Source: Candidatus Bathyarchaeota archaeon
Lineage (GTDB): Archaea; Thermoproteota; Bathyarchaeia; Bathyarchaeales; Bathyarchaeaceae
Length of the DNA stretch: 64,000 nucleotides
NCBI GenBank assembly: GCA_029882515.1
Contig: JAOUKN010000001.1
Location: 5,298 to 69,297 of the forward strand
Direction of reading: 5' to 3'
Every line of letters begins with the position of its first letter. Positions within the stretch are counted from its first letter, which is position 1. The translations under genes were made by a program, and so were the position numbers. The notes under the pieces are model-generated. The model worked only from the letters and a program-made list of their open reading frames with translations. It was not told where the DNA came from and ran no database searches. Shown here in pieces: positions 1-64,000 of this stretch.

Positions 1-237
1 AGTGTCCTGATGATTGCCAGCACGATCTCCCGAACAACCTACATCAACGGGATCGCTTTGTCGACTGATCTAACTCCATCGCTCGCTATGGGGCAAACGA
101 TGGATCACGTCGCTGCTGTCATCTTGCCATTAACCGGCGGAATACTTTGGGGAATCATTGGGTATGAAGCAACATTCTTTATCGGTATAGCAGTAGCAAC
201 ATGTCTGCTTTTGACTGCACAAAAAATCCAATTATGA
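1..237 (+). CDS. C-terminal end of a polytopic membrane (transporter-like) protein, 5' truncated by the window edge
   Basis: Frame 1 is open from nt 1 to the stop at 235-237. Two hydrophobic helices (AAVILPLTGGILWGIIGY, FFIGIAVATCLLL). Family cannot be named from 78 aa. Confidence 0.4.
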   Translation, partial: SVLMIASTISRTTYINGIALSTDLTPSLAMGQTMDHVAAVILPLTGGILWGIIGYEATFFIGIAVATCLLLTAQKIQL

Positions 238-254
238 TGTTAGGCGCGAATAAT

Positions 255-401
255 CAGATAGAAGTCCACGATGTGATATTTGGCGATTGTGGAAATGATG
301 AATGGTTCTGCATAGTGGTTGGTTCACCTGATGCTGAAAACCTGATTGAAGCTGGCTTTGAGTTCGTTGATGAAATAAATGATAAGCACTTGTTCCCGTT
401 T
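255..401 (+). pseudogene. Remnant of the C-terminal extension of an archaeal tyrosine-recombinase/integrase-type protein (..DEWFCIVVGSPDAENLIEAGFEFVDEINDKHLF..)
   Basis: It lies inside track ORF 201..566. It matches the pattern I recall from archaeal integrase C-termini (DDEF.CKVA.T..EA..LIEAGFEYV....G.KLFRKRK). No catalytic domain lies upstream, the usual RKRK end is missing, and the frame runs straight into the (CG)4 tract at 402-409. Confidence 0.45.
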
Positions 402-421
402 GCGCGCGCCGTGTATGTGCG
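401..421. repeat. (CG)4 tract plus alternating Pu-Py extension (tGCGCGCGC|cgtgtatgtgcg)
   Basis: Read directly. Pure CG at 402-409. It lies 20 nt downstream of the stop of the minus-strand gene 429..881. Confidence 0.9.
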
Positions 422-428
422 AATGGTA

Positions 429-881
429 CTATTCGGTTTCTTTAACCTTCGGAAATCTTGTCAAAATTTTCTGAATGAATTTATCTTCGAAGTCCCATGC
501 TTCGAGTATGTCTGTTACTTCCTCCATGAGTTCTTCTTTTGTGTATTTCTCCAGTTTCCCAGTTAATTCGTCGAGCGCAAGTCCACAGGCGTACAAATGA
601 ATTCCTTTCTCGCTGGGGGAGATTACAACGTGTATCCCTGATCTTTGGGCTGCTCGGACGTACTTGTCTAGCCCTAGGGGAGACAGCAATGCCTTGGTCA
701 TCAAGGGCACAAGTGCACCTTCTCCTGCAAAAACTGTTGTCTGCCCTTCTTTGGTCGACTCTTCTTTCGTGATTTTTAAGCCCATGCCCTTCAGAACTTC
801 GTGGCAAACTTTAACCACTTCATCAACAGTCGCATTACTAATGAGCAACTTTTTCTCAAAGCAAACAGACATCAATGACAC
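429..881 (-). CDS. Hypothetical protein, 150 aa
   Basis: Track ORF with a soluble-looking sequence. Overlapping ORFs in other frames look like antisense artefacts. No family recognised. Confidence 0.55.
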   Translation of the reverse strand: MSLMSVCFEKKLLISNATVDEVVKVCHEVLKGMGLKITKEESTKEGQTTVFAGEGALVPLMTKALLSPLGLDKYVRAAQRSGIHVVISPSEKGIHLYACGLALDELTGKLEKYTKEELMEEVTDILEAWDFEDKFIQKILTRFPKVKETE

Positions 882-931
882 CGTATTCCTTTCAATTCTT
901 CCAGCTTATTTATCTTTTCTAGTGAGTTAAC

Positions 932-966
932 TGCACGCGCTGGCAAGTCTGCGGGCATGCGCGTGC
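932..966. repeat. Inverted repeat of alternating tracts: GCACGCGC (933-940) / GCGCGTGC (959-966), 18-nt spacer
   Basis: The arms are exact 8-nt reverse complements. The repeat lies 48 nt downstream of the stop of 1014..2096(-) and 52 nt upstream of the start of 429..881(-). Confidence 0.85.
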
Positions 967-1013
967 TGCAAACATTTCCTCGAGAAAACACTACTATGAC
1001 TAGGCGTGCTCGT

Positions 1014-2096
1014 TCACTTCTTAAGCTTGGCCAGATAGAAATACCGTACTTGTCTTCCGTTTTCTATTTTCTCCAGCGTCCGCTTGGCATCCTGTGCTCT
1101 GTCTTCATAGATGTCGGCGTTGCCTTCTTTGGCGAAGAGTTCTTTCAGTTCTTCAGCGGCTTCTATTTCACGGATCCATATCCCTCTGCTGCTGGCCGTG
1201 TAGTCAACTGTCTCATAAGCTAAACCATTGTTACTCAGAGCTGCGCCGACTTTCGAGCTTTGCGGAAGTAGAACATCCCGAGACTCATCAGGGTCGCAGC
1301 TCTGGCCATAGAAGATGGCCAATCTGCCGTTTATTGGTTTCAGAAGGCTCCTCAGTTTCTCTATTGTCGCATCGATGTTCTCAACGAAGTACAGTGTGTC
1401 TATCGAAATTATGGCGTCGAAACTCTGCTCTTGAAATGACAAATCGTCCATGTCGCCCACCACATAGGTTAAGCGGTCTTTCTTGTCGACTGTTCGCTGC
1501 TGTGCTCTCTTGATCACTTCAGGGGCAAAGTCAAGTCCGACCATTTTGGCACCTGTGAGGTCGGATATGTATTCGGTTATTCTTCCGTTCCCGCATCCCA
1601 AATCCAGAGCAACTTCACTGGGCTTCAGTTCCAACTTTTCTATCAAAGTGTTCAGCTGCTCCATGTCGAGCACGTTGTATTGGGATAGGTCTTTGCCGAA
1701 GACACGCTGGCAGAACATTGAATACGCTTTGCTGGTCTCGGTTCTTGACAAAAGATTGTCGTAGCCTTTGCTCATCCTTTCCTTCCTGCATTTTCTGCCG
1801 AGTTTCTTCCCGACATCCGACAGGAAGTAGCAGTCTGCCCTTTTCATGACCAATCCTATCTTCAGCAATTGCCGTAGAGAAGTGGCCGTTTTCTTGGCTT
1901 CTAGCGTTGCGCCGTCACTCAGGAATGATTTTATGCCCTCGACAGTGGGTCTGACTCGTCTGCCGTCAGGGAAAACGTACTCGCCTGAGGCTTCCAATCT
2001 GCGACTACTTTCGAACGCTGACAACACCGCCAAAACTTTCTTCTCCAAGTCTGGCATATCAGAAAAGGAATCTACAGTTGCTGTGTTTTCCGGCAT
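1014..2096 (-). CDS. Class I SAM-dependent methyltransferase with an N-terminal wHTH-like region
   Basis: Motif I VALDLGCGNGRITEYI, post-I acidic LDFAPE, and AIISIDTLYF. 360 aa. Confidence 0.8.
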   Translation of the reverse strand: MPENTATVDSFSDMPDLEKKVLAVLSAFESSRRLEASGEYVFPDGRRVRPTVEGIKSFLSDGATLEAKKTATSLRQLLKIGLVMKRADCYFLSDVGKKLGRKCRKERMSKGYDNLLSRTETSKAYSMFCQRVFGKDLSQYNVLDMEQLNTLIEKLELKPSEVALDLGCGNGRITEYISDLTGAKMVGLDFAPEVIKRAQQRTVDKKDRLTYVVGDMDDLSFQEQSFDAIISIDTLYFVENIDATIEKLRSLLKPINGRLAIFYGQSCDPDESRDVLLPQSSKVGAALSNNGLAYETVDYTASSRGIWIREIEAAEELKELFAKEGNADIYEDRAQDAKRTLEKIENGRQVRYFYLAKLKK

Positions 2097-2184
2097 AAGC
2101 AGACGCTCTACGCAAAATTACATAATCGATCAAATAAGTTTGCCGAATCGTCTTTCACGGACACGCCTATTTTCAAAGCCCCCA

Positions 2185-2195
2185 ATGCGCGCGCG
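2185..2195. repeat. (CG)4.5 tract (atGCGCGCGCG)
   Basis: Read directly. It lies 91 nt upstream of the start of 1014..2096(-). Confidence 0.9.
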
Positions 2196-2222
2196 ATTAT
2201 GCCTGCACACGTAAGGCTTAAG

Positions 2223-2238
2223 TATGACGTACGTCATA
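2223..2238. promoter_or_regulatory. Perfect 16-bp palindrome TATGACGTACGTCATA (operator-like)
   Basis: Read directly. Same half-sites (ATGAC-N4-GTCAT) as the two sites at 40724-40761. Confidence 0.6.
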
Positions 2239-2289
2239 ATTTATCTCTTGGATCGTTTTCCGAGACTGTTAAGGAGACATGCAGGCACG

Positions 2290-2412
2290 ATGTTGAAGAA
2301 TGAGGAAACTGAGAAACCGAGATATGTTGCAGCTGTTGGATTGCTGATTTTCTATGGTCTTTTGGCCTTTTCCATGATCTATGTAGTACTAAGAATTTCA
2401 GGGATATCATAA
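2290..2412 (+). CDS. Possible small membrane protein (40 aa from the internal ATG; track ORF starts at 2224)
   Basis: MLKNEETEKPRYVAAVGLLIFYGLLAFSMIYVVLRISGIS has one clear TM helix. AAGGAG lies about 15 nt upstream. Short and unverified. Confidence 0.25.
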   Translation: MLKNEETEKPRYVAAVGLLIFYGLLAFSMIYVVLRISGIS

Positions 2413-2505
2413 ATACACGTATGCGTTTTGTGACCGTTGTTGTTTTTTGTAAGGCATGTTTCTGAGTTTTTGCTATGTTGAAACCGTATGCTCTTAATAT
2501 AGGGA

Positions 2506-2520
2506 ACACGCGCGCGTATG
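2506..2520. repeat. (CG)4 tract within a 15-nt perfect alternating Pu-Py run (acaCGCGCGCGtatg)
   Basis: Read directly. It directly abuts the second integrase-type remnant. Confidence 0.9.
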
Positions 2521-2521
2521 A

Positions 2522-2620
2522 ATAGCCACCAAACTAGATGAAATTAAGGAGTTCCTTGAAGCTGGCTTTGATTTCGTCTGTCAAAAAGACGACCTAACGT
2601 ACTTCAGAAAACGCAAATAA
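2522..2620 (+). pseudogene. Second remnant of the integrase-type C-terminal module (IATKLDEIKEFLEAGFDFVCQKDDLTYFRKRK*)
   Basis: Hand translation. It is open only from the stop at 2519-2521, has no start codon, and ends in the typical ..FRKRK*. It shares ttgaagctggctttga.ttcgt with the copy at 346-368. Confidence 0.45.
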
Positions 2621-2642
2621 TATTCGTAGTATACTGGAAAAA

Positions 2643-4343
2643 CTATGGGTATCTGGCCTTTTTCTCGAATTGCTGCTCATAAATCTCTTTGACTTTTTGG
2701 ATGGTGTCAGCTTCCGCTGGGCTCTTATCGTCGCGAATCCGTGTAATTCTGGCAAATCGCAGTGCCATTCCACACTTGTATTTCGGACTTTTTTGTATCT
2801 CGTTGTAAGCTACTTCCACCACAATTTTGGGAACCACAACAACTCGTCCATGCTCTTCTTTCACAGCCGATTCCTTGAGTCGTTTTGTCATGCCAATAAT
2901 CTCAGTATCAGTCAACCCCTTGAACGTCTTCCCAACCATCAGCAACTCCCCACTCTCTGAGTCCCTAGCCGCTAGATAATAATCGGAAAGCCAGCCATGT
3001 CGTCTCCCATACCCCCATTCGGCGGCCACAACCACCAAGTCTAACGGCTCCAAGGTTCTCTTGATCTTGAACCAACGTTTTCCCCTAACTCCCGGAGTGT
3101 AACGGCTGTCCAATTTTTTCGCCATCAGCCCTTCATGTCCTCGACTCATGGCTTCTCTGAGAAACCGTTCAGCCTCTGCACGGTCATTAGTTATCACTTG
3201 CTTGGTTAAGGAAATATCTCCGCTGATTGCTTTCAATTTTCTTCGGCGTTCTACGTAAGGATCGGTGATTAAACTCGCTTCGTCAAGATAGAGCAGATCA
3301 AAGAGGTAAAGTTGAATCGGAATTTGCTTGGTCATTTCCTCAATATTGTGGACTCTTCGGAATCGTCGCATTAAATGCTGGAACAGCATGGGACTTCCAT
3401 CCTTCCCGACCGCTATAACCTCACCCTCCAGTATGGCTTCACGCGCCCCTATCTGATCACGCACCAACTGAACAACCTCAGGCAAGCTCTCGGTCACATC
3501 TGTCAATCTGCGACTGTACACCTTCACTTTGTCACCTGATTTGTGAATTTGAATCCGCGCGCCATCGAGCTTGTCCTCAAAAGCTGATTCCCCTCCATGC
3601 CCTCTTAAAGCCTCATCTACATCTGCCGCCATCTGAGCCATCATCGGTCTAATAGGTCGAAAAAGCTGGAATCGGATACTCAAAACGCCTTCCTTCCCCT
3701 GCACTTTCGCTATTGCCGCAACTTCGCTAACATCACCAGCCAGCATACTAGCCCTTTGCACAACGTCCAATGGAATTTGAAAAGCTTCAGAGACGGCGAG
3801 TTCCATCATGCCCTCAAAAAATCCTGTCCGCATCTCACCAATCAAAATCTTGACAAGGTACTTCGCTTCCAATGAAGTAGCTACCCCTAACAGAGTTTCC
3901 AGCAGACGTTCTTTCCGTTCTCGAGAACCAGACCCTGTCGTCTCAGCAATGACCGCTAATCTCCGCCTCACCTCCAGAATAGTCAAGGCCTTTTCAAAGA
4001 GCGTAACCTGTTTTCGAATTTTCCCTCCCTTCTCCAAAATGATCTTCGTTGCCGCCCCAACGTCACCCGTATGACTGAACGCTTCTCTAAACTCCTTCCA
4101 GTCAACATTCGCCAACCGTTTGATCACACCGCGTAAGGTCGCCCAACTCACTTCCAGTGTTCTTTGATCCCATTTTGGGAATGCGCGGCCAAGAATCATA
4201 GAGGTTGCAGGTTCCACCTCGTCGGCCTGTACTTTTTTCAGAAAGTCCGCCACTAAGTCTCTCATTAGCAGACGTTTTGATGTGCCTTCTAGTTTTTCGC
4301 AAAGTTCAGCTAGCGTTCGGAACTCTGTTGGCATAGTTGACAC
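2643..4343 (-). CDS. lig: ATP-dependent DNA ligase
   Basis: Adenylation motif I KLDGARIQIH, EGLMAK, and an archaeal-type DNA-binding N-domain. 566 aa. Confidence 0.95.
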   Translation of the reverse strand: MSTMPTEFRTLAELCEKLEGTSKRLLMRDLVADFLKKVQADEVEPATSMILGRAFPKWDQRTLEVSWATLRGVIKRLANVDWKEFREAFSHTGDVGAATKIILEKGGKIRKQVTLFEKALTILEVRRRLAVIAETTGSGSRERKERLLETLLGVATSLEAKYLVKILIGEMRTGFFEGMMELAVSEAFQIPLDVVQRASMLAGDVSEVAAIAKVQGKEGVLSIRFQLFRPIRPMMAQMAADVDEALRGHGGESAFEDKLDGARIQIHKSGDKVKVYSRRLTDVTESLPEVVQLVRDQIGAREAILEGEVIAVGKDGSPMLFQHLMRRFRRVHNIEEMTKQIPIQLYLFDLLYLDEASLITDPYVERRRKLKAISGDISLTKQVITNDRAEAERFLREAMSRGHEGLMAKKLDSRYTPGVRGKRWFKIKRTLEPLDLVVVAAEWGYGRRHGWLSDYYLAARDSESGELLMVGKTFKGLTDTEIIGMTKRLKESAVKEEHGRVVVVPKIVVEVAYNEIQKSPKYKCGMALRFARITRIRDDKSPAEADTIQKVKEIYEQQFEKKARYP

Positions 4344-4408
4344 TGTCTGGTTGGGAATTTATACAAATTTCCCTTTTCTATGCCTGTTATTCTGGTAAAA
4401 TGAGTGTG

Positions 4409-5059
4409 CTACTTTCCGAAGAACGTTTTTGCCCTGATCAAGTCTTTCATAGTGTTGATAGTTAGCCACATACCATCGTATACGTATCCTAGAAGTATTC
4501 TCTTATCGGCTAATATCTGCATCGTTGAAAATTCAAAGTCCCCTTCGTCTGGGAAGTGTCTCTCCACAATTTTCCTTTTGAAAACGTGGTGCCCCGCACT
4601 GACATAGAACTCTAGCGTTGGATTCCTTTCAAATCGAATCACATTTCTGTCATTTTGAAGAGTAACCTTTCCAAAGGGCAATATTGGCTTGGCGAGCAAC
4701 ACCGCTGCTCCCTTGCCGGCATAGTCAAAAAGTTCTTTTGGATTATAAAATACAAGATCGTCTACATTCATGACGTACGCGATGTTTCCTTTAATCTTTT
4801 GAAATGCTCTCTTGGTTGCTCCTCCCGTTCCTAGCTTGTTCGTCTCGACTGAGTATTCTACGTCAAGGGTTGTGAGTCCATCTTTGTCTGATGCTACAAT
4901 GATGTTTTGGAATCCACGGGTTTTAAGCCATGATATCTGTTTGTCCAACAAGGTTTCCTTATTAATCTTCAATAGAGGTTTCGGTGTCCATGTTTCTGGT
5001 TTGAGTCTCCACCCTTCGCCACCAGCCAGGATTATTGCCTCATTCATTCGTATCACCAT
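4409..5059 (-). CDS. Sugar-phosphate nucleotidyltransferase (NTP_transferase family)
   Basis: N-terminal ILAGGEGWRLKP (GGxGxRL) signature. I place the start at MVIRMNEAII (5059) or MNEAII (5047). The track ORF extends to 5200. Confidence 0.75.
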   Translation of the reverse strand: MVIRMNEAIILAGGEGWRLKPETWTPKPLLKINKETLLDKQISWLKTRGFQNIIVASDKDGLTTLDVEYSVETNKLGTGGATKRAFQKIKGNIAYVMNVDDLVFYNPKELFDYAGKGAAVLLAKPILPFGKVTLQNDRNVIRFERNPTLEFYVSAGHHVFKRKIVERHFPDEGDFEFSTMQILADKRILLGYVYDGMWLTINTMKDLIRAKTFFGK

Positions 5060-5203
5060 CACACCGTTGAGTTTTTGACGCGATGTTTGCGAGTAGACCC
5101 TATTGCCATTTCCTTTATAAGAATTTAGCTTGAGGAGGCGGTGATATCTCCTGCAATCCGAAATCTTACTTCCGATTTCTACTTTCTCCAAGAAACACAA
5201 AGG

Positions 5204-5212
5204 GCGCGCGTA
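5204..5212. repeat. (CG)3.5 tract (GCGCGCGta)
   Basis: Read directly. It lies 38 nt downstream of the stop of 5248..5931(-). The context agggcgcgcgta is also seen at 13351. Confidence 0.9.
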
Positions 5213-5247
5213 GTTATAGCCAAAATAGCCAGTAAGTTAGTTGACTT

Positions 5248-5931
5248 CTAGATCCATTTAATCGTGGGTTTGACGTAACTTTTATGTTGATCCATCCAGC
5301 GCTTTTCAGGGGCGTCCTTTGGATAGCCAAGCAGGATAGGCCCGTATATTCGTTCACCATCCGTTAGCTCAAGGGCTTGTACGATATCAGCATGGCCTTT
5401 GACCATTGCACCGAATCCTGTATAACAGCTGCCAAGACCGAGAGCGCATGCGGCAAGCATGATGTTCTCGCAGGCAAGCGCGCAACTCACTGCATTACTA
5501 ATTGGGCCTATGATAAAGAGGATGACAGGTGCACCATGGTAAATCATGTCTTTGGGTTCGGGCATCGCCTCATAGAGCTTCATTGCTTTCTCGTAGATTT
5601 CAGGGTCCGTCTCCTTCATGCTTTCAGTCATCTTTTTCCAGATCGGAAGCGCGGTCTGCAAGAGTTTTTGCTTGAACTCTGGGTCCTCAACAACTACAAA
5701 CCGCCACGGCTGAAAACGAAGGACTCCTTTCACCATGCCCATGGTTGAAGGGGCCTGATTGCCAGCCTCGATGATCGTATTGATGACATCCCTCGGAATT
5801 GGTTTAGGCTCATAAGACCTGACCGATCGTCGCTTATGCATAGCTTCAATTACTGGGTTCATCATTAACTTCACTGTCAGGAGGCTAAGACCGGATAGCA
5901 ATAAAAGCGTTCTGATCCGTATTTTGTGCAT
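5248..5931 (-). CDS. Nitroreductase family protein
   Basis: HKRRSVRSYEPKPIP..IIEAGNQAPS signature. The start may be the internal MMNPV (about 5862). Confidence 0.85.
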   Translation of the reverse strand: MHKIRIRTLLLLSGLSLLTVKLMMNPVIEAMHKRRSVRSYEPKPIPRDVINTIIEAGNQAPSTMGMVKGVLRFQPWRFVVVEDPEFKQKLLQTALPIWKKMTESMKETDPEIYEKAMKLYEAMPEPKDMIYHGAPVILFIIGPISNAVSCALACENIMLAACALGLGSCYTGFGAMVKGHADIVQALELTDGERIYGPILLGYPKDAPEKRWMDQHKSYVKPTIKWI

Positions 5932-5969
5932 ACAATCGCTTTCATTTGGACATCCTTCCTTATTTTTGG

Positions 5970-5982
5970 ATGTGCGCGCGCG
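5970..5982. repeat. (CG)4.5 tract in a 13-nt alternating run (atgtGCGCGCGCG)
   Basis: Read directly. It lies in the divergent intergenic region between 5248..5931(-) and 6131..7213(+). Confidence 0.9.
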
Positions 5983-6130
5983 ACATCGATGTCCCTAAAT
6001 ACTCTAGAGACTGTGATCTTAACTGCTCCAATGTTCCAAAGTAGATTGTCCGAGACTCTTTGCAGATGATGCATGCACGCATGATTTATATGTTTAAGTA
6101 ACAATTGCTGTAAATAAAGGGAAAAATGCT

Positions 6131-7213
6131 TTGAATATATTTTTACTAATTATTGTATCTATAACAGGATTTTTTTTGCTTCTCTATATCGGGTTATTAC
6201 TGTATAAGAACTATTTGAGAAATTCGACTAGAATAGAGACATCTAATGGCATAAGTTCATTGGAGGAGATTACCCTTGGTGATTTAAAACAATGGATATT
6301 TATCAGAAGTACAGATCAAAATAATCCAGTTTTGTTATTTTTGCATGGTGGTCCTGGTGCGCCTTTGTTGGGGATGTCAAGTTCGCGTAAATATGATGCT
6401 GAGTTAATTAAGCATTTTACAGTAGTTCATTGGGATCAACGAGGGGCGGGTAAATCATTTAGTGATGATATTCCAATTGATTCAATGACTTTGGATAGAT
6501 TTGTTGAGGACTGTAATGAGTTAATAGATTATTTACGAAATAGATTTCTCACTCAAAAAATCTTTTTAGTTGCTCATTCAGGGGGCACGGTAATTGGAAT
6601 TAAAACTGCACAAAGATATCCGGAGAAAATTCATGCTTATGTTGGAGTGGCGCAAGTTATAAACGAATATGAACAACAAAAAGTTTCATACAAGTTTATA
6701 GTTGAAAAAGCTGAAAAATCTGAAGATTCAGGAAGACAAAATGCTATAAAAGCAATAGGACCACCACCTTATGAATCACCGAAAAAATTCTTAAAAATGT
6801 CTGGGTATGTTGCTAAATATGGAGGACTCTTGCATAGTAAGTCTATGATGGATATGATAATTATAGCGTTAGACTTCTTAACTTCGCCTGAATATTCATT
6901 ATTAGAAGGAATTAGAACATTCAGAAATAAAGGATTTGATTTTACTATTAATGCAATGTGGGAGGAATTGAAAAATGTCAATCTTACAAAAGAAATTCAA
7001 TCTATTAAAGTCCCCATATACTTCTTTGAAGGAAAATACGATGTGGCTACTCCCACAGTTGTTGTTGAGAAATTTTATGACAATTTAGATGCTGAAAAAG
7101 GTAAAAAGCTATTCATTTTTGAAAATTCAGGGCATATGCCAATGATGGAAGAAAAAGAGAGATACGAGGAATTATTGATAAATGTTGTTTTGAAAGATAA
7201 TCTGAATAAATAA
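6131..7213 (+). CDS. Alpha/beta hydrolase, proline-iminopeptidase-like (S33), with N-terminal TM anchor
   Basis: LFLHGGPGAP, DQRGAGKS and the nucleophile elbow VAHSGGT. The gene is markedly more AT-rich than its neighbours. Confidence 0.85.
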   Translation: MNIFLLIIVSITGFFLLLYIGLLLYKNYLRNSTRIETSNGISSLEEITLGDLKQWIFIRSTDQNNPVLLFLHGGPGAPLLGMSSSRKYDAELIKHFTVVHWDQRGAGKSFSDDIPIDSMTLDRFVEDCNELIDYLRNRFLTQKIFLVAHSGGTVIGIKTAQRYPEKIHAYVGVAQVINEYEQQKVSYKFIVEKAEKSEDSGRQNAIKAIGPPPYESPKKFLKMSGYVAKYGGLLHSKSMMDMIIIALDFLTSPEYSLLEGIRTFRNKGFDFTINAMWEELKNVNLTKEIQSIKVPIYFFEGKYDVATPTVVVEKFYDNLDAEKGKKLFIFENSGHMPMMEEKERYEELLINVVLKDNLNK

Positions 7214-7518
7214 TAAACTCAAAAATGAAAGCGATTAATTATGACAAATAGGATCACATAGACCGGCATGATCAATTTGCTAGAAGAAGTAGATTCTGTC
7301 CAAATTGTAGAAGGATGAAGAGCGCTTTAGATGAGGCATTTGAAAGGAAACGCTAACACCTGAAAGAAGAATTCCAAGAATAAAAGTTGGAAAAAGACGA
7401 ACTCTTGAAGCGTTGATTAATGAAGAAGTTTTATTGCTGGCAAAATATCAAGAGATGAGTGTGATAAATGGGCTTTCAGAATTGTGAACATTGACTAGAT
7501 ATCCGTTAACCTTCCTGA

Positions 7519-7884
7519 TTAGACCCAGTTCCATGCATACCAAACAGTCAGTACATTAAACCCAAGTCCTACAATTATCAAAAATTTGTCATAAGCTCCA
7601 GGGTAACCAGGCAATCCAATGAGATTAAAACCAAGCAAGAATATGGCTACAATGATGTTTACCCAGCGAATCAAAGGATAGGTCAACGTTAGGGACAAGA
7701 AAAGCATCACAATCGGAATCAGCATTAATATTGCCATTAACATCAACATTGTCTGCGTCAGTTGCTTACCTCCCACTTGCCCCGCTGTAAAGTCACCGGC
7801 AAATATTCGCAGCACATCCCCCAAAAGATAAACTAACATTAAAGCTACCCACAATCCTGAAAGGATTATTCTCACATCGTCCAT
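7519..7884 (-). CDS. Small polytopic membrane protein (DUF6326-like)
   Basis: 121 aa with four predicted TM helices. The N-terminus LSGLWVALMLVYLLGDVLRIF resembles that family. Confidence 0.55.
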   Translation of the reverse strand: MDDVRIILSGLWVALMLVYLLGDVLRIFAGDFTAGQVGGKQLTQTMLMLMAILMLIPIVMLFLSLTLTYPLIRWVNIIVAIFLLGFNLIGLPGYPGAYDKFLIIVGLGFNVLTVWYAWNWV

Positions 7885-7957
7885 AATTCAATCACATCCG
7901 TTGGACAATTGTCCTTGCTTAATATTTCAGGTTTGGGTTTGGGGGTTAAGATTTAAT

Positions 7958-7973
7958 CCAACCAACCAACCAA
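7958..7973. repeat. (CCAA)4 microsatellite
   Basis: Read directly, in an intergenic region. Confidence 0.9.
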
Positions 7974-8125
7974 GGCACGGCTAACAGCTAAGCCAATCAC
8001 AGGCTAATAAACGACTGGCATGTCAACCTGTTTCTCCTGAACCACATACCACATAATAACCTTTGGTTAGCGCCTGAAAATTGAGATTTGGAATGGGAAA
8101 CTTGAGAGTAAGTATTTCCTTATTA

Positions 8126-8135
8126 ACGCGCGCGC
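8126..8135. repeat. (CG)4.5 tract (aCGCGCGCGC)
   Basis: Read directly. It ends 3 nt before the stop codon (8139-8141) of 8139..8927(-). Confidence 0.9.
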
Positions 8136-8138
8136 TTC

Positions 8139-8927
8139 TTACTGTGGACCTATTGTGGAGCCACCAGATGTATTGACATCGATCGTGGTGGGGTTCCCTG
8201 TGTATTTGAGGTGTGAGCCTCCGCTTACGTCACCATCTAATCTGCCATCAAGGTTTACTGTTGCGTGGCTTCCACCACCTAGGTTGACAGTGGTATCATG
8301 AACAGGGAAATCCGAGAGGTCCAAGTGGCTTCCGCCAGAAGCGCTGATGGTCAGGTCATTGGCTGCACCGTCCAGTCCAATCAAATGACTTCCTCCAGAC
8401 AGGGTAAATTGGGCATCTTCACTGGTCGTAAAGTCGCCACTGAGATAGCTACCTCCCGATAAGTCGACAGCATATTCATGCGAAGAGGTAAATCCTTCAA
8501 CGGTACCGTGTGTTCCTCCTGAAAGCTTCAACTCGTAAAGGTCAGGCATTGTGATTTCGGCTCTCAAGATTACATCTTGATAACTATAGCCCCATTTGAG
8601 ACCGATTGTCAGGGTATCTCCAGTCTGAGAAACCTCGATATAACCGAACATATTGTCGTCTGCCATTATGTTGATGCTATATGAATCTGCTTGGCCAATA
8701 TCAACCTCAAAACCCCATCCCACTTCAACAATCGTGAAATCAGTGAAGTCCTTCTCTTCGGTATCTAATGTTCCAGAACCGGCTACATGACCGAATGGTT
8801 TCCAAAATCCAAGTAAGACTGCCGATATCACTACGGCCACTACAGACCCTACTACAATAATGATTATCAAAGCAATGACCAGAGTGCTTATGGCATGCGT
8901 GTTTGTTTTCAACTGCTTTCTACTCAT
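8139..8927 (-). CDS. Membrane-anchored beta-rich protein, DUF2807/DUF4097-like (adhesin head GIN-type repeats)
   Basis: N-terminal TM helix followed by a reiterated SGGSHL/GGGSH periodicity. Confidence 0.55.
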   Translation of the reverse strand: MSRKQLKTNTHAISTLVIALIIIIVVGSVVAVVISAVLLGFWKPFGHVAGSGTLDTEEKDFTDFTIVEVGWGFEVDIGQADSYSINIMADDNMFGYIEVSQTGDTLTIGLKWGYSYQDVILRAEITMPDLYELKLSGGTHGTVEGFTSSHEYAVDLSGGSYLSGDFTTSEDAQFTLSGGSHLIGLDGAANDLTISASGGSHLDLSDFPVHDTTVNLGGGSHATVNLDGRLDGDVSGGSHLKYTGNPTTIDVNTSGGSTIGPQ

Positions 8928-9022
8928 CCTACATCACGCATTACGTATCCTGTTACAGTTTTTATGACTTGTGCAAGAATCTAAAAAGATCAGATTAAGT
9001 GTCCATTCTCAGTATTCTTCAT

Positions 9023-9031
9023 TGCACGCGC
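9023..9031. repeat. Alternating tract tGCACGCGC
   Basis: Read directly. It immediately abuts the stop of 9032..9712(-). Confidence 0.85.
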
Positions 9032-9712
9032 TCAGGTGAGATCGGTAAATATCAATTCTCTTCTATTCTTGCCAACCATTCTAATCGCACCCATTTTTCT
9101 GAGACAATAAGTCATCTTTCGTGTTAGGTAAAGGGGGATTCCTGTTAGATCTGCAAGGCTTCGGTTAGTGAATGGTCTTTCAAGGTCATTTGGCAAAAAT
9201 CTGCGAAAATCAACTTCATCCTTCAGAAAAACTCTATCCCTGACATCAATCAATTTTCTGTCTTTAATGCTTACTCCCCTTCTTCTCCAGCTTCCCTTGC
9301 CATCGTTACATCTTATCTCTTCTTCCTCAATCATCAAAACGTCCAACGAAAAATTCTCTCTAGCAATCAGATTAGGGATACTCACTAGCTCATAGAATAG
9401 ATCAACCAGCTTTCTCTTTCTCGGAGACTTTCTCTTACTTATTAATTCGCTTGACTCTGTAGTTCGAACTATCCATTTCCTCTCTGGAATGGGATACACT
9501 AGTCGGACTTCATGATTTTCAACCAAACTTGAAAGTTTCCTTTTAATAGCCCGAAAACTCTTGGTTTGAACTTCAATCAGAAGACTTCCCCTTAAAATGT
9601 CAATGATGAACCCATCTATCCTAGCCTCAAATCTGTCTTCTGGAAGTGAATACCACTCTTTGATCGCTGAATGAAGTAAATGTTCGTTCATTATTCCCCG
9701 AATAGATGACAT
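9032..9712 (-). CDS. PD-(D/E)xK nuclease-like protein with a C-terminal wHTH-like domain
   Basis: IDGFIIDIL..LLIEVQTKSF resembles a D..ExK core. The basic C-terminal part is helix-rich. Family not named. Confidence 0.45.
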   Translation of the reverse strand: MSSIRGIMNEHLLHSAIKEWYSLPEDRFEARIDGFIIDILRGSLLIEVQTKSFRAIKRKLSSLVENHEVRLVYPIPERKWIVRTTESSELISKRKSPRKRKLVDLFYELVSIPNLIARENFSLDVLMIEEEEIRCNDGKGSWRRRGVSIKDRKLIDVRDRVFLKDEVDFRRFLPNDLERPFTNRSLADLTGIPLYLTRKMTYCLRKMGAIRMVGKNRRELIFTDLT

Positions 9713-9891
9713 GGGATAATAGCATTGTTAACACTAAGGAATATACATCAAAAGGTATTGGCGCGTGCCTTTCACTTCCAAGAACTCTGCAGTAGAACCG
9801 ATCTGATACTAAAGATTTGGGAAAGAATCCTCTACCCAAACCAAAAAAAGGGAGTTGTGCGGGAGACATCTCCACATGCCTTTGGTTTATT

Positions 9892-9905
9892 TGCGCGCGC
9901 GTGTA
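9892..9905. repeat. (CG)4.5 tract in a 14-nt alternating run (tGCGCGCGCGtgta)
   Basis: Read directly. It lies 51-64 nt downstream of the stop of 9956..10375(-). Confidence 0.9.
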
Positions 9906-9931
9906 GTATTCTGGACTCGCTTAGAGGAGAG

Positions 9932-9956
9932 GTGCGTGCGCATAGTATGTGTGCAT
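9932..9956. repeat. Two alternating Pu-Py runs (gtgcgtgcgcata, tatgtgtgcat)
   Basis: Read directly. They directly abut the stop of 9956..10375(-). Confidence 0.85.
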
Positions 9957-10375
9957 TAAGGAGGAGTTGGCGTTCCCGGCTGTAAGTTAAGGTTTTCAAC
10001 ATATCCGTCTATCGTGTATGCTCCGTCCGCCGCGTATTCCTTGTGAAAAGGAATATAGAGGTATTGGTAATTATCGTTCCACCCTGTGCAATCGCCAGAA
10101 TCCCAAACTATAGTTCCGCTATGGGAACCTGTTCTAAGCGCTAGCCTAAACGTTGAGCCAATTTTCGTGACAGTAACGTAATAGGTGGTTCCCACATCCA
10201 TATAGATGCCTGTAAACCTGCTTGATGCCGCAAAGCTATCAACGTCATTATGCAATGCCATAAACGTGACATAGTATTTTGTGTCATCGCTTGGCTTTTT
10301 CATAATGTAATAGAAAAGTCTGTCATCATGATGCGGATATGGATGGTCATTCGAGACAGCATAAGGAAACACCAT
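9956..10375 (-). CDS. Hypothetical beta-rich protein, 139 aa
   Basis: Track ORF with an aromatic- and Gly-rich sequence. No family recognised. Confidence 0.5.
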   Translation of the reverse strand: MVFPYAVSNDHPYPHHDDRLFYYIMKKPSDDTKYYVTFMALHNDVDSFAASSRFTGIYMDVGTTYYVTVTKIGSTFRLALRTGSHSGTIVWDSGDCTGWNDNYQYLYIPFHKEYAADGAYTIDGYVENLNLQPGTPTPP

Positions 10376-10402
10376 AAGGCTATATAGAGCAGGGTCGTTT
10401 CC

Positions 10403-10433
10403 TGCGCGCGCGCGGATCCTTCTTCGCGCGCGC
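10403..10433. repeat. Paired tracts (CG)5.5 and (CG)4.5 separated by gatccttctt; potential 9-bp all-GC hairpin
   Basis: GCGCGCGCGCG at 10404-10414 and CGCGCGCGC at 10425-10433. They lie between the stop of 10501..11469(-) and the start of 9956..10375(-). Confidence 0.9.
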
Positions 10434-10494
10434 CAAGTGTATTAGTCCATGTTGAAATTTGTGCGGGCGCATCTTGAAGACGCCTTGGGGGTTC

Positions 10495-10500
10495 CGCGCG
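10495..10500. repeat. (CG)3 tract
   Basis: CGCGCG directly abuts the stop codon (10501-10503) of the ArsR-like gene. Confidence 0.85.
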
Positions 10501-11469
10501 TTACTGAAATCTTTCAGATACAAGATCCCCTAGCAGAGTTAATTTCCCTTGCTTTGTTAAACCCATACGTTCAAATTTTGGGATCAATTCCTTTTCGTTG
10601 GTATATTTGCGCGCCTGTCCCATAGCGATTCCCTTTAGGGCATCAATGGCTTTAGGTCTCCCTTTTATCCATTTGTAGAGCTCTTCAACCTTGCTCGCAC
10701 GAGTAGGTGCTCTTTCCCAATAGTATTGGAATAAATCCTCACACCATGTGTGTGCTCTTTCATCTGTGGCTGTGAACCCAAGATAGTCAAATTTTTCATC
10801 TGGGAGTGGGAAGGCGACCCCTGCTACTTCTCTCTCCGACATGGAAAGGAATACGTCTAGCCGCTCTAATATCCTCTCTTCCAGAAAATCTGCAATCCTA
10901 GCTCTATCAAAGGCCTCCCTGTCGTCAGGGAGATAATGATAGCGGTAATAGTCAATAGGCTCTATGTTTCTTACGCTCACCTTCCGTTCAACTGCTTCTC
11001 TGAATAAGGGGATAGTGTTAACGAGGTATTGATCAGCAATTGTCCAGATATACTCCTCCGCCTCACGCATCATCTTCTCAATGTCATAAAAAGCGACCAT
11101 AATGTTATCTGTACGGTGTGCATCTGCCAATTCACCTATTCTACACAAAAACTGAGAAGGAACATGAGCCAGAGTGTGGGAAGTGAAATAGTCATTGTGC
11201 TGCGATATGAATCTTAATCCCCCAAGTTGTTTCAAGACAACTTCGCCATAAAAGGTCACATGATGTAGACCTTCAACGTCCTTCTGAGTTAATCCAACAT
11301 CGCTTAATCGGGAAACGTGTCTGCTTGTCTCTTGAGTAGTGAGATCCAACGCCTTTGAGAGACGTGTGACATTCATTGCCTTCTTGTCCAATTGATAGAG
11401 TATTCTAAGTCGGTCCTCGTTTGAGAGCTCGAACAACAAGTTACAGAACTTCTCCAACACAAACACCAA
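10501..11469 (-). CDS. ArsR-type wHTH transcriptional regulator with a large C-terminal domain
   Basis: NEDRLRILYQLDKKAMNVTRLSKALDLTTQETSRHVSRLSDVGL is a typical HTH_20/ArsR pattern. 322 aa. Confidence 0.75.
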   Translation of the reverse strand: MVFVLEKFCNLLFELSNEDRLRILYQLDKKAMNVTRLSKALDLTTQETSRHVSRLSDVGLTQKDVEGLHHVTFYGEVVLKQLGGLRFISQHNDYFTSHTLAHVPSQFLCRIGELADAHRTDNIMVAFYDIEKMMREAEEYIWTIADQYLVNTIPLFREAVERKVSVRNIEPIDYYRYHYLPDDREAFDRARIADFLEERILERLDVFLSMSEREVAGVAFPLPDEKFDYLGFTATDERAHTWCEDLFQYYWERAPTRASKVEELYKWIKGRPKAIDALKGIAMGQARKYTNEKELIPKFERMGLTKQGKLTLLGDLVSERFQ

Positions 11470-11871
11470 CTATTGATCAATCTTGAATTTCCTCGGCGAT
11501 ACTAACATTCCCACATTGTTCTTAACTTCCTCTATCAGATATTAATGTTCCCAAACTCTTCTTGCGGAGACTTTATCACAAAAGTCTTGGATGTTTGATA
11601 GTAGGTGAAGAAAAATGGGAAATGGAAAAATGAGTTTGAACAGATTGAAAATACAGAAGGTGCTTCGATTGGTTGGAATGAACGGAGGTTTTGAGCAGTC
11701 ATCGGGTCTCCAACAACAAGTTGTTCATGGAGGCGTCTCTTCAGGCAACTATCACAACAATTGGAAGGAAATCGAAGCTGCTTCATTAGAAGCAGAATAC
11801 AATAAAGCGAAAGCACTAATGGAACTGCAGAAACGATTTATCTGTTAAAAGTCGCCACTGTCACAGAAAAA

Positions 11872-11882
11872 ACACACGCGCG
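11872..11882. repeat. Alternating run acacaCGCGCG
   Basis: Read directly. It lies 18 nt upstream of ORF 11900..12145. Confidence 0.85.
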
Positions 11883-11899
11883 AAATTGCGGATGAAAAA

Positions 11900-12145
11900 A
11901 TGGAACACACATTCTCTATAGAGATCAGGTCAAGGATGCATGTCAAGTCAATAGAATACTGTTGCTCAAGCAAGTCCAACGACCGGGTGTTGTTCGAGGG
12001 ATCTCTAGGTAAACTGGAAGAACTATCCATGGTCGAAGGCAAGGTTCTGGAGATAAAGGGTACAAATGGGATACTGAGAATAGATCTTAGCGAGGACATG
12101 CTGTGTAAGATGCTCTCTCATACGCACCCGCGCGCGAGACTTTAA
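11900..12145 (+). CDS. Possible small beta-rich protein, 81 aa
   Basis: Track ORF. The sequence looks protein-like (VLFEGSLGKLEELSMVEGKVLEIKGTNGILRIDLSEDML). Its last codons (PRARL*) are encoded by the CG tract at 12129-12136. Confidence 0.3.
   Translation: MEHTFSIEIRSRMHVKSIEYCCSSKSNDRVLFEGSLGKLEELSMVEGKVLEIKGTNGILRIDLSEDMLCKMLSHTHPRARL
12129..12136. repeat. (CG)4 tract
   Basis: Read directly (cacCCGCGCGCGaga). Confidence 0.9.
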
Positions 12146-12300
12146 GTAGTTATTTAACGTTTCAAGCTATAGTATTTCAAATGAGAGAGAATTCCTATGA
12201 GAACAAAACCATGCAATCCCACGTTCTCAGTTCAAACGAGCAATATTTGGAATTGTCGATGGATAAATGTAAAAACACGGAAACACAGAACGAAGGGATT

Positions 12301-13203
12301 CTAGGATGCTTTACGAAGGAAGTTGGTGAGGATTGTCACTATCGTTTCGGGGCAATCTTCCTGTAACCAGTGGCTGGCGTCAGGCAACTCGTAGCTTTTC
12401 GTGCGAGGATACACTTTCTTCCACCAATCGAGTGTTCTTTTGGGAAAAATGGGGTCCTTCATTCCCCAGATTATGATTTTTTCTTTGTCCCTTAGGAGAT
12501 CCAAGTTCCGTTCAATTGAACGCATAGTCTTAGCGCTAGGATGGTCATCTCCGACTGGAATATCTCTCGGAAAAGCTATGGCTCCGATACAAGAAGCACG
12601 ATTCGGGAAAGGCGCTGTATAAGCACGAATCACAGTCTCACTTGGAGGTCCACTCACAAGGGTCGCTGCAAACATCCTTGGAATGAACGTCGCCATATTG
12701 CCGAGAACATCTTCGTAAATTCCTTTTTCTTCCATGTCAGAAATCCAAGTTTTTGCGCCTGCAGGTAAGACCCCTACCCCCGTATTCATAATTACCAACC
12801 GTTTTACCTTTTCAGGATGGGTGGTAGCAAAACCCAAGGATATAGGACCTCCCCAATCCTGACAGACCAGCGTGATATCTTTCAAATCCAATTCAAGGAG
12901 AAGTTTTCTGAAGTTGTCGATGTGTTGAGCCAAAATGTAAGGCTTATCTTGAGGAACATCACTTTTGCCAAAGCCCATATGGTCCGGAACTACTACACGG
13001 TTAAACTTGGATAAGGGTGTTATGAATTTTCGATATAAATAACCCCAAGTTGGTTCTCCATGAACACAAACCATGGGCTCCCCTTTTCCTTCATCAACAT
13101 AATGCATCTGAAAACCATTTATCTCTCTGAAGTTCGGCTTGAACGGAAACGTTCTATCAAAAGTCTCGTTACGAATATCCTCCTTCAAACAACCATTCTC
13201 CAC
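12301..13203 (-). CDS. Haloalkane dehalogenase-like alpha/beta hydrolase
   Basis: HGEPTWGYLYRKF and the nucleophile motif QDWGGPI. 300 aa. Confidence 0.85.
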   Translation of the reverse strand: MENGCLKEDIRNETFDRTFPFKPNFREINGFQMHYVDEGKGEPMVCVHGEPTWGYLYRKFITPLSKFNRVVVPDHMGFGKSDVPQDKPYILAQHIDNFRKLLLELDLKDITLVCQDWGGPISLGFATTHPEKVKRLVIMNTGVGVLPAGAKTWISDMEEKGIYEDVLGNMATFIPRMFAATLVSGPPSETVIRAYTAPFPNRASCIGAIAFPRDIPVGDDHPSAKTMRSIERNLDLLRDKEKIIIWGMKDPIFPKRTLDWWKKVYPRTKSYELPDASHWLQEDCPETIVTILTNFLRKAS

Positions 13204-13353
13204 ACACCCGTAACTGGTGCCTAGTTAAATCTCTTAGGTTTTCATTAGAGAGGAAAAATGAAGAGTTTGCGGGAGATAACCACACTCTATGTTGTGCGCA
13301 GATTAGTTTTGAACCCTACAGCATTCTTTTAACGTTGATTGTAATTCTTTAGG

Positions 13354-13363
13354 GCGCGCGTAT
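13354..13363. repeat. (CG)3.5 tract (GCGCGCGtat)
   Basis: Read directly. It lies 19 nt downstream of the stop of 13379..13642(-). Confidence 0.9.
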
Positions 13364-13378
13364 CAGTCACAAGAAATA

Positions 13379-13642
13379 TTAGAGCATCAGATCACTGATG
13401 GTGTGAAGGTGTTCGAGAAACTTCACGCCCTTCTGAGTGGTTGTATAAACTGTCTTCTCACCTTTCATGGTCTCCTGCAAGAGCCCAACGTCCAAAAGAA
13501 AAGCCATGTAGCCCTTCAACTGATCAAAACTCAAATTTGCCCCATACATAATGTGGGTCTTCAAGCACCCGTTCTTCGTCATCTCCAAAATCTCAGCCAT
13601 AATGTACGTTCGATTCCGGCGTTTATGCCCATCAGACACCAA
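13379..13642 (-). CDS. Small winged-helix DNA-binding protein (HTH_45-like)
   Basis: RTYIMAEILEMTKNGCLKTHIMYGANLSFDQLKGYMAFLLDVGLL. 87 aa, TTG/GTG start. Confidence 0.7.
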   Translation of the reverse strand: MVSDGHKRRNRTYIMAEILEMTKNGCLKTHIMYGANLSFDQLKGYMAFLLDVGLLQETMKGEKTVYTTTQKGVKFLEHLHTISDLML

Positions 13643-13683
13643 CTAGCTCTCCTGCAACACCATTCTGTAATTGTCTATGACAT

Positions 13684-13756
13684 TCTTAAGGAAGCGAATT
13701 CTAAAAAGGGGTACTCCTGCAACACTAATATTCTCCAAAGAAACTATTCGATTTGG
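13684..13756 (-). promoter_or_regulatory. 73-bp intergenic element, copy A (inverted relative to copy B at 32741-32813)
   Basis: Hand alignment gives 66/73 identical to 32741-32813. It ends 41 nt upstream of the start of 13379..13642(-). Confidence 0.7.
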
Positions 13757-13851
13757 TGCACAAAACAATGCGCACGCAGTCAAGCCAGTTCTCTATTCTG
13801 ATTCTTTTGGTGAAAAAGTGATAACGAAGCGCCCGCTTTCACCAATGGAAT

Positions 13852-14235
13852 TTAGAAGGCGGATGCTTTTTCCTTTAGCTCCTTTATCCTTTTCGTAAGT
13901 TCCGTCTGTTCCTTTTCTTTTCCTTGTGCTTTGTAACTGTCTAGAGCGTATTCGAGTGCACTGATGGCAAACCGGTCGAAGGCTTTCTTTAGGGCAAGGT
14001 CGGCTGCTTTGAGAAATCGTTCAGCGGCAGGGTCATACTCTTTAAGCAGATAGTTGCACTCCGCCGCCTTAAACAGAGCGTATGAAGCGTCGAAGTAGTT
14101 GCCTTCCTTTTCGTAGAGTTCGCTGGCCCTGAGAAATTTTTCCAACGCTTCATCATGTTTGCCAAGGTCAGAAAGGGCTGTGCCTTCCTTATGAATCTTG
14201 ATTGGGTCTTCTTTGGTTGGCTGCTCACTTTCCAT
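13852..14235 (-). CDS. TPR/SNAP-like helical repeat protein
   Basis: Repeating A..Y..A pattern (EALEKFLRASELYEKEGNYFDASYALFKAAECNY). 127 aa. Confidence 0.6.
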   Translation of the reverse strand: MESEQPTKEDPIKIHKEGTALSDLGKHDEALEKFLRASELYEKEGNYFDASYALFKAAECNYLLKEYDPAAERFLKAADLALKKAFDRFAISALEYALDSYKAQGKEKEQTELTKRIKELKEKASAF

Positions 14236-14483
14236 GCTTGATCCCTTTAACGGTTTGTTAACAATAGCTTACAAAGTTTATAAATTGTATTCCCATGCGA
14301 GAAAGGGTCGGTCACATGTTTCGTTGAAAGCGAGCTTTGTCGCGCTATAAACCTCATTGTATAGGCTTTTGTGAGACTTCCAATATTCATCTGGCTCCCC
14401 CGTAATTCCTAAGCGAAAATTTTTCAACCGACTCGTCTCAAATACCAAATCAGTCTCTTAGATGATTAAAAGGTGAACTGAAG

Positions 14484-15224
14484 GTGTTGAGCAGATTCAA
14501 AATTTGTGATGCGCACGTCCATCTGGGTAGGTCAGGACCGTGGCAACCCTACTCAAAGCCCACTATATTCGTGGAGGAATTAATCAACCTCTTCGATCAA
14601 TTCAACGTTGAAAGAGCCATTGTCTTCCCTAATCCAAACGTAGGCGATAAATATCCAGAAACAAACGATTACATCGCCCAATGCGTCAACAAATACCCTG
14701 ATCGTCTTGTAGGATTTGGACGCGTCGATCCGCGGAGAGGAAAAGACGCCATAGATGAAGTTATACGATTCAAAGAGAAGCTGGCTTTAACGGGGCTCAA
14801 GTTGCATCCTATGGTGGAATGCTTTAGACCTGACCACCTATTCTTTGACAAATTCTTTGCGAAGATGACTGAGTTGCGAGTGCCACTTCTCATTCACACC
14901 GGGAACGGCTTCTCATCTCCAGGGCTGATACTTAAGGTTGCCAAGAAATATCCAGACCTAACAATCATCTTTGGACATCTGAGAGAAGGTTGCATCAACG
15001 CACTGAAGCAATCAGAAAATATCTATGTAGAAACCTCAGGCACCCTCCCAGAATTCATAGAAATCTCAGTGGACATTGATGAAGATTGGGTTTTATTCGG
15101 CTCAGATGTGCCTTACTACCGTTATCCAGTGCAAATCGCTATAGTGGATGCTGCCAACATCTCTCAGAAAGCCAAACGAAAGGTATACTGCGAGAATTTC
15201 CAAAGACTGTTTACGGCCACATGA
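14484..15224 (+). CDS. Metal-dependent amidohydrolase (amidohydrolase_2 / TIM-barrel hydrolase)
   Basis: N-terminal CDAHVHLG, an internal LKLHP, and HTG / FGSD motifs. Confidence 0.8.
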   Translation: MLSRFKICDAHVHLGRSGPWQPYSKPTIFVEELINLFDQFNVERAIVFPNPNVGDKYPETNDYIAQCVNKYPDRLVGFGRVDPRRGKDAIDEVIRFKEKLALTGLKLHPMVECFRPDHLFFDKFFAKMTELRVPLLIHTGNGFSSPGLILKVAKKYPDLTIIFGHLREGCINALKQSENIYVETSGTLPEFIEISVDIDEDWVLFGSDVPYYRYPVQIAIVDAANISQKAKRKVYCENFQRLFTAT

Positions 15225-15733
15225 TTCAGTGCACGGAGAAAATGTTGTTAGCCGTTGAATCACTTCCCAGAAATGGAGTCTATACCCTTATCCTATTCCT
15301 GTTAAGGGAAACCAGCTTGAAAATCGGAGCGCTAGGCACTCGAAGATTTCCAAAGGGTTACTACACATATACCGGTTCGGCCTTAGGTCTCGGGTCCTCT
15401 AGTTTGAAACATCGTGTCTTAAGGCATTTGAAGAAGAAGAAACGGAGATTTTGGCACATTGACTATCTGCTGGGTCACAAAAATGTATACCTAACTGGGC
15501 TGGTTGCTGCCGCAACTGACACAAGAGCAGAGTGCAAAATAAATCGTTACATCAAAATAAAGGAAAACGGGAAAATCCCCGTTTCACATTTTGGTGCTTC
15601 TGATTGCAAGAAGAACTGTGGAAGTCACCTTCTCTATTTTGGTCAAGAAAACATTACGCCGAAGATCGCAACGCTGTACAAAAGCATGTTAGAAATCGAA
15701 CATATTACCGTTGATTTCACTGAAATGGTCTGA
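15221..15733 (+). CDS. GIY-YIG superfamily protein (DUF123 / Uri-like endonuclease)
   Basis: GVYTLILFL..IGALG...FPKGYYTYTGSA...RHL....KRRFWHIDYLL. The ATG at 15221 overlaps the upstream stop (ATGA). Confidence 0.7.
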   Translation: MIQCTEKMLLAVESLPRNGVYTLILFLLRETSLKIGALGTRRFPKGYYTYTGSALGLGSSSLKHRVLRHLKKKKRRFWHIDYLLGHKNVYLTGLVAAATDTRAECKINRYIKIKENGKIPVSHFGASDCKKNCGSHLLYFGQENITPKIATLYKSMLEIEHITVDFTEMV

Positions 15734-15784
15734 TTCACTATTTATAAGGCAAGTCCTTTACTATCCCCACACAAAGCAAGCAAG

Positions 15785-16255
15785 TTGGCGGTTCTCCTGT
15801 TTCTCAAAGTGAAGCCTGCAACCATAAACGACCTAGACGTGCTTCATGAAATTGAGAGAGAATGTTTTACCATAGAAGCTTTGCCCAAAGAGCAGATTGC
15901 TCGACTTTTGGAGAATCCCAACACCATAAGCTTAGGTGCGTGGATACTTGAGGAAGTTGCAGGCTTTATCATCGGTTCCATCGAAGATCTTGACGAAACA
16001 AAAGCTGGCCATGTATATACATTAGACATCGCGGTAAAACATCGAAGACAAGGGATTGGACTCAGGCTTCTTACGGAGTTGGAACGCATCTTTACTGCAA
16101 AAGGTGTGGAAACGTGCTATCTCGAGGTTGGTGTTGATAATGTGGCTGCGCGTGAACTTTATCGAAAGCAAGGTTATACAGAAGTTGATACGCTAAGCGA
16201 TTACTACCATAAAGGAGGTCATGGAGTTCGCCTCGTAAAGCGATTAAAGACGTAG
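15785..16255 (+). CDS. GNAT N-acetyltransferase (RimI/Ard1-like)
   Basis: VKHRRQGIGLRLL (acetyl-CoA Q/RxxGxG/A motif). The start is probably the GTG at 15809. Confidence 0.8.
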   Translation: MAVLLFLKVKPATINDLDVLHEIERECFTIEALPKEQIARLLENPNTISLGAWILEEVAGFIIGSIEDLDETKAGHVYTLDIAVKHRRQGIGLRLLTELERIFTAKGVETCYLEVGVDNVAARELYRKQGYTEVDTLSDYYHKGGHGVRLVKRLKT

Positions 16256-16293
16256 TCTGTAACAGGCAATTTCATGAGCCGTTATAGATTATC

Positions 16294-16746
16294 TCAACCA
16301 GATGTCTGTGGGTCTGCGTCGAAAGACAGTAGATAAAGGTTGGTCTTTTCATCTAGCTTTCGCTGCAACGTTACACCTGTATTCTCCATCAGGGTCAATT
16401 CTGCAGTCGCAGCTACAACGCAACCTGGCAACAAGTGTCCACCCAAGACTTCACCCTTTCTGTTCGAAACTGATAGGTGTGCGTGAACGACCAGTTCCTT
16501 TTCGTCTTTAAGCGAAATGTTTCCCATGCAAGAAACAATTTCTACGGGTTCATCGATGTGGATGGGTTCGTATTTGCCGTCCTGGTAAAATCCTAGTGTT
16601 GCCTTCTTTAGAGTACCAATGAGAACGAAGAACCCAGCCTTGGTTCCTGTCTGCTTTGCAGCGTCAGAGATGGCTTCAAGCAAGTCTTCATCTTCAAACA
16701 ATCTAGCGAAGATGACGACTCCAGGTTTTGATTTAAGTGTCTTCAC
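16294..16746 (-). CDS. PPC domain (DUF296) protein
   Basis: GTLKKATLGFY...EIVSCMGNIS...HAHLSV...GGHL pattern. GTG start. Confidence 0.7.
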   Translation of the reverse strand: MKTLKSKPGVVIFARLFEDEDLLEAISDAAKQTGTKAGFFVLIGTLKKATLGFYQDGKYEPIHIDEPVEIVSCMGNISLKDEKELVVHAHLSVSNRKGEVLGGHLLPGCVVAATAELTLMENTGVTLQRKLDEKTNLYLLSFDADPQTSG

Positions 16747-16749
16747 TTT

Positions 16750-17382
16750 TTATAATTCCTCCATTACACTTTTTTTGGGGCCAAATAACAATGCCAAGAA
16801 GACTCCAGAAATGAATCCTCCTAAATGAGCCGAGTGAGCGACATACGGTAACCCTCCTGAAACAAAATAAGCTGTTTCCATGACAATTAGTAGAAAGACA
16901 AAGATGATGGCAGGGAGGGGAATCGGGATGAAACCGAAAAAGGCTATCACTCTTCGAAAAGGAAAAAGCGTAGCGTAAGCCGCGAGAATACCGAAGATTG
17001 CCCCCGAAGCCCCAATAGTCGGGGTATACGATGCACTATCAAGGAAGGCGTGGAAGAGTCCAGCGACAATTCCAGAGAGCAGATAGAAAGCCAAAAAACG
17101 AGAACTGCCGATAGCTCGTTCACAGTCGTAGCCAACGAACAAAAAGACAAGCATATTCAAGAGTAAGTGAAGGATGTCTCCATGTAAAAACATGGATGTC
17201 AACAAAGTATGAAGATATTCTCCCTGTACAACTAGAGCAGGGATCAGCCCGAAATTCCAGATGTAATAGTCAGGATTCTGAAGTTCCAGAAAGTAGATGA
17301 AAAGGTTAGTGGTTATCAACAAGTAAGTGATACCCAGAATCTTAGAAGCCAAACATCTTTCTCCTCTAACAACTCGCTCCAT
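16750..17382 (-). CDS. Rhomboid-family intramembrane serine protease
   Basis: GASGAIFGILAAY (catalytic Ser) and HSAHLGGFISG (catalytic His). Six TM helices. Confidence 0.85.
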   Translation of the reverse strand: MERVVRGERCLASKILGITYLLITTNLFIYFLELQNPDYYIWNFGLIPALVVQGEYLHTLLTSMFLHGDILHLLLNMLVFLFVGYDCERAIGSSRFLAFYLLSGIVAGLFHAFLDSASYTPTIGASGAIFGILAAYATLFPFRRVIAFFGFIPIPLPAIIFVFLLIVMETAYFVSGGLPYVAHSAHLGGFISGVFLALLFGPKKSVMEEL

Positions 17383-17441
17383 TTATCAAGCAACTGTTAA
17401 AATGCTTTTGGTAAAGACAACACTAGTGCTACCGGCTACTT

Positions 17442-17452
17442 CGTGCGCGCAT
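17442..17452. repeat. Alternating run cgtGCGCGCat
   Basis: Read directly. It lies 20-30 nt downstream of the stop of 17472..18248(-). Confidence 0.85.
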
Positions 17453-17471
17453 TTGGCGTTTCCACTAATTT

Positions 17472-18248
17472 CTAAAAAGCTCCGCCTGTGACCTTGATGA
17501 CTTCTCCTGTTATGTAACTGGATTCATCGGACGCTAAGAAGACTGCAACGGTTGCGACATCTTCTGGCTTTCCAAGCCTGTGATTGATAGCTCGGTATTG
17601 CAGAAAAGGAATCATTGTGCTTTTGACTTTTTCGGGGATAGCTCTTGTCAGTTCGGTGTCAATGAACCCTGGACATATCGAGTTGATGTTGATTCCGTGT
17701 TTTGCCATTTCTCTCGCAAGGCATAACGTAAATCCTATTACTCCAGCTTTACTGGCCCCATAGTTGGTTTGCCCAACGTTGCCAGACACACCAGCCATGG
17801 AGCTTATAGTAATTATCTTCCCGTATTTCCTTTCCACCATATGCTTGAGAGCTGCCTTAGTGCAGTGAAAGACTCCTTTTAGATTCACCGCCATCACCTT
17901 ATCCCAATCTTCCTCAGTCATTTTCAGAAACAAGGCATCCCTCGTAATGCCAGCATTATTAACTAAAATATCTATTCGTCCAAACCTATCAATCGCCGCG
18001 TCAATTATCTTCTCAGCTTCTTCTCTTACCGAAACATCCGCCACAACGGCAACCGCTTTGCCACCCAAACTCTCTATTTCTTTCACAACATCATTGGCTT
18101 TCTCAGCGTGTACATCATTGATCACCAGATTAGCCCCTTCTCGAGCAAAAGCAAGGGTGATAGCCCTTCCTATTCCCCTGGCCGATCCCGTTACTACCGC
18201 TACTTTACCGTTAAGTCGCATAGAATTCACCTCTTGCCTTTTCTCCAT
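17472..18248 (-). CDS. SDR-family oxidoreductase (3-oxoacyl-ACP reductase FabG-like)
   Basis: TGSARGIGRAI, NNAG and YGASKAG motifs. Confidence 0.9.
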   Translation of the reverse strand: MEKRQEVNSMRLNGKVAVVTGSARGIGRAITLAFAREGANLVINDVHAEKANDVVKEIESLGGKAVAVVADVSVREEAEKIIDAAIDRFGRIDILVNNAGITRDALFLKMTEEDWDKVMAVNLKGVFHCTKAALKHMVERKYGKIITISSMAGVSGNVGQTNYGASKAGVIGFTLCLAREMAKHGININSICPGFIDTELTRAIPEKVKSTMIPFLQYRAINHRLGKPEDVATVAVFLASDESSYITGEVIKVTGGAF

Positions 18249-18372
18249 GCATCCATATTTAATGATTTTTGAGTCACTCCACTAAATCCATATTACATAC
18301 AATACCCTGTGAAAAAGTTGAAGCATATTATTAGGTTGAACTCAGAAAGGTAGTATTCAAGAGGGTCTATCA

Positions 18373-19647
18373 TTGCATGCAGCCAACCTTCGAAACGTCT
18401 TAGTCATAGGTTTAGATGTCGTTTCATTGGCTGCCTCTGCCAAAAGGGCTGGCTATCACGTTTATGCTGCGGATTTTTTTGGAGATCAAGATCTTAAACC
18501 TCTGTGCCAGAAAAATCGTTCAATCATCAAGCAGAGACCCTGGAAAACTTGTGGACAAATAAGTACCGATTTCAATCCAGCAGCCCTCCTCCAGCTAGCC
18601 CGAGCCCTTCTGAAAATGAACGCCATAGATGCGGCGTTATTGTCGTCAGGCTTAGACGACTCCTTAGACGTTCTATTTGAGCTCAACGACGTGATTCCCA
18701 TACTTGGAAACCATCCCAACGTGATCCAAAAGGTACGTGATAAAATGCGATTTTTCCAGGAGCTTAAACGCTTAGGGATACCGCATCCTGAAACCGCATT
18801 CGCTGAGAATTACACGGAAGCAAGAGACACAGCCAAAGATGTCGATTACCCCGTTCTGATTAAGCCTTCACAGAGTTTCGGAGGCGCAGGGATACGAAAG
18901 GCGGAGAATCCCAGAGAATTTGCGCAAGCATTCCGAGAGGCTTCGTTCTACGATGAACGAGTTTTGATTCAAAAATATATTTCCGGAACACCTGCAAGTG
19001 CGTCTCTGATCTCCTCTGCTAATGGAGCTGTTGCTCTGACATTGAATGAACAATTGCTAGGAGTAGAAGCGGTGGGTCAAGAAGAGCCTTTTGGCTACTG
19101 CGGAAATATCGTTCCTCTAGTGATGTCCAGAGCGGTTACGGAGAACTGTAAAGCCATTGTTGAACGAATTGCGGCGCGCTTTGGTCTTGTCGGATCTAAC
19201 GGAGTAGACTTCGTAATATCCCAAGAAGGAACACCCTACGTTATCGAAGTCAATCCCCGTTTTCAAGGAACTCTAGAATGCGTCGAACGGGTCCTCGGAA
19301 TAAACATCGTAAAAACACATGTGCAAACGTGTTCTGAAGGGACCCTTCCGACAATCGCGAAAACCTCTCAACGCTTTTGCAGCAGACTCATCTTGTTTGC
19401 CCCGCAACGCTCACTCATGCCAGACCTAACTGCTTTCAAGGAAGTTAGCGATATTCCCCTCACAAGTGTCATTGTGGAGAAGGGGGAACCAGTCTGCTCT
19501 ATAGTTGCAGAGGGAGCAGAACGACTTTCTTCATTCAGAAGCACAATGATTGTCGCGGAATCTATCCGCAAGTTACTGCTGCCAGTTGATGGCGGGCCAC
19601 CAGAATCCCAAGCGCGCTCTTTCCAGAGTTTTGGTGAAACTACGTAG
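18373..19647 (+). CDS. ATP-grasp enzyme (COG2232-like carboligase)
   Basis: YPVLIKPSQSFGGAGI and GSNGVDFVI...YVIEVNPRFQG are ATP-grasp signatures. Confidence 0.75.
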   Translation: MHAANLRNVLVIGLDVVSLAASAKRAGYHVYAADFFGDQDLKPLCQKNRSIIKQRPWKTCGQISTDFNPAALLQLARALLKMNAIDAALLSSGLDDSLDVLFELNDVIPILGNHPNVIQKVRDKMRFFQELKRLGIPHPETAFAENYTEARDTAKDVDYPVLIKPSQSFGGAGIRKAENPREFAQAFREASFYDERVLIQKYISGTPASASLISSANGAVALTLNEQLLGVEAVGQEEPFGYCGNIVPLVMSRAVTENCKAIVERIAARFGLVGSNGVDFVISQEGTPYVIEVNPRFQGTLECVERVLGINIVKTHVQTCSEGTLPTIAKTSQRFCSRLILFAPQRSLMPDLTAFKEVSDIPLTSVIVEKGEPVCSIVAEGAERLSSFRSTMIVAESIRKLLLPVDGGPPESQARSFQSFGETT

Positions 19648-19839
19648 GAGAGCGAGAGCCTTCGTGAATTGGGAGTTCATTTCAATCCCTAGCGCAATTT
19701 GGTTCGATTCAGCCAAGAATGCACAGTTTTAAATATTCTTCTGTATTTTTATAAAGATGAAGAAGCGGGAGGATAGAATCTGAGTTTAGTTGACACTATT
19801 TCCCGAAAACTTCGGGTTCGGAAATGGCAATCTCTTTTA

Positions 19840-20229
19840 TTGGTTGTAGTCGGGATAACAATCCTATGTACCTATTATATCACTAGTGCTGCAACCGGTG
19901 AAGGAAAGAATTACCTTCTCACGATTACATTGGATAAAGATGTGTACCAGCAAGGTGAAAGAATGTACATTACGATAAAAAACGTGTCAAACGAAACATT
20001 GCACTTTACTAACTCAAACTATGGCTTGGAATATCAATTTTGGAATGGGTTCAGCTGGACGTTTTTCATAGGGATGCCCGGTCGAATGGTTGTCGTGGAG
20101 TTGAAACCGGGAGAAATTGGATACGTCCAACATTCTCTAGTCGGAAGCTGGTATCTTGAAGTTGGAAAATGGCGGGTCGGAGACAGCTATTATGACTGTT
20201 GGACTGAATTCTTCGTAATTCTTGACTGA
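19840..20229 (+). CDS. Hypothetical anchored Ig-like/beta-sandwich protein
   Basis: Track ORF with TTG start. TM helix followed by a beta-rich domain. Confidence 0.45.
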   Translation: MVVVGITILCTYYITSAATGEGKNYLLTITLDKDVYQQGERMYITIKNVSNETLHFTNSNYGLEYQFWNGFSWTFFIGMPGRMVVVELKPGEIGYVQHSLVGSWYLEVGKWRVGDSYYDCWTEFFVILD

Positions 20230-20325
20230 ATCTCAATCATTGAAGAACATGGGTTCGCGCAAGAAATTAGAACCTTCATATTACGCAGAAGGATGTTACG
20301 AAACCACTAAAGTAATTCCATTCTA

Positions 20326-21084
20326 TTAAGCACGCTTGGCCTTAGACGCTTCTCCTTTTTTGGTACTCATTGCAAAAGGACGGAAGTCTAGTTTTCTCAT
20401 AGCTTTGATTAGTGGAGGTCCAACGGTTGTCGTTACCAGAATAGAGATCGCTACCTTTATGGGAGTTATGGCAGCTGCTTCAACCCAAATGGGAACCAAC
20501 TGGTCTACTGTGAATTCATAGAAGAGCCGATAAGTTTGACCTGGAATGAAAACGAAAATTCTGAGCAGTATGTCAGCTTCTAATCCAATCAGGGCCGACA
20601 ACGCAATGATGTACACTAACCCTTTAGATTCGGGATGCCATATCCTCTTCCAAATCATCATCGTCACAGCAACTACTAGAAGAACGGCGTAGGCCAGATA
20701 GACGTCCCACATGCCCCAGATGGGAAGCTGCCCGGCAATGGGCGTAACGAGATAAAATCCAAGGAGGGCAGTGTAGTAAGTCAGAACGATCTTCCATCTT
20801 CCTCTAAAAACGAACCCGGCCATCATAGCTCCCAGCGGAGCTCCCAAGGTAAAAAGAAACTCGTACACATCTCTGAAATATATAGAATGGCCAATCATGA
20901 CTCCGATCAGGCTGGACAGGAATCCGGCATACGGTCCGAGGACAATACCATTAATGGGTTCTACTATGAAAATCCAACCAGTCCACACTCCAGATGATAA
21001 CTCGGGTAAGCCTGTCAAGGAATCCAAAATGGCATTAATGGACGCAAAGAGAGCCACGAGAGCCAAAAACTGAGATTTTCTCAT
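20326..21084 (-). CDS. Polytopic membrane protein (possibly an ECF-type substrate-capture component)
   Basis: 252 aa with about 6 TM helices. The assignment is weak. Confidence 0.5.
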   Translation of the reverse strand: MRKSQFLALVALFASINAILDSLTGLPELSSGVWTGWIFIVEPINGIVLGPYAGFLSSLIGVMIGHSIYFRDVYEFLFTLGAPLGAMMAGFVFRGRWKIVLTYYTALLGFYLVTPIAGQLPIWGMWDVYLAYAVLLVVAVTMMIWKRIWHPESKGLVYIIALSALIGLEADILLRIFVFIPGQTYRLFYEFTVDQLVPIWVEAAAITPIKVAISILVTTTVGPPLIKAMRKLDFRPFAMSTKKGEASKAKRA

Positions 21085-21189
21085 TTTCTTTCCTTCATAA
21101 TGCCGTAGGCTGTTGCTAATAAATCTTCGATTGTGCGTGGCCGCTCTATTTCAGGAGTGTTCTAGTTGTGATACGCTACGTTCTAGACC

Positions 21190-21201
21190 TGTGTGCGCGC
21201 A
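21190..21201. repeat. Alternating run tgtgtGCGCGCa
   Basis: Read directly. It ends 6 nt before the stop codon (21208-21210) of 21208..21702(-). Confidence 0.85.
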
Positions 21202-21207
21202 AATGTA

Positions 21208-21702
21208 TTATAGAATCTCGAAAATAGCATCAAGCAGATATTTGGCGATAAATTTTTTATCTATCAATTCTCCGTCTGGATCGTTTAAACCTCTACAACA
21301 AGGAATAAACTTCAACATAAGAGAGTTAGAGTTGATTCTCTCAAAATCGAATGGATAAATCCTACACAAAGCTGGTCTAACGTCATAGATCGAACATTCG
21401 TAAGCCTTCAATCTCTCATTAAATTTGAGAAAAACACAGGAACCATCCTCTCTCTTTCTCAATCTGCTTTGCGTCATTGACGCATGGCGACTGATGTTTC
21501 TCGCACTCGTTTCAAGAACATTATCATTGACATAACCTGCTTCCTTTATTCGCTGAACGTCATTTTCAGCCAGGGTTGGACCTCCCAACTTGCAACAGAA
21601 AATTGCGCATCTTTTACACTTGAATCGGAGATTTCCTTTGCAAACTGTTATGTCTGCGATCTGTTTTGTTTCTAAGACGATTTTCGCAATGTCGTCCGAC
21701 AA
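21208..21702 (-). CDS. YkgJ-family cysteine-cluster (zinc/iron-chelating) protein
   Basis: CKRCAIFCCK plus distal Cys residues (CSIYDVRPALCRIYP). Confidence 0.7.
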   Translation of the reverse strand: MSDDIAKIVLETKQIADITVCKGNLRFKCKRCAIFCCKLGGPTLAENDVQRIKEAGYVNDNVLETSARNISRHASMTQSRLRKREDGSCVFLKFNERLKAYECSIYDVRPALCRIYPFDFERINSNSLMLKFIPCCRGLNDPDGELIDKKFIAKYLLDAIFEIL

Positions 21703-21834
21703 CGTGATTCAGCGTCCACCTTGATGTGATACTCCAGCGTGGGTCATATAAGTTGAGGTTTCCAGTGTCCCTCGTTCGTAGCAGAACAGTTTTAATATCG
21801 CAATCAACCTAGAATCGGTGCATGCGTTGAGGGT

Positions 21835-22116
21835 GTGAATATGGTTAGACGGACTAGGGAAGATGCCCAAAGAATGATCAGGTCCATTGCCGTTCTACTT
21901 CGGAACACAACTTGGAAGTGTGGGAGAGTTGAGCGAGTAGTCGTAGACTATCTGAGGAGTCGGTTCCGGAGATGTGGACAGGCAAGCACCCCTATACGAG
22001 AAATGCTACAACACCTGAAACTTAGTGGAAAGCAGAAAAGCGAATTCTTGGACGCAATCAAGCGATTGGAGAAAAGAAGAATCATCAGAATCGTGGGATA
22101 TTCACAATCTTTATGA
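21835..22116 (+). CDS. Hypothetical basic protein, 93 aa
   Basis: Track ORF only. Confidence 0.35.
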   Translation: MNMVRRTREDAQRMIRSIAVLLRNTTWKCGRVERVVVDYLRSRFRRCGQASTPIREMLQHLKLSGKQKSEFLDAIKRLEKRRIIRIVGYSQSL

Positions 22117-22355
22117 AAACTCATGTTCTTTTTGCTTCATAGTGAGTATCGTGCTATCACCGGAATCATAGCTTTACATGCCTAGAATAGCAGCACTGCG
22201 CACACGTACTCGTTAATTCGATTTTGTCTCCAAAAATTTCATTTTGTTATAAAAAATGGGCGTACACACATAGATGTAATCTTTATTGTGCTTTCATAAA
22301 TCTAAAGTATTCAGAAAGCAGAAACTCCTTGCAAAAGATTTGGAAGGAATGAGAA

Positions 22356-22664
22356 ATGGAAACAAGAAGTAGATTAGATGTTAGGACAGTTGTGACAGTC
22401 GTCTCTGTAGTAGCACTAGTGGCATTCGTCTTGTGGAACCTCGGATTTGGACTCGCCGCGGCCCAATCTTTGCAGAATCAACTGGACAGCGTAACCGCAG
22501 AAAGAAATACTTTACAAACTGAAGTAACTAGCTTGCGAAATCAAGTTGCATCATTAAACACGCAAGTGACCTGGCAACAAGAACAAATTCAATCCCTGGA
22601 AACGCAGATGGAACTTTACGTAGACTACATCTATGAGCACCTCTACATCTTTGCGCAGCCCTAA
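22356..22664 (+). CDS. Membrane-anchored coiled-coil protein
   Basis: TM helix followed by a heptad-like Q/L-rich segment (LQNQLDSVTAERNTLQTEVTSLRNQVASLNTQV). Confidence 0.5.
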   Translation: METRSRLDVRTVVTVVSVVALVAFVLWNLGFGLAAAQSLQNQLDSVTAERNTLQTEVTSLRNQVASLNTQVTWQQEQIQSLETQMELYVDYIYEHLYIFAQP

Positions 22665-23021
22665 TACCAATACGTACAAGAGCCAGTACGGCGGCATATA
22701 TCCATACGTTTCTGACAAAGAAACTCTGCAATCTTTGAACATGACAGATATTCCACTTTTGCTTATCAAGTAACTCATTTTTGTGATCGGTAACGCTGTC
22801 ACATCTCTCAAGAGAATCATGAAGACATAACTCTCCTGCAGTGGCGTCTAGTATCACAGGTCACTGTTACATTAGCGTGCAAAACGTTGACTGTTTCGCA
22901 CGCTAATATCCAATGGTTCTGAAAGCTCAGAGTTTCACTGATCATTTCGACAAAAACCCACATATTTTCGGTTCCACTTTCTGAATCGTTTAAATATGTT
23001 CACAGAGATTTACAGAGACAA

Positions 23022-23693
23022 GTGGAACCGATGAAGAACATTCACTGTATACTTATTCCCGCTCTGTTGCTACTACTAGCATTGTGTTTTGCAATTCCTG
23101 AAGCAATCAATCTTGAGAGTTTGAGCGAATTTAGTCCACTTTCACAAAATCAAACATTATACTTTGCAACTGAAGAAATTGATCTAGACGGATACGGGAA
23201 CGCCTTTCTATTGGATACCGCTCCTGTGAACAGCCAAGTACCGGAAGAAGCCAATCACGTAGAATTTGTTTCCCTTCCTCTCGTAGGTAACTTTACATTT
23301 GCCAACTTGACCGTAGTGGTTTACCACACGTTGATATTCGAAGATGGTCATCAGTTGGACATTAAGGTTGGATGGCTCGACGTTCAGAATCAATCTCATG
23401 TTTCTCATTTCAGCTACGAAAGCTTGAAGGTTGAAACTCAAGTGACCTTACATTCATTTGCAGTTGATTGTTGTGGCATAGTGGTCTTTGAAGGAGAAAG
23501 ACTTTGGTTAGAATTGCAAACCAGTAGTTCAAACATCCATCTTTTCTGGGGAAAACTAACCCACGACAGCAGAGTATCATACCATGGAGCCGCTTCATTC
23601 ATACCCGAACTTCCTTCATTTGCCGTCGCACTTGTCCTAATATTTCTGACATTGATTGCCGTTGTAGCACGGGCGAGAACTCATCAGACTTGA
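23022..23693 (+). CDS. Secreted protein with a C-terminal TM anchor
   Basis: Signal-like N-terminus and a C-terminal PELPSFAVALVLIFLTLIAVVARAR anchor. Confidence 0.55.
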   Translation: MEPMKNIHCILIPALLLLLALCFAIPEAINLESLSEFSPLSQNQTLYFATEEIDLDGYGNAFLLDTAPVNSQVPEEANHVEFVSLPLVGNFTFANLTVVVYHTLIFEDGHQLDIKVGWLDVQNQSHVSHFSYESLKVETQVTLHSFAVDCCGIVVFEGERLWLELQTSSSNIHLFWGKLTHDSRVSYHGAASFIPELPSFAVALVLIFLTLIAVVARARTHQT

Positions 23694-23911
23694 CACTCAT
23701 TTACTGAAGAGAAACTTTATTACACATTGTGCACTTATTTCTTGATTTGTTAGAAGGTGAATTTATGTTCCAGAGGGCTTACGTTTGTTCATAGGACTTT
23801 TGCCCTAACGGAATCAGCTTCATGGGTTTTTGTTTTTAGACGAATAAGTTCTCGAAAAGAGACTCGTGTTCTAATAACACATTTAAGTGTTAAAAGTAGT
23901 GGTGATTAATC

Positions 23912-25342
23912 ATGGTGTCATTAAAGGTTTATAATACTCTTACTAGGCAGAAAGAGGAATTCGTACCATTAGACAAGAATAAGGTTGGAATCTATGTCTG
24001 CGGTCCCACTGTTTATGATGACATACATATCGGCAATGCAAGAGCCTTTGTAGCCTTTGACATTATCCGACGCTATCTCGAATACAAAGGCTACAAAGTA
24101 ACTTATGTGTGCAATATAACCGACGTTGATGACAAGACTGTCACACGTGTGAAAGAAACTGGAATAAGTCTCCAACAGCTCGGAGAAAGACATACTGACG
24201 CTTACTTCGAAGACATTGCCAAACTTAACTTAAAAAAACCTGACATCAACCCCCGAGCAACACAACACATGGAAGACATTATCAATCTCATTCAAACTCT
24301 AATAGACAAAGGGCTAGCCTACATAAGCGACGGCGATGTCTACTACGACGTTTCAAAGTTCGACGAGTACGGCAAACTTTCTGGAAACAAAGCGGAAGCG
24401 TTGAAAGCCGGAGCACGAATCGAAGTTAACCCACGCAAAAGACATCCAGCCGACTTCGCTCTCTGGAAAAAAACCGAACCAACAGAGCCTTCTTGGATTA
24501 GCCCTTGGGGCAAGGGGAGACCCGGCTGGCACATTGAATGTTCCGCGATATCGATGAAATATCTTGGCGAGACATTCGACATTCATGGTGGAGGCGAAGA
24601 TTTGATATTTCCACATCATGAAAATGAAATCGCTCAATCTGAAGGCGCCACTGGAAAGATGTTTGTGAAGTACTGGTTACACAACGGATGGCTTACTATA
24701 AATGGCGGAAAAATGTCTAAATCTCTTGGAAACTTCATTACTGCTCGAGAGGCCGTGGAGAAATATAGTCCACAAGTTGTAAGATTCTTCTTGGCGTCAG
24801 TTCATTATCGTAGTTCCATGGGTTTTAGCGATAAAGGCTTAAGGCAGGCCCGTCGAAACCTTGAGAGACTAATCAATTCTCTTGAGAATCTTGAGGCACT
24901 GGAAGAAAGCCAGCAAAAAAGCGTTGGCAATAAAAGTCTTTTAGCGAAGGTGGAAGAAATGAGGCAGAAATTTGAGGAGGCCATGGATGACGATTTCAAC
25001 ACTTCTCTCGCGGTTGCTGCGCTCTTCAATTTAGGAAAAGAAATCAACAAATTCATTGACACCAATACCGAAATAGAAGGTAAAACCAGAAGAGAAGTCG
25101 TCAGAATTATGAAGAGTCTACTTGAAGATGTGCTTGGCGTTCAAATCGAAGGGTATAAACCTGAAAGTGAAAAACTTGTAAAAGATCTGATGGAACTGAT
25201 TTTTGAAATGCGACAAGCAGCTCGTAACCGAGGAGACTGGAAGACTGCTGATGAAATCAGGCGAAAGCTGAGGAAAATAGGATTTGTCATCGAAGACACA
25301 TCCAAAGGTACAAAATGGAAATTCCAACAACTGAAATTGTAG
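23912..25342 (+). CDS. cysS: Cysteine--tRNA ligase
   Basis: HIGNARAF (HIGH) and KMSKS motifs. 476 aa. Confidence 0.97.
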   Translation: MVSLKVYNTLTRQKEEFVPLDKNKVGIYVCGPTVYDDIHIGNARAFVAFDIIRRYLEYKGYKVTYVCNITDVDDKTVTRVKETGISLQQLGERHTDAYFEDIAKLNLKKPDINPRATQHMEDIINLIQTLIDKGLAYISDGDVYYDVSKFDEYGKLSGNKAEALKAGARIEVNPRKRHPADFALWKKTEPTEPSWISPWGKGRPGWHIECSAISMKYLGETFDIHGGGEDLIFPHHENEIAQSEGATGKMFVKYWLHNGWLTINGGKMSKSLGNFITAREAVEKYSPQVVRFFLASVHYRSSMGFSDKGLRQARRNLERLINSLENLEALEESQQKSVGNKSLLAKVEEMRQKFEEAMDDDFNTSLAVAALFNLGKEINKFIDTNTEIEGKTRREVVRIMKSLLEDVLGVQIEGYKPESEKLVKDLMELIFEMRQAARNRGDWKTADEIRRKLRKIGFVIEDTSKGTKWKFQQLKL

Positions 25343-25460
25343 AGTGCGATCGCCTGAGAAACTTGCATCTTCGGATTCTGTTCTGATGTAGTGGTTCGAA
25401 ATGTGAAAGGAACGATAGTGTTACTTGTTCCATGTGACATTGATGGCAAGATACCAAAAG

Positions 25461-25916
25461 CTACGAATTGAAATGCTTCTCATTTTTCTGAGAAAGAAAA
25501 TGCACAGCGCCTAACACGGTTTTCGCCAGTCCGAGAAGTTCAACAAAGATAAGCATCGCTAATATGATGCTGAGATCGACGGCAATGTACAACATCTCAA
25601 TTGTTACAGTTATGCTACCGCGACCTAACGTGCAGATGAAAAACACTATCAAAACTATTACTCTCAAGAAACTGAATATATATTGAAAAATCGTCCCTGA
25701 AGTGAGTTCAACTATGACGATGAAAAGTATGATTATTACCGCAAAGATGTTCATGGAAAGTTTGTATTCAGCTGGGAGAAAATCGTCTTGAAGCAGAAGT
25801 GATGGTATCAAGTAAATTAACACGAATGCAATGATGGATTTGAAGGCTGCCTTCAGGATCCTTGGTAACAGCTTTTTGACAAGGTTTTTTCCATTTCCTT
25901 CCTCATGATCATACAT
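25461..25916 (-). CDS. Membrane protein, 151 aa (last gene of a 4-gene membrane cluster)
   Basis: Track ORF with 4 TM helices. It lies 7 nt downstream of the preceding gene. Confidence 0.55.
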   Translation of the reverse strand: MYDHEEGNGKNLVKKLLPRILKAAFKSIIAFVLIYLIPSLLLQDDFLPAEYKLSMNIFAVIIILFIVIVELTSGTIFQYIFSFLRVIVLIVFFICTLGRGSITVTIEMLYIAVDLSIILAMLIFVELLGLAKTVLGAVHFLSQKNEKHFNS

Positions 25917-25923
25917 GAAGTTA

Positions 25924-26691
25924 TCACCAACTCATTATTATGGGGCCAAGGCTGAATGTAGAAGTCTCAAAATAGAAGTGTACTTCCCCTTTCTCTGTTA
26001 GCTTTGACACATCCACGGATACTTCCAATCGGTCGTCATACATATGGCCAGGCGGCACGCTTACGTCCATCATTCCAGAACCCAGGTGTTGATTGTTGCC
26101 GTTGTAAATCTCCAGTCTCAGTGTTCCGTCAATATAGACTGGTGAATGGTTCTCAAAGTTTAAAGGAACAATCATTTCTTGAGCGATCAAGTCAGCGGAG
26201 ATTTCTCCAATAGCGAAATTACTTAGAGGTGCGCCCCACCACAGGGTTGTATTAGCTGACATTTGCAATGAGACCGCATGTGCGAACATCATCGCTATGA
26301 GGACGTTAATTGTGAGATTACTGTCCTCAAATACGAGGTAGGTCAGATTCTGTGCCATGTAAGGTAGACTAACGGAGATGTTGTGGGTTCTTTCGACAAA
26401 ACTATCTGCGGGAATCAAGGGCACTAGAGTTGTAGAGGTCGACACAGAAGTTCCATTGTGATCTCTTATTTCGGTTGTTATGTTGAGTCCAGATATGCTG
26501 TAGAAACCGGTATTATTGATATAGAAAGGTAAAGCCAGTGTCATTAGACCGTTTGAGACCAGAGGAGGCTGCGGTTGTCCAACACCTGCTTGCAGGTTCG
26601 TGGCAGAATAGGCGACTGTGAGCCCAAATATGATGATTGCGACCCAGAGTATTCTTGTGGCCCAGCCTAAAGCCCGGACGACTTGTCTCAT
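25924..26691 (-). CDS. Anchored extracytoplasmic beta-rich protein (LEA_2-like?)
   Basis: N-terminal TM helix, then two beta-rich halves carrying N-x-T/S sites. Confidence 0.5.
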   Translation of the reverse strand: MRQVVRALGWATRILWVAIIIFGLTVAYSATNLQAGVGQPQPPLVSNGLMTLALPFYINNTGFYSISGLNITTEIRDHNGTSVSTSTTLVPLIPADSFVERTHNISVSLPYMAQNLTYLVFEDSNLTINVLIAMMFAHAVSLQMSANTTLWWGAPLSNFAIGEISADLIAQEMIVPLNFENHSPVYIDGTLRLEIYNGNNQHLGSGMMDVSVPPGHMYDDRLEVSVDVSKLTEKGEVHFYFETSTFSLGPIIMSW

Positions 26692-26725
26692 CGGGGAGTC
26701 TTCCGTTTACTCTTCTCTGAAAGAA

Positions 26726-27040
26726 TCATTCGTTGCTCGTTTGGTTGCGCGTGCGTGTTTCTCGTTGTTTTGCTTCTTGTCGTGTTTGTGTGAGAATCTG
26801 TATTCCTCTCATAGTTATGATGGAGCCGATCCATCCCATTATGCCAAGGTACATTACGCGAATGCTGGTTTCGATTAGTGGACCGAGGATTTCACCAAAA
26901 GCTTCTACAAGATTGGTTGATAGGATGCTAAGTTTTTCTCCGAGAAATAAATAGGCATTGACAAATGTGAACACCAAAAGCCCGATACCTATGAGAATTA
27001 CGGTGTACCCCAAGATTTCGGATTTTTCAAGCAAGTGCAA
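26726..27040 (-). CDS. Small membrane protein, 104 aa
   Basis: Track ORF with 2-3 TM helices and a basic tail. Confidence 0.5.
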   Translation of the reverse strand: MHLLEKSEILGYTVILIGIGLLVFTFVNAYLFLGEKLSILSTNLVEAFGEILGPLIETSIRVMYLGIMGWIGSIITMRGIQILTQTRQEAKQRETRTRNQTSNE

Positions 27041-27070
27041 TCCCTCTTAATATTTCAATGAGTATTACCA

Positions 27071-27370
27071 TCAGCCTTTTCTGAGCCCTAGTGCGAATCC
27101 GACTGTAAAGCTAAGTACAAGTGGCAAGTTCGTGATTAGCGGCGTCAGCACCTCTACTGCTTGAGCAGGATCAAATAATTTGGATACGAATTCCACAACA
27201 CCATCATAGTTTATAGCAAAGACATTTGTATAGTCGAGTAGCATCAACGCGAAAATGAAAATTCCAATAGTCAATGCCAATACTTTGATGATTTTCCTTA
27301 TTCCATAACCTAAGAAAAAGCCTCCGATTCCACCTATTCCTAGTAAATAAACTGCAGGAGCTAGACTCAT
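27071..27370 (-). CDS. Small membrane protein, 99 aa
   Basis: Track ORF. Gly-rich TM helices (LLGIGGIGGFFLGYG). Confidence 0.5.
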   Translation of the reverse strand: MSLAPAVYLLGIGGIGGFFLGYGIRKIIKVLALTIGIFIFALMLLDYTNVFAINYDGVVEFVSKLFDPAQAVEVLTPLITNLPLVLSFTVGFALGLRKG

Positions 27371-27704
27371 ATTACGTCGACCACAGGTTCTTCTTTACGT
27401 ACCAATAATAGTGTTTTATGAAATGCAGATCACTATTCCGAATTCAGATGGTAGGCTCACGATATTCCAGCTATACCCACCGCCCGCGCGTGCCATCGGT
27501 ATCCAATTGCAGGGAAATACCCAATCGGATTAGGAAGACGGCGTTGTTCAAGCGTTCTCGGGTGGAGGTGAAACGTGTCGTTGTCCAGTTGAAGAGAACA
27601 CTAGGGCTGCAGTCATTGGCTTCGCACTGAATGGAAAGCCTAAGAAGGAAAAGTGTCGGATTTGTGGCGAGAAGGTAGACAGACTCAATTGGCTTGGGCA
27701 TGCT

Positions 27705-27905
27705 CTACTCATTTGTTTTGGTTCTTCGTTTTTCTTTCAGACTGCGAAGAAGGTGAGAAGCCTGTTGTGCAGTTTCTGCACGCCTGACTTTTTTTGTTTG
27801 GACCAAGACTAATCTTGCGTCACAGTAGGGGCATTGTTTAGTCTTCTGACTGTCCTTGGCCAGCAGGTACTGTCCACACCTATAGCAAATAATCACTGAA
27901 TACAT
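27705..27905 (-). CDS. DUF1922 zinc-ribbon protein (archaeal)
   Basis: CYRCGQYL....CPYCDARL is a C4 ribbon. It is followed by a basic tail, as in DUF1922. Confidence 0.75.
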   Translation of the reverse strand: MYSVIICYRCGQYLLAKDSQKTKQCPYCDARLVLVQTKKVRRAETAQQASHLLRSLKEKRRTKTNE

Positions 27906-28028
27906 TTCTTATCCTTGTATGTTTATTAGGCGAAAAGGCTTTCTCTTCCTTGATAAGGCTAAATGGTTACTTTCTTTTGCGATAAATCTTGAATTCATCT
28001 CTTTCTGTAACATATTCAAACCCTGCTT

Positions 28029-29183
28029 TCAACGCGCGCGAGATGACTTATCCTTCTGTTGGTTTTCGTGTTTCAAATCCCAAACATTATGCATTTTATC
28101 AGGTATTCCAAGAATCATCGATATCCAAATCAGGAGAAAGAGAGCACGGGTTCCGAATACTTCGGAGAGGAGTCGAGAAGAATCTGAGAAATCTGTTGTG
28201 TTGATAGTAAAGTTTGGATTTTCGTTTTGCCATAGAACGGTTCCTGAAGGGAGAGTTTGACCGTTATAGAAGAAGACAACCTCGTATGGATTTTCAAGCG
28301 GATTTTGATAATATTGCGCGGATACCCCATGATATAGGCATCCTCCCCACATCCAACTCCAATCAAGGTAGGAAATGTCGCCTTCTATGGACCAGGCGTT
28401 TTCAACAAGTTCCCACTCATTTTTATTGTATTTCAAAAGCCGAGGGTTCTTTAGATCTACGGACCAATAATTATTAGATATGCTTGTAGAACTTACGACT
28501 CCAAATTGGAAATATTGGACGTAGCGACTAAAGGGAAATGGTCCCACTATGCGATTGCCCACGTAGAACCATCTAAGGATAGCCTCACAACCTGGAAAAT
28601 CAGTTACACTGATGGGGGGAAGGGTAACATTGGATCCAGAGGCAGAAACTGAATAGTGAACACAGCCTTCTAAATCCAACCTTGCACACAAGGTAATAGG
28701 AGTTGCGGGGTCTATACCCAAGACCCGCCAAGTATAGGCATAAACCAATTGTTCCGTTGGCCTGTGCAGCGAAGCTTCCTCCCCTGTCTGGTGCATGCCA
28801 ACATCAAGAAAGAGATTGCCTGCTGCATCTAATACAAGCATTGTGTAGAATGCATAATCTACAAATTTTAGGTGGCTACCCTGACCTTGAACAAACATGC
28901 CACCTCCGAGCCAACTGCCAGATGGAAAATGGCTTGTGTTCGTTGAAGGAAAGCTAACGGTGATAGCTGTCGCGCGAGTTGCTCCTTTGAAAGTTTCAAG
29001 GTCCGGTGTATAGACATCGAAGCCAGCTACATAGGGCTGATTTGAATTTAATTCCATGATGTGATGGTTATCCGTGGGTATCAATTTGATGGTCTCAACG
29101 GCCTTTACATCAGAAGGGGCAATCAACAGAATGATCGCCAAAGAGATCACAAGTAGAACGAAACTGCTTATCTTCAAGAACAA
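28029..29183 (-). CDS. Secreted protein with a C-terminal anchor, 384 aa
   Basis: Signal peptide MFLKISSFVLLVISLAIILLIAPSDVKA. The final codons SRAR* are encoded by the CG tract. Confidence 0.6.
   Translation of the reverse strand: MFLKISSFVLLVISLAIILLIAPSDVKAVETIKLIPTDNHHIMELNSNQPYVAGFDVYTPDLETFKGATRATAITVSFPSTNTSHFPSGSWLGGGMFVQGQGSHLKFVDYAFYTMLVLDAAGNLFLDVGMHQTGEEASLHRPTEQLVYAYTWRVLGIDPATPITLCARLDLEGCVHYSVSASGSNVTLPPISVTDFPGCEAILRWFYVGNRIVGPFPFSRYVQYFQFGVVSSTSISNNYWSVDLKNPRLLKYNKNEWELVENAWSIEGDISYLDWSWMWGGCLYHGVSAQYYQNPLENPYEVVFFYNGQTLPSGTVLWQNENPNFTINTTDFSDSSRLLSEVFGTRALFLLIWISMILGIPDKMHNVWDLKHENQQKDKSSRAR
28032..28040. repeat. (CG)4 tract (aCGCGCGCG)
   Basis: Read directly. It overlaps the last 3 codons of 28029..29183(-). 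Confidence 0.9.
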
Positions 29184-29262
29184 CTCCTCATTCGGTTAAA
29201 TTCAATATGGACATAAAAGAACTTCGGAATTATTTATTAGTACGTTAGCACAAACTTCTCTC

Positions 29263-29799
29263 ATGACTTCTGAATGCCCAAAATGCAGTAGAACCATTCC
29301 AGATGATTCAGTTTATTGTTCATATTGTGGGCGTGGACTCCAACCTTCGGCCAGGTCAACTCAAGTCTCGGTTGGTGGTGCTTTAATGATTGTTGCAGCG
29401 ACGGGATCCTTGCTTTTTTTCGTTCTTTCTCTCCAGGCGCTAGCAAACATTTATGATTGGTATCCACTGCTAGTCGCCCAACGTTGGTTTATCTATGATC
29501 AGGTGCACGCTGTCCTCTCGTTCTCTGGATTGTTGTTTGGGTTCTCGGGAGCTATATTATCGTTGACTCGAAAAAGCTACAATTGGACCATGGCCTCCAC
29601 AGCACTCTGCACGCTTTCAGGCGGCGCCACGTGGATTCTATCCATGATTATACCGCACTCGGATGCACTACAATCCTTTTTGTACTATTTCCTGCCTCTT
29701 TTTGTGACGGCATTTGTTGGAACTGTACTAATCTCTTTTAGAAAGGCGGAATTCAACAACAAGCCAAAAAGGGCATCACAAGCAACTGAGGAAGAATAG
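29263..29799 (+). CDS. Zinc-ribbon membrane protein
   Basis: N-terminal CPKCSRTIPDDSVYCSYCG followed by 4 TM helices. Confidence 0.6.
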   Translation: MTSECPKCSRTIPDDSVYCSYCGRGLQPSARSTQVSVGGALMIVAATGSLLFFVLSLQALANIYDWYPLLVAQRWFIYDQVHAVLSFSGLLFGFSGAILSLTRKSYNWTMASTALCTLSGGATWILSMIIPHSDALQSFLYYFLPLFVTAFVGTVLISFRKAEFNNKPKRASQATEEE

Positions 29800-29829
29800 G
29801 GATTGTATACAAAAGCGAGTTCAGGAACA

Positions 29830-31125
29830 ATGCTGGCACTACTGTTGATAAGTTTACTAACGTCAGCGTTCAGCAGTCAACAAACTAGGTCAGAGGCTAC
29901 AACAACAATTGTTCCAGACGACTACACGAAGATACAATGGGTCATAGGTAATGCCACTGATGGAGACACCATTTTCATTAGGGCAGGGACATACTATGAA
30001 CACGTTATAATAAACAAGTCAATCTCACTTATCGGAGAGAACAAGTACAACACCATTATTGAAGGGAACGGAACTTTCAGTGCTGTTGTTCATGTCACTG
30101 CAGATAATGTCAACATCAGTGACTTCACCATACAAAACAGAAACAAAGGTGATGTAGGCATCTGGCTGGAACATTGCAGAAACTGTACAGTCAGCGGAAA
30201 CATCATAAAAGACATTGGAGCCTCCAACGGTGTAAGAGGCGTCGGAATTGCACTAGACTATTGTGAAGGTTGCACAGTTGAGAGGAATAATATCAATAAC
30301 AACAATAAAGGTGTGGTGTTAGCCTTTTCTTATGGTTGCATCGTCCACCGAAACAATGTGGACAACAATAACAAGTTTACTGGGATCGACATTCACTCAT
30401 GCAGTGAATGCATAGTCACGAGAAACATCTTGAGTAATAATGAAAATCGTGGTGTCGGAATGTACGACTCGAGTCATTGCACTCTTGGGGATAATAACAT
30501 ATCTGGTAGCAGCAAAAACTTCGGGGTGTATGGTTCCGGACTTCCTCACTTTGTACATGATATCGACGTTTCAAATACAATAAATGGTAAGCCTATAGTC
30601 TATCTGTTAAACGAAGACGATCTCACAATCAGCTCAACAACACATCCAGAAATAGGATACCTCGCAGTCGTGAATTCAACTAACATCACCGTTGAAAATT
30701 TGACCTTAAAACATAATGGAGAGGGAGTTCTGTTTGCACACACAAATGACTCTATCATAAAAAAGATAAGCACCTTCCACAACGGCTATGGTATCTATCT
30801 GGTGAATTGCGACAACAGCGCAGTCAACGAAAATACTGCAACCAACAACATTTATGGAATCCGCCTCTGGAATTCTTCTAATTGCATGGTAACCGAAAAC
30901 ACAGCGACAAACAACAATGTGGGAATCATACTTAATTTTTGCCGAAACTCTACAGTCAGCGGAAATAAAGAGCGAACAGTTTTGTTCTGGATGGAATGGT
31001 GGTTTTGGTCGATCACAGTACCAGGAATCGTAATGTTGGCCGTAGCATTCTATTTCTTTGTCCGTGCTTGGAGGAGGAAAAATTCCATCTGTTCAGTTAG
31101 GGGAACCAATAAACCGCATCCTTAA
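29830..31125 (+). CDS. Right-handed parallel beta-helix repeat protein (NosD/pectate-lyase-like), secreted with a C-terminal anchor
   Basis: Signal peptide MLALLLISLLTSAFS. Reiterated N.I..N..GI.L..S..C.V..N units. The track ORF starts at TTG 29803. Confidence 0.75.
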   Translation: MLALLLISLLTSAFSSQQTRSEATTTIVPDDYTKIQWVIGNATDGDTIFIRAGTYYEHVIINKSISLIGENKYNTIIEGNGTFSAVVHVTADNVNISDFTIQNRNKGDVGIWLEHCRNCTVSGNIIKDIGASNGVRGVGIALDYCEGCTVERNNINNNNKGVVLAFSYGCIVHRNNVDNNNKFTGIDIHSCSECIVTRNILSNNENRGVGMYDSSHCTLGDNNISGSSKNFGVYGSGLPHFVHDIDVSNTINGKPIVYLLNEDDLTISSTTHPEIGYLAVVNSTNITVENLTLKHNGEGVLFAHTNDSIIKKISTFHNGYGIYLVNCDNSAVNENTATNNIYGIRLWNSSNCMVTENTATNNNVGIILNFCRNSTVSGNKERTVLFWMEWWFWSITVPGIVMLAVAFYFFVRAWRRKNSICSVRGTNKPHP

Positions 31126-31140
31126 ATAATCTATTTTTGT

Positions 31141-31590
31141 GTGTGTGCAAAACAGAAAAAGGAATTTTGCGAGAGACATCTCCGTCTCTCACATTTATTA
31201 GGCGAAAAGCTTTTCCTTACTACGAGATTAACTGCTGAAGAGGATGAATACTTGCGAGACGCCTCTCTGATCGACCTTGCAGTCGTCTATTTCCGGCAAA
31301 GAGGCTACAAAATACAGAAAGACACGTTCTTTGAAGGCTTCTCGGGACTTCCACGCAGTTTTGATCTACTTATTCGTAAAGGGAAGGAGCAGCACCTGGT
31401 TTGGATCAGAAATTGGAAACGAACCGTGGGCGTCAACATGGTCATCAGCATGGATAGGGCATGTGACGATGTGGACATCCCTAACCCCATCATGATCTCT
31501 GACAAATTTAGCGGTCACGCCAAAGCATATGCTAATCGCCGCGGTGTTACTTTGCTCACAAAACGTCAAATCGCCCGAGGAGTACGATAG
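31141..31590 (+). CDS. Restriction-endonuclease-fold (Mrr_cat-like) protein
   Basis: SFDLLI...HLVWIRNWKRTVGVNMV resembles the D..(E/Q)xK core of Mrr-type nucleases. Weak call. Confidence 0.4.
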   Translation: MCAKQKKEFCERHLRLSHLLGEKLFLTTRLTAEEDEYLRDASLIDLAVVYFRQRGYKIQKDTFFEGFSGLPRSFDLLIRKGKEQHLVWIRNWKRTVGVNMVISMDRACDDVDIPNPIMISDKFSGHAKAYANRRGVTLLTKRQIARGVR

Positions 31591-31652
31591 GTGAATGCAT
31601 GCACTCTTTTGATTCGACTAAAAATACGACATCATCTTCATAGATAACTGCA

Positions 31653-32300
31653 TCAACCTTTATGTGTGCCCAACATCCGTCTTAAACCTGCACGGAATTC
31701 CCACGCGCCAATAGCGCTTCCTATGAGAGTAAGAGCGTACGCCCCAAAAATGGAGAACCCAAGTAACATATTCATTAGGACGCTCCTGTGAATTGAAAGG
31801 AAGAGTGGGACATTGTTACTGAGGATCGAAAGAGGAAATGTAAGTCTACTTATTAAGAGTAGTGGGATGCCTACAAGCGTCAAATAGTGCCATCCTCTAG
31901 ACCTAGCCGTGAGTCCTATCAACATCAGCGAAATACCTATGAGAACAAGACATGATCCTAACCAAAGGATGTTGAAGTAATATGCCCCGGTAAGAAGTGA
32001 ACGAAACCCAGGTGGATGAAACAGGAACCCTAAGGCCCCCAGAAACCCTCCTACAAACCCTATTGAGCACAGCTCGTTGGAACGCTTGACAGAGGATACT
32101 AGACCAAGGAGACCGCCAATGGTTGAGATAAGCATTCCAAACGTGAAACCATGAATCTGAAATGAGAAATCCCCAAAACCGATCACAGGGGGTCCCATGC
32201 CTAGAGGAGGAAAGTAAACCGTTATGTAAGCCAAACCTCGAACGAACGCACTGAACAAACCGAAAATCACCGTCATGATCCCACCAAGAAACACAAACAA
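31653..32300 (-). CDS. Polytopic membrane protein, 215 aa
   Basis: Track ORF with 6-7 TM helices. Confidence 0.55.
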   Translation of the reverse strand: MFVFLGGIMTVIFGLFSAFVRGLAYITVYFPPLGMGPPVIGFGDFSFQIHGFTFGMLISTIGGLLGLVSSVKRSNELCSIGFVGGFLGALGFLFHPPGFRSLLTGAYYFNILWLGSCLVLIGISLMLIGLTARSRGWHYLTLVGIPLLLISRLTFPLSILSNNVPLFLSIHRSVLMNMLLGFSIFGAYALTLIGSAIGAWEFRAGLRRMLGTHKG

Positions 32301-32628
32301 TCGGAAATACGAAATCCTAGAACACCCTCCTCAAATTGTAATTGTATACGTATTTTTCTTAAGAATGTTTCGAATACCATGCGTGTCCATAATGTCAAAA
32401 CATCATGAACTGCGCTTCACTGGAAATCCGTATCATTCATGGCAACAGTCGTCACTGTTCTATTACATCTTTTCTGAACCAACTACAAAAGAGAAATAAG
32501 CCCCATTTCCTGAGACTAAATTTCCGCCGAGAACAGACACCCTGAAAAAACTTACCCCTACCACTGCACCGATGCAACCGTCATCACCTACCCACTACAA
32601 AAACGAGTGCACTTGCTGCTCTTTTCGA

Positions 32629-32637
32629 GCGCGCACA
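32629..32637. repeat. Alternating run GCGCGCaca
   Basis: Read directly, in an intergenic region. Confidence 0.85.
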
Positions 32638-32740
32638 AGTTCAAACCAACAATTCGTATATCGCATCCACATCAAAGCATTACTCTGACCGTTTCCTAAA
32701 TCCTTGTTATGCTCTCATTTTTCCGTGAGTTCGATTCCTT

Positions 32741-32813
32741 CCAAATTGAATAGTTTCTTTGGAGAATATTCATGCCGTAGGAGTACCCCTTTTTAGAATT
32801 CGCTTCCTCAAGA
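32741..32813 (+). promoter_or_regulatory. 73-bp intergenic element, copy B
   Basis: 66/73 identical to the reverse complement of 13684-13756. It ends 44 nt upstream of ATG 32858. Confidence 0.7.
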
Positions 32814-32857
32814 GTCCTGTTGATGAACGTAGGTTGCGACAGCTATAAATTGACTGA

Positions 32858-35317
32858 ATGCCCATCTGGGTGTTTCATGCTTATAGAAATAAATTCCATA
32901 AACGTTTAAGATGCACGCATACCTTCAAAAATATAGTCAAAGCACCTGAGAGAGAATCGGACTTGAGAACCGCCTCACTATGTGGACTAGTCTTTCTCAT
33001 CATACTAGCATTCAGTATGATGCCGATCGTCAAATGTCCTCCCGCTACAAGCATCTACTTAGAGCCCTCACACTACACCTTCGATTCAAGCGTCGTCTCA
33101 ATCGGCCACAAATTCAACATAACGGTGAAAGCCGACGAAGTTGCAGATCTTGTCGCTTGGGAGGTGAGAATGTACTTCAACGATAGCATCATAAACGTAA
33201 CCCGCTGGTTCGAACCAACATGGGACTCCGAGTACGTATTCTATAACGCAACAACATTTGGCGCACCCATCCAACCAGACTGCGCGTATTACCATGTAGG
33301 TCCCGATAACGGATCCCTCCAAGTTGCCGCGATTCTACTTCCTCTGCCCCCAGTCCAATCCTCCTTCAGCGGGAGCGGGATGCTATGCATACTGGAGTTC
33401 ACAATAACCGCGGTTCCTTCCGAAGAGGAGACCCTGTCCTGCCTGTTAAACATCAACAACCCAGACACTTTTCTCCTCTTCTCGAATGGCAGCATCGTAC
33501 CCAACGTTACCGAAGAAAACGGATACTATGCGTTACATCCCCCTGCGCCTCCGAATATGTATACGCTTACAATCACGGCAACTTCTGGAGGAACCACAGA
33601 TCCATTGCCTGGTGAATCTAGCTACTTGGATGGAACGCAAGTTCAAGTCTCAGCGATTCCTGATGCCAACAACCTATTTGACCATTGGGAATTAGACGGA
33701 GGAAATGCCGGCACCACTAACCCAATTGAAGTTACGATGGATTCAAATCACACCCTACATGCAAGTTTCACCCTACTCACATACGATTTAACATTGTCGG
33801 CTACTGCAGGTGGAACAACAGACCCCACACCAGGAACCTATACCCATACTAATGGAACTGTGGAGTCCGTCACTGCCACGCCTAATATCAACCACAAATT
33901 TGAATATTGGGTTCTAGATGCTGCCAACGCGGGTTCTGATAATCCAATCGACATTCTGATGGATTCCGACCATGATTTGCAGGCTGTCTTCACTGAACTT
34001 TCGTACCAGTTGACGATTGCAGTGTCTACTGATGGCACTACTGATCCCGAACCCGGCAACTACACCTACGTGAACGGAACAGTCGTCTCCGTGACGGCAA
34101 TTCCTGATGCAAACTATGTTTTCGATCACTGGGAGCTCGACGAAACTAACATAGGCACAAACAATCCAACTGACGTTCTCATGGACGCGAATCACACGCT
34201 GTTAGCAGTTTTCACTTCATACACATACACCCTTACAATTACCGCCACCGCCGGAGGATCCACGGATCCAACTCTAGGATCTTATAACTACTCTGCTGGA
34301 TCTTCTGCAACTGTAGTTGCAAATCCAAATTCAAATTACTTGTTTGATTACTGGCTACTCGATGAAGAAGAAACAAATGAGAATCCAATAACCGTTCAAA
34401 TGGACGCAAATCACACTTTACATGCCGTTTTCACACTCTTAACTTACGAATTAACAATCACCGTTACACAAGGTGGGACAACCAATCCCTCCCCAGGAAC
34501 CTATACATACACTAACGGAACAACAGTGTCAGTGACATCAATTTCCTTCACAGGGTACGAATTTGTCTACTGGGAGCTCGATGGAATAAATGTCGGATCC
34601 GACAATCCATACGAAATACTTGTCGATAGCAACAGTTCGTTGCATGCTGTTTTTGACCCGACACGCTACTACTTAACGATTAACGCTGTTGAACGGCCAT
34701 CAGGAACCACCGATCCTTCTGCAGGAACCTATGAACATTTTGCCGACACCTCATTGAGTGTAATTGCTTCTCCTGATTCTGGCTTCTCCTTTGATTATTG
34801 GTTACTCGATGGTGAAAAAAGAAGCGAAAACCCCATTGCCATAGTCATGGATATGAATCATACGCTGACACCTTGCTTCGTCGACGACATCCCGCCAGAA
34901 ATAGGCAATCCGCTACAGAGACCGCCCAATGATGTTATGACATATCAAAATGTAACCGTTACAGCTAACGTTACAGATCTTGGCACGGGGATACACAACG
35001 TAACTCTATGGTATAGCATCAACGGCGGAACAACTTGGACACCTTTAGACATGAGTGAAATCTCTGCGAACACGTACGAAGCAACAATTCCTGGATGTGG
35101 AAACTGTACTTGGGTGAGTTACAGAATTACCGCTTATGACAACAACGGGAACTCGGCGGCAAAAGGCGATTATGGATATTACTGCCTGCGTGAACATGCC
35201 TATGCAGCCAGATCAAACAGATCGATTGTATTTCTCGTTGGAGCATTGGTAATAATTTTTGCGGGTGCTTTTCTGATCTTCTTAAACGCAACGCGTGTGC
35301 TTATAGATGAAAATTGA
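32858..35317 (+). CDS. Large surface protein: cohesin-like N-domain, 6 InlB-B-type repeats, C-terminal domain and TM anchor
   Basis: Repeats of the form Y.LTI.ATAGGTTDP.PG.Y.Y..GT.V.V.A.P...Y.F..W.LDG......NP..V.MD.NH.L.A.F. A likelier start is TTG 32963 (MRTASLCGLVFLIILAFS signal), preceded by AAAATATA. Confidence 0.8.
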   Translation: MPIWVFHAYRNKFHKRLRCTHTFKNIVKAPERESDLRTASLCGLVFLIILAFSMMPIVKCPPATSIYLEPSHYTFDSSVVSIGHKFNITVKADEVADLVAWEVRMYFNDSIINVTRWFEPTWDSEYVFYNATTFGAPIQPDCAYYHVGPDNGSLQVAAILLPLPPVQSSFSGSGMLCILEFTITAVPSEEETLSCLLNINNPDTFLLFSNGSIVPNVTEENGYYALHPPAPPNMYTLTITATSGGTTDPLPGESSYLDGTQVQVSAIPDANNLFDHWELDGGNAGTTNPIEVTMDSNHTLHASFTLLTYDLTLSATAGGTTDPTPGTYTHTNGTVESVTATPNINHKFEYWVLDAANAGSDNPIDILMDSDHDLQAVFTELSYQLTIAVSTDGTTDPEPGNYTYVNGTVVSVTAIPDANYVFDHWELDETNIGTNNPTDVLMDANHTLLAVFTSYTYTLTITATAGGSTDPTLGSYNYSAGSSATVVANPNSNYLFDYWLLDEEETNENPITVQMDANHTLHAVFTLLTYELTITVTQGGTTNPSPGTYTYTNGTTVSVTSISFTGYEFVYWELDGINVGSDNPYEILVDSNSSLHAVFDPTRYYLTINAVERPSGTTDPSAGTYEHFADTSLSVIASPDSGFSFDYWLLDGEKRSENPIAIVMDMNHTLTPCFVDDIPPEIGNPLQRPPNDVMTYQNVTVTANVTDLGTGIHNVTLWYSINGGTTWTPLDMSEISANTYEATIPGCGNCTWVSYRITAYDNNGNSAAKGDYGYYCLREHAYAARSNRSIVFLVGALVIIFAGAFLIFLNATRVLIDEN
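33557..34888 (+). repeat. Six tandem ~222-nt coding repeats (divergent InlB B-repeat domain)
   Basis: Protein-level periodicity of about 74 aa, read from the translation. Confidence 0.85.
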
Positions 35318-35321
35318 AGTG

Positions 35322-35912
35322 TTATATTCTCAAAAATTCGTGCAGTCGGTTTTCCACTTCCAATTTTCCTAACCAGTCAACTATCCCTACTCGACACTGC
35401 TCTTTCCCATGCAGAATCGAAATCATCTGTTTCACAGTGTCCTCAACGTTTCTGCTGCTGATATCAATCTCACAAACCTTCTCCGAACCACACGCTGATA
35501 TAGCATCCCATAAACAAACATCCAATATTTCTGCGGCAAGGTTCTCCCAAAGTTTCTCTTTTCGAAAACCACGACTCTCCAAGATTTTCTTCAGTTCCTC
35601 AGGGGTCCGCCTCAGAACAAAGACCGCGTGAACATTGTTTGGTGAAACAACATCCATCGCATAGTGACCATCAATTACAACGTAACGTTCAGAACTTTCC
35701 AGTATTTGGCTCACTCTTTGTGCGATTTTTCCAATGTCGGCAATCAATGTGTCTCTCGCTTTGTCTGCACTGAGTATTAGGTTTTCTTTCCTAGCGAGTT
35801 CTGCCAGATTGATGTACAGAGCATCTATTTTAGAAGTTAGTAGTTTAGACACAACAGTCTTTCCTACCCCTGGTGTTCCTACAACTAAGACCGCATGTTT
35901 CGACAGCCAACG
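35322..35912 (-). CDS. Fap7/adenylate-kinase-like P-loop NTPase; 5' end unresolved
   Basis: Hand translation upstream of track start 35852 gives ..AVLVVGTPGVGKTVVSKLL.. (Walker A). The frame is open back to stop 35913-35915 with no ATG, GTG or TTG. Confidence 0.7.
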   Translation of the reverse strand, partial: RWLSKHAVLVVGTPGVGKTVVSKLLTSKIDALYINLAELARKENLILSADKARDTLIADIGKIAQRVSQILESSERYVVIDGHYAMDVVSPNNVHAVFVLRRTPEELKKILESRGFRKEKLWENLAAEILDVCLWDAISACGSEKVCEIDISSRNVEDTVKQMISILHGKEQCRVGIVDWLGKLEVENRLHEFLRI

Positions 35913-36082
35913 TCACCTAACCATAGAAATTGGTCTTTTCAAATATAACACTACACATCTCCACTTCACGGTGGAACCAAATCTACGGTCAACATCACAA
36001 GCCGGGCATAATGAAAGAACGATTCATAAAACCCAAGCAGTCTTATAGTTATTCCTAGTAAAGCACCATTAGGGGAAATGAC

Positions 36083-37102
36083 GTGCCGAACGAGATTCGG
36101 AAAGATTACCTTTTAGATCGTTGGGTAATAATTGCAGGTGAAAGGGCTAAACGACCCACAGATTTCCGAGCTAAAACTTCTGCTGAAGAGACCGAAACTA
36201 AAACGAAAAATTGTCCTTTCTGCCCCGGAAATGAGAAGATGACTCCTCCGGCTGTTCTTCTCTATCTACCTAACAATAACGGTATAAGGAAAGATACAGA
36301 TCACAACGGTGAACGAAGAAAAGACTGGCTTGTCAGGTGCATTCCAAACCTTTATCCCGCCCTTACTTCTCGAAGACCGGTTGCCCTAACCAGCAATGAA
36401 ACGTTCAAAAGAATCGATGGTGTAGGAGTTCATGAGGTCATAATCGAGTCACCTCGACACACTGAACATCCGGATAAGGCTCCACTCGAGCAGGTTGAAT
36501 TAGTGATACAAGCCTACGTAGACAGACTGAAGAGCCTTTCCCGATGGAACTATGTTTCCATTTTTAGAAATCACAGAAAAGAAGCAGGCGCATCTCTTTC
36601 TCATGCACACAGTCAGATAATAGCCACTCCCATGATTCCCAAAACAATCTCGGATAAACTCATTGCTGTAAAGGCGAAGTATCAACGAACGGGCGTATGT
36701 CCCTATTGCAAGATAATCGAGTCGGAGCGAAACGGGCCCCGTTACATATTTGCAAACGAAAGCTTTATTGCGTTTACACCTTGGGCCAGTGTCTATCCTT
36801 TCGAGTTTTGGCTTTTCCCAACGAGACATCAGCAAACTTTACTGCACCTGCAAAATGGCGAGAAAAAAGATTTAGCGAACGCACTAAGAACGTGTCTCAA
36901 CAGTCTCGCAAAAATCCTTAATGATCCCCCGTACTGTTATGGTTTCCACATTGCACCCACTGGAGAAGACTATGAGTATTTCCATTGGCATCTTGAAGTA
37001 TATCCTAAGCTCACTATTCAGGCAGGATTCGAGATCAGCACTGGCATGTTCATCAATGTCACCCCTCCAGAAATAGCCGCTGAAAACTTGAGAAAAACCT
37101 AA
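36083..37102 (+). CDS. galT: Galactose-1-phosphate uridylyltransferase-family (HIT-type) nucleotidyltransferase
   Basis: CPFCPGNE zinc motif and the SHAHSQII (HxHxQ) active site. GTG start. Confidence 0.85.
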   Translation: MPNEIRKDYLLDRWVIIAGERAKRPTDFRAKTSAEETETKTKNCPFCPGNEKMTPPAVLLYLPNNNGIRKDTDHNGERRKDWLVRCIPNLYPALTSRRPVALTSNETFKRIDGVGVHEVIIESPRHTEHPDKAPLEQVELVIQAYVDRLKSLSRWNYVSIFRNHRKEAGASLSHAHSQIIATPMIPKTISDKLIAVKAKYQRTGVCPYCKIIESERNGPRYIFANESFIAFTPWASVYPFEFWLFPTRHQQTLLHLQNGEKKDLANALRTCLNSLAKILNDPPYCYGFHIAPTGEDYEYFHWHLEVYPKLTIQAGFEISTGMFINVTPPEIAAENLRKT

Positions 37103-37227
37103 TCAAACAAACCTTCATAAGCAAAGATGCAGACGGAGAGAGGCATGTCAAATGCACACATGAAAAGCATGCGATACATGCACAATATGTTTATATTCAC
37201 AAATTCCCAGTTTTCAATTGAGATCAG

Positions 37228-37770
37228 ATGGCAATAAAAGGTCAAACATTACTGCTTCTAATGGCTTTCCTGTTACTGTTGGCCGCCAGTGCACTATCAA
37301 TTAGCTATCAGGTTAACCAGTTATCACATCTTGAACTAGAGTATTCTGACATGGAAAAGCAAGTTTCAAACCTGATGAAAGAGTGGGACGCCCTAACCTT
37401 CGAGAGATGGTTGCTTCATGATTTGGGAACATATCCAAGAAACTCTTCTCCTCTAGAAACGACCGAGAGCATCCAAATTCTCACGTTTTACTTCAACGAT
37501 GTTTCAATAGAAAACCTGACGTCAAGATTTGACCCATTGGCCGGAACTTTCAACGTAACGGTTGCGTATCTAGATCTTGGAAATCAAACAAACGTTAGCA
37601 CATTTGAAGACATATGCAACGAAACTGGCTTTCCTGAGCCAAATCCTTCACAAAGTTACATGCTTTTCTTAAACTCAAGCAAGATAATACGTTTGAAACT
37701 AGAACAAGTTGACGACGAGGTGTTTAGCAAATGCGTGGGATATCTAAGTTTGTCAAATCCGAGAATCTGA
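37228..37770 (+). CDS. Anchored hypothetical protein, 180 aa
   Basis: TM helix, a coiled segment, and N-x-S/T sites. Confidence 0.5.
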   Translation: MAIKGQTLLLLMAFLLLLAASALSISYQVNQLSHLELEYSDMEKQVSNLMKEWDALTFERWLLHDLGTYPRNSSPLETTESIQILTFYFNDVSIENLTSRFDPLAGTFNVTVAYLDLGNQTNVSTFEDICNETGFPEPNPSQSYMLFLNSSKIIRLKLEQVDDEVFSKCVGYLSLSNPRI

Positions 37771-39134
37771 ATGTATACCTGAAGGGAGCTGTTCTTCTCC
37801 TCGTCCTAGTACTGGTTTTATCTAACATCTTCGTTTATGCCCAATCAACTTTGATTCAACAAGGGTTGGAGAAACTGCAACATGACCAGTCAGAACTGGA
37901 GAATGCCGTTAATGAGTTGAGAGAAGGAAATGAGAACTCTACTGCGATACTTGTAAATATCTATGCCGAGACTGGGCAGTTCCCCATAAGGTTTAATCAA
38001 ACACTTTTCTCAAATAATAGGACCCATATATACCACTTTTACTGGTCTCGCTGCGGCTCTTGTGAAATACGAAACGAAAGGAGCTTCAATCAAAGACTTC
38101 CCAATTGGACTATGAACGCATCTGAGAACGACTTTGAAGCTGCGCAATACAACACTGACAAAGAGGGACAAGACATAGCAGAAGAAATATTCAGTGTATT
38201 TGCGCTTCCAGAATCTGAAGTAACATCAAGTCAACGAAACCGTCTCATGTTGTTAAACAACTTTGAAGGGTTAATTTTTGAGTTTCCCACTTCCATACTT
38301 CCAGAAACAGGTGACGATGAAACCATAAACGTTGCAGTCTTGTATTTGGTTGAAGGCGGCGTCGCCCTCATACAAGACTCAAACAATCCGAACTTCCCCC
38401 CAGTCGACCCCGATGACGAGGATCTGTCTTCAATTCCCTTTCATTCAGTTTTGACCCTGATCGTGGTAAGCGGATTGTTAGACGGCATCAACCCCTGTGC
38501 ATTTGCCGTCTTACTCTTCTTCACCGCTTTCCTCTTCATAACAAGCCGTACATCCGTAGAACAAACTAAACGGAGACTCCTACTAGTCGGTTTGATCTAC
38601 ATCCTCGGAGTCTACATTGCATATCTAGTGATAGGTGTAGGTATCGTTCGGACAATCACAATAACTCCTTTTACCCATTTAGTGGGGAAAATAGGTGCCG
38701 TACTTGTAATCTTGCTTGGGGTCGTTAACATTAAGGACTACTTTTGGCCAGGGCGGGGATTTAGCCTAAGTATGTCAACTTCTCAGTGGAAGACTGTGAG
38801 GACGTGGATGCGCAGTTCAACTGTTCTTTCAGCATTCGTAATGGGGTTGATCGTGAGTCTTTTTGAGTTTCCTTGTACAGGAGGAATTTATTTTGCTATC
38901 TTAGGAATGCTGGCTGAGAGGACAACCTTTACGCAAGGATTTGGGTATTTGCTTGTTTATAATGTGGCGTTCGTTCTCCCGTTGATTGTCCTTCTGGCGT
39001 TTGTATCGCGGAGAAGAGTGATGAAATTCTCGTTGGAACAATGGCAACAGCGTCATGGCAAACGCATGAGGTTACTGTTAGGTTTAGTGATGATTAGTCT
39101 AGGAATTTTCTTGCTGTTTTTCAGTTTCACTTAG
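37731..39134 (+). CDS. CcdA/DsbD-type thiol-disulfide transporter fused to an extracytoplasmic CxxC domain
   Basis: LLDGINPCAFAVLLFF and FEFPCTGGIY are DsbD-family TM cysteines. The N-domain has WSRCGSCE. Confidence 0.75.
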   Translation: MRGISKFVKSENLNVYLKGAVLLLVLVLVLSNIFVYAQSTLIQQGLEKLQHDQSELENAVNELREGNENSTAILVNIYAETGQFPIRFNQTLFSNNRTHIYHFYWSRCGSCEIRNERSFNQRLPNWTMNASENDFEAAQYNTDKEGQDIAEEIFSVFALPESEVTSSQRNRLMLLNNFEGLIFEFPTSILPETGDDETINVAVLYLVEGGVALIQDSNNPNFPPVDPDDEDLSSIPFHSVLTLIVVSGLLDGINPCAFAVLLFFTAFLFITSRTSVEQTKRRLLLVGLIYILGVYIAYLVIGVGIVRTITITPFTHLVGKIGAVLVILLGVVNIKDYFWPGRGFSLSMSTSQWKTVRTWMRSSTVLSAFVMGLIVSLFEFPCTGGIYFAILGMLAERTTFTQGFGYLLVYNVAFVLPLIVLLAFVSRRRVMKFSLEQWQQRHGKRMRLLLGLVMISLGIFLLFFSFT

Positions 39135-39358
39135 ACCCCTTCTTCTTTTCTGTACGATTTCAAAGCGATCATTTTTCTAGCCAAACAGAAAGACGATAGG
39201 AATGGATTTCATGAGTTTCAGAATACAATAGATTTCAGCAAAAGAAATTAAATAAATCCATACAGAACTGTATGATTTGGGCACGAAAATGGGAATAGTG
39301 TTGAAGAGCAAAATGTGCGTGTGCATGTGAACAATGGAATGAAAAGGAGGTGAGAAAC

Positions 39359-39475
39359 ATGACCAAGAAAGGTGAAGTATACCTTTGTGAGATATGCGGG
39401 AACAAAGTGCAAGTGCTAGAAACAGGCGCTGGAACCCTAGTTTGTTGCGGACAGGACATGACGCTACTACAGTGA
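39359..39475 (+). CDS. Desulforedoxin (38 aa), not in the ORF track
   Basis: Hand translation MTKKGEVYLCEICGNKVQVLETGAGTLVCCGQDMTLLQ* closely follows the desulforedoxin pattern (VY.CE.CG..V.VL..G.G.LVCCG..M). GGAGGTGA lies 6 nt upstream. Confidence 0.75.
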   Translation: MTKKGEVYLCEICGNKVQVLETGAGTLVCCGQDMTLLQ

Positions 39476-39554
39476 AGCTTAAAAGACTGTTGCCCTCTCA
39501 AGCAGGTAGGTTTTGCGATCTGTAGAAACTCCGCTCAGAAATGAACTAGCGAAA

Positions 39555-40601
39555 TCATTGCTTATGAAGGGGGCTCTTCATAGTTCTGTGTGGTGAACTG
39601 GTAAGCGGTCTCGGAGAAAGCTCTCTTACCCAAGGCACAGGCGTATCAGGGATTTGATCAGAACGTTCAACTAGAAAGGTTGAAGCCTTTGATGTCTCAG
39701 CGACAAGTTTTGCCGTTTCTTCCAGAAAGTTAGCAAGTTTCATTCCAGAAGGTGTCAATTCGTACGTTCTGGGTTTCTTTCGAGTAAAGACGAGTCGTCT
39801 CTTCCTCAGCCTTTGCAGATATTTGTAGGTTCTTCTGAGATTTATGCCAACTTGCTTGGAAAGCTCTCTGGTAGAGATGCCATCATCTGGAATAGTTTCA
39901 TAGACCTTTCTCTCGGTTGGAGAGAATGCCTTTTTTGGCACCTTCTTCGTTCTGAAATAGAAAACGTAGTCGGGAGTTTTGCTCTTAGCCACCAGTCCAT
40001 TTTCTATCAGCCTCCTTAGAGATCTTGACAAACTTTTTTGAGTTATTGATTCAGCAAAGTCAGCGTAGGATTGTGGTCCATCTTTCAATTTTTTCAACAA
40101 TATTTCTTCATGGCACTGCGAATGAGATGGCAATGGATTTTCTCCATCAAATTCGTTCAATAGGTCGAGAAATTTTTGCCCATACAGTGTTAACTTATGT
40201 TTGGTGCCATCTTTTTTGACGAGACCCGTTTTCACAAGTGGTTCAACATAGGCGCTGGCGATGGTTTGTTGACTGTGATAGTGTCCTCTACTTTTCAAGT
40301 ATTGTTGCAATCCTTTTAAGCTATGAGGATGTTTAGAAAGGGCCTCAATAATTTTCCGCCGTCTATCGTTTTTCACAGCATTGAGCAGGTTATGTACATG
40401 ATCATCTGCACACAACATCCCATTCATTTCGAAGAATTCATTTTTCGCCTTCCATATCTCGCATTGTTCAGTGCATGTCATAGGAGAAGTGGGCTCACAG
40501 TATCGGCAAATACTGTCTGCCTGTTTGATAATTTCGCCCAAATCTGTACTATTGTTTACTATTTTCGATAGCCATTGTCGGGAGAGTATTTCAAGAATCA
40601 T
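39555..40601 (-). CDS. Multi-wHTH transcriptional regulator with an N-terminal Cys cluster
   Basis: Three ArsR/MarR-like wHTH segments (e.g. RRRKIIEALSKHPHSLKGLQQYL, ISTRELSKQVGINLRRTYKYLQRL). CRYCEPTSPMTCTEQC at the N-terminus. Confidence 0.7.
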   Translation of the reverse strand: MILEILSRQWLSKIVNNSTDLGEIIKQADSICRYCEPTSPMTCTEQCEIWKAKNEFFEMNGMLCADDHVHNLLNAVKNDRRRKIIEALSKHPHSLKGLQQYLKSRGHYHSQQTIASAYVEPLVKTGLVKKDGTKHKLTLYGQKFLDLLNEFDGENPLPSHSQCHEEILLKKLKDGPQSYADFAESITQKSLSRSLRRLIENGLVAKSKTPDYVFYFRTKKVPKKAFSPTERKVYETIPDDGISTRELSKQVGINLRRTYKYLQRLRKRRLVFTRKKPRTYELTPSGMKLANFLEETAKLVAETSKASTFLVERSDQIPDTPVPWVRELSPRPLTSSPHRTMKSPLHKQ

Positions 40602-40723
40602 GTTGGGCCCCCTAAATGATGCATGTCATAAAGATACTGTGCTGGGTCAGTACGTCCGATCCAGCTGAAAGAGAGAAAAGAGGAGGGAAGAGAAAGGGAA
40701 CGCTTCATGCGTCTAAGCCTCTT

Positions 40724-40761
40724 TATGACATACGTCATATTCATACATGACATACGTCATA
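40724..40761. promoter_or_regulatory. Two direct copies of the operator-like inverted repeat ATGACATACGTCAT, 22 bp apart, followed by a TATA-like CTTAAATA
   Basis: Copies at 40725-40738 and 40747-40760. TATA-like element at 40762-40769. Located in the divergent region between two regulator genes. Confidence 0.65.
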
Positions 40762-40806
40762 CTTAAATACGTTTCGATACCATTACAGTGGTTAGTGAAA
40801 TAAGAC

Positions 40807-41196
40807 ATGTTGCTTCCATGTGAAGTCGCGGTAAGATCAGTTGTCCCCGCCATCCGATCTGCTATTGCAAGAGAATTAACACAATCGTGTGGATTGAAGC
40901 AAAAAGACGTGGCAATACTTTTAGGGGTCACCCAAACGGCTGTAAGTAAGTATACCCGACAGATTAGGGGAATAGTTCTGAAAGTTGAAGACATAGAAGA
41001 AGTGCAACCGATATTAAAGGAGGTCATTGCTTCATTGACCAAGAGGCACATGTCCAAATATGAACTGGTAGAAAGGCTTTGCACCGTCTGCCGGATCATT
41101 AGAGAAAAAGGGTTGATGTGTGAGATATGCAGACGTTCTGACTCATCAATCGATGTGCAGCAATGTTTGATTTGCCGTTGCGAAGGACGTTTCTAA
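40807..41196 (+). CDS. HTH (XRE-like) regulator with a C-terminal Cys-rich zinc module (COG2522-like)
   Basis: LKQKDVAILLGVTQTAVSKY HTH. C-terminal CTVC...CEIC...CLICRC. Confidence 0.65.
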   Translation: MLLPCEVAVRSVVPAIRSAIARELTQSCGLKQKDVAILLGVTQTAVSKYTRQIRGIVLKVEDIEEVQPILKEVIASLTKRHMSKYELVERLCTVCRIIREKGLMCEICRRSDSSIDVQQCLICRCEGRF

Positions 41197-41277
41197 ACAA
41201 ACGTTAGGAAAGTGAACATGAATCTCGCCTTTTTTCGTATGTTTGGATTGAGAATATTTCTAATCACAATAAGGTGG

Positions 41278-41295
41278 ATGTATGTGCACACGCAC
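41278..41295. repeat. 18-nt perfect alternating Pu-Py run (atgtatgtgcacacgcac)
   Basis: Read directly. It lies 82 nt downstream of the stop of 40807..41196(+). Confidence 0.85.
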
Positions 41296-41490
41296 TATGT
41301 TTCAAACAAGGTTTCCAAAATCCACTAAGGCAGTAAACAAGCAATCATATCCTTTTTTCAGAATTAATCAGATGTATACATAGTTTAGACTCCCAAAAAT
41401 CTACAGTGATAATATTCCAAAAATTGTTGAGAACAATACTAAAATCCAAGTGTAGCGCATCTGTTTTATAGAATTATGGATTAGGAAAGT

Positions 41491-43923
41491 GTGCCGATAT
41501 TGAATGAGTTAACCGTAGATAAACTTAGAGCGGTATGCGATCCCAAGTTAATACGTTGTAAAACCACGGAAGAACTAGTACCCTTGGAAGAGATCATTGG
41601 TCAAGAGAGGGCAGTAAAGGCTCTCAGATTCGGCTTAGACATAAAGGAACGCGGGTTCAACATATACGTGGCAGGTCTTCCCGGGTCGGGCCGAAGAACA
41701 GCGGTAAAAAACTTCCTCGAGGAAGTCGCCAAGAGCAAACCCGTACCTTATGATTGGTGTTATGTAAACAACTTCAGTAATCCTTTCGTGCCAAGAGCAA
41801 TAAAACTGCCCCCTGGGCAAGGAGAAAAATTTCATCGGAATATGAAAAACTTCATCGGCGAGATACGAAACTTATTGCCCAAAGCCTTTGAAAGCGAGGA
41901 TTACGCTACCAGGAAAGACACAATTATTGGGGCTATCGAAGAAGAGCGAAACGGGCTTTTGGCTCAACTCAACGAGAAAGCTCGGAAAGAAGGTTTTGTC
42001 CTCAGAAGTACACCAATTGGAGTGCTTATTGTCCCGGTAGTTCAGGGGCGGCCTCTGAAGGATGAGGAATTCATGGCTCTCTCTCAACAAGTGAGGGCTG
42101 AAATTGAGAAAAAGAGAGAAAGATTAAGATCAGAACTGAGAAGCGCTATGAGGCAACTTCGCGGATTGGAGAGGAAAGTGAACGAAGAGGTCCAAAAACT
42201 GAATCGAGAGGTCACCACTTACGCCATCGGCTCTCTATTCGACAATCTCATGGAGGAATACAAAGAATTTCCTTCTGTGAAGACGTATCTTGAGGATATA
42301 CGAAACGATATTCTCGAAAACGTAGCCCTGTTCATAAAAGGACCTGAAATTCCTCAAGTTCCATTCCCCGTTCCTTGGTTAAAGGAGCTCCCCCTCAGAA
42401 AATATGAAATCAACGTGATCGTGAATAACTCTGAACTTCATGGGGCGCCGGTTATCATGGAATTCAATCCCACTCATCAAAATCTATTTGGAAGGATAGA
42501 AAAGGAAGCACAGTTCGGTGCCTTTACTACTGACTTCACCATGATTCGTGGAGGATCCCTTCACAGAGCAAACGGTGGATATCTAGTGCTCCCGGTTGAA
42601 GATATACTTCGCAATCTCTTCTCCTACGAGGCCCTAAAGAGGTGTCTAATGAACGAGTGTATCGACATAGAAGAGGCCGGAGAACGCTTAGGCTTCATCA
42701 CCACAAAAGGACTGCGACCAGAACCCATCCCCTTAAAGGTCAAAGTGATTCTCATCGGAAATCCTTTGATCTATCATCAGCTATACCTATTGGACAAGGA
42801 CTTCAAAGAACTTTTCAAAGTGAAGGCTGACTTTGACACCACTATGGATCGAACAGACGAGAATATAATAAAGTATGCCTCTTTCATCTGCACCTTCTGC
42901 GGAAAGGAGAACCTCCAACACCTTGATGCGTCAGGTGTGGCCAAAGTCGTTGAGCATAGTTCTAGACTGGCTCAAGATCAGCAAAAGCTTTCCACTAAAT
43001 TTGGCGAGATTGCTGATATCATTCGGGAAGCCAATTTCTACGCTCTACGTGAGAACTCTAAGTATGTTGCTAGTAACCATGTCATGAAGGCCATTGAAGA
43101 AAAAGTCTATCGCTCTAATCTCGTTCAAGAGAAGATTCGAGAAATGATTGAGCGAGACATCGTACTCATTGACACTGATAAAGAAGCTGTAGGACAAGTG
43201 AATGGTTTGTCGGTCATGAGCTTAGGAGACTTTGCCTTTGGGGCTCCCTCCCGCGTAACTGCTAGCGTAGGATTAGGACGGGAAGGAATTATAGATATTC
43301 AACGAGAGGCCAAACTGGCGGGCCCAATTCACACTAAAGGAGTAATGATTCTGAGTGGCTATCTAGCTGAGAAGTATGCACAAGACAGCCCCCTTACCCT
43401 TTCTGCTCGCTTAGTTTTCGAACAAAGCTACGGTATGGTCGAAGGAGACAGTGCTTCCAGTACAGAATTATATGCTATTCTTTCTGCTCTTTCAGGTCTC
43501 CCCATCAAACAGAGCATTGCAGTCACAGGCTCCGTGAATCAGAAGGGAGAAGTTCAGGCGATCGGTGGGGTGAACGAGAAAATCGAAGGGTTCTTCGAAG
43601 TCTGTAAAGCTAAGGGACTCACCGGAGAACAAGGAGTAATCATCCCAGAAAGCAATGTACAGAATCTAATACTGAAGGAGGAGGTAGTCGGGGCTGTTCA
43701 AGCAAGAAAATTCCATATATACCCCGTAAAGTCTATTGATGAGGGCATTGAGATTCTGGCAGGAATCAGAGCAGGCTCAAGGCGCCCAGATGGAAATTTC
43801 GAGGAAAAAACAGTAAACTACCAAGTGGACAAGCGCCTGAAAGAGATGGCGGAGAAACTAAGAGAATTTCCAGAATTCGTTGTGGAAAAGAGAAAGAGAC
43901 CTAGCAGCGGAGAGAGAAATTAA
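41491..43923 (+). CDS. Soluble Lon-like protease (COG1067 / LonC-like) with a degenerate AAA module
   Basis: C-terminal S16 domain with GDSASS (Ser) and GGVNEKIEG (Lys). Walker A reads GLPGSGRRT (R in place of K). Long coiled-coil insertion and no TM segment. Confidence 0.85.
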   Translation: MPILNELTVDKLRAVCDPKLIRCKTTEELVPLEEIIGQERAVKALRFGLDIKERGFNIYVAGLPGSGRRTAVKNFLEEVAKSKPVPYDWCYVNNFSNPFVPRAIKLPPGQGEKFHRNMKNFIGEIRNLLPKAFESEDYATRKDTIIGAIEEERNGLLAQLNEKARKEGFVLRSTPIGVLIVPVVQGRPLKDEEFMALSQQVRAEIEKKRERLRSELRSAMRQLRGLERKVNEEVQKLNREVTTYAIGSLFDNLMEEYKEFPSVKTYLEDIRNDILENVALFIKGPEIPQVPFPVPWLKELPLRKYEINVIVNNSELHGAPVIMEFNPTHQNLFGRIEKEAQFGAFTTDFTMIRGGSLHRANGGYLVLPVEDILRNLFSYEALKRCLMNECIDIEEAGERLGFITTKGLRPEPIPLKVKVILIGNPLIYHQLYLLDKDFKELFKVKADFDTTMDRTDENIIKYASFICTFCGKENLQHLDASGVAKVVEHSSRLAQDQQKLSTKFGEIADIIREANFYALRENSKYVASNHVMKAIEEKVYRSNLVQEKIREMIERDIVLIDTDKEAVGQVNGLSVMSLGDFAFGAPSRVTASVGLGREGIIDIQREAKLAGPIHTKGVMILSGYLAEKYAQDSPLTLSARLVFEQSYGMVEGDSASSTELYAILSALSGLPIKQSIAVTGSVNQKGEVQAIGGVNEKIEGFFEVCKAKGLTGEQGVIIPESNVQNLILKEEVVGAVQARKFHIYPVKSIDEGIEILAGIRAGSRRPDGNFEEKTVNYQVDKRLKEMAEKLREFPEFVVEKRKRPSSGERN

Positions 43924-43994
43924 TCCGTCTTCACGTACGCATGGAAGGATTAATGCTGGAAATTGCATGATTCAATCAGAAGGAAAAGAAGAAA

Positions 43995-44279
43995 ATGAGA
44001 ACCATAAAGGTCCCTGGCAAAAACAATAAACATAGAGTTCTCGTATATGCCCTAAGCACTTGTGCATGGTGCAAACGAACGAAGAAAGTCTTGATCGATA
44101 ACGATGTCGAATATGAATATGTAGATGTTGATCTATGTAGCGAAGAAGAAAGAAAAACAATAAGCAATGATATTCTAAGCCGTGGAGGCCGCCTCAGCTA
44201 TCCTACAATTCTCATAGACGACAGAATAATGATCACGGGGTTCCACGAAGATAAAATAAAGGAGGTCTTGGCGATTTGA
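43995..44279 (+). CDS. Glutaredoxin/thioredoxin-fold protein
   Basis: VYALSTCAWCKRTK (CxxC) and a ..YPTI.. cis-Pro region. Confidence 0.75.
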   Translation: MRTIKVPGKNNKHRVLVYALSTCAWCKRTKKVLIDNDVEYEYVDVDLCSEEERKTISNDILSRGGRLSYPTILIDDRIMITGFHEDKIKEVLAI

Positions 44280-44824
44280 TACCCTTGGAAAAAGTGAAAC
44301 AAAGAGCAGAAAGTGATGCAAAGAGTCATGGCTACTACCTGAACTCTGACCCGGAGTTTCTCAAGAATCTTCTTGAAGGACTTAAACAAAACGAAGAGCG
44401 ATATGGCTATCTCTCATGTCCATGTAGACTCGCGTCTGGAAAGTTTAGGTTTGACCGAGACATAATATGTCCATGTGACTACCGAGACCCAGACATTGAG
44501 GAATATGGGTGCTGCTACTGCGCGCTATATGTAAGAAAAGATGTGTTTGAAGGAGAAACTCCAATACAACCAATTCCAGAACGTAGACCTCCGGAAAAAC
44601 AAACCAGCGCCTACGCAGGTTCGACAGGAGCCCCTGTTAAAAAGCGGTCTGAAAGAATTGCCACTCATATCGAGAAACCTACCAAGAGCAAACTGGAAAT
44701 GTGGTACTGCAAGCAATGTGGTTACGTCTGCTTCCGTGAAGAACCCCCTTATGTTTGTCCCATATGCAAAGCCAAGAAAGAAATGTTTACTGAAATAGCG
44801 ATATGCACCGATGTTTATGGATAA
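44276..44824 (+). CDS. Ferredoxin:disulfide reductase (FTR catalytic-subunit domain fused to rubredoxin)
   Basis: CPCRL....CPCDY....CCYCALY FTR-type cluster motif. C-terminal CKQCGY....CPICKA rubredoxin knuckles. The start overlaps the upstream stop. Confidence 0.8.
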   Translation: MIPLEKVKQRAESDAKSHGYYLNSDPEFLKNLLEGLKQNEERYGYLSCPCRLASGKFRFDRDIICPCDYRDPDIEEYGCCYCALYVRKDVFEGETPIQPIPERRPPEKQTSAYAGSTGAPVKKRSERIATHIEKPTKSKLEMWYCKQCGYVCFREEPPYVCPICKAKKEMFTEIAICTDVYG

Positions 44825-44896
44825 AGCTTGGCCACTTAGACAATAAACGAAAGCAGGATAGAGTGCAGGGGCATACATCAGAGACGAGGAAAAAGA

Positions 44897-45838
44897 ATGG
44901 CAACCGATGTCGTTATACGAACGATAGTGCCTATTCTACTTCTAGTTGGAGCAGGGTTTTTTTCGAGAAAAATGAAATTCTTAAAATCTGGTGACGAACG
45001 GGTCCTCAGTGCTTACGTATATTATTTTGCCTTACCAGCTCTGTTTTTTGTTAATATGGTTGAAACAAATTTCGTGGAAGAAGAGACCCTGAGGTTCATG
45101 GTGGCAGGAATCATCCCTGTCCTTGTTGTTCTGACGATCTACCTCTCGCTCTACCTTATATTTAGATTCCCGAGGAACACCTTATATCTGCTTATTCTAA
45201 GTACCATTTTTGGTAGCCTCGCCTTTTTCGGCATACCTTTCATAACATTTGCCTTTCCCCCTCCCGCAGAAGGGGAGTATCTGGCCACGCTATCAGCAGC
45301 TACTATTGCTATCATAAGTGTTACAATTTCTATTACAATTCTCGAATTGTATAGACTTGAACAATCTACAGTATGGAAGGGGTTAAAACATGTTGTAAAG
45401 AGGCTTTCCAGAAACCCACTGGTTATATCAATTTTGTCTGGTATTCTGTTATCCGTTACTGGAATAGAAATTCCCTCTCCAGTATCAACTTCCCTGCATA
45501 TGTTGGGAGGCACCACATCTGCGGTGGCCATCTTTATGCTTGGGGTCTTTCTCTATGGACGGAAGTATACGAATCTAGTTGAAGCTTTTGGGTTAAGTCT
45601 CTTGAGGATAGTGTTCTTACCCATCGTAGCTCTCTTGACTACGGTGCTGTTTAACTTGTTTGATGTGGAAAGATCTGTGTTGGTACTTATGCATGGTATG
45701 CCTGTTGCCATTTCAATGATAATTCTCAGCGAACGTTATGATTTTTATAAAGAGACGATTGCCTCTCTAATCTTAATTTCTTCACTTGGAGCGGGATTGT
45801 ATCTAAATTTATGGCTCACCGTGGTAGGGTATTATTAG
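44897..45838 (+). CDS. AEC (auxin efflux carrier) family transporter
   Basis: 10-TM pattern. N-terminus IVPILLLVGAGFFSRK is typical of AEC. Confidence 0.8.
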   Translation: MATDVVIRTIVPILLLVGAGFFSRKMKFLKSGDERVLSAYVYYFALPALFFVNMVETNFVEEETLRFMVAGIIPVLVVLTIYLSLYLIFRFPRNTLYLLILSTIFGSLAFFGIPFITFAFPPPAEGEYLATLSAATIAIISVTISITILELYRLEQSTVWKGLKHVVKRLSRNPLVISILSGILLSVTGIEIPSPVSTSLHMLGGTTSAVAIFMLGVFLYGRKYTNLVEAFGLSLLRIVFLPIVALLTTVLFNLFDVERSVLVLMHGMPVAISMIILSERYDFYKETIASLILISSLGAGLYLNLWLTVVGYY

Positions 45839-45945
45839 AGATGTTTAGGAATTTCGGGTTGATGCGAGGTGAGTGATCTACAAAAGATGAAGCCAACGAG
45901 GAAAAAGAGTAAATGTGTTTAGGCATCAGAAAAAAGGAAGTTTAT

Positions 45946-46203
45946 TCATTTATTGTGCCGCATGGTGCTCAGAACTTCTTTGAGTGACATCGCTTGTTCC
46001 TTGAGCGTGGACACTTCTCTTTCTAGACCTTCAGTCTCCTTTTCCATTTCTTCCCCAAGTTCTTCTATTTCACGTATAAGCTCGGCTCTCTCCTTTTGCA
46101 ATCTTCGTGCTTTTTCTAGAAACTTGTCTAACGACTTATCAAGATCGATCTCCGTGGTCTTCTTTTTCCCATAGAATTCGTACGAGTTCTCGTCATCAGC
46201 CAT
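45946..46203 (-). CDS. Small acidic coiled-coil protein
   Basis: Track ORF. E/K-rich heptads. Confidence 0.45.
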   Translation of the reverse strand: MADDENSYEFYGKKKTTEIDLDKSLDKFLEKARRLQKERAELIREIEELGEEMEKETEGLEREVSTLKEQAMSLKEVLSTMRHNK

Positions 46204-46550
46204 TTTCTAGACTTCCCTTCATATTCACAACATTTGTCTAGTGTTGAGTTAGTGGATTGTCTTTTAAGATTTGAGAAGTAGGAATCAACATTCTAATTAT
46301 GGATGCATTCGCATGCTCAGTGTGCGCGTCTTGATTTGTCTCTCGCACTCCAAAGCTATTGGAAAAAAAGAAGGATAGGCAAAGCCAACCTGTATGGGTA
46401 CGCTTTATTTTGTTTCAAAGCTAAACTAATTTTGTTGTTATTAACACACAAGACCAAACATACACGTATGACTGTAATGTGCTCAATTAAATAGTCAGAC
46501 TTATAATTCACAGCAACCCTTTAGAGGTACTCCACTGATAGAGGGAGACT

Positions 46551-47837
46551 ATGGTTGAGTACGACGCGGTCATAGTTGGAGCTGGCATCCTAGGTTTATC
46601 AACTGTATATCATATCAAAAAAAGACATCCAAACAAGGAAATTCTGGTCATAGACAAGCTAAATGCTGCAGGTCAAGCTGCTACTGCTAAAAGTGCGGCT
46701 GCCTTTCGATGTCTATTTTCCTCCAAAACAAACTTCCTTCTTGCAGACTCCTCTGCTGAGTTTTATCGTTATGTACAGGAGGATTTGAACGTCGATCTAA
46801 AGATGAGATGGGTAGGCTATCTATGGCTTTTTAACGAAGAGAATTATGAGAAAACACTTCCGGTGCTAAGAGACCTGTACAAAAAAGGGTTCACGTACGA
46901 AGAATACAACAGCGACGAATTGGCTGAGAAATTGGGTATCCGAACAAATTTCGTTGATGATGAAGAAGCACAGTTAATGGGCTTGGGAAATGCTTACAAA
47001 GGAATTTTCATTCCCAAAGCAGGACTAATTGATGTTGATCTTCTTGTGAAATTCTATGAATCAGAGTTTCTAAGACTAGGCGGGAAGATTCAGTACGTCA
47101 CGAAAGCAGAAAGTGTCGTTGTCGAACCTGGTGAACCTTTAGAAATACCCGGTGAGCCCTACTTCTGGCAAGATGCTAACGTTGTTGGAGTAAACACAAA
47201 TAAAGGTACAATCAAGGCGAAGAAAACTATGATTGTTGGTGGGGCTTGGTCTTCTCAGCTCTTAGACTCTCTTGGAGTCGAATGCCATATTAAGCCGAAG
47301 AAAAGGCAAATTTTCTCTGTAAAAGCCAACACTGACGCTTTGGGAAAATTGTTGTTCACCAAGGGTTTCAATGACGTTGGCTGTTTGCCTTTTACCATTT
47401 TGCCTAATCCCTCAGTGTTAATTAGACCCGTTCTTGAAGAGAATGCTTTCTGGCTGGGTTATGCTGATGAATTTCCAAGGGCTTTCAAACTTGAGGAGGA
47501 CTCGCAGCCTGAGGAAAACTTCTATCAATATGGAATATACCAAGTATTGGTCAAATATTTCCCGCAGTTTTTTGGCTGTCACCCCTTCTCAGCTTTCGCT
47601 GGTTTATACGCTATCAACACCTTGGATAGTCAACCCGTGATTTTTGAAGAAAACCGTTTAATGGTTGTTGGTGGTGCCAGCGGAAGCGGGATCATGAAAG
47701 CTGATGCCATTGGTAGGATTGCCGCAGCGCTTTACAGCGGAGATGAGTATGCCGTTTTGCACGGCGGTAAGGCGATTAAAGTCAGTGATTTAGGCCTGAA
47801 AAACAGGCTTGTGGAACCGGAAAAATTGATTATTTAG
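46551..47837 (+). CDS. FAD-dependent oxidoreductase (DAO family)
   Basis: N-terminal YDAVIVGAGILGLS dinucleotide-binding motif. Confidence 0.8.
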   Translation: MVEYDAVIVGAGILGLSTVYHIKKRHPNKEILVIDKLNAAGQAATAKSAAAFRCLFSSKTNFLLADSSAEFYRYVQEDLNVDLKMRWVGYLWLFNEENYEKTLPVLRDLYKKGFTYEEYNSDELAEKLGIRTNFVDDEEAQLMGLGNAYKGIFIPKAGLIDVDLLVKFYESEFLRLGGKIQYVTKAESVVVEPGEPLEIPGEPYFWQDANVVGVNTNKGTIKAKKTMIVGGAWSSQLLDSLGVECHIKPKKRQIFSVKANTDALGKLLFTKGFNDVGCLPFTILPNPSVLIRPVLEENAFWLGYADEFPRAFKLEEDSQPEENFYQYGIYQVLVKYFPQFFGCHPFSAFAGLYAINTLDSQPVIFEENRLMVVGGASGSGIMKADAIGRIAAALYSGDEYAVLHGGKAIKVSDLGLKNRLVEPEKLII

Positions 47838-47912
47838 AATGCCTATCTATGCTGTTCTCGGACACGCGATACTGTTAACCTGCCGGGATCGGAAATTCGG
47901 ACTCTGTAACTT

Positions 47913-47925
47913 TGCGCACGCGCAT
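47913..47925. repeat. Alternating run tGCGCaCGCGCat
   Basis: Read directly. It abuts the stop of 47926..48282(-). Confidence 0.85.
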
Positions 47926-48282
47926 CTACTTATACCAAAGTAGTTGCTTATCGGGGGAGAACGTCACGCCAGCAATTTTCGCGCCTATATTCAGGACAGG
48001 AGTGAGACCACGTGAAGACAGATAGATATTGCCATCGGGGAGAGGTGGTATGTATACGTCAAGCCATAGGAGAAGTGTATCGTTAGGACTGAGCTCGCTC
48101 AAAGTTGTTTCTAAGTCATTCGAAACTTTTAGTGCGTTGTTTTCTCCACCTGAAACTTTGTACAGTGACGTACTAACAAATAAGAGAGTAGCAAAACACA
48201 GCAACAGACTAGCGGTTTTCTTCTTCAAGTTACCTGAGCCCCAGACATGCTTCATACAAGGTTTCCCCTGTTTCTTCATCAA
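47926..48282 (-). CDS. Secreted hypothetical protein
   Basis: Track ORF with a signal-like segment. The start may be the internal MKHVW (48255). Confidence 0.45.
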   Translation of the reverse strand: MMKKQGKPCMKHVWGSGNLKKKTASLLLCFATLLFVSTSLYKVSGGENNALKVSNDLETTLSELSPNDTLLLWLDVYIPPLPDGNIYLSSRGLTPVLNIGAKIAGVTFSPDKQLLWYK

Positions 48283-48601
48283 TATCGTGGGTCACGAGAT
48301 AGTCAACACCGCCAAGACCTTGAGGATTGATGTGCCACGTTACATGCCAAATTTCATGATCCTTACCGTTTTGTGTTTTGTTTAAGTGACGAGCCTGTAC
48401 CGTATACCAGTCAGCACCCTCCAATAGACTTTGTACAAGCTTTGAGTTTCTGCTTATTTCTATTGCTTCTTCTCTAGTCAGTGAATTTCCTTGTAGTATT
48501 AGTGTGTTTATTGAAGTCAAAGCAAAAGAAGCTATTACAAGTGTCACTATTACTCTTTCTATATTCACAGCCAAGGTTTGACCCGAAGGATAAATATGCA
48601 A
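48230..48601 (-). CDS. Anchored PepSY-like hypothetical protein
   Basis: TM helix, then LTREEAIEISRN...W.V...... a PepSY-like pattern. Weak call. Confidence 0.45.
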   Translation of the reverse strand: MHIYPSGQTLAVNIERVIVTLVIASFALTSINTLILQGNSLTREEAIEISRNSKLVQSLLEGADWYTVQARHLNKTQNGKDHEIWHVTWHINPQGLGGVDYLVTHDIDEETGETLYEACLGLR

Positions 48602-48643
48602 ATAAAAATATAAAAGCCTGATGGAACAATATTAATAATCAAA

Positions 48644-48931
48644 ATGTTAATAACTAAAATGTTGATTGAGTTAAATTATATCTTTTTCAGTCTTATTCTC
48701 GTGATTTATAGTGCGTGGCACTATTTCAGAAAACGAAACAGACATCTACTTTACTTCACCCTAAGTCTGACACTTCTAGCGTTGTCGGCTACATTCCAAA
48801 TGCTTAGTTCAACGCTGATTCATCTAGGAATATACTTTAATGTAACAGCACTAAGGCTCCTTGAATTAATTGGTCTAGCTCTCTTCGCATGCTTCACAAT
48901 ATGTGTGATAGTAGCCTTAAAGAAGATATAA
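48644..48931 (+). CDS. Small membrane protein, 95 aa
   Basis: Track ORF with 3 TM helices. Confidence 0.5.
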   Translation: MLITKMLIELNYIFFSLILVIYSAWHYFRKRNRHLLYFTLSLTLLALSATFQMLSSTLIHLGIYFNVTALRLLELIGLALFACFTICVIVALKKI

Positions 48932-48938
48932 ACTCCCA

Positions 48939-48946
48939 GCGCGCGT
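48939..48946. repeat. (CG)3.5 tract (GCGCGCGt)
   Basis: Read directly. It lies 8 nt downstream of the stop of 48644..48931(+). Confidence 0.85.
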
Positions 48947-49090
48947 CGCGGTCGATGCAGCTATCGTTGTAGAGTCTCCAGCCTCGAATTTCGGAGCAAA
49001 GAACTCCAAGATTTACTCGTAACCAAAAACGGAGTCCAAATATTATAAAGACTTGAGATGCAAATATACTGCTCTTCAGGTTGTGAAAGA

Positions 49091-50926
49091 ATGCACGGTT
49101 GGAACGGTCAGTTCTTGCGAGCAGACTTAACTAAGGGAAAAACGCTCGTCCAAAAGTACGAGGCGAGCTTGGCTAAGAACTTCCTCGGAGGAAGAGGCTT
49201 CGCCATCAAGATTCTCTGGGACGAGTTGACCCCAGGCACAGACGCCTTATCGCCAGACAACAAACTCATTTTTGCAGCGGGGCCATTGACTGCCCTTAGT
49301 CTTCCCAGTAGCGGCAAATTAGTTGCTGCAGCAAAAAGCCCCATCACCAATGGCTATGGAGACGGAAACTTGGGCACATTAGCCACGGTGCAAATGAGGA
49401 GAGCAGGCTACGACGCAATTGTAATCGAAGGAAAAGCCCCAAAGCCTACATTTCTTCGTATAGACGATGCAAAAACAGAACTAGTAGACTGCAGAGATTA
49501 TTGGGGACTTGGCTCCTTCCAAACCGAAAAGCAGCTTAAAAAGGAATATCAAACAAGTACTGGCGTTGTAGCTATAGGCCCAGCTGGGGAAAATCAAGTC
49601 AAATACGCCACAATAGTATCTCAAGAAGGAAGAGCCGGTGGAAGACCCGGAATAGGCGCAGTTATGGGTTCCAAAAACCTTAAAGCCATCGCCATCAATG
49701 GCACGAAAACAATTCCAACAAAAAACCCAGATGACCTGAAAAAACTAGGCTTAGAGGCATATCGAGAGATTCTAAAAAAACCAAACTACGATTTCTGGAA
49801 ACGCCAAGGAACGATGGCAACTATCGAATGGAGTCAAGAAAATAGCGTCCTCCCAACATACAATTACAGGGAAGGAGTTTTCGATCAATCGGACCAGATA
49901 GGCGGGTTTTTAATGGAAAAACTAAAAGTCGCCCAAAGAGGATGCCCACTGTGTAACATGACCTGTGGTAATGTTGTAAAAGATATAGACAATAAGCAAT
50001 CAGAACTGGATTACGAAAATGTTGCCATGTTAGGTTCTGATATAGGTCTCGGTAACCTTAAGAAAATAGCAGCCCTCAACCGACTAGCCGACGATTATGG
50101 GGTAGACACGATTTCGCTCGGCAACACCATAGGTTTTGCCATGGAGGCTTCGGAGAAAAATCTAGTCGACTATAAGATCGAATGGGGTGATTATGAGACG
50201 GCTCGTTCTCTTGTTGACGAGATAGTCTACAAGCGAGGAAAAGTAGGTGCAATGCTCGCTGAAGGAGTACGTTATGTGTCTGAAAGACTTGGTAAAGGGG
50301 CTTCGAGATGGGCAATGCACGTAAAGGGTTTAGAAATGTCCGCTTATGACTGTCACACGACACCTGGAATGGCCTTATCTTTTGCCACATCTTCTGTGGG
50401 CGCGCATCACAAGGATGCATGGATTATATCGTGGGAGGTAAAAACTGGGCGCGAAACTTATGGTGAAGCCAAAGTAGACAAAATCATTGAGCTACAGCAA
50501 CTAAGAGGAGGAGTGTTCGAATGTCTAACAACATGTCGTCTGCCTTGGATTGAAGTAGGGTTCGAACTAGATTGGTATCCCAAATTTTTGAAAGCTGCAA
50601 CAGGTCAAGACATAAGCATGAACAATCTCCGTACAATTGCGGATAGAGTCTTCAATCTGACGCGGGCTTTCTGGGTAAGGGAATACGGAGACCATTGGAG
50701 CAGGAAAATGGATACACCTCCTGCAAGATGGTTTGATCAACCTCTCACAAAAGGCCCTATGAAAGGATCAAAATTAGACAGAACACAGTATGATGCCATG
50801 CTTCAATTATACTATAACAGAAGAGGCTGGGATGCCAGAGGCATACCTACCAAGAAAACGCTAACAAGACTAGGATTACAAGAAGCAGTTCACGAGCTCA
50901 GTAAAAGCGTTCAATTGACCGCATGA
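49091..50926 (+). CDS. aor: Aldehyde:ferredoxin oxidoreductase (tungstopterin AOR family)
   Basis: MHGWNGQFLRADLTKGK N-terminus, a GLGNL..A..N..AD.YG.DTIS region and a 4Fe-4S Cys motif (GCPLCNMTCG). The track ORF starts 33 nt earlier. Confidence 0.92.
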   Translation: MHGWNGQFLRADLTKGKTLVQKYEASLAKNFLGGRGFAIKILWDELTPGTDALSPDNKLIFAAGPLTALSLPSSGKLVAAAKSPITNGYGDGNLGTLATVQMRRAGYDAIVIEGKAPKPTFLRIDDAKTELVDCRDYWGLGSFQTEKQLKKEYQTSTGVVAIGPAGENQVKYATIVSQEGRAGGRPGIGAVMGSKNLKAIAINGTKTIPTKNPDDLKKLGLEAYREILKKPNYDFWKRQGTMATIEWSQENSVLPTYNYREGVFDQSDQIGGFLMEKLKVAQRGCPLCNMTCGNVVKDIDNKQSELDYENVAMLGSDIGLGNLKKIAALNRLADDYGVDTISLGNTIGFAMEASEKNLVDYKIEWGDYETARSLVDEIVYKRGKVGAMLAEGVRYVSERLGKGASRWAMHVKGLEMSAYDCHTTPGMALSFATSSVGAHHKDAWIISWEVKTGRETYGEAKVDKIIELQQLRGGVFECLTTCRLPWIEVGFELDWYPKFLKAATGQDISMNNLRTIADRVFNLTRAFWVREYGDHWSRKMDTPPARWFDQPLTKGPMKGSKLDRTQYDAMLQLYYNRRGWDARGIPTKKTLTRLGLQEAVHELSKSVQLTA

Positions 50927-51041
50927 GCTTACTAATTCTCGCGTTTCCTCTTTATTCAGAAGCCGGGCTTAGTAAGTCCTTCCAGAAGTTTGCATGATTT
51001 ACTCCAGAATCCTTATTAGTCAATGCGAATGAGAGTTTGAT

Positions 51042-51080
51042 CGGCGGGTGAGTGAGGGTTCACCCCCACCCGTTCCGCCG
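51042..51080 (+). other. GC-rich imperfect hairpin (CGGCGG...UUCA...CCGCCG)
   Basis: Folded by hand: 6-bp outer stem plus GUG/CAC and GGG/CCC inner stems with a UUCA loop. It lies 116 nt after the aor stop and 53 nt before the queT start. Confidence 0.5.
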
Positions 51081-51132
51081 TAAATAAACCCCGGGATGTG
51101 GAGGTGAATATACGCGATTTGATGCAAGAGAT

Positions 51133-51657
51133 GTGATTCTTTCAGCGGTTTTCACTAGCTTATATGTAGTTGTAAATGTTATTCAAATGATTTCGATTGG
51201 GAATCCCACTGTTTATGGTCCAGTTCAGCTGCGTATTGCGGACTGTCTCATCGCTTTGTCGGCGCTGTTTGGTTGGCCTGTTGTAGCTGGGGTGACGGTT
51301 GGCTGCTTTCTAACTAACGCATACTATTTTCTTGGTCCGGTGGATGTCGTATTTGGTCCCGTCGCCAACTTAATCTCTGCAAGTGTTATTTTGCTTCTTA
51401 GAAGAAGACAATTATTGGCTTGTATTGTTGGTTCTTTTCCAATAGGCATTGTCGTGGGAGGATACTTGTGGACTTTCCCATTCATTTCAGCACCAGATGT
51501 TCTAGGATTTCTACCTGCGTGGGCAGCTATGACTGTGAGCATCACCATCAGCAGTCTTATAGCTATCGCTGTGATCGGCTACAGTTTGCTCATCATTTTA
51601 AGCAGACCAAATGTCATTGAGCCCTTAAAGTCTCGTGGACTTAAGGCGCTGTCTTGA
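51133..51657 (+). CDS. queT: QueT-family (queuosine precursor) transporter
   Basis: GPVQLRIADCLIALSALFGWPVVAGVTVGCFLTN...VDVVFGPVANLISA matches the QueT pattern. GTG start. Confidence 0.8.
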   Translation: MILSAVFTSLYVVVNVIQMISIGNPTVYGPVQLRIADCLIALSALFGWPVVAGVTVGCFLTNAYYFLGPVDVVFGPVANLISASVILLLRRRQLLACIVGSFPIGIVVGGYLWTFPFISAPDVLGFLPAWAAMTVSITISSLIAIAVIGYSLLIILSRPNVIEPLKSRGLKALS

Positions 51658-51673
51658 AATCCATGGTGCGGGC

Positions 51674-54367
51674 TTACATGAACCTTTCAAGTTTAGTTAG
51701 CCCGATTATTTCATTGAAGTTTAGTCCCATCGCATCCAAAACTTGATCGAAAGTTGACTGTAAATAGGCGACATACTTATCCACATCTATTTCGCTATTG
51801 GAAGCCAACTCAACAGGCTTTACATGAGGATCTTTTGTCACTTTCACAAAACTAATTAAGTCACCTGCTTTCAGTTCGTAGCCTCTCTTCTGGAGGAGGG
51901 TGGCAGCTTTAACGTGCTGGGGTGTCGTCTTTGTATATCGTTCTGGAGTTTTTCCGAGAACCACCTGAAACGCAAGTTCATCTGGGGTCTCTCCCCAGTC
52001 GCGTCGTTTTAGTCTTAGATAGCGATCTTGAACGATTTTTCGGATGTCCTTTTTGGCTGTTTCAAACTCTATGGGTGACTTCACTTGTGCTAGGCGTTCT
52101 TCCATCTGGTCAAAGGCTTCCTTGATAAACATGGGGATATGTCTCTTTTTTCCAGTTAATCCCTTAACATCGACACTTCCATCCGGGAAAACTCCAAGAT
52201 AGTTCTTTTTTCTTGAACTGAAGACTGAATAGCGATAGATCTTGTCTACGTCTAATTCCATTCCTAATTCTTTTTCTGACCATTTAGCGATTGAGTTAAT
52301 TTGACTCGGGGATGGGCCTTTCAAGAAGATGCTATCCGTGTCTCCATAAATAACTTCAATTCCTGATTCTCTCGCCTTCTTAATTGACTGTGTTATTACA
52401 TGTCTTCCAATAGAAGCAGTCGCTTCAGCAACTGGGGGACAATACAAATCAAAAGATTCTGCACCAAAAACTCCATAACTCGCATTAAGAATAACCTTGA
52501 GTGCACTCTGTATAACATCATACCAACTTCGCAGTTCAGCTGACAATGTTTTGTCTTTTGATTTTGGCTTATACCACCTCACTCTCAGATCCCTCAAGGC
52601 TCCTACTAGTAGACTTTCAAGGGCTTGCTGTCTCTTGCACACCCAGTGAGGAGTCTCAGGCACCTTATTGTCCTTGCATTCCTCATGGGAACAAAGAATG
52701 GTTTGGTAGCCCAAGTTGTAAACTTTGATTATTGAGGGGTATAGACTGGCAAAGTCCATGACTGCTACGTTGAAGTGTACACCGGGTACTGGTTCAACCA
52801 CAATTGCTCCCTTGTACTTCTTGCCTTTTATGATCGCTTTTGTGGCAGTTGTTCCCTTTAGAGTAAGTATGTCTTCAGCGTTGGGAATCAGCATTCCTCT
52901 TCTTCGATGTTCATGATAAAGAAAGTTTCGAATCCATCTTGAGACTCCTTGTCGACTGACATCTTCCATGGGCATACGACTAATTCTTGTAAGAGCCAAG
53001 ATGAGTTTCATGACTAAGTTGTCATCAAAGGTTGTCAAGCGAAGTGTAATTTCTGCATCCCGAAAACAATAATGGGCAAGCTCCGTGTACGTTAATTGGG
53101 ACATGGGTTTTGTAAGTTCAATTTTGGAGACACCTATTAGAGCCTTGCCGACGTTATCTAAAGTTAGGTCGCGATATTTCTGACTAAATGCATAGATCTG
53201 AATGGATTTGTTGAAGAAGAACTTATACAAATCGATGTGAAGGTTGTGAGTGAGCAAACAAACTCTTCTACCGAGTTCGATGGGAATCTGGTTTCTCCTA
53301 AAGCCAAATTTTTGGGCCCGATGAAACAAATATCGAAGATCAAAATCGTCGCCGTTAAACGTAATAACAAAAGGATAGTCACAGAGAGTGTCAAAAATCC
53401 CCGTAATCAGTTTTTCTTCAGAACTATAATATTCAACACTGACGTCCGAAGGTATCTTTACAATGCCCTCTCTAATACTGTCTCGTTCTAAGAGCAGAAT
53501 TCTCTTTTTTCCGTCGGATCCATAAAGTGAGGCACAAATCACTGGATGCTCAGCTTCACGAGGATCAGGGACACGTGAAGTTTTTATGCCTTCACGCTCT
53601 ATTAGGGGAGGCAAAACTTCGATATCAAGGGCCACTCTTCGGAATTTTGGTGCTGGATATTCAAGTAGCCTTGCCCACATTTTGATATATTGCAGAAACT
53701 CTTTAGATTCGTCTCGGAATAACTCTAGGATTTTCTTAATGGTTTCCTCGGAAGTTTCATGTTGTGCACGAGCAAGTTTCTGATTGTCTATTTTATAGAG
53801 CATGCCGGGAGCTAGATCCCGGTCATAAATGTAACATTGATAATATTTGATGGCTGCTTCCCATACTTTGACGGGTTGTTCTATGCCGGTTGTTTTTGGG
53901 TATTCCTGTGGAATAATGTCTCTTATACAGCCTACTGGACGTCCTCCAATTGCTAGAGGGTCTTTGGCGACAACTTTTGTCACGGTGACCTGACGATCTA
54001 GAAGGGGGTCATACTTTTTCACTAATTCAACGTGATCGAATCCATGATGGGTCTTTAGGCGATCAATTTTTTCGAGTTCAATGGGCGATAGGTTTGTTAG
54101 GCAATAAGGTTTGTGTCCAGTGTTGTCGTACCAGTAATAGATTTTCTCAGATTTCGGCTCATACAGTTTCAGACGCGCAGAACCCTTCTTCCCATCGTAA
54201 GTGGCTGACACAAAATATGAAGGAGGCAGATTTTGGGGAATACGGTCAAAACTTTGAGGTTTCTTTTCTTCTGATGTCTTCTCTTCTGAAGGCTTGGACT
54301 CTCCTTTCCCTTTTTCCACCAAAGTATCGGCAGATCTTAAGAACGCATCTAAACTTGTCTTTGCCAT
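51674..54367 (-). CDS. polB: Family B DNA polymerase
   Basis: ExoI ALDIEV, Pol motif A DFASLYPSII, motif C YGDTDS. 897 aa. No intein. Confidence 0.95.
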   Translation of the reverse strand: MAKTSLDAFLRSADTLVEKGKGESKPSEEKTSEEKKPQSFDRIPQNLPPSYFVSATYDGKKGSARLKLYEPKSEKIYYWYDNTGHKPYCLTNLSPIELEKIDRLKTHHGFDHVELVKKYDPLLDRQVTVTKVVAKDPLAIGGRPVGCIRDIIPQEYPKTTGIEQPVKVWEAAIKYYQCYIYDRDLAPGMLYKIDNQKLARAQHETSEETIKKILELFRDESKEFLQYIKMWARLLEYPAPKFRRVALDIEVLPPLIEREGIKTSRVPDPREAEHPVICASLYGSDGKKRILLLERDSIREGIVKIPSDVSVEYYSSEEKLITGIFDTLCDYPFVITFNGDDFDLRYLFHRAQKFGFRRNQIPIELGRRVCLLTHNLHIDLYKFFFNKSIQIYAFSQKYRDLTLDNVGKALIGVSKIELTKPMSQLTYTELAHYCFRDAEITLRLTTFDDNLVMKLILALTRISRMPMEDVSRQGVSRWIRNFLYHEHRRRGMLIPNAEDILTLKGTTATKAIIKGKKYKGAIVVEPVPGVHFNVAVMDFASLYPSIIKVYNLGYQTILCSHEECKDNKVPETPHWVCKRQQALESLLVGALRDLRVRWYKPKSKDKTLSAELRSWYDVIQSALKVILNASYGVFGAESFDLYCPPVAEATASIGRHVITQSIKKARESGIEVIYGDTDSIFLKGPSPSQINSIAKWSEKELGMELDVDKIYRYSVFSSRKKNYLGVFPDGSVDVKGLTGKKRHIPMFIKEAFDQMEERLAQVKSPIEFETAKKDIRKIVQDRYLRLKRRDWGETPDELAFQVVLGKTPERYTKTTPQHVKAATLLQKRGYELKAGDLISFVKVTKDPHVKPVELASNSEIDVDKYVAYLQSTFDQVLDAMGLNFNEIIGLTKLERFM

Positions 54368-54515
54368 TCTTTTTTTGTCCCATCTGATATGTGTCTAATG
54401 TCCTAAAAAAACTCTGTGATCAATACAGTCAACCGTTATCTTCTATTTCTTCATATGATAATACAGCGCACCTAATTCATGACAAAATAGAAATAGGCGT
54501 GAAATGTGAGAATAC

Positions 54516-54986
54516 TTGGAGAAAATGTGTTATTTGACGATAGGCTATTATGTGGTATGCCTTAGTCCTTTGTTGTCCATACTTGTCTACATATATGTTC
54601 CTGAACTCTTAGTAGGACCAAGTTACGACTGGCTTCATCCGATGATAGTTTATACAGGAATACATACATTGATCATAGGCGTCCAATTGTGTGGAATATT
54701 TCTCTATCTTCTATGGTATAGAAATGAGAGGATAGAATCTAAGCAATTGCCCTTTGTGAGACTCTCTAGCGTTCTTCTTATACTGTGGGGTGGTCTTGTA
54801 GGCTTGTTTGTAGCTGGCTTTTGGAACAAGGAGGTGCTACCTTGGAGCAGGTTGCCCGGTGTTAGAGGGCTCATAATTTGGGATTACCTGCAATTTGTAT
54901 CTTGGGCTCTCAAGGGCTTTCTGTGGATCGCCTCGGGTCTACTATTCCTCGTCATTTTCCAATTCCAAAGACACAAAAAAAGCTAA
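54516..54986 (+). CDS. Membrane protein, 156 aa
   Basis: Track ORF with 4 TM helices. Confidence 0.5.
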   Translation: MEKMCYLTIGYYVVCLSPLLSILVYIYVPELLVGPSYDWLHPMIVYTGIHTLIIGVQLCGIFLYLLWYRNERIESKQLPFVRLSSVLLILWGGLVGLFVAGFWNKEVLPWSRLPGVRGLIIWDYLQFVSWALKGFLWIASGLLFLVIFQFQRHKKS

Positions 54987-55147
54987 AACCTGAAGAACTA
55001 GATAGAACTCGCCCTTCTAAATCATGCGCTTTGACCGAAAAATGTTCTTAGCAAAAAGGCTCCCACTGTTATCGTATTGCTTAAAATGCCATAAGTCCTG
55101 AAGAGTTAACAGAAACGTGGTATACTATTCGTGATGGGAGAATTAGG

Positions 55148-56482
55148 TTGTTACGAGATGCTTGGGCGCTGGCTATTGAAACGTTGAGCTGGATCGAGTT
55201 ACGGAAGTTGGGAGAGCGATTAGCGTTAAGCAAAGCCGCCCGACAACTGGAGATAGGGGATTCAAAGACCCTAGGATTAGCGCACAAACTGGTTTGTGAG
55301 ACGATTCGAGCAAAGAATCTTGTTGACTATCTTCTAAATTCAGCGTTAATGCCTCGGTCACTCACGGACCTCAAGCTTGGCTTGCGGGCTTTTCTTCGTT
55401 TGTATACATACGAAACGCAGATAGTTGGTCACGGTCTTGAGAAAGCTATTGATATGACACGGATTGGTCGTTCCATATTGGGTTGGCAAGAGTTTTCAGA
55501 GGTTGAGGAAACCCTAGGTAGGATACTTGATACGCAGCCCAATGTTCTCTTGCAATATCTGAGTGATGAAGAGAAACTCGGGTTATCCACCTATAATCCG
55601 CGATGGTTTGTGAAATATTGTTTCAAAATGTTTGGAAGAAAAGAAGCCTTACGCTTCTTGGAAAGTTCTAGGGAAATTCCTGCGACGTACATAAGGATAA
55701 ACACGTTGAAAGGACCTGAAGAGAAATTAGTTGAGAGTATAGAAAGAGAACAGGTTGTTCTCGAGAAGGTGAAGTCACTCAGATACACGTACAAAGTGGA
55801 TAAGAATCGGCGACCCCTTACGAGAACACAAAGTTTTCGAGATGGTTTCTTCTTTATTCAAGACAAGGCTAGTTGTCTCAGTGTGGAAGTTGCCAATCCG
55901 GCATCAGGTGCAACGGTGCTTGATGTGTGTGCTGCCCCTGGAGCGAAAACAACGTACTTAGCGCAAGTAATGGAGAATAAAGGCACTATTTATTCGATAG
56001 ATTATTCGAAACGTAGAATGAAGGTTTGGAAAAGAGAAATAGAAAGAATGGGCGCTGAAGTCAGTGCTGCAGTTATTGCTGATGCTCGTAAGCCTTTGCC
56101 TATTACGGTGTTGGCTGATTTGGTTATTTTAGATCCTCCTTGCACTAGTACTGGAGCCTTTGGGAAAGTTCCTTCGGCAAAGTGGAGGCTTACAAAGAGA
56201 TCGGTGTCAAGAATGGTGAAGTTGCAGTGGGAAATGTTGGACCAGTGTGCAGAGTACGTAAAGAATGAAGGGTTCTTAGTATATTCGACGTGTAGTGTTA
56301 CCTTAGAAGAGAATGAGATGTTGATTGAACGGTTTCTGAAATGGCATCCAACATTTACGTTTGTAGAGACTTTACCAAGAATAGGCCTACCTGGGCTGAG
56401 AGGTCAGAGCAAATGTCAAAGACTGTATCCTCACCTTCATGAATGTAACGGCTTCTTTGTTGCAAAACTTTTGAAAGAGTAG
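55148..56482 (+). CDS. NOL1/NOP2/Sun-family RNA (cytosine-C5) methyltransferase
   Basis: LDVCAAPGAKTTYLAQ (SAM), DPPCTSTG (motif IV Cys) and YSTCS (motif VI Cys). Confidence 0.9.
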   Translation: MLRDAWALAIETLSWIELRKLGERLALSKAARQLEIGDSKTLGLAHKLVCETIRAKNLVDYLLNSALMPRSLTDLKLGLRAFLRLYTYETQIVGHGLEKAIDMTRIGRSILGWQEFSEVEETLGRILDTQPNVLLQYLSDEEKLGLSTYNPRWFVKYCFKMFGRKEALRFLESSREIPATYIRINTLKGPEEKLVESIEREQVVLEKVKSLRYTYKVDKNRRPLTRTQSFRDGFFFIQDKASCLSVEVANPASGATVLDVCAAPGAKTTYLAQVMENKGTIYSIDYSKRRMKVWKREIERMGAEVSAAVIADARKPLPITVLADLVILDPPCTSTGAFGKVPSAKWRLTKRSVSRMVKLQWEMLDQCAEYVKNEGFLVYSTCSVTLEENEMLIERFLKWHPTFTFVETLPRIGLPGLRGQSKCQRLYPHLHECNGFFVAKLLKE

Positions 56483-56600
56483 TTGACTTCGGATTAAGGC
56501 TGTGTCGTGCGAGACCCTAAATATCAAAGACATGTGGGGACTACATCTTCTTTCGATGAATGCGAGTGGGCCTTTCTGTAGCTGCTTTTGCTGTCGAAAT

Positions 56601-56807
56601 TCATTCTTCTTCCACGGTTATTGCTTCGGTTGGGCATGAAGTTACACAGGCCATGCAGAGGATGCAATCATCTGGTCTAACGGGTACTGATTTCTGTGTG
56701 TCTGGATGTTCAGGAAGGTCTTGCAGTTCAAAGACATCTACTGGACAAACATCCACGCAGACTCCGTCACCGTTGCATTTGGTTCGGTCAACCTCAACTT
56801 TTGGCAT
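56601..56807 (-). CDS. 2x[4Fe-4S] ferredoxin
   Basis: CNGDGVCVDVCP and CILCMACVTSCP. Confidence 0.85.
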   Translation of the reverse strand: MPKVEVDRTKCNGDGVCVDVCPVDVFELQDLPEHPDTQKSVPVRPDDCILCMACVTSCPTEAITVEEE

Positions 56808-56965
56808 GTTTATCTGACCTCAGATATTGCCTAATCAGCGTGTAGAGATTTTAATATTTTCCGTTGTCACCCAGCTTTTGTGGGATGCCACGTTTTTGCA
56901 AATCGATATCAGCGAAGAGAAAATTGCTACTAAGCTTCGCATCTTTTTTTGGCACAGCAATAATC

Positions 56966-57121
56966 TTACTTTGTTACTTTCACATTGATCTCTTTCCAGT
57001 CCTTTTCTATTCCGCGCAACGATGTCACTGCTCCTACAAGGGTTCCACTCAACATCTTTGTAACAAACTTGTTCAGAGCAATCTCTTTACCGTTAACGAA
57101 CAGCTTAACATCCAATAACAT
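56966..57121 (-). CDS. Small protein (51 aa), not in the ORF track
   Basis: Hand translation MLLDVKLFVNGKEIALNKFVTKMLSGTLVGAVTSLRGIEKDWKEINVKVTK*. It looks protein-like and sits upstream of, and co-oriented with, the ferredoxin gene. It replaces the unlikely + ORF 56864..57118. Confidence 0.4.
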   Translation of the reverse strand: MLLDVKLFVNGKEIALNKFVTKMLSGTLVGAVTSLRGIEKDWKEINVKVTK

Positions 57122-57232
57122 CACCCCAAAACGCCTTATGTCATTAGAAAAGTAAAGGCTTTGCGTAAACTATTTAGCCCGAGCAGTTGTTGAAATCGCG
57201 TGGCAAGAGCAATCTCCACAAGTTGAAGCTGG

Positions 57233-57916
57233 ATGAAAGAGAAATTGAGCCCGATTGATATGAAACTTGACAACAAAGCTAGAGTGTTAAAGCTCATTGA
57301 CCTGCTGGAAAAGGAGCACTCTGACGCAAAGACAGCCCTAAACTACACAAACCCTCTGGAGCTCCTAGTAGCCACAATTCTTTCAGCTCAGTGCACCGAC
57401 CGAAGAGTAAACACTGTCACGGAGGCACTCTTTAAAAAGTACCGAAAGGTGGAAGACTATGCCAATGCAGATCCAGAGGAACTTGAGGAAGACATAAGAT
57501 CCACGGGTTTTTACAGGAACAAGGCTAAAAACATCAAGAAATGTTGCCGGATCCTAGTTGACAAGTTCGACTCGCAAGTTCCAAAAACAATGGAAGAACT
57601 GCTTAGCCTACCCGGCGTTGCCCGAAAGACTGCTAATATTATTTTATCGAATGCCTATGATGTTATCGAGGGAATAGCCGTTGACACTCACGTCCGTAGG
57701 CTTGCCAGAAGACTAGGTCTCACGCAGCATGAAAATCCGAATAAAATAGAGGATGATTTGATGAAGATAGTTCCTAAGAATTACTGGAAACGAATCACAG
57801 ACTTGTTAATATTTCATGGTAGAAGAATATGCGTGGCAAGGAAACCAAAATGTGGAATCTGCATCTTGAACAAATTCTGTCCATCGGCTTTCTTCGTTGA
57901 CCAATTAAGACCATAA
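57233..57916 (+). CDS. nth: Endonuclease III
   Basis: HhH LPGVARKTANI, catalytic region, and the C-terminal [4Fe-4S] loop CVARKPKCGICILNKFC. Confidence 0.92.
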   Translation: MKEKLSPIDMKLDNKARVLKLIDLLEKEHSDAKTALNYTNPLELLVATILSAQCTDRRVNTVTEALFKKYRKVEDYANADPEELEEDIRSTGFYRNKAKNIKKCCRILVDKFDSQVPKTMEELLSLPGVARKTANIILSNAYDVIEGIAVDTHVRRLARRLGLTQHENPNKIEDDLMKIVPKNYWKRITDLLIFHGRRICVARKPKCGICILNKFCPSAFFVDQLRP

Positions 57917-58129
57917 TCGTACAGAGAGAAGGTAAGATATATACGTGGAATGCCAGAATCAGAGTAAAAAGAATGGACCATCTAATACATGCATTGAAGA
58001 TGCAACCTTGACTGTATAGAGGCAGCAGGCAGAGACGCTAGGAAGATAAGTACTGGAATGGACTTCGTGAAAAGTGGTCTTCCATATGCACACAAAAAAA
58101 GGGGGTTCAATGGCTCATCGTTCGTTGGA

Positions 58130-60451
58130 CTATTTGAACTCTGGGTTGTAACCTTCAATTACGAATATGAAGGCTTTGGCGGTTATGTTTGGATTCAACT
58201 GGAACTCTAGATCTATGCTTTCGTTTCCGTCGGCGTCCGTCCGCTCGTCGTCACTGAACATCAGTTCTGGGAGAACGTTTCCGTATTCTGAGTGAACTGC
58301 TTTGATTAAGGGTAACTCCGTCAGGTAGTCGTTTTCATCAATCACGTAGAGGTCCACCTCATCTAGGTGAGAGTGTGTCAGAGGGTGCTCCACTAACCGC
58401 AGTAACACCTTGTTATTCACTGGTTCTGGGTCAGTAGTTAGTATGCGTCGATGTACTACGTCAAATCCTTCGGGGTTATGTATGTTTAGCGCTCCCTCAT
58501 CTATGTAGTTCTCGCCATCGTAGACGTAGAGAATTGGGCATGTTCCTCCGCCGCCGCCGCCAACGTATGAGAAGTAGGCGGTCAAAGTGTGGTCTGAATT
58601 CATCGTAACCGTATATGGATTGTCATACTTGGGTTGTCCGTCGAGTTTCCAATAATTAAACTCATAATTCGTATAATTAATTGCCCAAACAGTTACGGGG
58701 GTTCCCTCGTCATGTACGTAAGGCCCTGGCGAAGGATTGGTCGTCCCTCCAGTAGTCGTCTGAATAGTCAGTGTATAGGTTTTTTTGAAGTAGGCTTCTA
58801 AGGTGTGGTCGGTGTTCATAGTGACTGTTGCTGGATTGTTATCGTCTGGTGATCCGTCGAGAAGCCAATAGTCAAAGTCATATCCATCGTTGGGAAGTGC
58901 TGTGACCTCGACAGGTGTTCCTTTGTGATATGTATAGTCTCCAGGCAGAGGATCAGTTGTTCCACCTGAGTTGGCAGAGAGCGTTAAAGCATGGCCTATT
59001 TCCATGTTCAAGATTACTGATGTTGATATCGTATCATCATAGCTGACACCATATGTGTTGTAGTAGGTGTATTCCAGTTCAGCAGTTATCTTGACCGAAT
59101 GGTCTTCCGTGGTGTCATCGGTGAACACCCAATGAACTTGAGCACCGATGGCTGCGTCAACTGGCCAGCCATAAGCACCCTCAGCTTTTGCATAAACGTG
59201 GGCCTCGGGGTCATTGATACCCGCATCTACAACGTCTGCTTCCTCCTTCTTAAAGGGTGAAAACTCTCTAGCATACGCCGCGGCGGCGTCAAGTGTAATC
59301 AAGCTAATCTCGAAGATTAAGCCCGCTGTGTTGGATTTTAGGAGAATCGGAATTACAAAACTGGACATTAGTAATGCAAGACCGTCATTAAGGGCGTCTG
59401 AATACCAATATTCGGTATCTGGATTATCGTTCGCAACCATAACATTTATTCCTTTAAGCCGTTCGTAATCCTCGCCCGCATCTATGTCAATTAGTGCATT
59501 TGGATCAGATCCTTGTTTTTCTATTTTGATTTTAAGCTTTCTGATTTCAGCCGATTTTTTGTGTGGTAGAAACTCAAGTTTCTCCCCATTAAGGGGTTGA
59601 GATCCCAACGTACCTTTGTATCCTTCCTGGTCTTCTATACCTACTAGTGCGCCACTGTCGGCCCATGTTACATCTTGATATAAGAATTTAATTGCATTTT
59701 GGCCTCTTTCGAAAAGTCTGTTACGTTCTATGATCACCTCGAAAGTTTGTCGTTGCCCGTTGTTTTTGTTTATAACGTTCTTCCACAATACACAGAACAC
59801 ATCCAAATTGCCATAATACGTGATTTCAGCTTGGTCATCCACAAGAAGATCTGCCCAGTGAACAGCTAGAAGACTGTTCGGTTCTGCAGGATCGGGAATC
59901 GTAGTGGCGGGTGGCGGCGGATCTGTGATTTCACTGTCAAAGCTTAGAAAACCGTTATCACACACCCAAACTTTGTTGTATTCAGCGCTTTGACATTCAT
60001 AACCTGGACCACCAAAAAAGCGAGCACCATCGTCAAGCGTGATGTCAAGCCATGTACCATTATTGTCACCGATGATAGGCACTGGATCAACTGCTTCAAT
60101 CCATTCATCAGCAACATAGAGCGAAGGGCCAAGGTGGTAATATGTGATTCCCTTCCTTGTGTTCGCAGTAAGGGCCACCCTAAGAGCTACACCATCCCTA
60201 CCAAGATAGGGATCCCATTGCCAATCCTCCACGTAATCCATAATGTTTACCCCTATTCCCACCGATGCCTCATCATTGGTGTCAGCGTTGCTGATTGTCT
60301 CATTGATATGGTAAGTGTCATACGGATCTAATTTCGGACGGTACATCTGCCATGTTGGGTCTTCAGATTGTGCTGATACTGGCAGAATGTAGGTCGACAT
60401 CGGCAGCATTAACAGCACTGTTAGGAAGCCGACCACTATCTTTCTCTTCAA
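58130..60451 (-). CDS. Large secreted protein: novel N-domain, 2 InlB-B-type repeats, Gly6 linker, C-terminal domain
   Basis: Signal peptide. Repeats at about 58563-58999. VGGGGGGT is encoded by the ccgccgccgccgcc run at about 58546-58563. Confidence 0.75.
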   Translation of the reverse strand: MKRKIVVGFLTVLLMLPMSTYILPVSAQSEDPTWQMYRPKLDPYDTYHINETISNADTNDEASVGIGVNIMDYVEDWQWDPYLGRDGVALRVALTANTRKGITYYHLGPSLYVADEWIEAVDPVPIIGDNNGTWLDITLDDGARFFGGPGYECQSAEYNKVWVCDNGFLSFDSEITDPPPPATTIPDPAEPNSLLAVHWADLLVDDQAEITYYGNLDVFCVLWKNVINKNNGQRQTFEVIIERNRLFERGQNAIKFLYQDVTWADSGALVGIEDQEGYKGTLGSQPLNGEKLEFLPHKKSAEIRKLKIKIEKQGSDPNALIDIDAGEDYERLKGINVMVANDNPDTEYWYSDALNDGLALLMSSFVIPILLKSNTAGLIFEISLITLDAAAAYAREFSPFKKEEADVVDAGINDPEAHVYAKAEGAYGWPVDAAIGAQVHWVFTDDTTEDHSVKITAELEYTYYNTYGVSYDDTISTSVILNMEIGHALTLSANSGGTTDPLPGDYTYHKGTPVEVTALPNDGYDFDYWLLDGSPDDNNPATVTMNTDHTLEAYFKKTYTLTIQTTTGGTTNPSPGPYVHDEGTPVTVWAINYTNYEFNYWKLDGQPKYDNPYTVTMNSDHTLTAYFSYVGGGGGGTCPILYVYDGENYIDEGALNIHNPEGFDVVHRRILTTDPEPVNNKVLLRLVEHPLTHSHLDEVDLYVIDENDYLTELPLIKAVHSEYGNVLPELMFSDDERTDADGNESIDLEFQLNPNITAKAFIFVIEGYNPEFK

Positions 60452-60465
60452 GTTCTAGCCTCCAT

Positions 60466-61248
60466 TCAGGTGGAAATCGGTACATCCAAGGCTATTGGCA
60501 TCACTATTTTTTGGCTAGTTGTTTGGTTGAAATACGTGAATTCCAAACTCACTTCAAGCTTGTGGTCTTCAATGTTTTGGTCATTGAACATCCATTCTAC
60601 CTGCGTTCGTAGGCTGCAAAATGAACCTGTGGATTCAGCATGTACATACGCTTCGCCCAGATTGTGCCAGCCATCGCTCGTCCACTCTCTACTGACTAGT
60701 CTCATCTCCGTCACTGTTGCGTTACGCAGAACTAGAAATTGATCGGGGCCGCTCACCTCTACGATGGAGTAGTCGTCAAGGGTACGAAATTTGATGGCAA
60801 AAGATGCGTCGACGCCTTCTACAACAGTTGCGGTAACATTAACTTTGAAGACTATTCCATCTTTGTATACAAACGGTATCCACGACCAATCTTCCACATA
60901 ATCCATAATGTATACACTTACTTCTGTTGATGTATAATCGTCTGAATACCTGTTTTTGATTGTCTCATTGATATGGTGAGTGTCATACGGATCTAATTTC
61001 GGCCGGTACATCTGCCAGCTTACAGGTTCTACCGTAATTGTTCCGATCCCGGGTGTTCCCATCAGTCTAGACGCGCCTAGAAGGATCATGGGAACTGCAA
61101 CAATTAATATGACAAGAACTCTGTTCCACTTCCCACTCCACGCTATCTTTCTCACTTCTCTCTTCCCCCTAGAATTCTCATGTGAACATCTTACCATAAA
61201 ATGGCATATAAGATTTTCGGTTCTTAATATTCTATAATATTTCTGCAT
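60466..61248 (-). CDS. Secreted paralog of the N-domain of 58130..60451
   Basis: Shares WQMYRPKLDPYDT(Y/H)HINETI and IMDYVEDW with its neighbour. Confidence 0.65.
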   Translation of the reverse strand: MQKYYRILRTENLICHFMVRCSHENSRGKREVRKIAWSGKWNRVLVILIVAVPMILLGASRLMGTPGIGTITVEPVSWQMYRPKLDPYDTHHINETIKNRYSDDYTSTEVSVYIMDYVEDWSWIPFVYKDGIVFKVNVTATVVEGVDASFAIKFRTLDDYSIVEVSGPDQFLVLRNATVTEMRLVSREWTSDGWHNLGEAYVHAESTGSFCSLRTQVEWMFNDQNIEDHKLEVSLEFTYFNQTTSQKIVMPIALDVPIST

Positions 61249-61654
61249 TATTTCTCTGTTTTTTCGAACATTATAGAAAAGTTGTAATCACTTGGTTAAA
61301 CCACTATTTCACGCTTTTCTCAACCACACTTTGAGTTTCTATTCCTTCAAGTCGCTAACGTGAGGCAAGACAATGAGATTTAAGCGAAGGGAGATGCTTC
61401 CGTTAGATATTGAGAAAATGGTATGGGATTATCAGGATAGAGAACGGAGAAGGTCTTGATGTTGTTTTTACTAGATTCCTCCAATCGCGGATTGCCCTGC
61501 TTCTTTTAGGTTTAACTGCCATGATAGCAGTTGATGAGTTGGGTCTCGGCGTCGTCTGTCACATCTGAATCCAGAACGCGAGTTCAGTGTGTATACATTC
61601 AATAGAAGCCGTTGAGGCATACACAAACCGATAAACTAACAGGCAGATGGGCTT

Positions 61655-62569
61655 CTAGTGTTCGCTAGCCGCTTTCGGATAGTATTCGTCTTCTAGTTGG
61701 ATAGTTGTGTGGTCAATTCCAAACTCTTCTTTCAACATAGTGATCAAAGTGGTGATTAGCTTTTTCCGGTCAGTTCCCTCTTCTGCTACAATGTGACCGC
61801 TCATGCAGCACATCGTGGTGGGGGTGATACACCAGACATGAAGGTCGTGGACTTCTTTCACGTCTTCTACTTCAAGTATTCTGCGATTTAGTTCACTTAC
61901 ATCGATGTGGGAGGGAACGCCTTCCAGGAGAACGTTCAGAGAGTCGCGGACAAGTTTCCCTGAACTATAGAAGATCAGCGCGGCTATCACCATACTGATT
62001 AGTGGGTCTGCTTGGTACCACCCCGTGAAATACATGATTATTCCAGCTGAAATTGCTCCGATCGAGCCTAAGACATCGGCGACCACGTGTAGAAAGGCGC
62101 CTTTAATGTTTAGACTTTCATCCTTGGACCGTGAGAGCGTGGCTACAGTCAGCACGTTGGCTATGAGGCCTAAAACCGCAATGGTCAACATGTTTAGGCT
62201 CTCGACTGCAATTGGTTGTAGAATCCGCTGAAAGGCCTCATAGACGATGTATCCTGCAACTGCCCACAAGAGAATTCCGTTCAAAAAGGCGGCTAGGATC
62301 TCGGTGCGATAGTAGCCGTAGGTTCGTGTGACTGAGATAGGGCGTAGGGCGAGCCATGCAGCTGTAAGGGCGAAGACCAGAGCAAAGATATGGTTTAGCA
62401 TGTGCCAAGCATCAGTGAGGAGGGTCAAGCTCTTTGTCAAAGTGCCTCCTACCAATTCAATGACGAAGAAAGCAGCGGTAATGCCCAAGGCGATTGCGAG
62501 ATATCTTGTGATTTTGGATGGATGCGTGTGTTCATGCATTGAAACTTCACTCATCATATAGCTTTTCAT
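61655..62569 (-). CDS. Cation diffusion facilitator (CzcD/ZitB-like) transporter
   Basis: TDAWHMLNH and HVVADVLGS metal-site motifs. Six TM helices plus a C-terminal cytoplasmic domain. Confidence 0.9.
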   Translation of the reverse strand: MKSYMMSEVSMHEHTHPSKITRYLAIALGITAAFFVIELVGGTLTKSLTLLTDAWHMLNHIFALVFALTAAWLALRPISVTRTYGYYRTEILAAFLNGILLWAVAGYIVYEAFQRILQPIAVESLNMLTIAVLGLIANVLTVATLSRSKDESLNIKGAFLHVVADVLGSIGAISAGIIMYFTGWYQADPLISMVIAALIFYSSGKLVRDSLNVLLEGVPSHIDVSELNRRILEVEDVKEVHDLHVWCITPTTMCCMSGHIVAEEGTDRKKLITTLITMLKEEFGIDHTTIQLEDEYYPKAASEH

Positions 62570-62689
62570 CCATTACTATTAAATCTAAATTCGCTGTCGA
62601 GTCTAAAAGACAGAACGTCCATATGAATTGTCAACAGACAAGCGAAATCCGTGCAGGCAAAGATTCATCAAACTGCCAAACTAACGTTT

Positions 62690-62701
62690 TGCGCGCGCGC
62701 A
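62690..62701. repeat. (CG)5 tract (tGCGCGCGCGCa)
   Basis: Read directly. It is intergenic, 143 nt downstream of the stop of the dockerin-protein gene. Confidence 0.9.
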
Positions 62702-62842
62702 ACCAGCAAAAAACTAGTTATAGAAGATATAGGTAAGCTCTTCGCTGATCGGAGCATCACCATAGCAAAATATGATTCTGTAAACGATAAGGCTTTTTCT
62801 CTGTTTCTAGCCTGAAACCGCGCAAAATGGGTATCTATAGAG

Positions 62843-64000
62843 CTATTGATCTTCTCCGAAGTGTTGGACAGCTATTAGAATATCATCAATTCGTATCTTG
62901 CAGTCTTTGTTGATGTCTGTGTTCGGATCGTATTCCGGGTCTCCGCAATTACTTCCAAAGGCTATCACAATAGCAAGAATGTCATCGATTCGAACTTTTC
63001 CATCCCCATTAACATCGCCAATGAGTACTACTCCAATAATTCTGTAAATGCTTCCGTCAGCATCCAAAGCAATGTAACTTTGATCCGGTTCCTGCGCAAA
63101 GGTTTCAGTATCATCCGGGTAAACACCAACGAACGAGAGAAGACTGGTCCATGTGACTCCGTCCGCTGGAACATTGATCACCTCGAATTCAATCCACGCC
63201 AAGCTTCCATACCCAGGATTTCTACAAGGTTCACCAAATACACACTCTCCATAATATATACTGTTGTGAGTGCTATTCCAAGGCATGAAGGCAGGGGTAA
63301 TTCCAAAGGTAGAAATATTAGAATAGAATTCACTTTTGGACCCCGCAGTGTAAACACATCGCGTCACACTCAACAGATTCTTCTCATAAACCAATTTGAA
63401 ACTCCACGATCCTGAAGAAACTGTGAGGTTTATCCAGACAGTGACGTTGAACCTGTAACCAAATGAAACCGTATCCGTGAAAAAACTTGACGTTGAAGGT
63501 TGAATCCATATAGCGTTGCCATCATGAGGTTCAATATAGCTTACTTCCACAAATTTGCAAGCAGAGTTGTTATTCGTCACGTCCTCTCCAGGTACAGGGA
63601 CGGCATGGATGGTTAGGTTGTATATGTTTTCTGTCTGAGGTGATATCCACGGAAAATTGGTTATTATGCTCGACATACTAGCAAGCTGTGGAGTGAGTGA
63701 GTAAGCATAGAGAGTGCCTTCGACCAGAAGTTGAACATGTATATTTGATTCATGGCTGAAGCCTAAATTGCGGATCACTGCACTGATGGTAGTTGGAGCT
63801 TCAGGCAAGATACAACTTGGAGCTTGCATCATTGAAACAACTATGTCATGTTCATGGGTAATCTGAAAGCTCCATCCGTCTTGTTGCATAAATGGGTAAT
63901 TATCATAGTTGTATTGGTCGATTTCGTAAGGTTGATCTCCGATGCCCTCACCGCCAGTCTCATTTTGATATGGTCCTTGGAACATGTCCGCACTCCAATA
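62843..64000 (-). CDS. Surface protein with a cohesin-like module and C-terminal type-I dockerin; 5' end lies beyond the window
   Basis: GDVNGDGKVRIDDILAIV....DINKDCKIRIDDILIAV is a duplicated EF-hand-like dockerin. The frame stays open from 63985 to nt 64000. Confidence 0.8.
   Translation of the reverse strand, partial: YWSADMFQGPYQNETGGEGIGDQPYEIDQYNYDNYPFMQQDGWSFQITHEHDIVVSMMQAPSCILPEAPTTISAVIRNLGFSHESNIHVQLLVEGTLYAYSLTPQLASMSSIITNFPWISPQTENIYNLTIHAVPVPGEDVTNNNSACKFVEVSYIEPHDGNAIWIQPSTSSFFTDTVSFGYRFNVTVWINLTVSSGSWSFKLVYEKNLLSVTRCVYTAGSKSEFYSNISTFGITPAFMPWNSTHNSIYYGECVFGEPCRNPGYGSLAWIEFEVINVPADGVTWTSLLSFVGVYPDDTETFAQEPDQSYIALDADGSIYRIIGVVLIGDVNGDGKVRIDDILAIVIAFGSNCGDPEYDPNTDINKDCKIRIDDILIAVQHFGEDQ

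What the first reader, a model, noticed from the sequence alone, without database searches (positions are those of the whole stretch)
401..21201. (CG)n / alternating purine-pyrimidine tracts punctuate gene boundaries, mostly just past stop codons
I found 19 pure CG tracts of 6 nt or more in intergenic DNA or in the last codons of an ORF.
- Eleven are 8-11 nt: 402, 2187, 2509, 5974, 8127, 9893, 10404, 10425, 12129, 28033, 62691.
- Three are 7 nt: 5204, 13354, 48939.
- Five are 6 nt: 10495, 11877, 17445, 21195, 32629.
Many extend through CA/TG steps into perfect alternating runs of 9-15 nt, for example 2506-2520, 9892-9905 and 47913-47925.
Related CA/TG-rich runs occur at 932-966, 9023-9031, 9932-9956, 13768-13778, 22198-22210, 22260-22272, 41278-41295 and 46320-46329.
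Inside about 50 kb of coding sequence I noticed only about six short tracts of 6-7 nt (3556, 5478, 19174, 19612, 28971, 50400).
A rough base-composition estimate predicts fewer than one (CG)4 in 64 kb.
Sixteen tracts lie 0-60 nt from a stop codon. Distances in nt: 402:20, 933/959:48, 5204:38, 8127:4, 9024:1, 9893:55, 9932-56:0, 10495:0, 13354:19, 17445:22, 21195:8, 47913:1, 48939:8. Tracts 12129, 28033 and 35291 fall inside the terminal codons.
Seventeen of the 19 pure tracts are in the left 22 kb.
Such tracts are the classical Z-DNA-forming sequence, and they are self-complementary at the RNA level.
I know of no described archaeal terminator, promoter or recombination site of this form. Archaeal terminators are oligo-T, and integron attC sites look different.
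Possible roles: a 3'-end or termination signal, a supercoil-absorbing boundary between transcription units, a recombination hotspot delimiting gene cassettes, or a methylation target (GCGC/CGCG/GCGCGC).
Basis: partly seen in the sequence, partly recalled or inferred. Interest (0 to 1): 0.85.

Follow-up and report, generated by a model that had tools for sequence, protein, structure and literature searches.

The report
GC palindromes marking variable-DNA junctions
Short GCGCGCGC palindromes are far too common between the genes of this uncultured archaeon (Bathyarchaeia), and they sit where stretches of DNA have been inserted, deleted or swapped, so they look like join points of the flexible genome rather than stop signals for transcription.

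Summary
The window is a Bathyarchaeia metagenome contig (43% G+C). It has 11 pure alternating C/G tracts of 8-11 nt, where 0.3-1 is expected. Eight independent assemblies give identical sequence, so the tracts are not artefacts.

I pooled 1.56 Mb from 127 related loci.
- 75% of 97 tracts are intergenic, against 21% of the DNA.
- They lie closer to gene 3' ends than random intergenic positions do.
- Lengths peak at 8-10 nt, in the register T(GC)4-5A.

The tracts are not a general gene-end signal.
- They avoid conserved gene neighbourhoods: 10% of tract-bearing spacers lie between genes that are adjacent in another locus, against 50% of tract-less spacers.
- 84% border a gene found in no other locus.
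- Some lie in promoter-only (divergent) spacers.
- They do not travel with a gene that recurs in other contexts.
- Single tracts form no local hairpin.

In the window they fill an 8.6 kb island, and an adjoining variable region, of decayed integrative elements that close relatives lack. In several cases homology between genomes stops exactly at a tract. One integrase remnant is cut at four different points, each capped by a tract.

Best reading: the tracts are recombination or repair junctions, and hotspots, of the flexible genome. The enzymology is unresolved. I found no prior description.

The parts
402..409 (.). GCGCGCGC tract, 20 nt past the stop of orf147 (429-872, minus strand)
2187..2195 (.). 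GCGCGCGCG tract, 90 nt upstream of the methyltransferase start. Together with 2509 it brackets a 313-nt segment holding a small membrane-protein-like ORF.
2509..2516 (.). CGCGCGCG tract that caps the truncated 5' end of a tyrosine-recombinase gene remnant
2517..2620 (+). Remnant of the C-terminus of a tyrosine recombinase (...LDEIKEFLEAGFDFVCQKDDLTYFRKRK*), convergent with the DNA ligase. Longer versions in relatives match PF00589.
5204..5210 (.). GCGCGCG tract at the ligase-side edge of the inserted island, 37 nt past the nitroreductase stop
5201..13851 (.). Island of accessory genes inserted between the TPR gene and the NTP-transferase/ligase pair. These genes are adjacent in the closest relatives. 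The island holds 8 of the window's 15 tracts of at least 7 nt.
5974..5982 (.). GCGCGCGCG tract in a divergent spacer, about 70 nt upstream of the conserved nitroreductase promoter module
8127..8135 (.). CGCGCGCGC tract, 3 nt past the DUF2807 stop
9843..9879 (+). Copy of the end motif of a family of integrative elements (AAAAAAAGGGAGTTGTGCGGGAGACATCTCC). The attachment-site part that follows it in relatives is missing. Tract 9893 lies 19 nt (nhmmer 18) beyond the motif.
9893..9901 (.). GCGCGCGCG tract inside an 809-nt stretch without a called gene (9692-10500)
10404..10433 (.). Two tracts (11 and 9 nt) separated by 10 nt. This is the only place where tracts form a strong hairpin (-23.6 kcal/mol).
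10495..10500 (.). CGCGCG abutting the stop of the HTH regulator gene. A weak end-motif copy lies at 10455-10480.
11877..11882 (.). CGCGCG (ACACACGCGCG run) between two small ORFs
12129..12136 (.). CGCGCGCG tract in the last codons of a 69-aa ORF, 164 nt past the hydrolase stop
13254..13278 (+). Second copy of the integrative-element end motif, just upstream of the hydrolase gene
13354..13360 (.). GCGCGCG tract, 18 nt past the HTH_45 stop and 76 nt outside the end motif
13768..13778 (.). Degenerate alternating run ATGCGCACGCA, 74 nt past the TPR stop, at the TPR-side edge of the island
17442..17452 (.). CGTGCGCGCAT run between the SDR stop and the rhomboid promoter. This is a synteny break. L009 has GCGCGCGCG at the equivalent place next to a different upstream gene.
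21190..21201 (.). TGTGTGCGCGCA run, 7 nt past a stop codon
28033..28040 (.). CGCGCGCG tract in the terminal codons of gene 28029-29177
31138..31183 (+). (TG)5CA run followed 6 nt (nhmmer 8) later by a third end-motif copy (AAAAAGGAATTTTGCGAGAGACATCTCC)
47913..47925 (.). TGCGCACGCGCAT run abutting a stop codon in a convergent spacer
48939..48945 (.). GCGCGCG tract in a divergent spacer
62691..62700 (.). TGCGCGCGCGCA, the full consensus palindrome, in a tandem spacer

Best explanation
The tracts are short perfect palindromes with consensus T(GC)4-5A. They mark, and probably help to make, the joins between blocks of DNA in the flexible part of some Bathyarchaeia genomes.

**Shown.**
- The tracts are strongly over-represented and have a preferred length and register.
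- They sit in DNA that relatives lack.
- They avoid spacers between genes whose adjacency is conserved.
- They cluster near the ends of a family of tyrosine-recombinase integrative elements.
- In several pairs of genomes, sequence homology stops exactly at a tract.
- At two sites the tract itself is kept in several genomes while the DNA on one side differs in each.
- One integrase remnant is cut back to four different lengths in four lineages, each time capped by a tract.

**Inferred.**
- A tract is a preferred place for breaking and rejoining DNA.
- Because every tract is self-complementary and identical in both orientations, any two tract-bearing ends can pair over 8-10 bases. Insertions, replacements and one-sided deletions would therefore all leave a tract at the join.
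- New tracts arise at joins, either by fill-in or snap-back synthesis on self-complementary ends or through a sequence-specific enzyme.
- Selection then leaves them where they do no harm: just past stop codons and upstream of promoters.

Whether a dedicated nuclease, transposase or recombinase recognises T(GC)nA, or whether the tracts act passively (Z-DNA or cruciform breakage plus microhomology-mediated joining), is not resolved.
For: **Excess and defined form.**
- 21 occurrences of the 8-mers against fewer than 1 expected in the window.
- 97 tracts in 1.56 Mb of 127 related sequences.
- The length spectrum is 192, 58, 45, 35, 12, 3 for lengths 6 to 11. This is a bump at 8-10 on top of a geometric decay.
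- Even-length tracts are in the GC register 46 times and the CG register 11 times. The base after the terminal C is A in 63% of cases.

**Link to variable DNA.**
- In about 35 relatives the TPR gene and the ligase are neighbours with no tract between them.
- The closest relatives (85% ligase identity) have TPR, NTP-transferase and ligase contiguous and no tracts. The window has 8.6 kb inserted there carrying 8 tracts of at least 7 nt.
- The syntenic block at 13.8-25.3 kb has only 6-nt runs.
- 5 of 49 tract-bearing spacers lie between genes adjacent in another locus, against 697 of 1394 tract-less spacers (P = 1.3e-8). This holds in every spacer-length class.
- 84% border a gene found in no other locus, against 44%.
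- Tract counts are strongly clumped among loci (chi2 = 369, 125 df).

**Junction cases.**
- The integrase remnant is truncated at different points in the window, L004/L154, L012 and L106. Each truncation ends in a tract, while L010, L111 and L119 keep the longer gene with no tract at those positions.
- L009 has tract-75 nt-tract-39 nt-tract inserted at the stop of DUF123, where L003, L004, L111, L134 and L137 are uninterrupted.
- L134 and L137 are 94% identical over 5.1 kb and part 3 nt before L134's tract.
- L003, L099, L103 and L102 share 2.2 kb up to a conserved tract, and the DNA beyond it differs.
- L112, L146 and L002 share one flank, carry tract variants at the boundary and differ on the other side.
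- In L052 about 75 nt of the ligase gene are replaced by ATG(CG)6, with a frameshift.

**Link to integrative elements.** 8 of 27 end-motif copies have a tract within 100 nt, against 4% of random positions.

**Evidence against the gene-signal alternatives.**
- Homologues of the nitroreductase at 83-88% identity sit in three unrelated contexts, and none is flanked by a (GC)n tract.
- 7 of 49 tract-bearing spacers are divergent.
- Single tracts fold no better than shuffled sequence.
Against: - No enzyme is identified, and nothing in the window encodes an obvious candidate.
- Not every junction has a tract. The island's join to the NTP-transferase promoter region is not at the tract, and the W/L099 hydrolase breakpoint has none.
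- Intact-looking integrative elements such as the one in L132 have no tract. Tracts could therefore be a by-product of decay rather than an agent of it.
- Several tracts lie just inside element ends. They could instead be a native part of some elements.
- The sample covers only one genomic neighbourhood (around the ligase gene) in many genomes, plus one 71-kb contig. It is not a whole-genome survey.
- My gene calls outside the window are simple ORF calls.
- The L052 case comes from a metagenome-assembled genome and would inactivate an essential gene.
- The tracts show no length variation within the population, so they are not highly unstable at this length.
Confidence: 0.5

Rival explanations
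1. The tracts are a gene-end signal carried by each transcription unit. Possible forms are a 3'-end or termination signal, an mRNA-stabilising element, or a Z-DNA-forming buffer that absorbs supercoils between units.
For: - Intergenic tracts are closer to 3' ends than random intergenic positions: median 91 against 195 nt, and 23% against 12% within 25 nt.
- They are depleted within 25 nt upstream of starts.
- In the contig extension there is one tract per spacer, 4-90 nt past stops.
- One tract sits just after a T-rich stretch and is kept in four genomes.
- (GC)n is the classic Z-DNA-forming sequence (established knowledge).
Against: - Tracts are nearly absent from conserved gene neighbourhoods: 10% against 50%.
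- 7 of 49 tract-bearing spacers are divergent.
- Homologues of the same gene in other genomes lack them.
- The closest relatives have none across 20 kb of the same genes.
- Single tracts form no hairpin.
- Tracts of 8-10 bp are short for Z-DNA at natural supercoiling (established knowledge).
- The closeness to stop codons is equally expected if selection simply tolerates junctions there.
Confidence: 0.12
2. The tracts are the recognition or terminal sequence of a dedicated mobile-DNA enzyme (a transposase, site-specific recombinase or nuclease encoded elsewhere in the genome). Any segment bounded by two T(GC)nA sites can then be moved, and one-ended reactions give deletions anchored at a tract. 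This is a sub-case of the best explanation, with a specific agent.
For: - The length peak at 8-10 nt, the fixed GC register and the T...A flanks point to a defined site rather than open-ended slippage.
- The integrase remnant shows deletions with one end at a tract and a variable other end.
- Clusters of tracts have short unrelated spacers.
- Distribution among lineages is sharply patchy.
- A tract is conserved while variable DNA lies on one side of it.
Against: - No candidate gene was found in the window or the loci.
- No target-site duplication flanks the L009 insertion.
- Inter-tract segments share no terminal sequence beyond the tract.
- 8-10 bp is shorter than any characterised transposon end or recombinase site (established knowledge).
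- The nitroreductase module moves without tracts.
Confidence: 0.2
3. The tracts are native parts of one family of integrative elements, for example a replication, packaging or regulatory site near the element end. They are frequent here only because the region is a graveyard of such elements.
For: - 8 of 27 end-motif copies have a tract within 100 nt, against 4% by chance. Seven (L027, L037, L099, L105, L106, L111, L119) lie on the interior side, five of them within 100 nt.
- The window has end-motif copies at 9843, 13254 and 31158, each next to a tract or an alternating run.
- Tracts are tied to accessory DNA.
Against: - 16 of 27 motif copies have no tract within 250 nt, including the best-preserved element, in L132.
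- Tract positions relative to the motif vary from 0 to 160 nt and fall on both sides.
- Tracts also cap truncated genes, and replace coding sequence, at arbitrary points.
- There are many more tracts than element ends in the window.
Confidence: 0.12
4. The tracts are neutral by-products of mutation: replication slippage or biased mutation in unconstrained intergenic DNA, which is simply more abundant in accessory regions.
For: - The tracts are intergenic.
- Coding examples arise by plain point substitutions (L015 against L018).
- Degenerate alternating runs could be decay products.
Against: - Only the rarest dinucleotide repeat is enriched: CG 11 against 1-4 for the others.
- The length spectrum has a bump at 8-10 rather than a tail.
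- There is a register and flank preference.
- No length polymorphism appears among eight assemblies.
- The depletion from conserved spacers holds within spacer-length classes.
- GC6 and GC8 are generally under-represented in prokaryotes (PMC4060949).
Confidence: 0.05

Closest known systems
REP elements and BIMEs of bacteria (repetitive extragenic palindromes), reported also in archaea (PMC2817692, PMC3733652, PMC12306157)
   Same: - Short GC-rich palindromes confined to intergenic DNA.
- Many lie within 1-20 nt of the upstream stop codon.
- They often occur in clusters with short spacers.
- They are abundant in some genomes and absent from close relatives.
- They are linked to genome plasticity.
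   Different: - REPs are 20-40 nt imperfect palindromes that fold into hairpins. They carry a GTAG or CGTC tag and are moved by a RAYT transposase.
- These tracts are 8-12 nt perfect simple-sequence palindromes.
- They have no tag and no local fold, and no RAYT was seen.
- Their defining property here is coincidence with homology breakpoints.
GC clusters of yeast mitochondrial DNA and other mitochondrial palindromic or 'palindromic microsatellite' elements (PMC4478555, PMC7218506)
   Same: - GC-rich or simple palindromic elements scattered in the intergenic DNA of an AT-richer genome.
- They are optional between close relatives.
- They are flanked by indels and rearrangements.
- They are regarded as mobile and recombinogenic.
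   Different: - Those elements are 30-50 bp structured elements, or (A)n/(T)n palindromes, in organelles.
- Here the elements are pure (GC)4-5 in an archaeal chromosome, tied to integrative-element remnants.
Integron gene cassettes and attC sites, including archaeal integrons (PMC9668308)
   Same: - Arrays of mostly co-oriented accessory genes.
- Each gene is followed closely by a short recombination-associated sequence.
- Tyrosine-recombinase remnants lie nearby.
   Different: - attC sites are 55-140 nt folded single-strand structures with R/L boxes, and they travel with their gene.
- The tracts do not fold.
- They do not travel with the gene.
- They have no orientation.
- No IntI-type integrase is present.
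Z-DNA-forming alternating purine-pyrimidine sequences as hotspots of deletion and recombination, and the 'RY box' upstream of the haloarchaeal bop gene (my own knowledge: Freund et al. 1989; Wang and Vasquez 2006; Yang and DasSarma 1990s)
   Same: - The same sequence class.
- These sequences are known to provoke breaks, deletions and recombination in bacteria and eukaryotes.
- An archaeal precedent exists for a supercoiling-sensitive alternating tract near a promoter.
   Different: - Such sequences are generally avoided in prokaryotic genomes (PMC4060949), whereas here they are enriched.
- The known instability removes repeat units or flanking DNA. It does not explain how new tracts appear at joins.
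DNA uptake sequences (DUS/USS) of Neisseria and Haemophilus (my own knowledge)
   Same: - A short motif over-represented far above chance.
- It is often found just downstream of genes, sometimes as inverted pairs.
- It is spread by a drive linked to DNA exchange.
   Different: - DUS/USS are non-palindromic 9-12-mers spread through core genes at about 1 per kb.
- These tracts avoid the conserved core.
Repeat-generating polymerases: dinucleotide expansion by Pol mu during end joining (PMC3592450), and protein-templated alternating poly-d(CA) synthesis by DRT3b (PMC13174585)
   Same: They are precedents for enzymes that add or expand alternating dinucleotide tracts at DNA ends without a conventional template. 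The filler-synthesis variant of the model needs exactly this.
   Different: - No such enzyme is identified here.
- The products in those systems are not (GC)n and are not known to be fixed at chromosomal junctions.

Membership tests
Integron cassette array (attC sites) | Each cassette ends in an attC site: 55-140 nt with imperfect inverted repeats that fold as a single strand | tested here: not met
   61-nt stretches around five single tracts fold no better than shuffled sequence (z = +0.6 to +1.8). Only the double tract 10404/10425 folds. Rfam finds nothing in the window.
Integron cassette array (attC sites) | The recombination site travels with its gene when the cassette moves | tested here: not met
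   Nitroreductase homologues at 83-88% identity sit in three other contexts. The conserved module ends about 20 nt past the stop, and no (GC)n tract adjoins it.
Integron cassette array (attC sites) | An IntI-type integrase with an adjacent attI site | tested here: not met
   Only decayed PF00589 remnants of an integrative-element integrase are present. There is no intact integrase in the window.
REP/BIME elements | A 20-40 nt imperfect palindrome forming a stem-loop, with a conserved GTAG or CGTC head | tested here: not met
   The tracts are 8-13 nt. The flanks show only a T...A preference, and there is no local fold.
REP/BIME elements | Intergenic, frequently within about 20 nt of the upstream stop codon, and clustered | tested here: met
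   75% are intergenic and 23% lie within 25 nt of a 3' end. Clusters occur in the window (10404-10500), L009 and L052.
REP/BIME elements | An associated RAYT (IS200/IS605-like) transposase in the genome | not testable with these tools
   Only about 71 kb of this genome is available, and none was seen in it.
MITE or transposon with terminal inverted repeats | Multiple copies with similar internal sequence, flanked by target-site duplications | tested here: not met
   24 inter-tract segments share no similarity. No duplication flanks the clean insertion in L009.
Intrinsic or archaeal oligo-T terminator | A T-run (archaea), or a hairpin plus T-run, at the transcript end, present wherever the gene is | tested here: not met
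   There is no consistent T-run next to the tracts and no hairpin. Tracts occur in divergent spacers and are absent from conserved spacers.
Z-DNA-forming element | An alternating purine-pyrimidine tract, best (CG)n | tested here: met
   The sequence itself meets this. Alternating runs of at least 12 nt are 4-fold enriched.
Z-DNA-forming element | Adopts the left-handed form in vivo, or binds a Z-DNA-binding protein | not testable with these tools
   This needs chemical or antibody probing under supercoiling.
Microsatellite (slippage-driven simple repeat) | A length distribution with a tail, and length polymorphism between close strains | tested here: not met
   There is a bump at 8-10 nt with a sharp cut-off. 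Eight assemblies show no length differences.

The most novel reading that the evidence does not exclude
Some Bathyarchaeia have a so far undescribed way of joining DNA in which broken or incoming ends acquire, or are cut at, a self-complementary T(GC)nA tract. Because every such end can pair with every other in either orientation, the tracts would act as universal linkers that let gene-sized modules be inserted, swapped and trimmed. This would be a cassette system without attC-type sites, driven by a dedicated nuclease, polymerase or recombinase still to be found.
Probability: 0.2. Interest if true: 0.9.

Novelty: new variant of a known kind. Interest (0 to 1): 0.62.

Why it matters
- Alternating GC tracts are normally avoided in prokaryotic genomes. 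Here they are enriched 20-fold or more, and they trace the seams of the accessory genome.
- If they are join points, they give a simple sequence tag for mapping where and how often gene modules have been inserted or deleted in Bathyarchaeia. This is a very abundant, uncultured sediment lineage whose gene-exchange mechanisms are unknown.
- If a dedicated enzyme is behind them, it would be a new recombination or end-joining chemistry built on self-complementary linkers.
- If they act passively, they would be a natural case of Z-DNA-prone palindromes shaping genome architecture.
- Either outcome can be tested with existing metagenomes and a few biochemical assays.

Tried and rejected
- **Assembly or consensus artefact.** Rejected. 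Eight independent assemblies are identical, and the same kind of tract occurs in dozens of unrelated metagenomes.
- **Phage or plasmid origin of the left 22 kb.** No DNA match in the phage or plasmid collections. There is only one weak PHROG hit, to a small HTH protein.
- **Known RNA families or tRNAs in the window.** None found.
- **MITE-like copies.** Inter-tract segments share no similarity.
- **Promoter element.** Distances to TATA-like boxes are inconsistent, and tracts are depleted just upstream of starts.
- **5'/3' pairing of tracts flanking one gene, as an RNA structure.** I did not pursue this beyond noting that any two tracts can pair. The synteny data made a DNA-level reading more productive.
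- **Restriction site (BssHII GCGCGC, FspI TGCGCA) cut, fill-in and religation cycles.** I considered this as a source of +4 nt expansions in the GC register. It is attractive but untestable here, and 9-mers are too common for a pure +4 rule.
- **Homology ends near tracts.** My test gave 11 of 95 tracts against 3.3% of random positions. It is confounded by gene ends, so I used it only to find cases, which I then read one by one.
- **Two exact-protein look-ups found nothing** because the start codons I chose differed from the called genes.
- **Literature searches** for (GC)n in archaea, and for mobile elements or integrons in Bathyarchaeia, returned nothing relevant.

Full report
**What the window is.** Pfam hits (ATP-dependent DNA ligase, FilR1-type regulator and others) and a scan with the ligase protein place the window in Bathyarchaeia. 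It corresponds to contig ena:ERZ27296342:k141_946297 (73 kb), read in reverse. The same population was assembled independently by Logan from three runs, in a second ENA assembly, and as NCBI GCA_029880175.1. These assemblies match the window at 99.84-100% identity with no gap at any tract. The tracts are therefore in the DNA, and they show no length polymorphism.

**The observation.**
- The two 8-mers occur 21 times (overlapping), against 0.3-1.0 expected under Markov orders 0-3.
- No other dinucleotide repeat behaves this way: CG 11, against AT 1, AC 1, AG 4, CT 3 and GT 3.
- Alternating purine-pyrimidine runs of at least 12 nt are 4-fold enriched (30 against 7.2 +/- 2.8), and two thirds are intergenic.
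- With the pipeline's gene calls transferred to window coordinates, none of the 11 long tracts is deep inside a solid gene. Eight are intergenic, one lies in a doubtful ORF that overlaps another gene, and two are in the last codons of a gene.
- Nine of the 11 lie in the left 22 kb (P = 0.002).

**Is it general?** I fetched 67 ligase loci from reference genomes and 80 from metagenomes. I pooled the Bathyarchaeia ones with the window, giving 127 sequences and 1.56 Mb.
- There are 97 tracts of at least 8 nt. 75% are outside ORFs, against 21% of the DNA (P = 6e-30).
- Intergenic tracts are nearer to a 3' end than random intergenic positions: median 91 against 195 nt (P = 0.0015).
- They are rarer within 25 nt upstream of a start: 4% against 13%.
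- The length spectrum (4615, 821, 192, 58, 45, 35, 12, 3 for lengths 4-11) shows a separate population peaking at 8-10 nt.
- Even-length tracts are in the GC register 46 times and the CG register 11 times. The base beyond the terminal C is A in 63% of cases. The unit is therefore the palindrome T(GC)4-5A.
- Counts per locus are highly clumped (chi2 = 369, 125 df). Some lineages have 5-9 tracts in 10 kb, while sister lineages have none in 20 kb.

**Where they are in evolutionary terms.**
- In about 35 relatives a TPR gene lies directly upstream of the ligase, 70-220 nt away, and no tract lies between them.
- The closest relatives (85% ligase identity: L087, L088, L090) have TPR, NTP-transferase and ligase contiguous and no tract at all.
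- The window has 8.6 kb of accessory genes (5201-13851) inserted between TPR and NTP-transferase. Eight of the window's 15 tracts of at least 7 nt are in it.
- The DNA downstream of the ligase, and the 7 kb of contig beyond the window's left end, are also non-syntenic. They carry about one tract per spacer.
- The block at 13.8-25.3 kb, which is syntenic with relatives, has only 6-nt runs.

**A formal synteny test on all loci.** I clustered ORFs into families and classed each spacer by whether its two genes are adjacent in any other locus.
- Adjacency is conserved for 5 of 49 tract-bearing spacers, against 697 of 1394 tract-less ones (odds ratio 0.11, P = 1.3e-8). This holds in every spacer-length class.
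- 84% of tract-bearing spacers border a gene with no homologue in the other 126 sequences, against 44%.
- Spacers with degenerate alternating runs of at least 12 nt show the same trend more weakly: 35% against 51% conserved (P = 0.009).

**The island is a stack of decayed integrative elements.**
- L132 has, at the same place, a 3.7-kb insertion. It is bounded by the direct repeat AATTCTTAT(A), which is the TATA region of the NTP-transferase promoter.
- At one end of that insertion lies a characteristic motif (GGAGATGTCCCCCGCAAACTCCCCTTTTTT). At the other lies a degenerate integrase ending ...FRKRK*.
- Longer remnants of this integrase match the C-terminal end of PF00589 (E = 1.5e-6).
- In L037 and L033 the same end motif precedes a tRNA 3' fragment.
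- A profile of the motif finds 27 copies in the data set. The window holds copies at 9843-9875, 13254-13278 and 31158-31183. A weaker copy at 10455-10480 is visible by eye.
- Eight of the 27 copies have a tract within 100 nt, against 4% of random positions.
- The window also carries a 34-codon remnant of the integrase C-terminus, convergent with the ligase (2517-2620).

**Junction cases read base by base.**
- (a) The integrase remnant next to the ligase is about 80-110 codons long in L010, L111 and L119. It is cut back to four different lengths in L012, the window, L004/L154 and L106. In each of those four the cut end is a tract, and the DNA beyond it is unrelated. The longer genes have no tract at those positions.
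- (b) L009 carries GCGCGCGC-75 nt-CGCGCGCGC-39 nt-GCGCGCGCGC inserted at the stop codon of DUF123. L003, L004, L111, L134 and L137 run straight through at that point.
- (c) L134 and L137 are 94% identical over 5.1 kb and diverge 3 nt before L134's tract.
- (d) L003, L099, L103 and L102 share 2.2 kb at 86-89% identity, ending exactly at a conserved tract. Beyond it L003 differs. L099 has a 1.5-kb element-like insertion carrying the end motif, and L103's sequence resumes after that insertion.
- (e) L112, L146 and L002 share one flank and carry GCGCGCGCG, TGCGCGCCCG and TGTGCGTGCA at the boundary. They differ completely on the other side. This also ties the CA/TG-rich runs to the pure tracts.
- (f) In L052 about 75 nt of the ligase gene are replaced by ATG(CG)6, with a frameshift. 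This case comes from a metagenome-assembled genome and should be treated with care.

**Tests of the gene-signal readings.**
- Single tracts do not sit in local hairpins. Five 61-nt stretches fold worse than their shuffles, and only the double tract at 10404/10425 folds (-23.6 kcal/mol). They are therefore neither attC-like nor hairpin terminators.
- Tract-bearing spacers are tandem (33), convergent (9) and divergent (7). In the window, 5974 and 48939 lie in promoter-only spacers.
- The nitroreductase gene, bracketed in the window by tracts 5204 and 5974, has homologues at 75-89% identity all over Bathyarchaeia. Three homologues at 83-88% lie in three unrelated neighbourhoods.
- The conserved module in those homologues is the promoter (AACGCTTTTAT), the ORF and about 20 nt. 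No (GC)n tract adjoins it in L166 or L168. In L165 it is flanked by (CATG)n-type alternating runs instead. The tract therefore belongs to the place, not to the gene.
- The hydrolase gene shared with L099 (80% nucleotide identity) loses homology 13 nt upstream of its start, with no tract at that breakpoint in either genome. Not every junction has a tract.

**Interpretation.**
- What is shown: a defined palindrome, T(GC)4-5A, is strongly over-represented in some Bathyarchaeia, is tied to recently rearranged or acquired DNA and to integrative-element remnants, and repeatedly sits exactly at homology breakpoints.
- Cases (d) and (e) show that a tract can persist while the DNA on one side is exchanged. 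That is the behaviour of a hotspot.
- Cases (a), (b) and (c) show tracts at joins where the undisturbed sequence has none. Tracts are therefore also created or brought in when DNA is joined.
- A single idea covers both behaviours. Self-complementary ends pair with any other such end in either orientation, so breaks at tracts, or ends given such tracts, can be rejoined to anything that carries one.
- Closeness to stop codons and distance from start codons then follow from selection. Joins are tolerated right after a gene but not inside its promoter.
- I could not tell which route generates and uses the tracts. The candidates are:
  - a dedicated enzyme, which the length peak, register and flank preference favour;
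  - passive breakage of a Z-DNA or cruciform-prone sequence followed by microhomology joining;
  - filler synthesis, for which there are precedents in other systems (PMC3592450, PMC13174585).
- A competing view, that tracts are native parts of the integrative elements, explains the proximity to end motifs. It does not explain the tract-free elements or the arbitrary truncation points.

**Comparison with what is known.**
- Surveys find GC6 and GC8 generally under-represented in prokaryotes (PMC4060949), and only mild Z-DNA enrichment in archaea overall (bioRxiv 10.64898/2025.12.30.697008).
- The nearest described things are REP/BIME elements, mitochondrial GC clusters and palindromic microsatellites, and integron attC sites. 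The defining features of each were tested and mostly not met (see the membership table).
- My searches found no description of (GC)n tracts at archaeal gene boundaries or junctions. The searchable library lacks most subscription journals.

**Limits.**
- The comparative sample is one neighbourhood seen in many genomes, not whole genomes.
- ORF calls outside the window are crude.
- All sequences are metagenomic.
- Mechanism is inferred from anatomy only.

Noticed in passing
window 5201-13851, and the contig beyond the window's left end (L068 14335-21692): An 8.6-kb island of accessory genes (nitroreductase, two alpha/beta hydrolases, DUF6326, DUF2807, DUF8091, two HTH regulators) is inserted between the TPR gene and the NTP-transferase/ligase pair. 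These genes are contiguous in the closest relatives.
   Followed up: yes
window 9843-9875, 13254-13278, 31158-31183 (weaker copy at 10455-10480); L132 5630-5660; L119 3993-4025: A conserved motif of about 30 nt (AAAAAGGGAGTTGTGCGGGAGACATCTCC) marks one end of a family of Bathyarchaeia integrative elements. It lies next to attachment sites that are a tRNA 3' fragment (L037, L033) or a promoter TATA region (L132). 27 copies occur in the 127 sequences.
   Followed up: partly
window 2517-2620 (+): A remnant of the C-terminus of a tyrosine recombinase (...EAGFDFVCQKDDLTYFRKRK*) lies convergent with the DNA ligase. The spot downstream of the ligase is an integration hotspot in many relatives.
   Followed up: yes
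window 13684-13756 and 32741-32813: A 73-nt inverted repeat at 90% identity. One copy lies just beside the alternating run 13768-13778 at the island edge, upstream of the HTH_45 gene. The other lies in a 610-nt spacer near GCGCGC at 32629. It may be a duplicated promoter or an element-related sequence.
   Followed up: partly
window 9692-10500: An 809-nt stretch without a called gene. It contains four tracts, two end-motif remnants, alternating runs at 9932-9956 and an uncalled 139-aa ORF (9956-10375) with no family match. It looks like a graveyard of element ends.
   Followed up: partly
window 6000-8000: A low-G+C segment (35% against 43% for the window) covering the plus-strand hydrolase and DUF6326. 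This compositional oddity is consistent with recent acquisition.
   Followed up: no
L052 10101-10200 (CP070791.1): The DNA ligase gene of this genome has about 75 nt replaced by ATG(CG)6 and is frameshifted. Either it is a pseudogene in a genome with a second ligase, a population variant, or an assembly problem.
   Followed up: partly
L165 3640-3700 and 4480-4560: A nitroreductase homologue is flanked by (CATG)n-type alternating runs (ATGCATGCATG; TGCATGCATGCAT; GCATGCGCACGCACACA) and lies next to a tRNA-like 3' fragment. L010 likewise has GCATGCATGC at the end of its integrase remnant. Other palindromic alternating repeats may play the same role as (GC)n.
   Followed up: no
pooled loci (oriented with the ligase on the + strand): Odd-length tracts are strand-asymmetric. 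GCGCGCG occurs 43 times against 15 for CGCGCGC, and GCGCGCGCG 22 times against 13 for CGCGCGCGC. This is unexplained. It may reflect gene orientation or replication direction around the ligase.
   Followed up: no
window 234-566 (+) and 429-872 (-): Two called genes overlap by 138 nt on opposite strands. Neither has a family match, and tract 402 lies inside the first. One of the two calls is probably spurious.
   Followed up: no
window 5880-5960; L165, L166, L168: The nitroreductase start codon called by the pipeline (TTG at 5901) is probably wrong. Alignment with three homologues conserves a promoter (AACGCTTTTAT) and an ATGATGAAC start about 45 nt downstream of it.
   Followed up: partly

Follow-up and report, generated by a model that had tools for sequence, protein, structure and literature searches.

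Integrase remnants at a reused lig site and alternating-CG tracts at truncation and deletion junctions in Bathyarchaeia

She and colleagues reportedly described how SSV-type and pNOB8-type elements, on integrating into chromosomes of Sulfolobales and Thermococcales, leave decayed or partitioned integrase fragments beside the DNA that they trap ("gene capture"). The DNA analyzed here comes from Bathyarchaeia, uncultivated archaea that are very abundant in sediments; "the window" denotes the whole stretch of 64,000 nucleotides (GCA_029882515.1 JAOUKN010000001.1:5298-69297). Its resemblance to gene capture lies in directly oriented tyrosine-recombinase fragments that bracket accessory genes at a reused site: copies 1 and 2 of an integrase remnant surround a methyltransferase (MTase) gene in the window (Table 1), and two remnants surround a DarT/Macro cargo in the related locus L001. 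As in gene capture, the integrase is inactivated and the DNA is trapped. In contrast to the described systems, the targets here are protein-coding (the 3' end of the DNA ligase gene lig and the 5' end of ftr) rather than tRNA genes, the cuts in the integrase gene fall at variable places and not at a single att position within int, an int(N) partner was not seen, and the cuts bear (CG)n tracts. The window contains no tRNA genes. We rejected an SSV-type split integrase (int(N)/int(C)), as there are at least seven cut positions and host genes follow directly after the remnants; a scan restricted to C-terminal-region profile and motifs revealed no N-terminal int fragment. The remnants end 13-35 nt from the host lig gene or overlap host ftr, unlike an int(C) that is followed by element DNA.

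Three further systems invite comparison. Scars of end joining (microhomology-mediated end joining, MMEJ, or filler DNA) likewise accompany deletions of tens of bases to kilobases with a few extra nucleotides at the joint, are tolerated mostly in dispensable DNA, and can carry a junction sequence that could pair end to end. Unlike these scars, the joint here is (CG)4-6 whatever the flanks, usually without parental microhomology, and we know of no report of a fixed alternating dinucleotide as the inserted end-joining sequence. (CG)n tracts are a source of deletions in bacteria and, in mammalian cells, of large ones, and alternating CG or purine-pyrimidine runs stand at deletion end points in such Z-DNA or CG-repeat instability as they do here; there, however, the repeat pre-exists and is shortened or lost, whereas here it is retained or new at the junction, and abundant. 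Integrons, reportedly including archaeal ones, share with this locus a recombinase transcribed away from short, mostly single-gene units with short palindromic separators, but the locus shows no attC-type structure or length (60-140 bp), its units end arbitrarily through genes, and the recombinase is dead in every case. Integron cassettes were retained as a weak rival only: the separators are bare CG runs of 8-11 nt, Rfam gave no match across positions 1-14500, and the integrases are fragmentary. The idea that a CG tract is an att core was also discarded, as the tracts, by eye, share no flanks and occur in an island without an integrase. No pertinent report on CG tracts or integrases in Bathyarchaeia turned up in a literature search.

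Table 1. Positions of the remnants, tracts, and genes discussed, counted from the first letter of the window
Feature	Position	Strand	Description
Integrase remnant copy 1	255..401	+	C-terminal tail only, 3'-truncated, without RKRK-stop; match to P0151
Shared 22-nt core	346..367	+	21/22 identical to 2556-2577; encodes (I/L)EAGF(E/D)FV
Junction tract GCGCGCGC	402..409		Replaces RKRK-stop end of copy 1
150-aa ORF	429..881	-	No significant Pfam family; no homologue in 68 lig loci; one patchwork segment
Alternating purine-pyrimidine tract GCATGCGCGTGC	955..966		Junction at start of transplanted MTase segment
GNAT acetyltransferase 3' fragment	968..1000	+	Last ~10 codons (KHFLEKTLL, then stop), cut at tract
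SAM-dependent methyltransferase gene	1014..2096	-	N-terminal region with only sub-threshold winged-helix matches
Junction tract GCGCGCGCG	2187..2195		6 nt past end of MTase-segment homology
62-aa hydrophobic ORF	2224..2412	+	Within 313-nt, 39% GC segment between two tracts
Junction tract CGCGCGCG	2509..2516		5 nt upstream of copy 2
Integrase remnant copy 2	2522..2620	+	5'-truncated, natural stop codon kept
ATP-dependent DNA ligase gene (lig)	2643..4343	-	Core gene; 3' end is conserved landing site
9.5-kb insert	4344..13851		Without homologue in the relatives' lig loci; segments of 35-47% GC
Integrase remnant copy 3 and tract	27967..28040	-	ftr-associated lineage; starts directly at tract 28033-28040

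A sequence-only reading of the window had recognized one module in copies 1 and 2, both on the + strand, and identified it as the C-terminal extension of many archaeal tyrosine recombinases. Both translations were reproduced, and full-length relatives and the boundary of the PF00589 domain agree with that identity. The module is the tail of ~43 residues after the catalytic tyrosine in archaeal tyrosine recombinases of 376-435 aa; the last 128 residues of these relatives align, with the module at their extreme C-terminal end. In P0152 (427 aa), the PF00589 match stops at residue 384 and leaves a 43-aa tail (..EEASKLIEAGFEYVCKIDNVQLFRKRK), and short relatives carry LGHRSITSTLIYTHLV (box II and the catalytic Tyr) immediately ahead of the module. 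Copy 2 is 88% identical to P0001, which runs on upstream into LGHKKVESTLLYIQL and aligns with residues 367-427 of P0152. The counterpart of copy 1 is the C-terminus of the full-length integrase P0151 (residues 339-372; E = 1e-6, 44% over 34 aa), and copy 3 is 90% identical to the tail of a remnant in L073. A profile built without the window copies recovered copy 2 (E = 2e-13) and copy 3 (E = 3e-13); copy 1 was absent from its matches at E ≤ 0.01, and the bare window peptides gave no match in Pfam. An IMG/VR scan returned two partial integrases only.

The decay of copies 1 and 2 and their lack of a catalytic domain, both claimed earlier, hold. Copies 2 and 3 begin past the Tyr position and have no PF00589 catalytic domain (R..K..HxxR..(H/W)..Y), and copy 1 is preceded by no more than a possible degenerate vestige of the Tyr region (QIEVHDVIF vs LIYTHLVNF). 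Judged from their sequences, the window fragments are remnants of PF00589 members, not members themselves. Copy 1, in the reading 201-566(+), ends in ..GNDEWFCIVVGSPDAENLIEAGFEFVDEINDKHLFPF with the tract next to it, and copy 2 reads IATKLDEIKEFLEAGFDFVCQKDDLTYFRKRK up to its stop codon and is itself preceded by a stop codon; the loss of the RKRK end of copy 1 at one CG tract and the start of copy 2 just past another are thus as first described. The copy 1 tract lies 20 nt past the stop codon of the convergent 150-aa ORF. Copy 3 (27967-28032), which had escaped the sequence-only reading, reads LKAGFEYVTERDEFKIYRKRK up to its stop codon and starts directly at a CGCGCGCG tract (28033-28040). A phase-variable fusion of the upstream 384-aa ORF (28029..29183) to copy 3 was considered and rejected: the ORF looks like one for a surface protein anchored in the membrane, and the tract behaves as the other junction tracts do.

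Integrase remnants pointing to the lig 3' end were also found in L003, L007, L009, L013, and L015, where they sit 13-35 nt from the lig stop codon and belong to two lineages. Copy 1 is of the lineage beside lig in L009 and L015, and copy 2, with 22 nt between its own stop codon and that of lig, has orthologues of greater or lesser length among the remnants of L003, L007, and L013. Repeated events beside lig, as previously suggested, are therefore seen as two integrase lineages at one site in different genomes, both carried by the window, and related genomes show no intact ORFs at this site. At ftr, L089 has an intact integrase with a copy of ftr codons 1-35 behind it, remnants of 128 aa overlap the ftr start in L001, L002, and L072-75, and an ftr fragment in L009 terminates at a CG tract. 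We found no intact lig-targeting element, nor any second copy of the lig 3' end from which attL could be defined. These comparisons establish the module as an integrase tail and the lig site as conserved; the lig 3' end is best read as an integration hot spot with decayed integrases.

CG tracts are strongly overrepresented in the window, with CGCGCGCG present 11 times and GCGCGCGC 10 times vs 0.20 and 0.17 in shuffles. The tract-length histogram has a shoulder at 8-11 nt, and 10 of the 11 tracts of at least 8 nt lie outside ORFs. By sequence, the tracts count as Z-DNA-prone, alternating strictly (CG or purine-pyrimidine) over 8 nt or more. Fourteen of the 19 window tracts fall within 13 kb around lig that lack synteny to relatives, and the segments between them range from 35 to 48% GC. 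No conserved flanking arms were visible by eye in the printed contexts of ~20 tracts.

This region is a patchwork. The segment 968-2181 is 80-84% identical to DNA in L076-L079; it adjoins a GNAT gene in L076-L078, whereas L079 shows only the GNAT 3' end. The GNAT gene is intact (160 aa) beside the MTase gene in L077, and the GNAT genes of this donor context (L076-78) have no tract at the point where the window copy is cut. Region 402-2516 as a single mobile cassette was rejected, the MTase gene being the sole gene shared among 13 metagenome loci, mostly without flanking tracts. An analogous order of tract, small ORF, tract, and integrase remnant is found in L007, and mini-mosaics occur in L012 and L097. 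On the other side of lig, the 9.5-kb insert parts the gene from its conserved upstream neighbor (13852..14235). Its one weak match, to a nitroreductase, is in L002, an unrelated ftr locus, and it contains tracts at 5204, 5974, 8127, 9893, 10404, 10425, 10495, 11877, 12129, and 13354 and no integrase remnant.

Tracts coincide with truncation points in the relatives. At a density of roughly one tract in 16 kb, ~0.03 of 17 remnants sampled without bias would be expected to have a (CG)4 tract at the cut; seven do. The cut points themselves differ (HTLRH, DILYV, RLGH, IATK, QLVEAGF, and LKAGF), with (CG)4+ 0-10 nt away, and in L001 and L015 the sole tract in 12-18 kb is the one at the cut, precisely where homology ends. 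Boundary tracts are missing from about half of the remnants (L002, L009, L034, L072-75, L094, and L096), so tracts are not obligatory; in L013 and L001b, the alternating tracts are imperfect (GCATGCATGC and GCGCACGCG).

The coincidence extends to deletions in genes other than integrases, where (CG)5-6 occupies the gap. In L056, ATGCGCGCGCGCGCG stands in place of 70-84 nt of lig, and seven orthologues in an alignment of eight sequences have no tract there; this junction is 146 nt from a 100-N scaffold gap. In a transporter gene of L016, ~65 aa are replaced by (CG)5, with a frameshift. Nucleotides that neither parent has are found in these two genes and, by comparison with L076-78, in the window MTase segment, at junctions of stretches that adjoin each other or are unrelated in relatives. 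The cuts in L001 and L097 both fall where ..(CG)n meets CTTGGACAT, and L001b reads cagcgattagga; parental AGCG or GCGC at the L001/L097 cut could have paired, and no microhomology was seen at the remaining junctions. The breakage and rejoining to which the sequence-only reading had linked the CG tracts is supported by lig-side remnants cut at varying codons and by the non-integrase junctions; no result contradicted that reading on its own terms, and the pattern is stronger than it first described. Broader tests gave smaller effects. Across all non-window loci, the CG 8-mers occurred 83 times vs 22.6 expected under a first-order Markov model, a modest enrichment, and a crude test of HSP ends placed 15 homology breakpoints at tracts vs 9.7 expected, a difference that is not clearly significant in a test diluted by homology fading through divergence.

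Taken together, we think that decayed integrases at a hot spot, with alternating-CG runs that mark illegitimate breakage and rejoining and that probably arose as filler, form the likely explanation. Integrative elements would have left three non-functional int 3' remnants in this chromosome. Genes of this integrase family lie at the element's edge and are read outward into the host gene beside the attachment site, so the tail, next to the host gene, would survive decay the longest. Copy 2 would mark such a site, used by at least two integrase lineages, and copy 1 would be a second remnant displaced by 2.2 kb, with copy 3 elsewhere in the window. The (CG)4-6 tracts would be junctions at which DNA was lost or foreign pieces were captured, not attachment sites, and each joint would carry 8-13 nt of self-complementary alternating CG. 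Their likeliest origin would be filler added to broken ends, which could then pair together. A tract may later break and re-heal, which would explain nested truncations. That joining produced the tracts, and was not provoked by them, is inferred, as is the kind of enzyme that makes them.

An archaeal primase combines microhomology-mediated end joining with terminal-transferase activity (PMC12019639). More tentatively, Bathyarchaeia might possess a pathway of end healing and DNA capture in which broken ends are extended with a self-complementary (CG)n tail, then paired and ligated. A primase- or PrimPol-type enzyme, for example, could make the tail by template-independent or reiterative synthesis; to our knowledge, no enzyme that adds alternating CG has been described. 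Any two ends would be joinable, each event would leave an 8-13-nt CG scar, and flexible islands such as the 13 kb around lig could be stitched from arbitrary DNA segments. These scars may themselves be fragile and repeatedly re-healed.

Integrase remnants alone are ordinary genome archaeology, although these ones show that, in Bathyarchaeia, mobile elements have landed repeatedly at the lig and ftr ends. The CG junction signature appears to be an undescribed DNA-rejoining scar. If so, it would offer a sequence tag for dating and mapping every illegitimate recombination event in a genome, would explain how islands of accessory genes are assembled without dedicated recombinases, and would imply an end-joining chemistry undescribed in any domain of life. 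The idea is directly testable on existing metagenome reads.

The strongest competing explanation places the tracts first, as Z-DNA- or cruciform-prone fragile sites between genes at which breaks and one-sided resection erode the neighbors, the tract thus being the cause. Wang, Christensen, and Vasquez reportedly identified Z-DNA-forming repeats as deletion hot spots in 2006, and several observations fit: along a nested lig-side series (L015, L003, the window, and L007), the tract persists as the remnant shortens from 92 to 29 aa, many tracts run on into longer stretches of alternating purines and pyrimidines, GCATGCAT, a related motif, shows a 2-2.7-fold enrichment too, and tracts in L010, L019, and L027 stand between intact syntenic genes with no rearrangement. 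A pre-existing tract is difficult to reconcile, however, with the seven lig orthologues of L056, which have no CG run at or within the deleted stretch, and with the tract-free GNAT genes of the donor context. Both flanks of the tracts differ among relatives, and the presence of one site per intergenic gap in the island would be left unexplained. We regard this ordering of events as possible but doubtful.

We judge it improbable that the tracts are recombination or target sites for cassette insertion, whether in an integron-like system with this integrase or in a transposase- or Cas1-like one that duplicates an 8-9-bp CG target. The narrow length mode of 8-9 nt is typical of target-site duplications, and short or single-gene inserts do lie between tracts, 5' of an outward-transcribed integrase remnant (window 2187-2516, L007, L097, and L012). 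Against such a system, segment ends cut genes arbitrarily (GNAT, int, ftr, lig, and transporter), the tract contexts by eye lack conserved arms, the 9.5-kb island has no integrase remnant, every tract-adjacent integrase is dead, and MTase homologues elsewhere mostly lack flanking tracts; target duplication, moreover, cannot yield internal deletions filled by a tract. Least credible of all is the absence of any biological rearrangement, that is, an assembly or sequencing artefact or an intergenic regulatory motif beside pseudogene fragments: all sequences are metagenome assemblies, the key L056 case is near a scaffold gap, and the tracts are almost exclusively intergenic, but at 8-13 nt the tracts fall below the k-mer lengths that assemblers normally use and therefore should not cause chimeric joins, the same pattern recurs in independent JGI, ENA, and NCBI MAGs, the lone tracts of L001 and L015 fall exactly at homology boundaries, the flanks have no motif in common, and some tracts break coding sequence with frameshifts.

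Two minor features of the window concern the remnants themselves. The core shared by copies 1 and 2, noted previously, is real; as measured here, its two occurrences lie 2210 nt apart, and no direct repeat within the first 14 kb is longer (blastn-short E = 3.5e-4). Both have the Ala codon gct, which no inspected relative uses there, and the shared stretch may stem from gene conversion or represent the core of an old crossover; no integrase, arms, or duplicate of the lig 3' end were found at it. At copy 3, the tract also encodes, in another reading frame, the last codons (SRAR, then stop) of the upstream 384-aa ORF, and loss of one CG unit there would fuse both frames.

The sequence-only reading had interpreted a module near the left end of the window as the C-terminal extension of archaeal tyrosine recombinases. 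A profile of all three window copies (copy 3, absent from that reading, was detected by a six-frame motif scan) matched 33 short proteins, many reading ..LGHRSITSTLIYTHLV, which is the tyrosine-recombinase box II with the catalytic tyrosine, and then NFEGDEYHTATSKSLKEDEELLKAGFEYVTERDGIKIYRKRK and a stop. The related protein P0001, 88% identical to copy 2, extends upstream into YLGHKKVESTLLYIQL. When a 128-aa relative was run as query in an exhaustive HMMER search, it matched full-length integrases of 376–435 aa, each with an N-terminal zinc ribbon, along their last 128 residues; the earlier interpretation was therefore correct. In P0152 (427 aa) the PF00589 domain stops at residue 384, and the remaining 43 residues form a tail, ..EEASKLIEAGFEYVCKIDNVQLFRKRK. 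Copies 2 and 3 scored E = 2e-13 and 3e-13 against a profile from which the window sequences had been left out, and copy 1 was unlisted at E ≤ 0.01; copy 1 matches residues 339–372 of the full-length integrase P0151 (E = 1e-6). Judged from these alignments, the window fragments represent the extension at the very C-terminus of archaeal integrases and, as had been proposed, lack the catalytic domain.

Integrase-tail copies, remnants and alternating-motif sites in the window and related loci (metagenome contigs, L numbers)
Feature	Locus	Position	Strand	Length	Description
Copy 1 reading frame	window	201-566	+		reads ..GNDEWFCIVVGSPDAENLIEAGFEFVDEINDKHLFPF, then enters tract GCGCGCGC (402-409)
Copy 2	window	2522-2620	+		reads IATKLDEIKEFLEAGFDFVCQKDDLTYFRKRK and stop; stop codon ahead of frame; tract CGCGCGCG (2509-2516) 5 nt upstream
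Copy 3	window	27967-28032	-		reads LKAGFEYVTERDEFKIYRKRK and stop; first codon abuts tract CGCGCGCG (28033-28040)
lig-side remnant	L003			73 aa	
lig-side remnant	L013			83 aa	
lig-side remnant	L015			92 aa	frameshifted homology farther upstream
lig-side remnant	L007			29 aa	
lig-side remnant	L009			30 aa	
lig-side remnant	L005				weak match only
ftr-side remnant	L072	10001-10387			
ftr-side remnant	L074	5233-5619			
CATGCATG/GCATGCAT motif	L013	~9970			at integrase-remnant boundary
CATGCATG/GCATGCAT motif	L015	~10050			
CATGCATG/GCATGCAT motif	L009	~10800			

Copies 1 and 2 do share the core noted earlier, measured here as 21/22 nt (TTGAAGCTGGCTTTGA(G/T)TTCGT, at 346–367 and 2556–2577; blastn-short E = 3.5e-4), the longest direct repeat within the first 14 kb of the window. 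It uses the same synonymous codons in both copies, with an Ala codon, gct, seen in no relative inspected; gene conversion may have produced it as a patch, or it may be an old crossover site. Beside copy 3, a 384-aa ORF (28029–29183, minus strand) with a signal-peptide-like start, a C-terminal membrane anchor and no significant Pfam family ends in SRAR and a stop encoded by the CG tract; if one CG unit were lost, the ORF would join the copy 3 tail in frame.

The ATP-dependent DNA ligase gene, lig, assigns the window to Bathyarchaeia (best match 84% identical; 68 related loci). In several relatives an integrase remnant converges on lig, 13–35 nt from its stop codon; L004, the closest relative, has no lig-side integrase remnant. 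Two integrase lineages occur at this site, the copy-2 lineage (..FVCQKDDL.YFRKRK) in L003 and L007 (the L013 tail is related) and the copy-1 lineage (..GFEFVNDIDDKHIYRKRK) in L009 and L015, and the window contains both. The lig 3' end is thus a reused landing site, in keeping with the earlier suggestion of repeated integration next to lig. We regard this part as secure: the tails come from dead integrases, at an integration site used more than once. Searches for an intact lig-targeting element and for a duplicate of the lig 3' end found neither. This integrase family has a third type of landing site: in L013 (13281–13853), 31 nt separate a 151-aa remnant carrying the same tail from a tRNA-Leu(GAG) gene on the opposite strand.

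A sister lineage, KAGFEYVTERDGIKIYRKRK, is found at ftr, the formylmethanofuran-H4MPT formyltransferase gene, nearly always as remnants of 62–138 aa that lie directly upstream of the ftr start and overlap it; upstream of these is further integrase homology, full of stop codons. L089 carries an intact integrase of the lineage (422 aa) and, after it, a duplicate of ftr codons 1–35 (1507–1614), ending EDTFAEMW and a stop. The element therefore carries a replacement host-gene end, and its int reads outward into the host gene. The L089 segment resembles an attP with a replacement N-terminus. By analogy, elements would have landed at the lig 3' end with int reading outward, the lig-side remnants being what is left of those int ends, and copies 1 and 2 would bracket later accretions. 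L001 (5980–11055) illustrates how integrase decay traps cargo: DarT/Macro and further cargo lie between two directly oriented remnants separated by 5 kb, and a displaced ftr 5' fragment follows the first remnant. The bracketed cargo also holds a cupin gene and small ORFs, and DarT/Macro is a DarTG-type toxin-antitoxin or defence pair. Remnants overlapping ftr occur in many Bathyarchaeia contigs (L001, L002, L072–L075, L094–L096), as an open 128-aa C-terminal half in several and in shorter form (49–97 aa) in others. The frame is open at 70–90% protein identity; it could be needed as the ftr 5' region, or domesticated.

The sequence-only reading had also tied the CG tracts to breakage and rejoining. 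The window has 11 occurrences of CGCGCGCG and 10 of GCGCGCGC, where dinucleotide-preserving shuffles give 0.20 and 0.17. On the lig side, the integrase is cut at different codons: HTLRH (L015), ATMEYH (L013), DILYV (L003), IATK (window) and QLVEAGF (L007). In L015, L003, the window and L007, homology ends 0–10 nt from a (CG)4–4.5 tract, GCATGCATGC takes the place of a perfect tract in L013, and beyond the tract the DNA is unrelated from genome to genome. The L097 remnant and the first L001 remnant share one cut, ..(CG)n directly followed by CTTGGACAT; L097 is left out of the unbiased cases because it was chosen for sequence predicting a tract. A perfect tract stands at or near the boundary in 7 of 17 unbiased distinct remnants (six within 20 nt, plus L015), and none does in L094 and L096, two unbiased extra look-ups. 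Since tract density in these loci is ~1 per 16 kb (54 tracts in ~0.85 Mb), ~0.03 coincidences would be expected, and together with the varying cut codon this supports the proposed tie. The boundary tract is the sole one in 12 kb of L001 and 18 kb of L015. Across all remnants, about half have no tract at the boundary.

The tracts are not confined to integrase remnants, and stand also at GNAT, lig, transporter and ftr junctions. Window 968–2181, spanning the SAM-dependent methyltransferase (MTase) gene, is 80–84% identical in DNA to L076–L079. In L076–L078 a GNAT gene (L077: 160 aa) faces the MTase gene in convergent orientation. Of this GNAT gene, L079 shows the 3' end only and the window retains just the last ~10 codons; the homology ends 2 nt from GCATGCGCGTGC (955–966) and 6 nt from GCGCGCGCG (2187–2195). 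L081 (1527–3840) has an MTase homologue with CG tracts ~130 nt upstream and ~320 nt and 1.1 kb downstream; the other twelve differ. In L016 (10440–10560), a gene for a Na/Ca-exchanger-like membrane protein has (CG)5 in place of ~65 codons, its halves lying in different frames, and in L009 an ftr 5' fragment (IDDTFAEMFP) terminates at a CG tract. In L012 one gap holds three tracts plus inserts of 75 and 39 nt; in L007 that gap is short and tract-free. In L056 at 8146–8160 (CP070791.1, a 'complete' Bathyarchaeota MAG chromosome), ATGCGCGCGCGCGCG stands in for ~70–84 nt of lig coding sequence, with a frameshift, at a site without a CG run in seven lig orthologues; this case calls for caution because a scaffold gap of 100 N, which replaces the lig 5' part, begins within 146 nt. 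Either L056 has a lig pseudogene or a population variant of lig, or this stretch of its assembly cannot be relied on.

The gene next upstream of lig in relatives is homologous to window 13852..14235; the window has 9.5 kb of genes (4344–13851) in between. The 68 lig loci contain no homologue of these genes or of anything left of lig, and outside those loci the one exception is a weak nitroreductase match in L002, an unrelated ftr locus. Of the 19 window tracts, 14 fall in the non-syntenic DNA around lig, filling nearly every gap among the island accessory genes (nitroreductase, hydrolases, DUFs, HTH regulator), and the GC content of inter-tract segments ranges from 35 to 48%. ORFs cover 82% of the window, and 10 of 11 tracts of ≥8 nt lie outside them. 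L007 likewise runs tract-ORF-tract-ORF-tract-int remnant-lig. The tract-length histogram shows a shoulder at 8–11 nt over geometric decay, and the printed flanks of about twenty tracts revealed no common motif by eye.

The data fit the tracts being junction scars of illegitimate breakage and rejoining, given the arbitrary cuts, the unrelated partners, the tracts replacing deleted coding sequence and the mini-mosaics. Where the parental sequence at the cut could be inspected (the lig alignment for L056 and the GNAT donor loci), it has no CG run, which leads us to favour tracts probably made during joining, as self-complementary filler that would be added to broken ends and let two of them pair. 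Later re-breakage at a tract would account for the nested series of truncations. We know of no report of CG-specific filler, and literature searches returned none. The general chemistry has precedent in archaeal primase-driven end joining with terminal-transferase activity (PMC12019639; PMC12281630). The same parental sequences speak against pre-existing Z-DNA-prone fragile sites, which we consider a possible but doubtful origin. A true cassette or target-duplication system is improbable: segment ends cut through genes, flanking arms are apparently absent, and there are internal deletions. An artefact or regulatory motif is unlikely: independent assemblies repeat the pattern, and assembler k-mers are longer than the tracts.

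Besides the CG tracts, the alternating palindromic motifs CATGCATG and GCATGCAT are 2–2.7-fold over-represented when every locus with GC ≤ 0.52 is counted; counts close to expectation were obtained for six other GC-rich 8-mers and for the CA/TG and AT alternating repeats. At window 10404–10500, three CG tracts (11, 9 and 6 nt) lie within 97 nt, with spacers of 10 and 61 nt, and the first two could pair as a hairpin stem.

Follow-up and report, generated by a model that had tools for sequence, protein, structure and literature searches.

A gene array punctuated by CG tracts in a Bathyarchaeia archaeon: candidate break-and-join sites for gene-sized segments

Arrays of mostly single, unrelated genes with a short repeated palindromic site between them are familiar from integrons and CALINs, which are chromosomal, vary in gene content among related genomes and have their sites near gene 3' ends. 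The locus analyzed here, in a 64,000-nucleotide stretch (the window) of the chromosome of a Bathyarchaeia archaeon, is like them in each of these respects, its sites being CG tracts (pure alternating CG runs with a minimum length of 7 nt). However, it differs from integrons in that its site is merely (GC)3.5–6.5 with flanks that are not conserved, in place of attC (imperfect hairpins of 50–150 nt with R and L boxes), in that arrays lie on either side of a core gene, and in that the same genes occur site-free in other genomes. The original prediction likened the layout to an integron cassette array; this stands as an analogy, from which the units depart in having their own TATA-like promoters and in lying in both orientations. 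Its statement that the locus lacks an IntI-like gene and attC-like palindromes was borne out. That the locus is nonetheless a classical integron or CALIN, with attC-based cassettes and an integrase located elsewhere, is very improbable. Its units are single genes of unrelated accessory function, mostly in one orientation, and integrons are reported in Archaea (PMC9668308); however, inspection of the translations gave no IntI-like gene within 64 kb, no Rfam family reached its gathering score in 1–16 kb, the tracts have neither conserved flanks nor imperfect hairpins, and the units have their own promoters, with some inverted.

The tracts also resemble REP/BIME (REPIN) sequences in being GC-rich extragenic palindromes after gene 3' ends, tied to rearrangement joints and with lineage-specific abundance. 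REP/BIME sequences are imperfect bacterial extragenic palindromes of 20–40 nt that share a family consensus and are spread by RAYT transposases, whereas the palindrome here is a simple dinucleotide one of 8–10 nt that clusters in variable zones, and we saw no RAYT-like gene. EcoRI is said to have promoted recombination in vivo in work by Chang and Cohen in 1977. Like the present locus, restriction-promoted recombination (here of a BssHII-type, at GCGCGC) would have palindromic joints that are regenerated and reusable, orientation-independent insertion and dependence on an enzyme of the host lineage, and the G-start phase of the tracts and their (GC)3/4/5 series fit slipped CGCG overhangs. However, no matching enzyme or methylase was identified here, and we know of no description of such recombination building up arrays of genes in any natural genome.

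Wang et al. reportedly found in 2006 that Z-DNA-prone (CG)n and alternating pyrimidine–purine stretches are fragile or recombinogenic sites. Known cases consist of correlations or of deletions caused by long repeats, and to our knowledge none has single genes regularly punctuated by tracts of 8–10 nt. The likeness lies in the association of alternating CG runs with recombination and horizontally acquired regions, for which a statistical link has been published (PMC2728739). As in chromosomal HGT hotspots, variable content is found here between fixed core genes (the TPR gene and NTase-ligase, plus the ligase 3' flank), with integrase remnants close by. The usual explanation of such hotspots invokes mobile elements or homologous recombination in flanking DNA, and we know of no specific short joint motif in them.

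Tracts and units in the window

Twelve CG tracts (7–11 nt) were found in the first 13.4 kb of the window (Table 1), compared to three in the remaining ~50 kb. GCGCGCG was matched 36 times, where 1.91 ± 1.84 matches were expected from dinucleotide-preserving shuffles, and that count was reached in 0 of 100 shuffles. All of the array tracts but one are intergenic, bracketing one to three genes, and a tract was present in 9 of 15 intergenic gaps in the array versus 3 of 37 elsewhere in the window (Fisher p = 2e-4). These data indicate that the predicted array of accessory genes bracketed by CG tracts is real. The exception, at 3556–3562, codes for G-A-R in the KxDGxR motif of the ligase and is probably there by chance, through the codons used. 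The excess of runs begins at a length of 8 nt, and tracts range from 7 to 13 nt. Four of the unit boundaries that had been claimed are imperfect tracts in which purine/pyrimidine alternation is kept, the pattern that would be expected if pure tracts decay by transitions. The tract-rich zone extends past the left edge of the window: a contig of the same strain (L069; L-numbers denote related loci) has tracts at 17413–20462 in its own coordinates.

Table 1. Positions of tracts, genes and remnants in the window (nt). Unless called degenerate, tracts are pure CG alternations with a minimum length of 7 nt.
Position	Strand	Feature	Remark
402–409		(GC)4 tract	20 nt past stop of gene 429–881
429–881	-	150-aa protein, unit 1	no family match
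932–966		two degenerate alternating tracts, TGCACGCGC and GCATGCGCGTGC	imperfect boundary (932–940/955–966)
1014–2096	-	class I SAM methyltransferase, small-molecule type	matches no DNA methylase family
2187–2195		(GC)4G tract	
2196–2508		mini-unit between two tracts	
2223–2238		perfect 16-nt palindrome TATGACGTACGTCATA	within mini-unit
2224–2412		membrane mini-ORF, 62 aa	within mini-unit
2509–2516		(CG)4 tract	truncates integrase remnant
2522–2620	+	remnant of tyrosine recombinase C-terminal tail (IATKLDEIKEFLEAGFDFVCQKDDLTYFRKRK-stop)	no start codon; convergent with ligase
2643–4334	-	ATP-dependent DNA ligase	conserved core gene; anchors variable zones
3556–3562		CG tract	within ligase gene
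4409–5059	-	sugar-1-phosphate nucleotidyltransferase (NTase)	
5204–5210		(GC)3G tract	
5248–5931	-	nitroreductase unit	
5974–5982		(GC)4G tract	
6069–6083		degenerate alternating run ATGCATGCACGCATG	adjoins left end of transferred hydrolase block
6131–7213	+	alpha/beta hydrolase	32% GC
7519–7884	-	DUF6326 membrane protein	rearranges separately from its partner, the hydrolase
8127–8135		C(GC)4 tract	3 nt past stop of DUF2807 gene
8139–8927	-	DUF2807 (GIN-domain) protein unit	
9023–9031		degenerate tract TGCACGCGC	imperfect boundary; adjoins stop of 9032–9712
9032–9712	-	226-aa protein	no significant family match
9893–9901		(GC)4G tract	
9932–9944		degenerate run GTGCGTGCGCATA	imperfect boundary
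9956–10375	-	139-aa protein	no family match
10404–10433		double tract, (GC)5G (10404–10414) and C(GC)4 (10425–10433)	spacing 10 nt
10501–11469	-	ArsR/FilR1-like wHTH regulator	CGCGCG (10495–10500) adjoins stop
11872–11882		degenerate tract ACACACGCGCG	imperfect boundary
12129–12136		(CG)4 tract	
12301–13203	-	alpha/beta hydrolase unit	
13354–13360		(GC)3G tract	19 nt past stop of HTH_45 gene
13379–13642	-	HTH_45/Sso10a-family winged-helix protein	array edge
13852–14235	-	TPR/SNAP-like gene	conserved right-hand anchor
27967–28040	-	second integrase-tail remnant (LKAGFEYVTERDEFKIYRKRK-stop)	truncated at (CG)4 tract 28033–28040
28033–28040		(CG)4 tract	
48939–48945		CG tract	
62691–62700		CG tract	

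The gene functions originally predicted proved to be essentially right, except that the protein at 9032–9712, which had been called nuclease-like, matched no family or structure significantly in our searches. The minus strand carries most units, as claimed, and the plus strand the hydrolase at 6131–7213 and an 81-aa ORF. The uneven base composition that had been noted between units was also confirmed, in that the standard deviation of gene GC was 0.047 in the array and 0.023 in the rest of the window (Levene p = 0.026), a spread due mostly to the single gene of 32% GC.

That low-complexity GC runs led to an artefact of assembly or sequencing here is barely conceivable. Metagenome assemblies are the sole data source, but the array sequence was the same in four independent assemblies (ENA and Logan), the pattern recurs in MAGs and contigs that many studies produced with many assemblers, and the tracts are far below assembly k-mers in length. 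Presence or absence of genes at strain level, which the original prediction proposed to look for, was not seen at the window's array among these four identical assemblies.

The array units have their own TATA-like promoters and mixed orientations, and the tracts, which are palindromic, are often positioned 5–25 nt upstream of TATA-like boxes. They might be operators of a winged-helix regulator or chromatin protein, e.g., Sso10a/HTH_45, acting to control or silence detoxification-type accessory genes as a regulon. An HTH_45/Sso10a gene does stand at the array edge and is also the first gene after the ligase in L091, L094 and L095, and a CG-repeat operator has precedent in archaea, the Haloferax OxsR motif being CG-rich and upstream of BRE/TATA (PMC9426492). 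However, we consider this explanation unlikely. The spacing to starts or TATA boxes is variable (7 to >200 nt), as is tract length; tract density in convergent spacers (0.26/kb) is not below that in divergent spacers (0.18/kb), which argues against a promoter element; tracts are also present in truncated pseudogenes and at a deletion in the ligase; and homologs of the same genes elsewhere keep their promoters and yet have no tract.

Variable gene content between conserved anchors

The comparison covered ~150 related loci, a biased sample in that it consists of ligase neighbourhoods only. In 35 related loci, the ligase has a TPR gene on its upstream side, at a distance of at most ~450 nt in 34 of the 35. 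In the window, ~9 kb (about 8.7 kb) of unrelated genes with 10 tracts is found between the TPR gene and NTase-ligase, and unrelated single genes and tracts are present on both sides of the ligase gene. Among genus-level relatives, this interval is empty in L080 and L079 and has 3.6 kb of other genes in L124. The ligase had been listed as part of an accessory cassette; it is instead a conserved core anchor, and its adjacency to the NTase is conserved across the genus-level relatives. Apart from weak paralog-level hits, none of the array genes, whether located downstream of the ligase or in the interval from the TPR gene to NTase-ligase, was near the ligase in any related locus, and several float between contexts, which upholds the predicted cassette-like layout, in a zone that is hypervariable.

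Copies of the hydrolase, DUF6326, nitroreductase and DUF2807 genes with 76–94% amino-acid identity were found elsewhere in quite different contexts. The hydrolase at 6131–7213 has copies of 87–92% nucleotide identity in other contexts in other Bathyarchaeia, while blocks of hydrolase plus DUF6326 have 82–92% nucleotide identity within Bathyarchaeia and vary in context and relative orientation; one source of the block is a MAG whose ligase is only ~66% identical. Nitroreductase and DUF2807 homologs (76–89% amino-acid identity) occupy several unrelated contexts. The closest copy of the nitroreductase (89% identical, in L157) is in another context, again with tracts on both sides, one of which lies 2 nt past the stop and is the exact end of homology to the window. 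Most unit-gene homologs in other genomes have no flanking tract, and in the sister genome L124 the same hotspot varies with zero tracts. Together these findings indicate that the tracts are a lineage-specific junction signature and are not needed for mobility.

Tracts at breakpoints and a possible route of joining

Tract richness was patchy and lineage-specific among the related loci, and many indels between them carry no tract. A second clear array, in another lineage, was observed in L091, which has 9 tracts in the 7.4 kb after the ligase, between unrelated metabolic genes. Across the ~150 related loci, tracts were found almost solely beside locus-specific genes. In 51 loci, a tract was present beside a locus-specific gene in 33 of 417 cases versus between shared genes in 2 of 229 (p = 4e-5); by adjacency, 34 of 447 unique and 1 of 199 conserved ones hold a tract. 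Relative to random intergenic positions, tracts were depleted in collinear conserved spacers (6 vs. 14.3 ± 2.6, P < 0.001) and enriched at breakpoints (14 vs. 8.5 ± 2.6, P = 0.03), the latter a modest enrichment (~1.6–1.9-fold) at positions that are fuzzy because alignment ends were taken from BLAST.

Individual loci illustrate this coincidence. Alignment blocks between L091 and L095 (88% nucleotide identity) stop at L091 positions 2237 and 4625 and restart at 9636, and L091 has tracts there at 2230–2238, 4618–4624 and 9608–9615. After an orthologous tract common to L003, L091, L094 and L095 come three unrelated sequences, and L104, L102 and L136 have a common right flank and differing left flanks with a tract at the joint. 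Several breakpoints of variation, predicted to fall at tracts, do so to the base in related lineages, but the window's own homology boundaries are off pure tracts, by ~70 nt at the NTase promoter and by 100–157 nt for hydrolase/DUF6326.

It is possible, though doubtful, that the tracts are a mutational by-product, with (GC)n arising in place, whether by slippage or through some peculiarity of polymerase or repair in the lineage, and marking unconstrained junk. Such DNA would be commonest in recent acquisitions and pseudogene debris, and tracts would persist only there. This is consistent with the patchy, lineage-specific tract richness, with the tracts in pseudogene remnants, with hotspots that vary tract-free, and with the differences in length and purity at orthologous tract positions (GCGC, CGCGC, CGCGCGC; GCGCGCG vs. 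GTGCGCG). However, several homology breaks fit tracts to the base, and one tract has three alternative flanks. Moreover, the G-start phase is favoured, with 36 (GC)4 vs. 8 (CG)4 and 9 (GC)5 vs. 2 (CG)5, a bias of 4.5:1 compared to ~1.9:1 for 6-mers; the behaviour is unique to CG, no other dinucleotide repeat being enriched in the array; and tracts favour gene ends over random spacer positions, with 11 of 51 at most 11 nt from a stop codon.

We give about an even chance to the reading that, in this hypervariable zone, (GC)n tracts are reusable break-and-join sites for gene-sized segments. The data show that tracts are enriched, where they are placed, that gene content varies and that tracts coincide with breakpoints; from this we infer that the tracts cause or mediate the joining, in a manner such as the following. 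The zone spans 1–13.9 kb of the window and ~7 kb past its left edge, around two anchors, the TPR gene and NTase-ligase, and has been filled by repeated insertion or replacement of gene-sized segments. Each segment comprises between one and three genes that have a TATA-type promoter of their own, and the joints would be the short (GC)n palindromes, for the most part (GC)4–(GC)5. A tract is apparently reusable, the DNA on one side being kept and that on the other exchanged, and because it is its own reverse complement, segments may be inserted either way round. As the locus encodes no recombinase, the activity would likely be lineage-specific and act in trans; the tracts also have no conserved flanking arms of the kind required by a site-specific recombinase. 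The most likely first step would be a double-strand break at a tract, perhaps caused by a GCGCGC-type restriction-like endonuclease or by the fragility of a Z-DNA-prone tract. Ligation or end-joining via the self-complementary CGCG repeat would follow, and slipped annealing with fill-in could give (GC)3, (GC)4 and (GC)5 joints. The analysis turned up no candidate enzyme, no circular intermediate and no polymorphism within the species, the window's array being identical in the four assemblies. Overall, GCGCGCGC-type palindromes separate unrelated single genes here and are located at changes of gene content in related genomes, which would point to an undescribed mode of gene insertion or swapping.

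Integrase remnants beside the ligase

At the spot convergent with the ligase, integrase remnants are present in the window and in eight related loci (L004, L010, L012, L103, L111, L120, L146 and L150), and L154 has a full-length tyrosine recombinase and mobile element, also convergent with the ligase. The shortest remnants adjoin tracts. The array could be regarded as one or a few integrated mobile elements, i.e., integrase-bearing plasmids or viruses targeting the ligase 3' end, with the tracts as their own repeated motif or att core. This is distinctly improbable, as no tract is found there in L154 and L010, whose integrases are intact or long, arrays flank the ligase on both sides, and the array consists of ordinary metabolic and regulatory genes that are mixed in composition and include none for replication, structure or conjugation. 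The three shortest integrase-tail remnants each stop at a tract (chance expectation 0.28), but at a codon that differs, so that the tracts are not a fixed att core. A tract also marks a joint in the ligase gene of L053, which has an 87-nt deletion with (GC)6G at that position.

Census of CG tracts at a variable chromosomal locus

The array at the left of the window was found to be punctuated by pure alternating CG tracts, as the original prediction had held. Runs of at least 7 nt occurred at 12 sites in positions 1-13,400 compared with only three in the other 50.6 kb, and GCGCGCG had 36 matches in the window against 1.9 +/- 1.8 expected, a count that none of 100 dinucleotide-preserving shuffles reached. 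All tracts of the array were intergenic except one within the ligase coding sequence, where it corresponds to the G-A-R of the KxDGxR motif. A tract was present in nine of the array's 15 intergenic gaps and in 3 of 37 elsewhere in the window (p = 2e-4). The tracts that bound the units were mostly pure, but four were imperfect. These four keep purine/pyrimidine alternation, as expected from transition decay of a pure tract. Spacers to the right of the array also contain degenerate GC-rich alternating runs, which may be the remains of old tracts that decayed by transitions.

The gene annotations made earlier proved broadly correct, and base composition did differ between units (standard deviation of gene GC 0.047 in the array vs 0.023 elsewhere), although this heterogeneity came mostly from one gene with 32% GC. 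An artefact is one alternative explanation for the tracts. The window sequence was identical in four independent assemblies, so that a strain-level check for presence or absence of units revealed no polymorphism. In the longest of these assemblies, contig L069 of the same strain, the tract-rich zone runs on for ~7 kb past the left edge of the window. These further tracts mean that the array is longer than originally proposed.

Coordinates of features in the window and in the compared loci
Locus	Feature	Position (strand)	Remarks
window	integrase tail remnant	346-396 (+)	tract 402-409 stands where the RKRK* ending is expected
window	imperfect boundary tracts	932-966, 9023-9031, 9932-9944, 11872-11882
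window	palindrome TATGACGTACGTCATA	2223-2238	perfect, 16 nt; in 313-nt mini-unit between tracts 2187 and 2509
window	integrase tail remnant	2522-2620 (+)	without start codon, cut at CG tract
window	ligase	2643-4334 (-)
window	tract in ligase coding sequence	3556-3562
window	NTase (sugar-1-phosphate nucleotidyltransferase)	4409-5059 (-)
window	nitroreductase	5248-5931
window	degenerate alternating run	6069-6083	abuts one homology block
window	hydrolase	6131-7213 (+)	32% GC; block 6081-7224
window	283-nt insert	7225-7506
window	DUF6326	7519-7884	block 7507-7970
window	DUF2807	8139-8927
window	HTH_45 gene	13379-13642 (-)
window	TPR/SNAP-like gene	13852-14235 (-)
window	degenerate alternating runs in spacers	17442-17452, 21190-21201, 22197-22209, 32629-32637, 46320-46329, 47913-47925
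window	integrase tail remnant	27967-28026 (-)	without start codon, cut at CG tract
window	Mrr_cat-like gene	31141-31590 (+)	small restriction-endonuclease-domain protein
L069	six more tracts of at least 7 nt	17413-20462	~3-6 kb beyond window position 1; five intergenic, separating GNAT, transglutaminase-core, 90-aa, TatD and 67-aa genes
L069	tract inside GNAT gene	17413-17419
L091	HTH_45 relative	1875-2189
L091	tracts near ends of alignment blocks	2230-2238, 4618-4624, 9608-9615
L094	HTH_45 relative	9973-10269
L095	HTH_45 relative	11775-12086
L053	masked N-run	9903-10000
L053	ligase lesion	10100-10200
L007	CBS-domain-like gene	1616-2626	vs L004 3195-3287
L103	CBS-domain-like gene and two more	3093-4970
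L098	Mrr_cat-like gene and DUF123 gene	2816-3424 and 3744-4292	between tracts
L154	integrase and 647-aa protein	11712-15833
L010	integrase and 647-aa protein	11722-15736

The ligase gene assigns the window to Bathyarchaeia, and the ORFs at 16-64 kb read, from their translations, as an ordinary chromosomal set that includes CysRS, Lon, PolB, Nth and a Sun-family methyltransferase. No tRNA targets were found in the window. The ligase had been counted among the accessory units; it is instead a conserved anchor, because the order TPR / NTase-ligase is kept in relatives while the filling of the junction varies. The TPR/SNAP-like gene lies upstream of the ligase in 35 related loci (within ~450 nt in 34 of them), and the gene order is shared by genus-level relatives with 85% ligase identity. 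The junction is empty in L080 and L079, is occupied in L124 by 3.6 kb with other genes (HxlR, methyltransferases), and extends to ~8.7 kb with ten tracts in the window. Directly 3' of the stop codon of the ligase, the sequence varies from relative to relative almost without exception.

Two further observations were made at this locus. The first gene at the array edge encodes a small winged-helix protein of the HTH_45 type (Sso10a chromatin family according to NCBIfam), a distant relative of which (29% identity) is the first gene after the ligase in L091, L094 and L095; a tract lies closely 3' of these genes, 19 nt past the stop in the window and within 50 nt in the other three. In L053 (CP070791.1), the ligase lacks 29 codons (window residues 210-238) through an 87-nt deletion and is frameshifted, with (GC)6G at the joint, which carries GCGCGCGCGCGCG; a masked N-run lies directly upstream. 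The lesion reflects either pseudogenisation in a nominally "complete" MAG or faulty assembly.

Tracts and variable gene content in related loci

Related loci were sampled at ligase neighbourhoods only. A second array was found in L091, in which nine tracts in 7.4 kb after the ligase separate HTH_45, ferredoxin-domain, metallo-beta-lactamase, luciferase-like monooxygenase, AlaX-like, PIN-like, HhH-GPD and HpaB genes, and smaller arrays were present in L004, L009, L053, L098, L103 and others. Across 51 loci, tracts stood beside locus-specific genes in 33 of 417 cases compared with 2 of 229 between shared genes (p = 4e-5), and only 1 of 199 conserved gene adjacencies held a tract. Relative to random intergenic positions in the same loci, tracts were depleted in collinear conserved spacers (6 vs 14.3 +/- 2.6) and enriched at alignment breakpoints (14 vs 8.5 +/- 2.6, P = 0.03).

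When L091 was compared with L095 (88% nt identity), alignment blocks stopped at L091 positions 2237 and 4625 and resumed at 9636, and L091 has tracts near these block ends; the "empty" site in L095 carries a single tract. One orthologous tract (...cactttt-GCGCGCG(C)(G)) occurs in L003, L091, L094 and L095, where the sequence after it is of three unrelated kinds. L104, L102 and L136 share one right flank and have three different left flanks, the joint being a pure, degenerate or 6-nt tract.

Content at this locus differs between related genomes, and the coincidence of breakpoints with tracts that had been predicted was observed in related lineages. In the array of the window itself this agreement is only approximate, with homology to relatives ending 70-157 nt from pure tracts. 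Tract richness was patchy, even between close relatives; CP070791 is tract-rich, and CP070759 and genomes of the L080/L124 type are tract-poor. In L124, content at the TPR / NTase-ligase hotspot varies although no tract is present, and many of the indels that separate related loci also have none, so tracts are not needed for variation. Overall, the cassette-array reading is supported in part. The tracts are most likely joints at which gene segments were repeatedly inserted and replaced, and the locus belongs with chromosomal hotspots of gene insertion or cassette arrays, with a (GC)n signature at its joints that had not been described before. The literature yielded no account of archaeal gene arrays punctuated by such tracts.

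In L007, a CBS-domain-like gene (by reading) is inserted 5' of the TPR gene, and no tract accompanies it. The same gene and two more occur in L103, each with a tract 3-6 nt past the stop, and one of the L103 genes (cluster 69) was seen in at least four different contexts.

Mobility of the unit genes and remnants of an integrase

The nitroreductase, DUF2807, hydrolase and DUF6326 genes are "floating" single genes. Hydrolase homologs with 70-94% aa identity are labelled as Bathyarchaeota, several Asgard lineages and an Anaerolineales bacterium, and those of the hydrolase and DUF6326 module, in the same identity range, as Hod-, Odin-, Thor- and Promethearchaeota and Anaerolineales. Such identity in other phyla indicates recent gene flow of this module across phyla. 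Within Bathyarchaeia, the two genes form a module in L073-L076 at 82-92% nt identity (hydrolase block 87-92%, DUF6326 block 82-86%); one carrier contig, L074, is from the same MAG as L022, the ligase of which is only ~66% identical. Each homologous block spans only the gene and its own TATA-box promoter, and the neighbourhoods and relative orientations of the blocks differ among genomes, the pair being convergent in some and tandem in others. The insert between the two blocks in the window is absent in L073 and L074 and holds short ORF fragments (...RFCPNCRRMKSALDEAFERKR*, ...KVGKRRTLEALINEEVLLLAKYQEMSVINGLSEL*) that resemble gene debris.

Homologs of the nitroreductase and DUF2807 genes (76-89% aa) were found in several unrelated contexts. 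The closest nitroreductase homolog (L157, 89% aa) has another context, yet is again bracketed by tracts, one of them 2 nt past the stop at the point where homology to the window ends. Tract-borne cassettes, whose homologs elsewhere would be expected to carry tracts, were also considered; this held for L157 only, and no tracts flanked the unit-gene homologs in L073-L076, L158, L160, L161 and L163. No nuclease or recombinase was recognised among the unknown proteins of the array by family or PDB sequence match.

The 3' flank of the ligase is an attachment region or hotspot for an integrase-bearing mobile element in this family. In L154, a full-length 488-aa tyrosine recombinase and mobile element are located there, convergent with the ligase; in L154 and L010 the integrase is followed by a 647-aa protein that is primase/helicase-like by reading of its sequence, and this region is an integrated plasmid or virus. 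Integrase remnants were observed at the ligase flank in the window, L004, L010, L012, L103, L111, L120, L146 and L150. Within the window, only C-terminal tails (...EAGFEFV...FRKRK*) of 20-33 codons are present. The three most truncated tails, the two that lack a start codon in the window and that of L004, each end at a tract (chance expectation 0.28), and the cuts lie 13, 4 and 1 codons before the (E/K)AGF motif. The tract could be conceived of as a motif of a single integrated element, but loci with an intact integrase have no tracts and the tails are cut at different codons. On the same grounds, the integrase was rejected as the enzyme that recombines at tracts. In SSV-type (partitioning) integrases, the att core in int gives int(N) and int(C) halves that flank the element at fixed positions, whereas the tail remnants are cut at differing codons; no int(N) partner of the tails was found.

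Nature of the tract and a possible mechanism

CG run lengths showed a geometric fall from 4 to 7 nt and then a clear excess (44 runs of 8 nt, 34 of 9, 11 of 10, three of 11 and two of 13). The G-start phase was favoured in the longer runs ((GC)5 9 vs (CG)5 2), the ratio for 6-mers being only 115:62. The bases beside the tracts are not conserved, except that A is weakly preferred where the core ends in C. A simple-sequence repeat produced by slippage is expected to show neither a phase preference nor a sequence preference beyond repeat type, and to be unconnected with rearrangement joints. CG repeats alone among dinucleotide repeats are enriched in the array, (GC)4 outnumbers (CG)4 by 36 to 8, and some tracts lie exactly at breakpoints; on the other hand, tract length differs at orthologous sites, which fits the alternative of slippage in place within unconstrained DNA.

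A transcription-factor operator is expected at promoters, at a fixed position from BRE/TATA, and to be absent where there is no promoter. Tract density was 0.43/kb in tandem spacers, 0.26/kb in convergent spacers, 0.18/kb in divergent spacers and 0.047/kb in coding sequence, which misfits a promoter element and a pure 3'-end element, and distances to starts and TATA boxes were broad. These data argue against the tract being a winged-helix operator or chromatin site (cf. OxsR, PMC9426492), and the promoter/operator reading was rejected on orientation and spacing. A general palindrome excess, as in the hairpin-opening "P-nucleotide" idea, was not obvious among the listed palindromes apart from the CG tracts; the overall figures, 187 vs 145-161 pairs per 12 kb, include the CG share. 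Restriction avoidance of GCGCGC does not account for the pattern, since isolated 6-mers are, by our count, near the number estimated from base composition.

Integron cassettes are promoterless, lie in one orientation and are expressed from Pc, with an adjacent IntI-type recombinase and attI; attC sites are imperfect inverted repeats (R''-L''...L'-R') that fold as hairpins. The likeness of the array to an integron or CALIN that had been proposed stands for layout and variable content, but every defining molecular feature tested was absent, which argues against a true integron. As had been stated originally, there was neither an IntI-like gene (tblastn with a full-length local-family integrase gave nothing significant in the window) nor attC: a repeat search around the tracts found no shared inverted repeats, and an Rfam scan of window positions 1-16 kb gave no family at gathering score. 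Unlike promoterless cassettes, the array units have a TATA-like box before each gene, and a conserved promoter moves together with the hydrolase block. Orientation also differs, the hydrolase being on the opposite strand and DUF6326 inverted relative to it in other genomes. The tracts are placed like REP elements but lack their sequence complexity; REP/REPINs have a 20-40 nt imperfect palindrome consensus and a RAYT, whereas (GC)n is the sole shared sequence here, and no IS200/RAYT-like gene was recognised in the window from annotations and translations. A statistical link of alternating pyrimidine-purine stretches to recombination or horizontal transfer has been proposed (PMC2728739).

We infer that break-and-join at (GC)n is the most economical mechanism. 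On this reading, gene segments that carry their own promoters have been inserted and replaced time and again, and the tracts would be the joints: reusable, orientation-independent, sequence-specific and reliant on an activity that acts in trans and is particular to the lineage. The DNA would break at (GC)n, and the ends would then be ligated or end-joined by way of the CGCG repeat, which is self-complementary; ends of the G^CGCGC type, joined perfectly, slipped or filled in, would give exactly the (GC)3/(GC)4/(GC)5 series and the G-start phase, and CGCG end-joining would permit inversion and restore a cuttable site. A broader and rather doubtful proposal is that some Bathyarchaeia lineages encode, elsewhere in the genome, a dedicated (GC)n-specific cut-and-join activity that uses neither integrase nor attC. 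Acting at palindromes of 8-10 bp, it would insert, invert and swap single-gene segments together with their promoters, and so build integron-like arrays beside core genes from genes that Bathyarchaeia have in common with Asgard archaea and Chloroflexi.

Bathyarchaeia and Asgard archaea trade many metabolic genes, and the question addressed here is by which route single genes enter chromosomes when no mobile element can be recognised. A joint motif that is both short and specific, and that recurs in many uncultured genomes where variable single-gene segments have their borders, is a concrete, searchable signature. It lets this question be tested through genes that co-occur with tract richness and through joins or circles within tracts in long reads. 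A dedicated activity, should there be one, would represent a new class of platform for gene capture, and could also be used to direct insertions to a minimal 8-bp site. If the tracts are only scars, they would still report a lineage-specific repair process and date recent acquisitions.

Restriction-site-mediated recombination would call for a cognate GCGCGC-specific endonuclease and methylase in tract-rich genomes, and neither was identified in the loci covered. The only possible leads for a tract-cutting activity are the Mrr_cat-like genes in the window and in L098 and the DUF123 gene of L098, which we take to be GIY-YIG-related.
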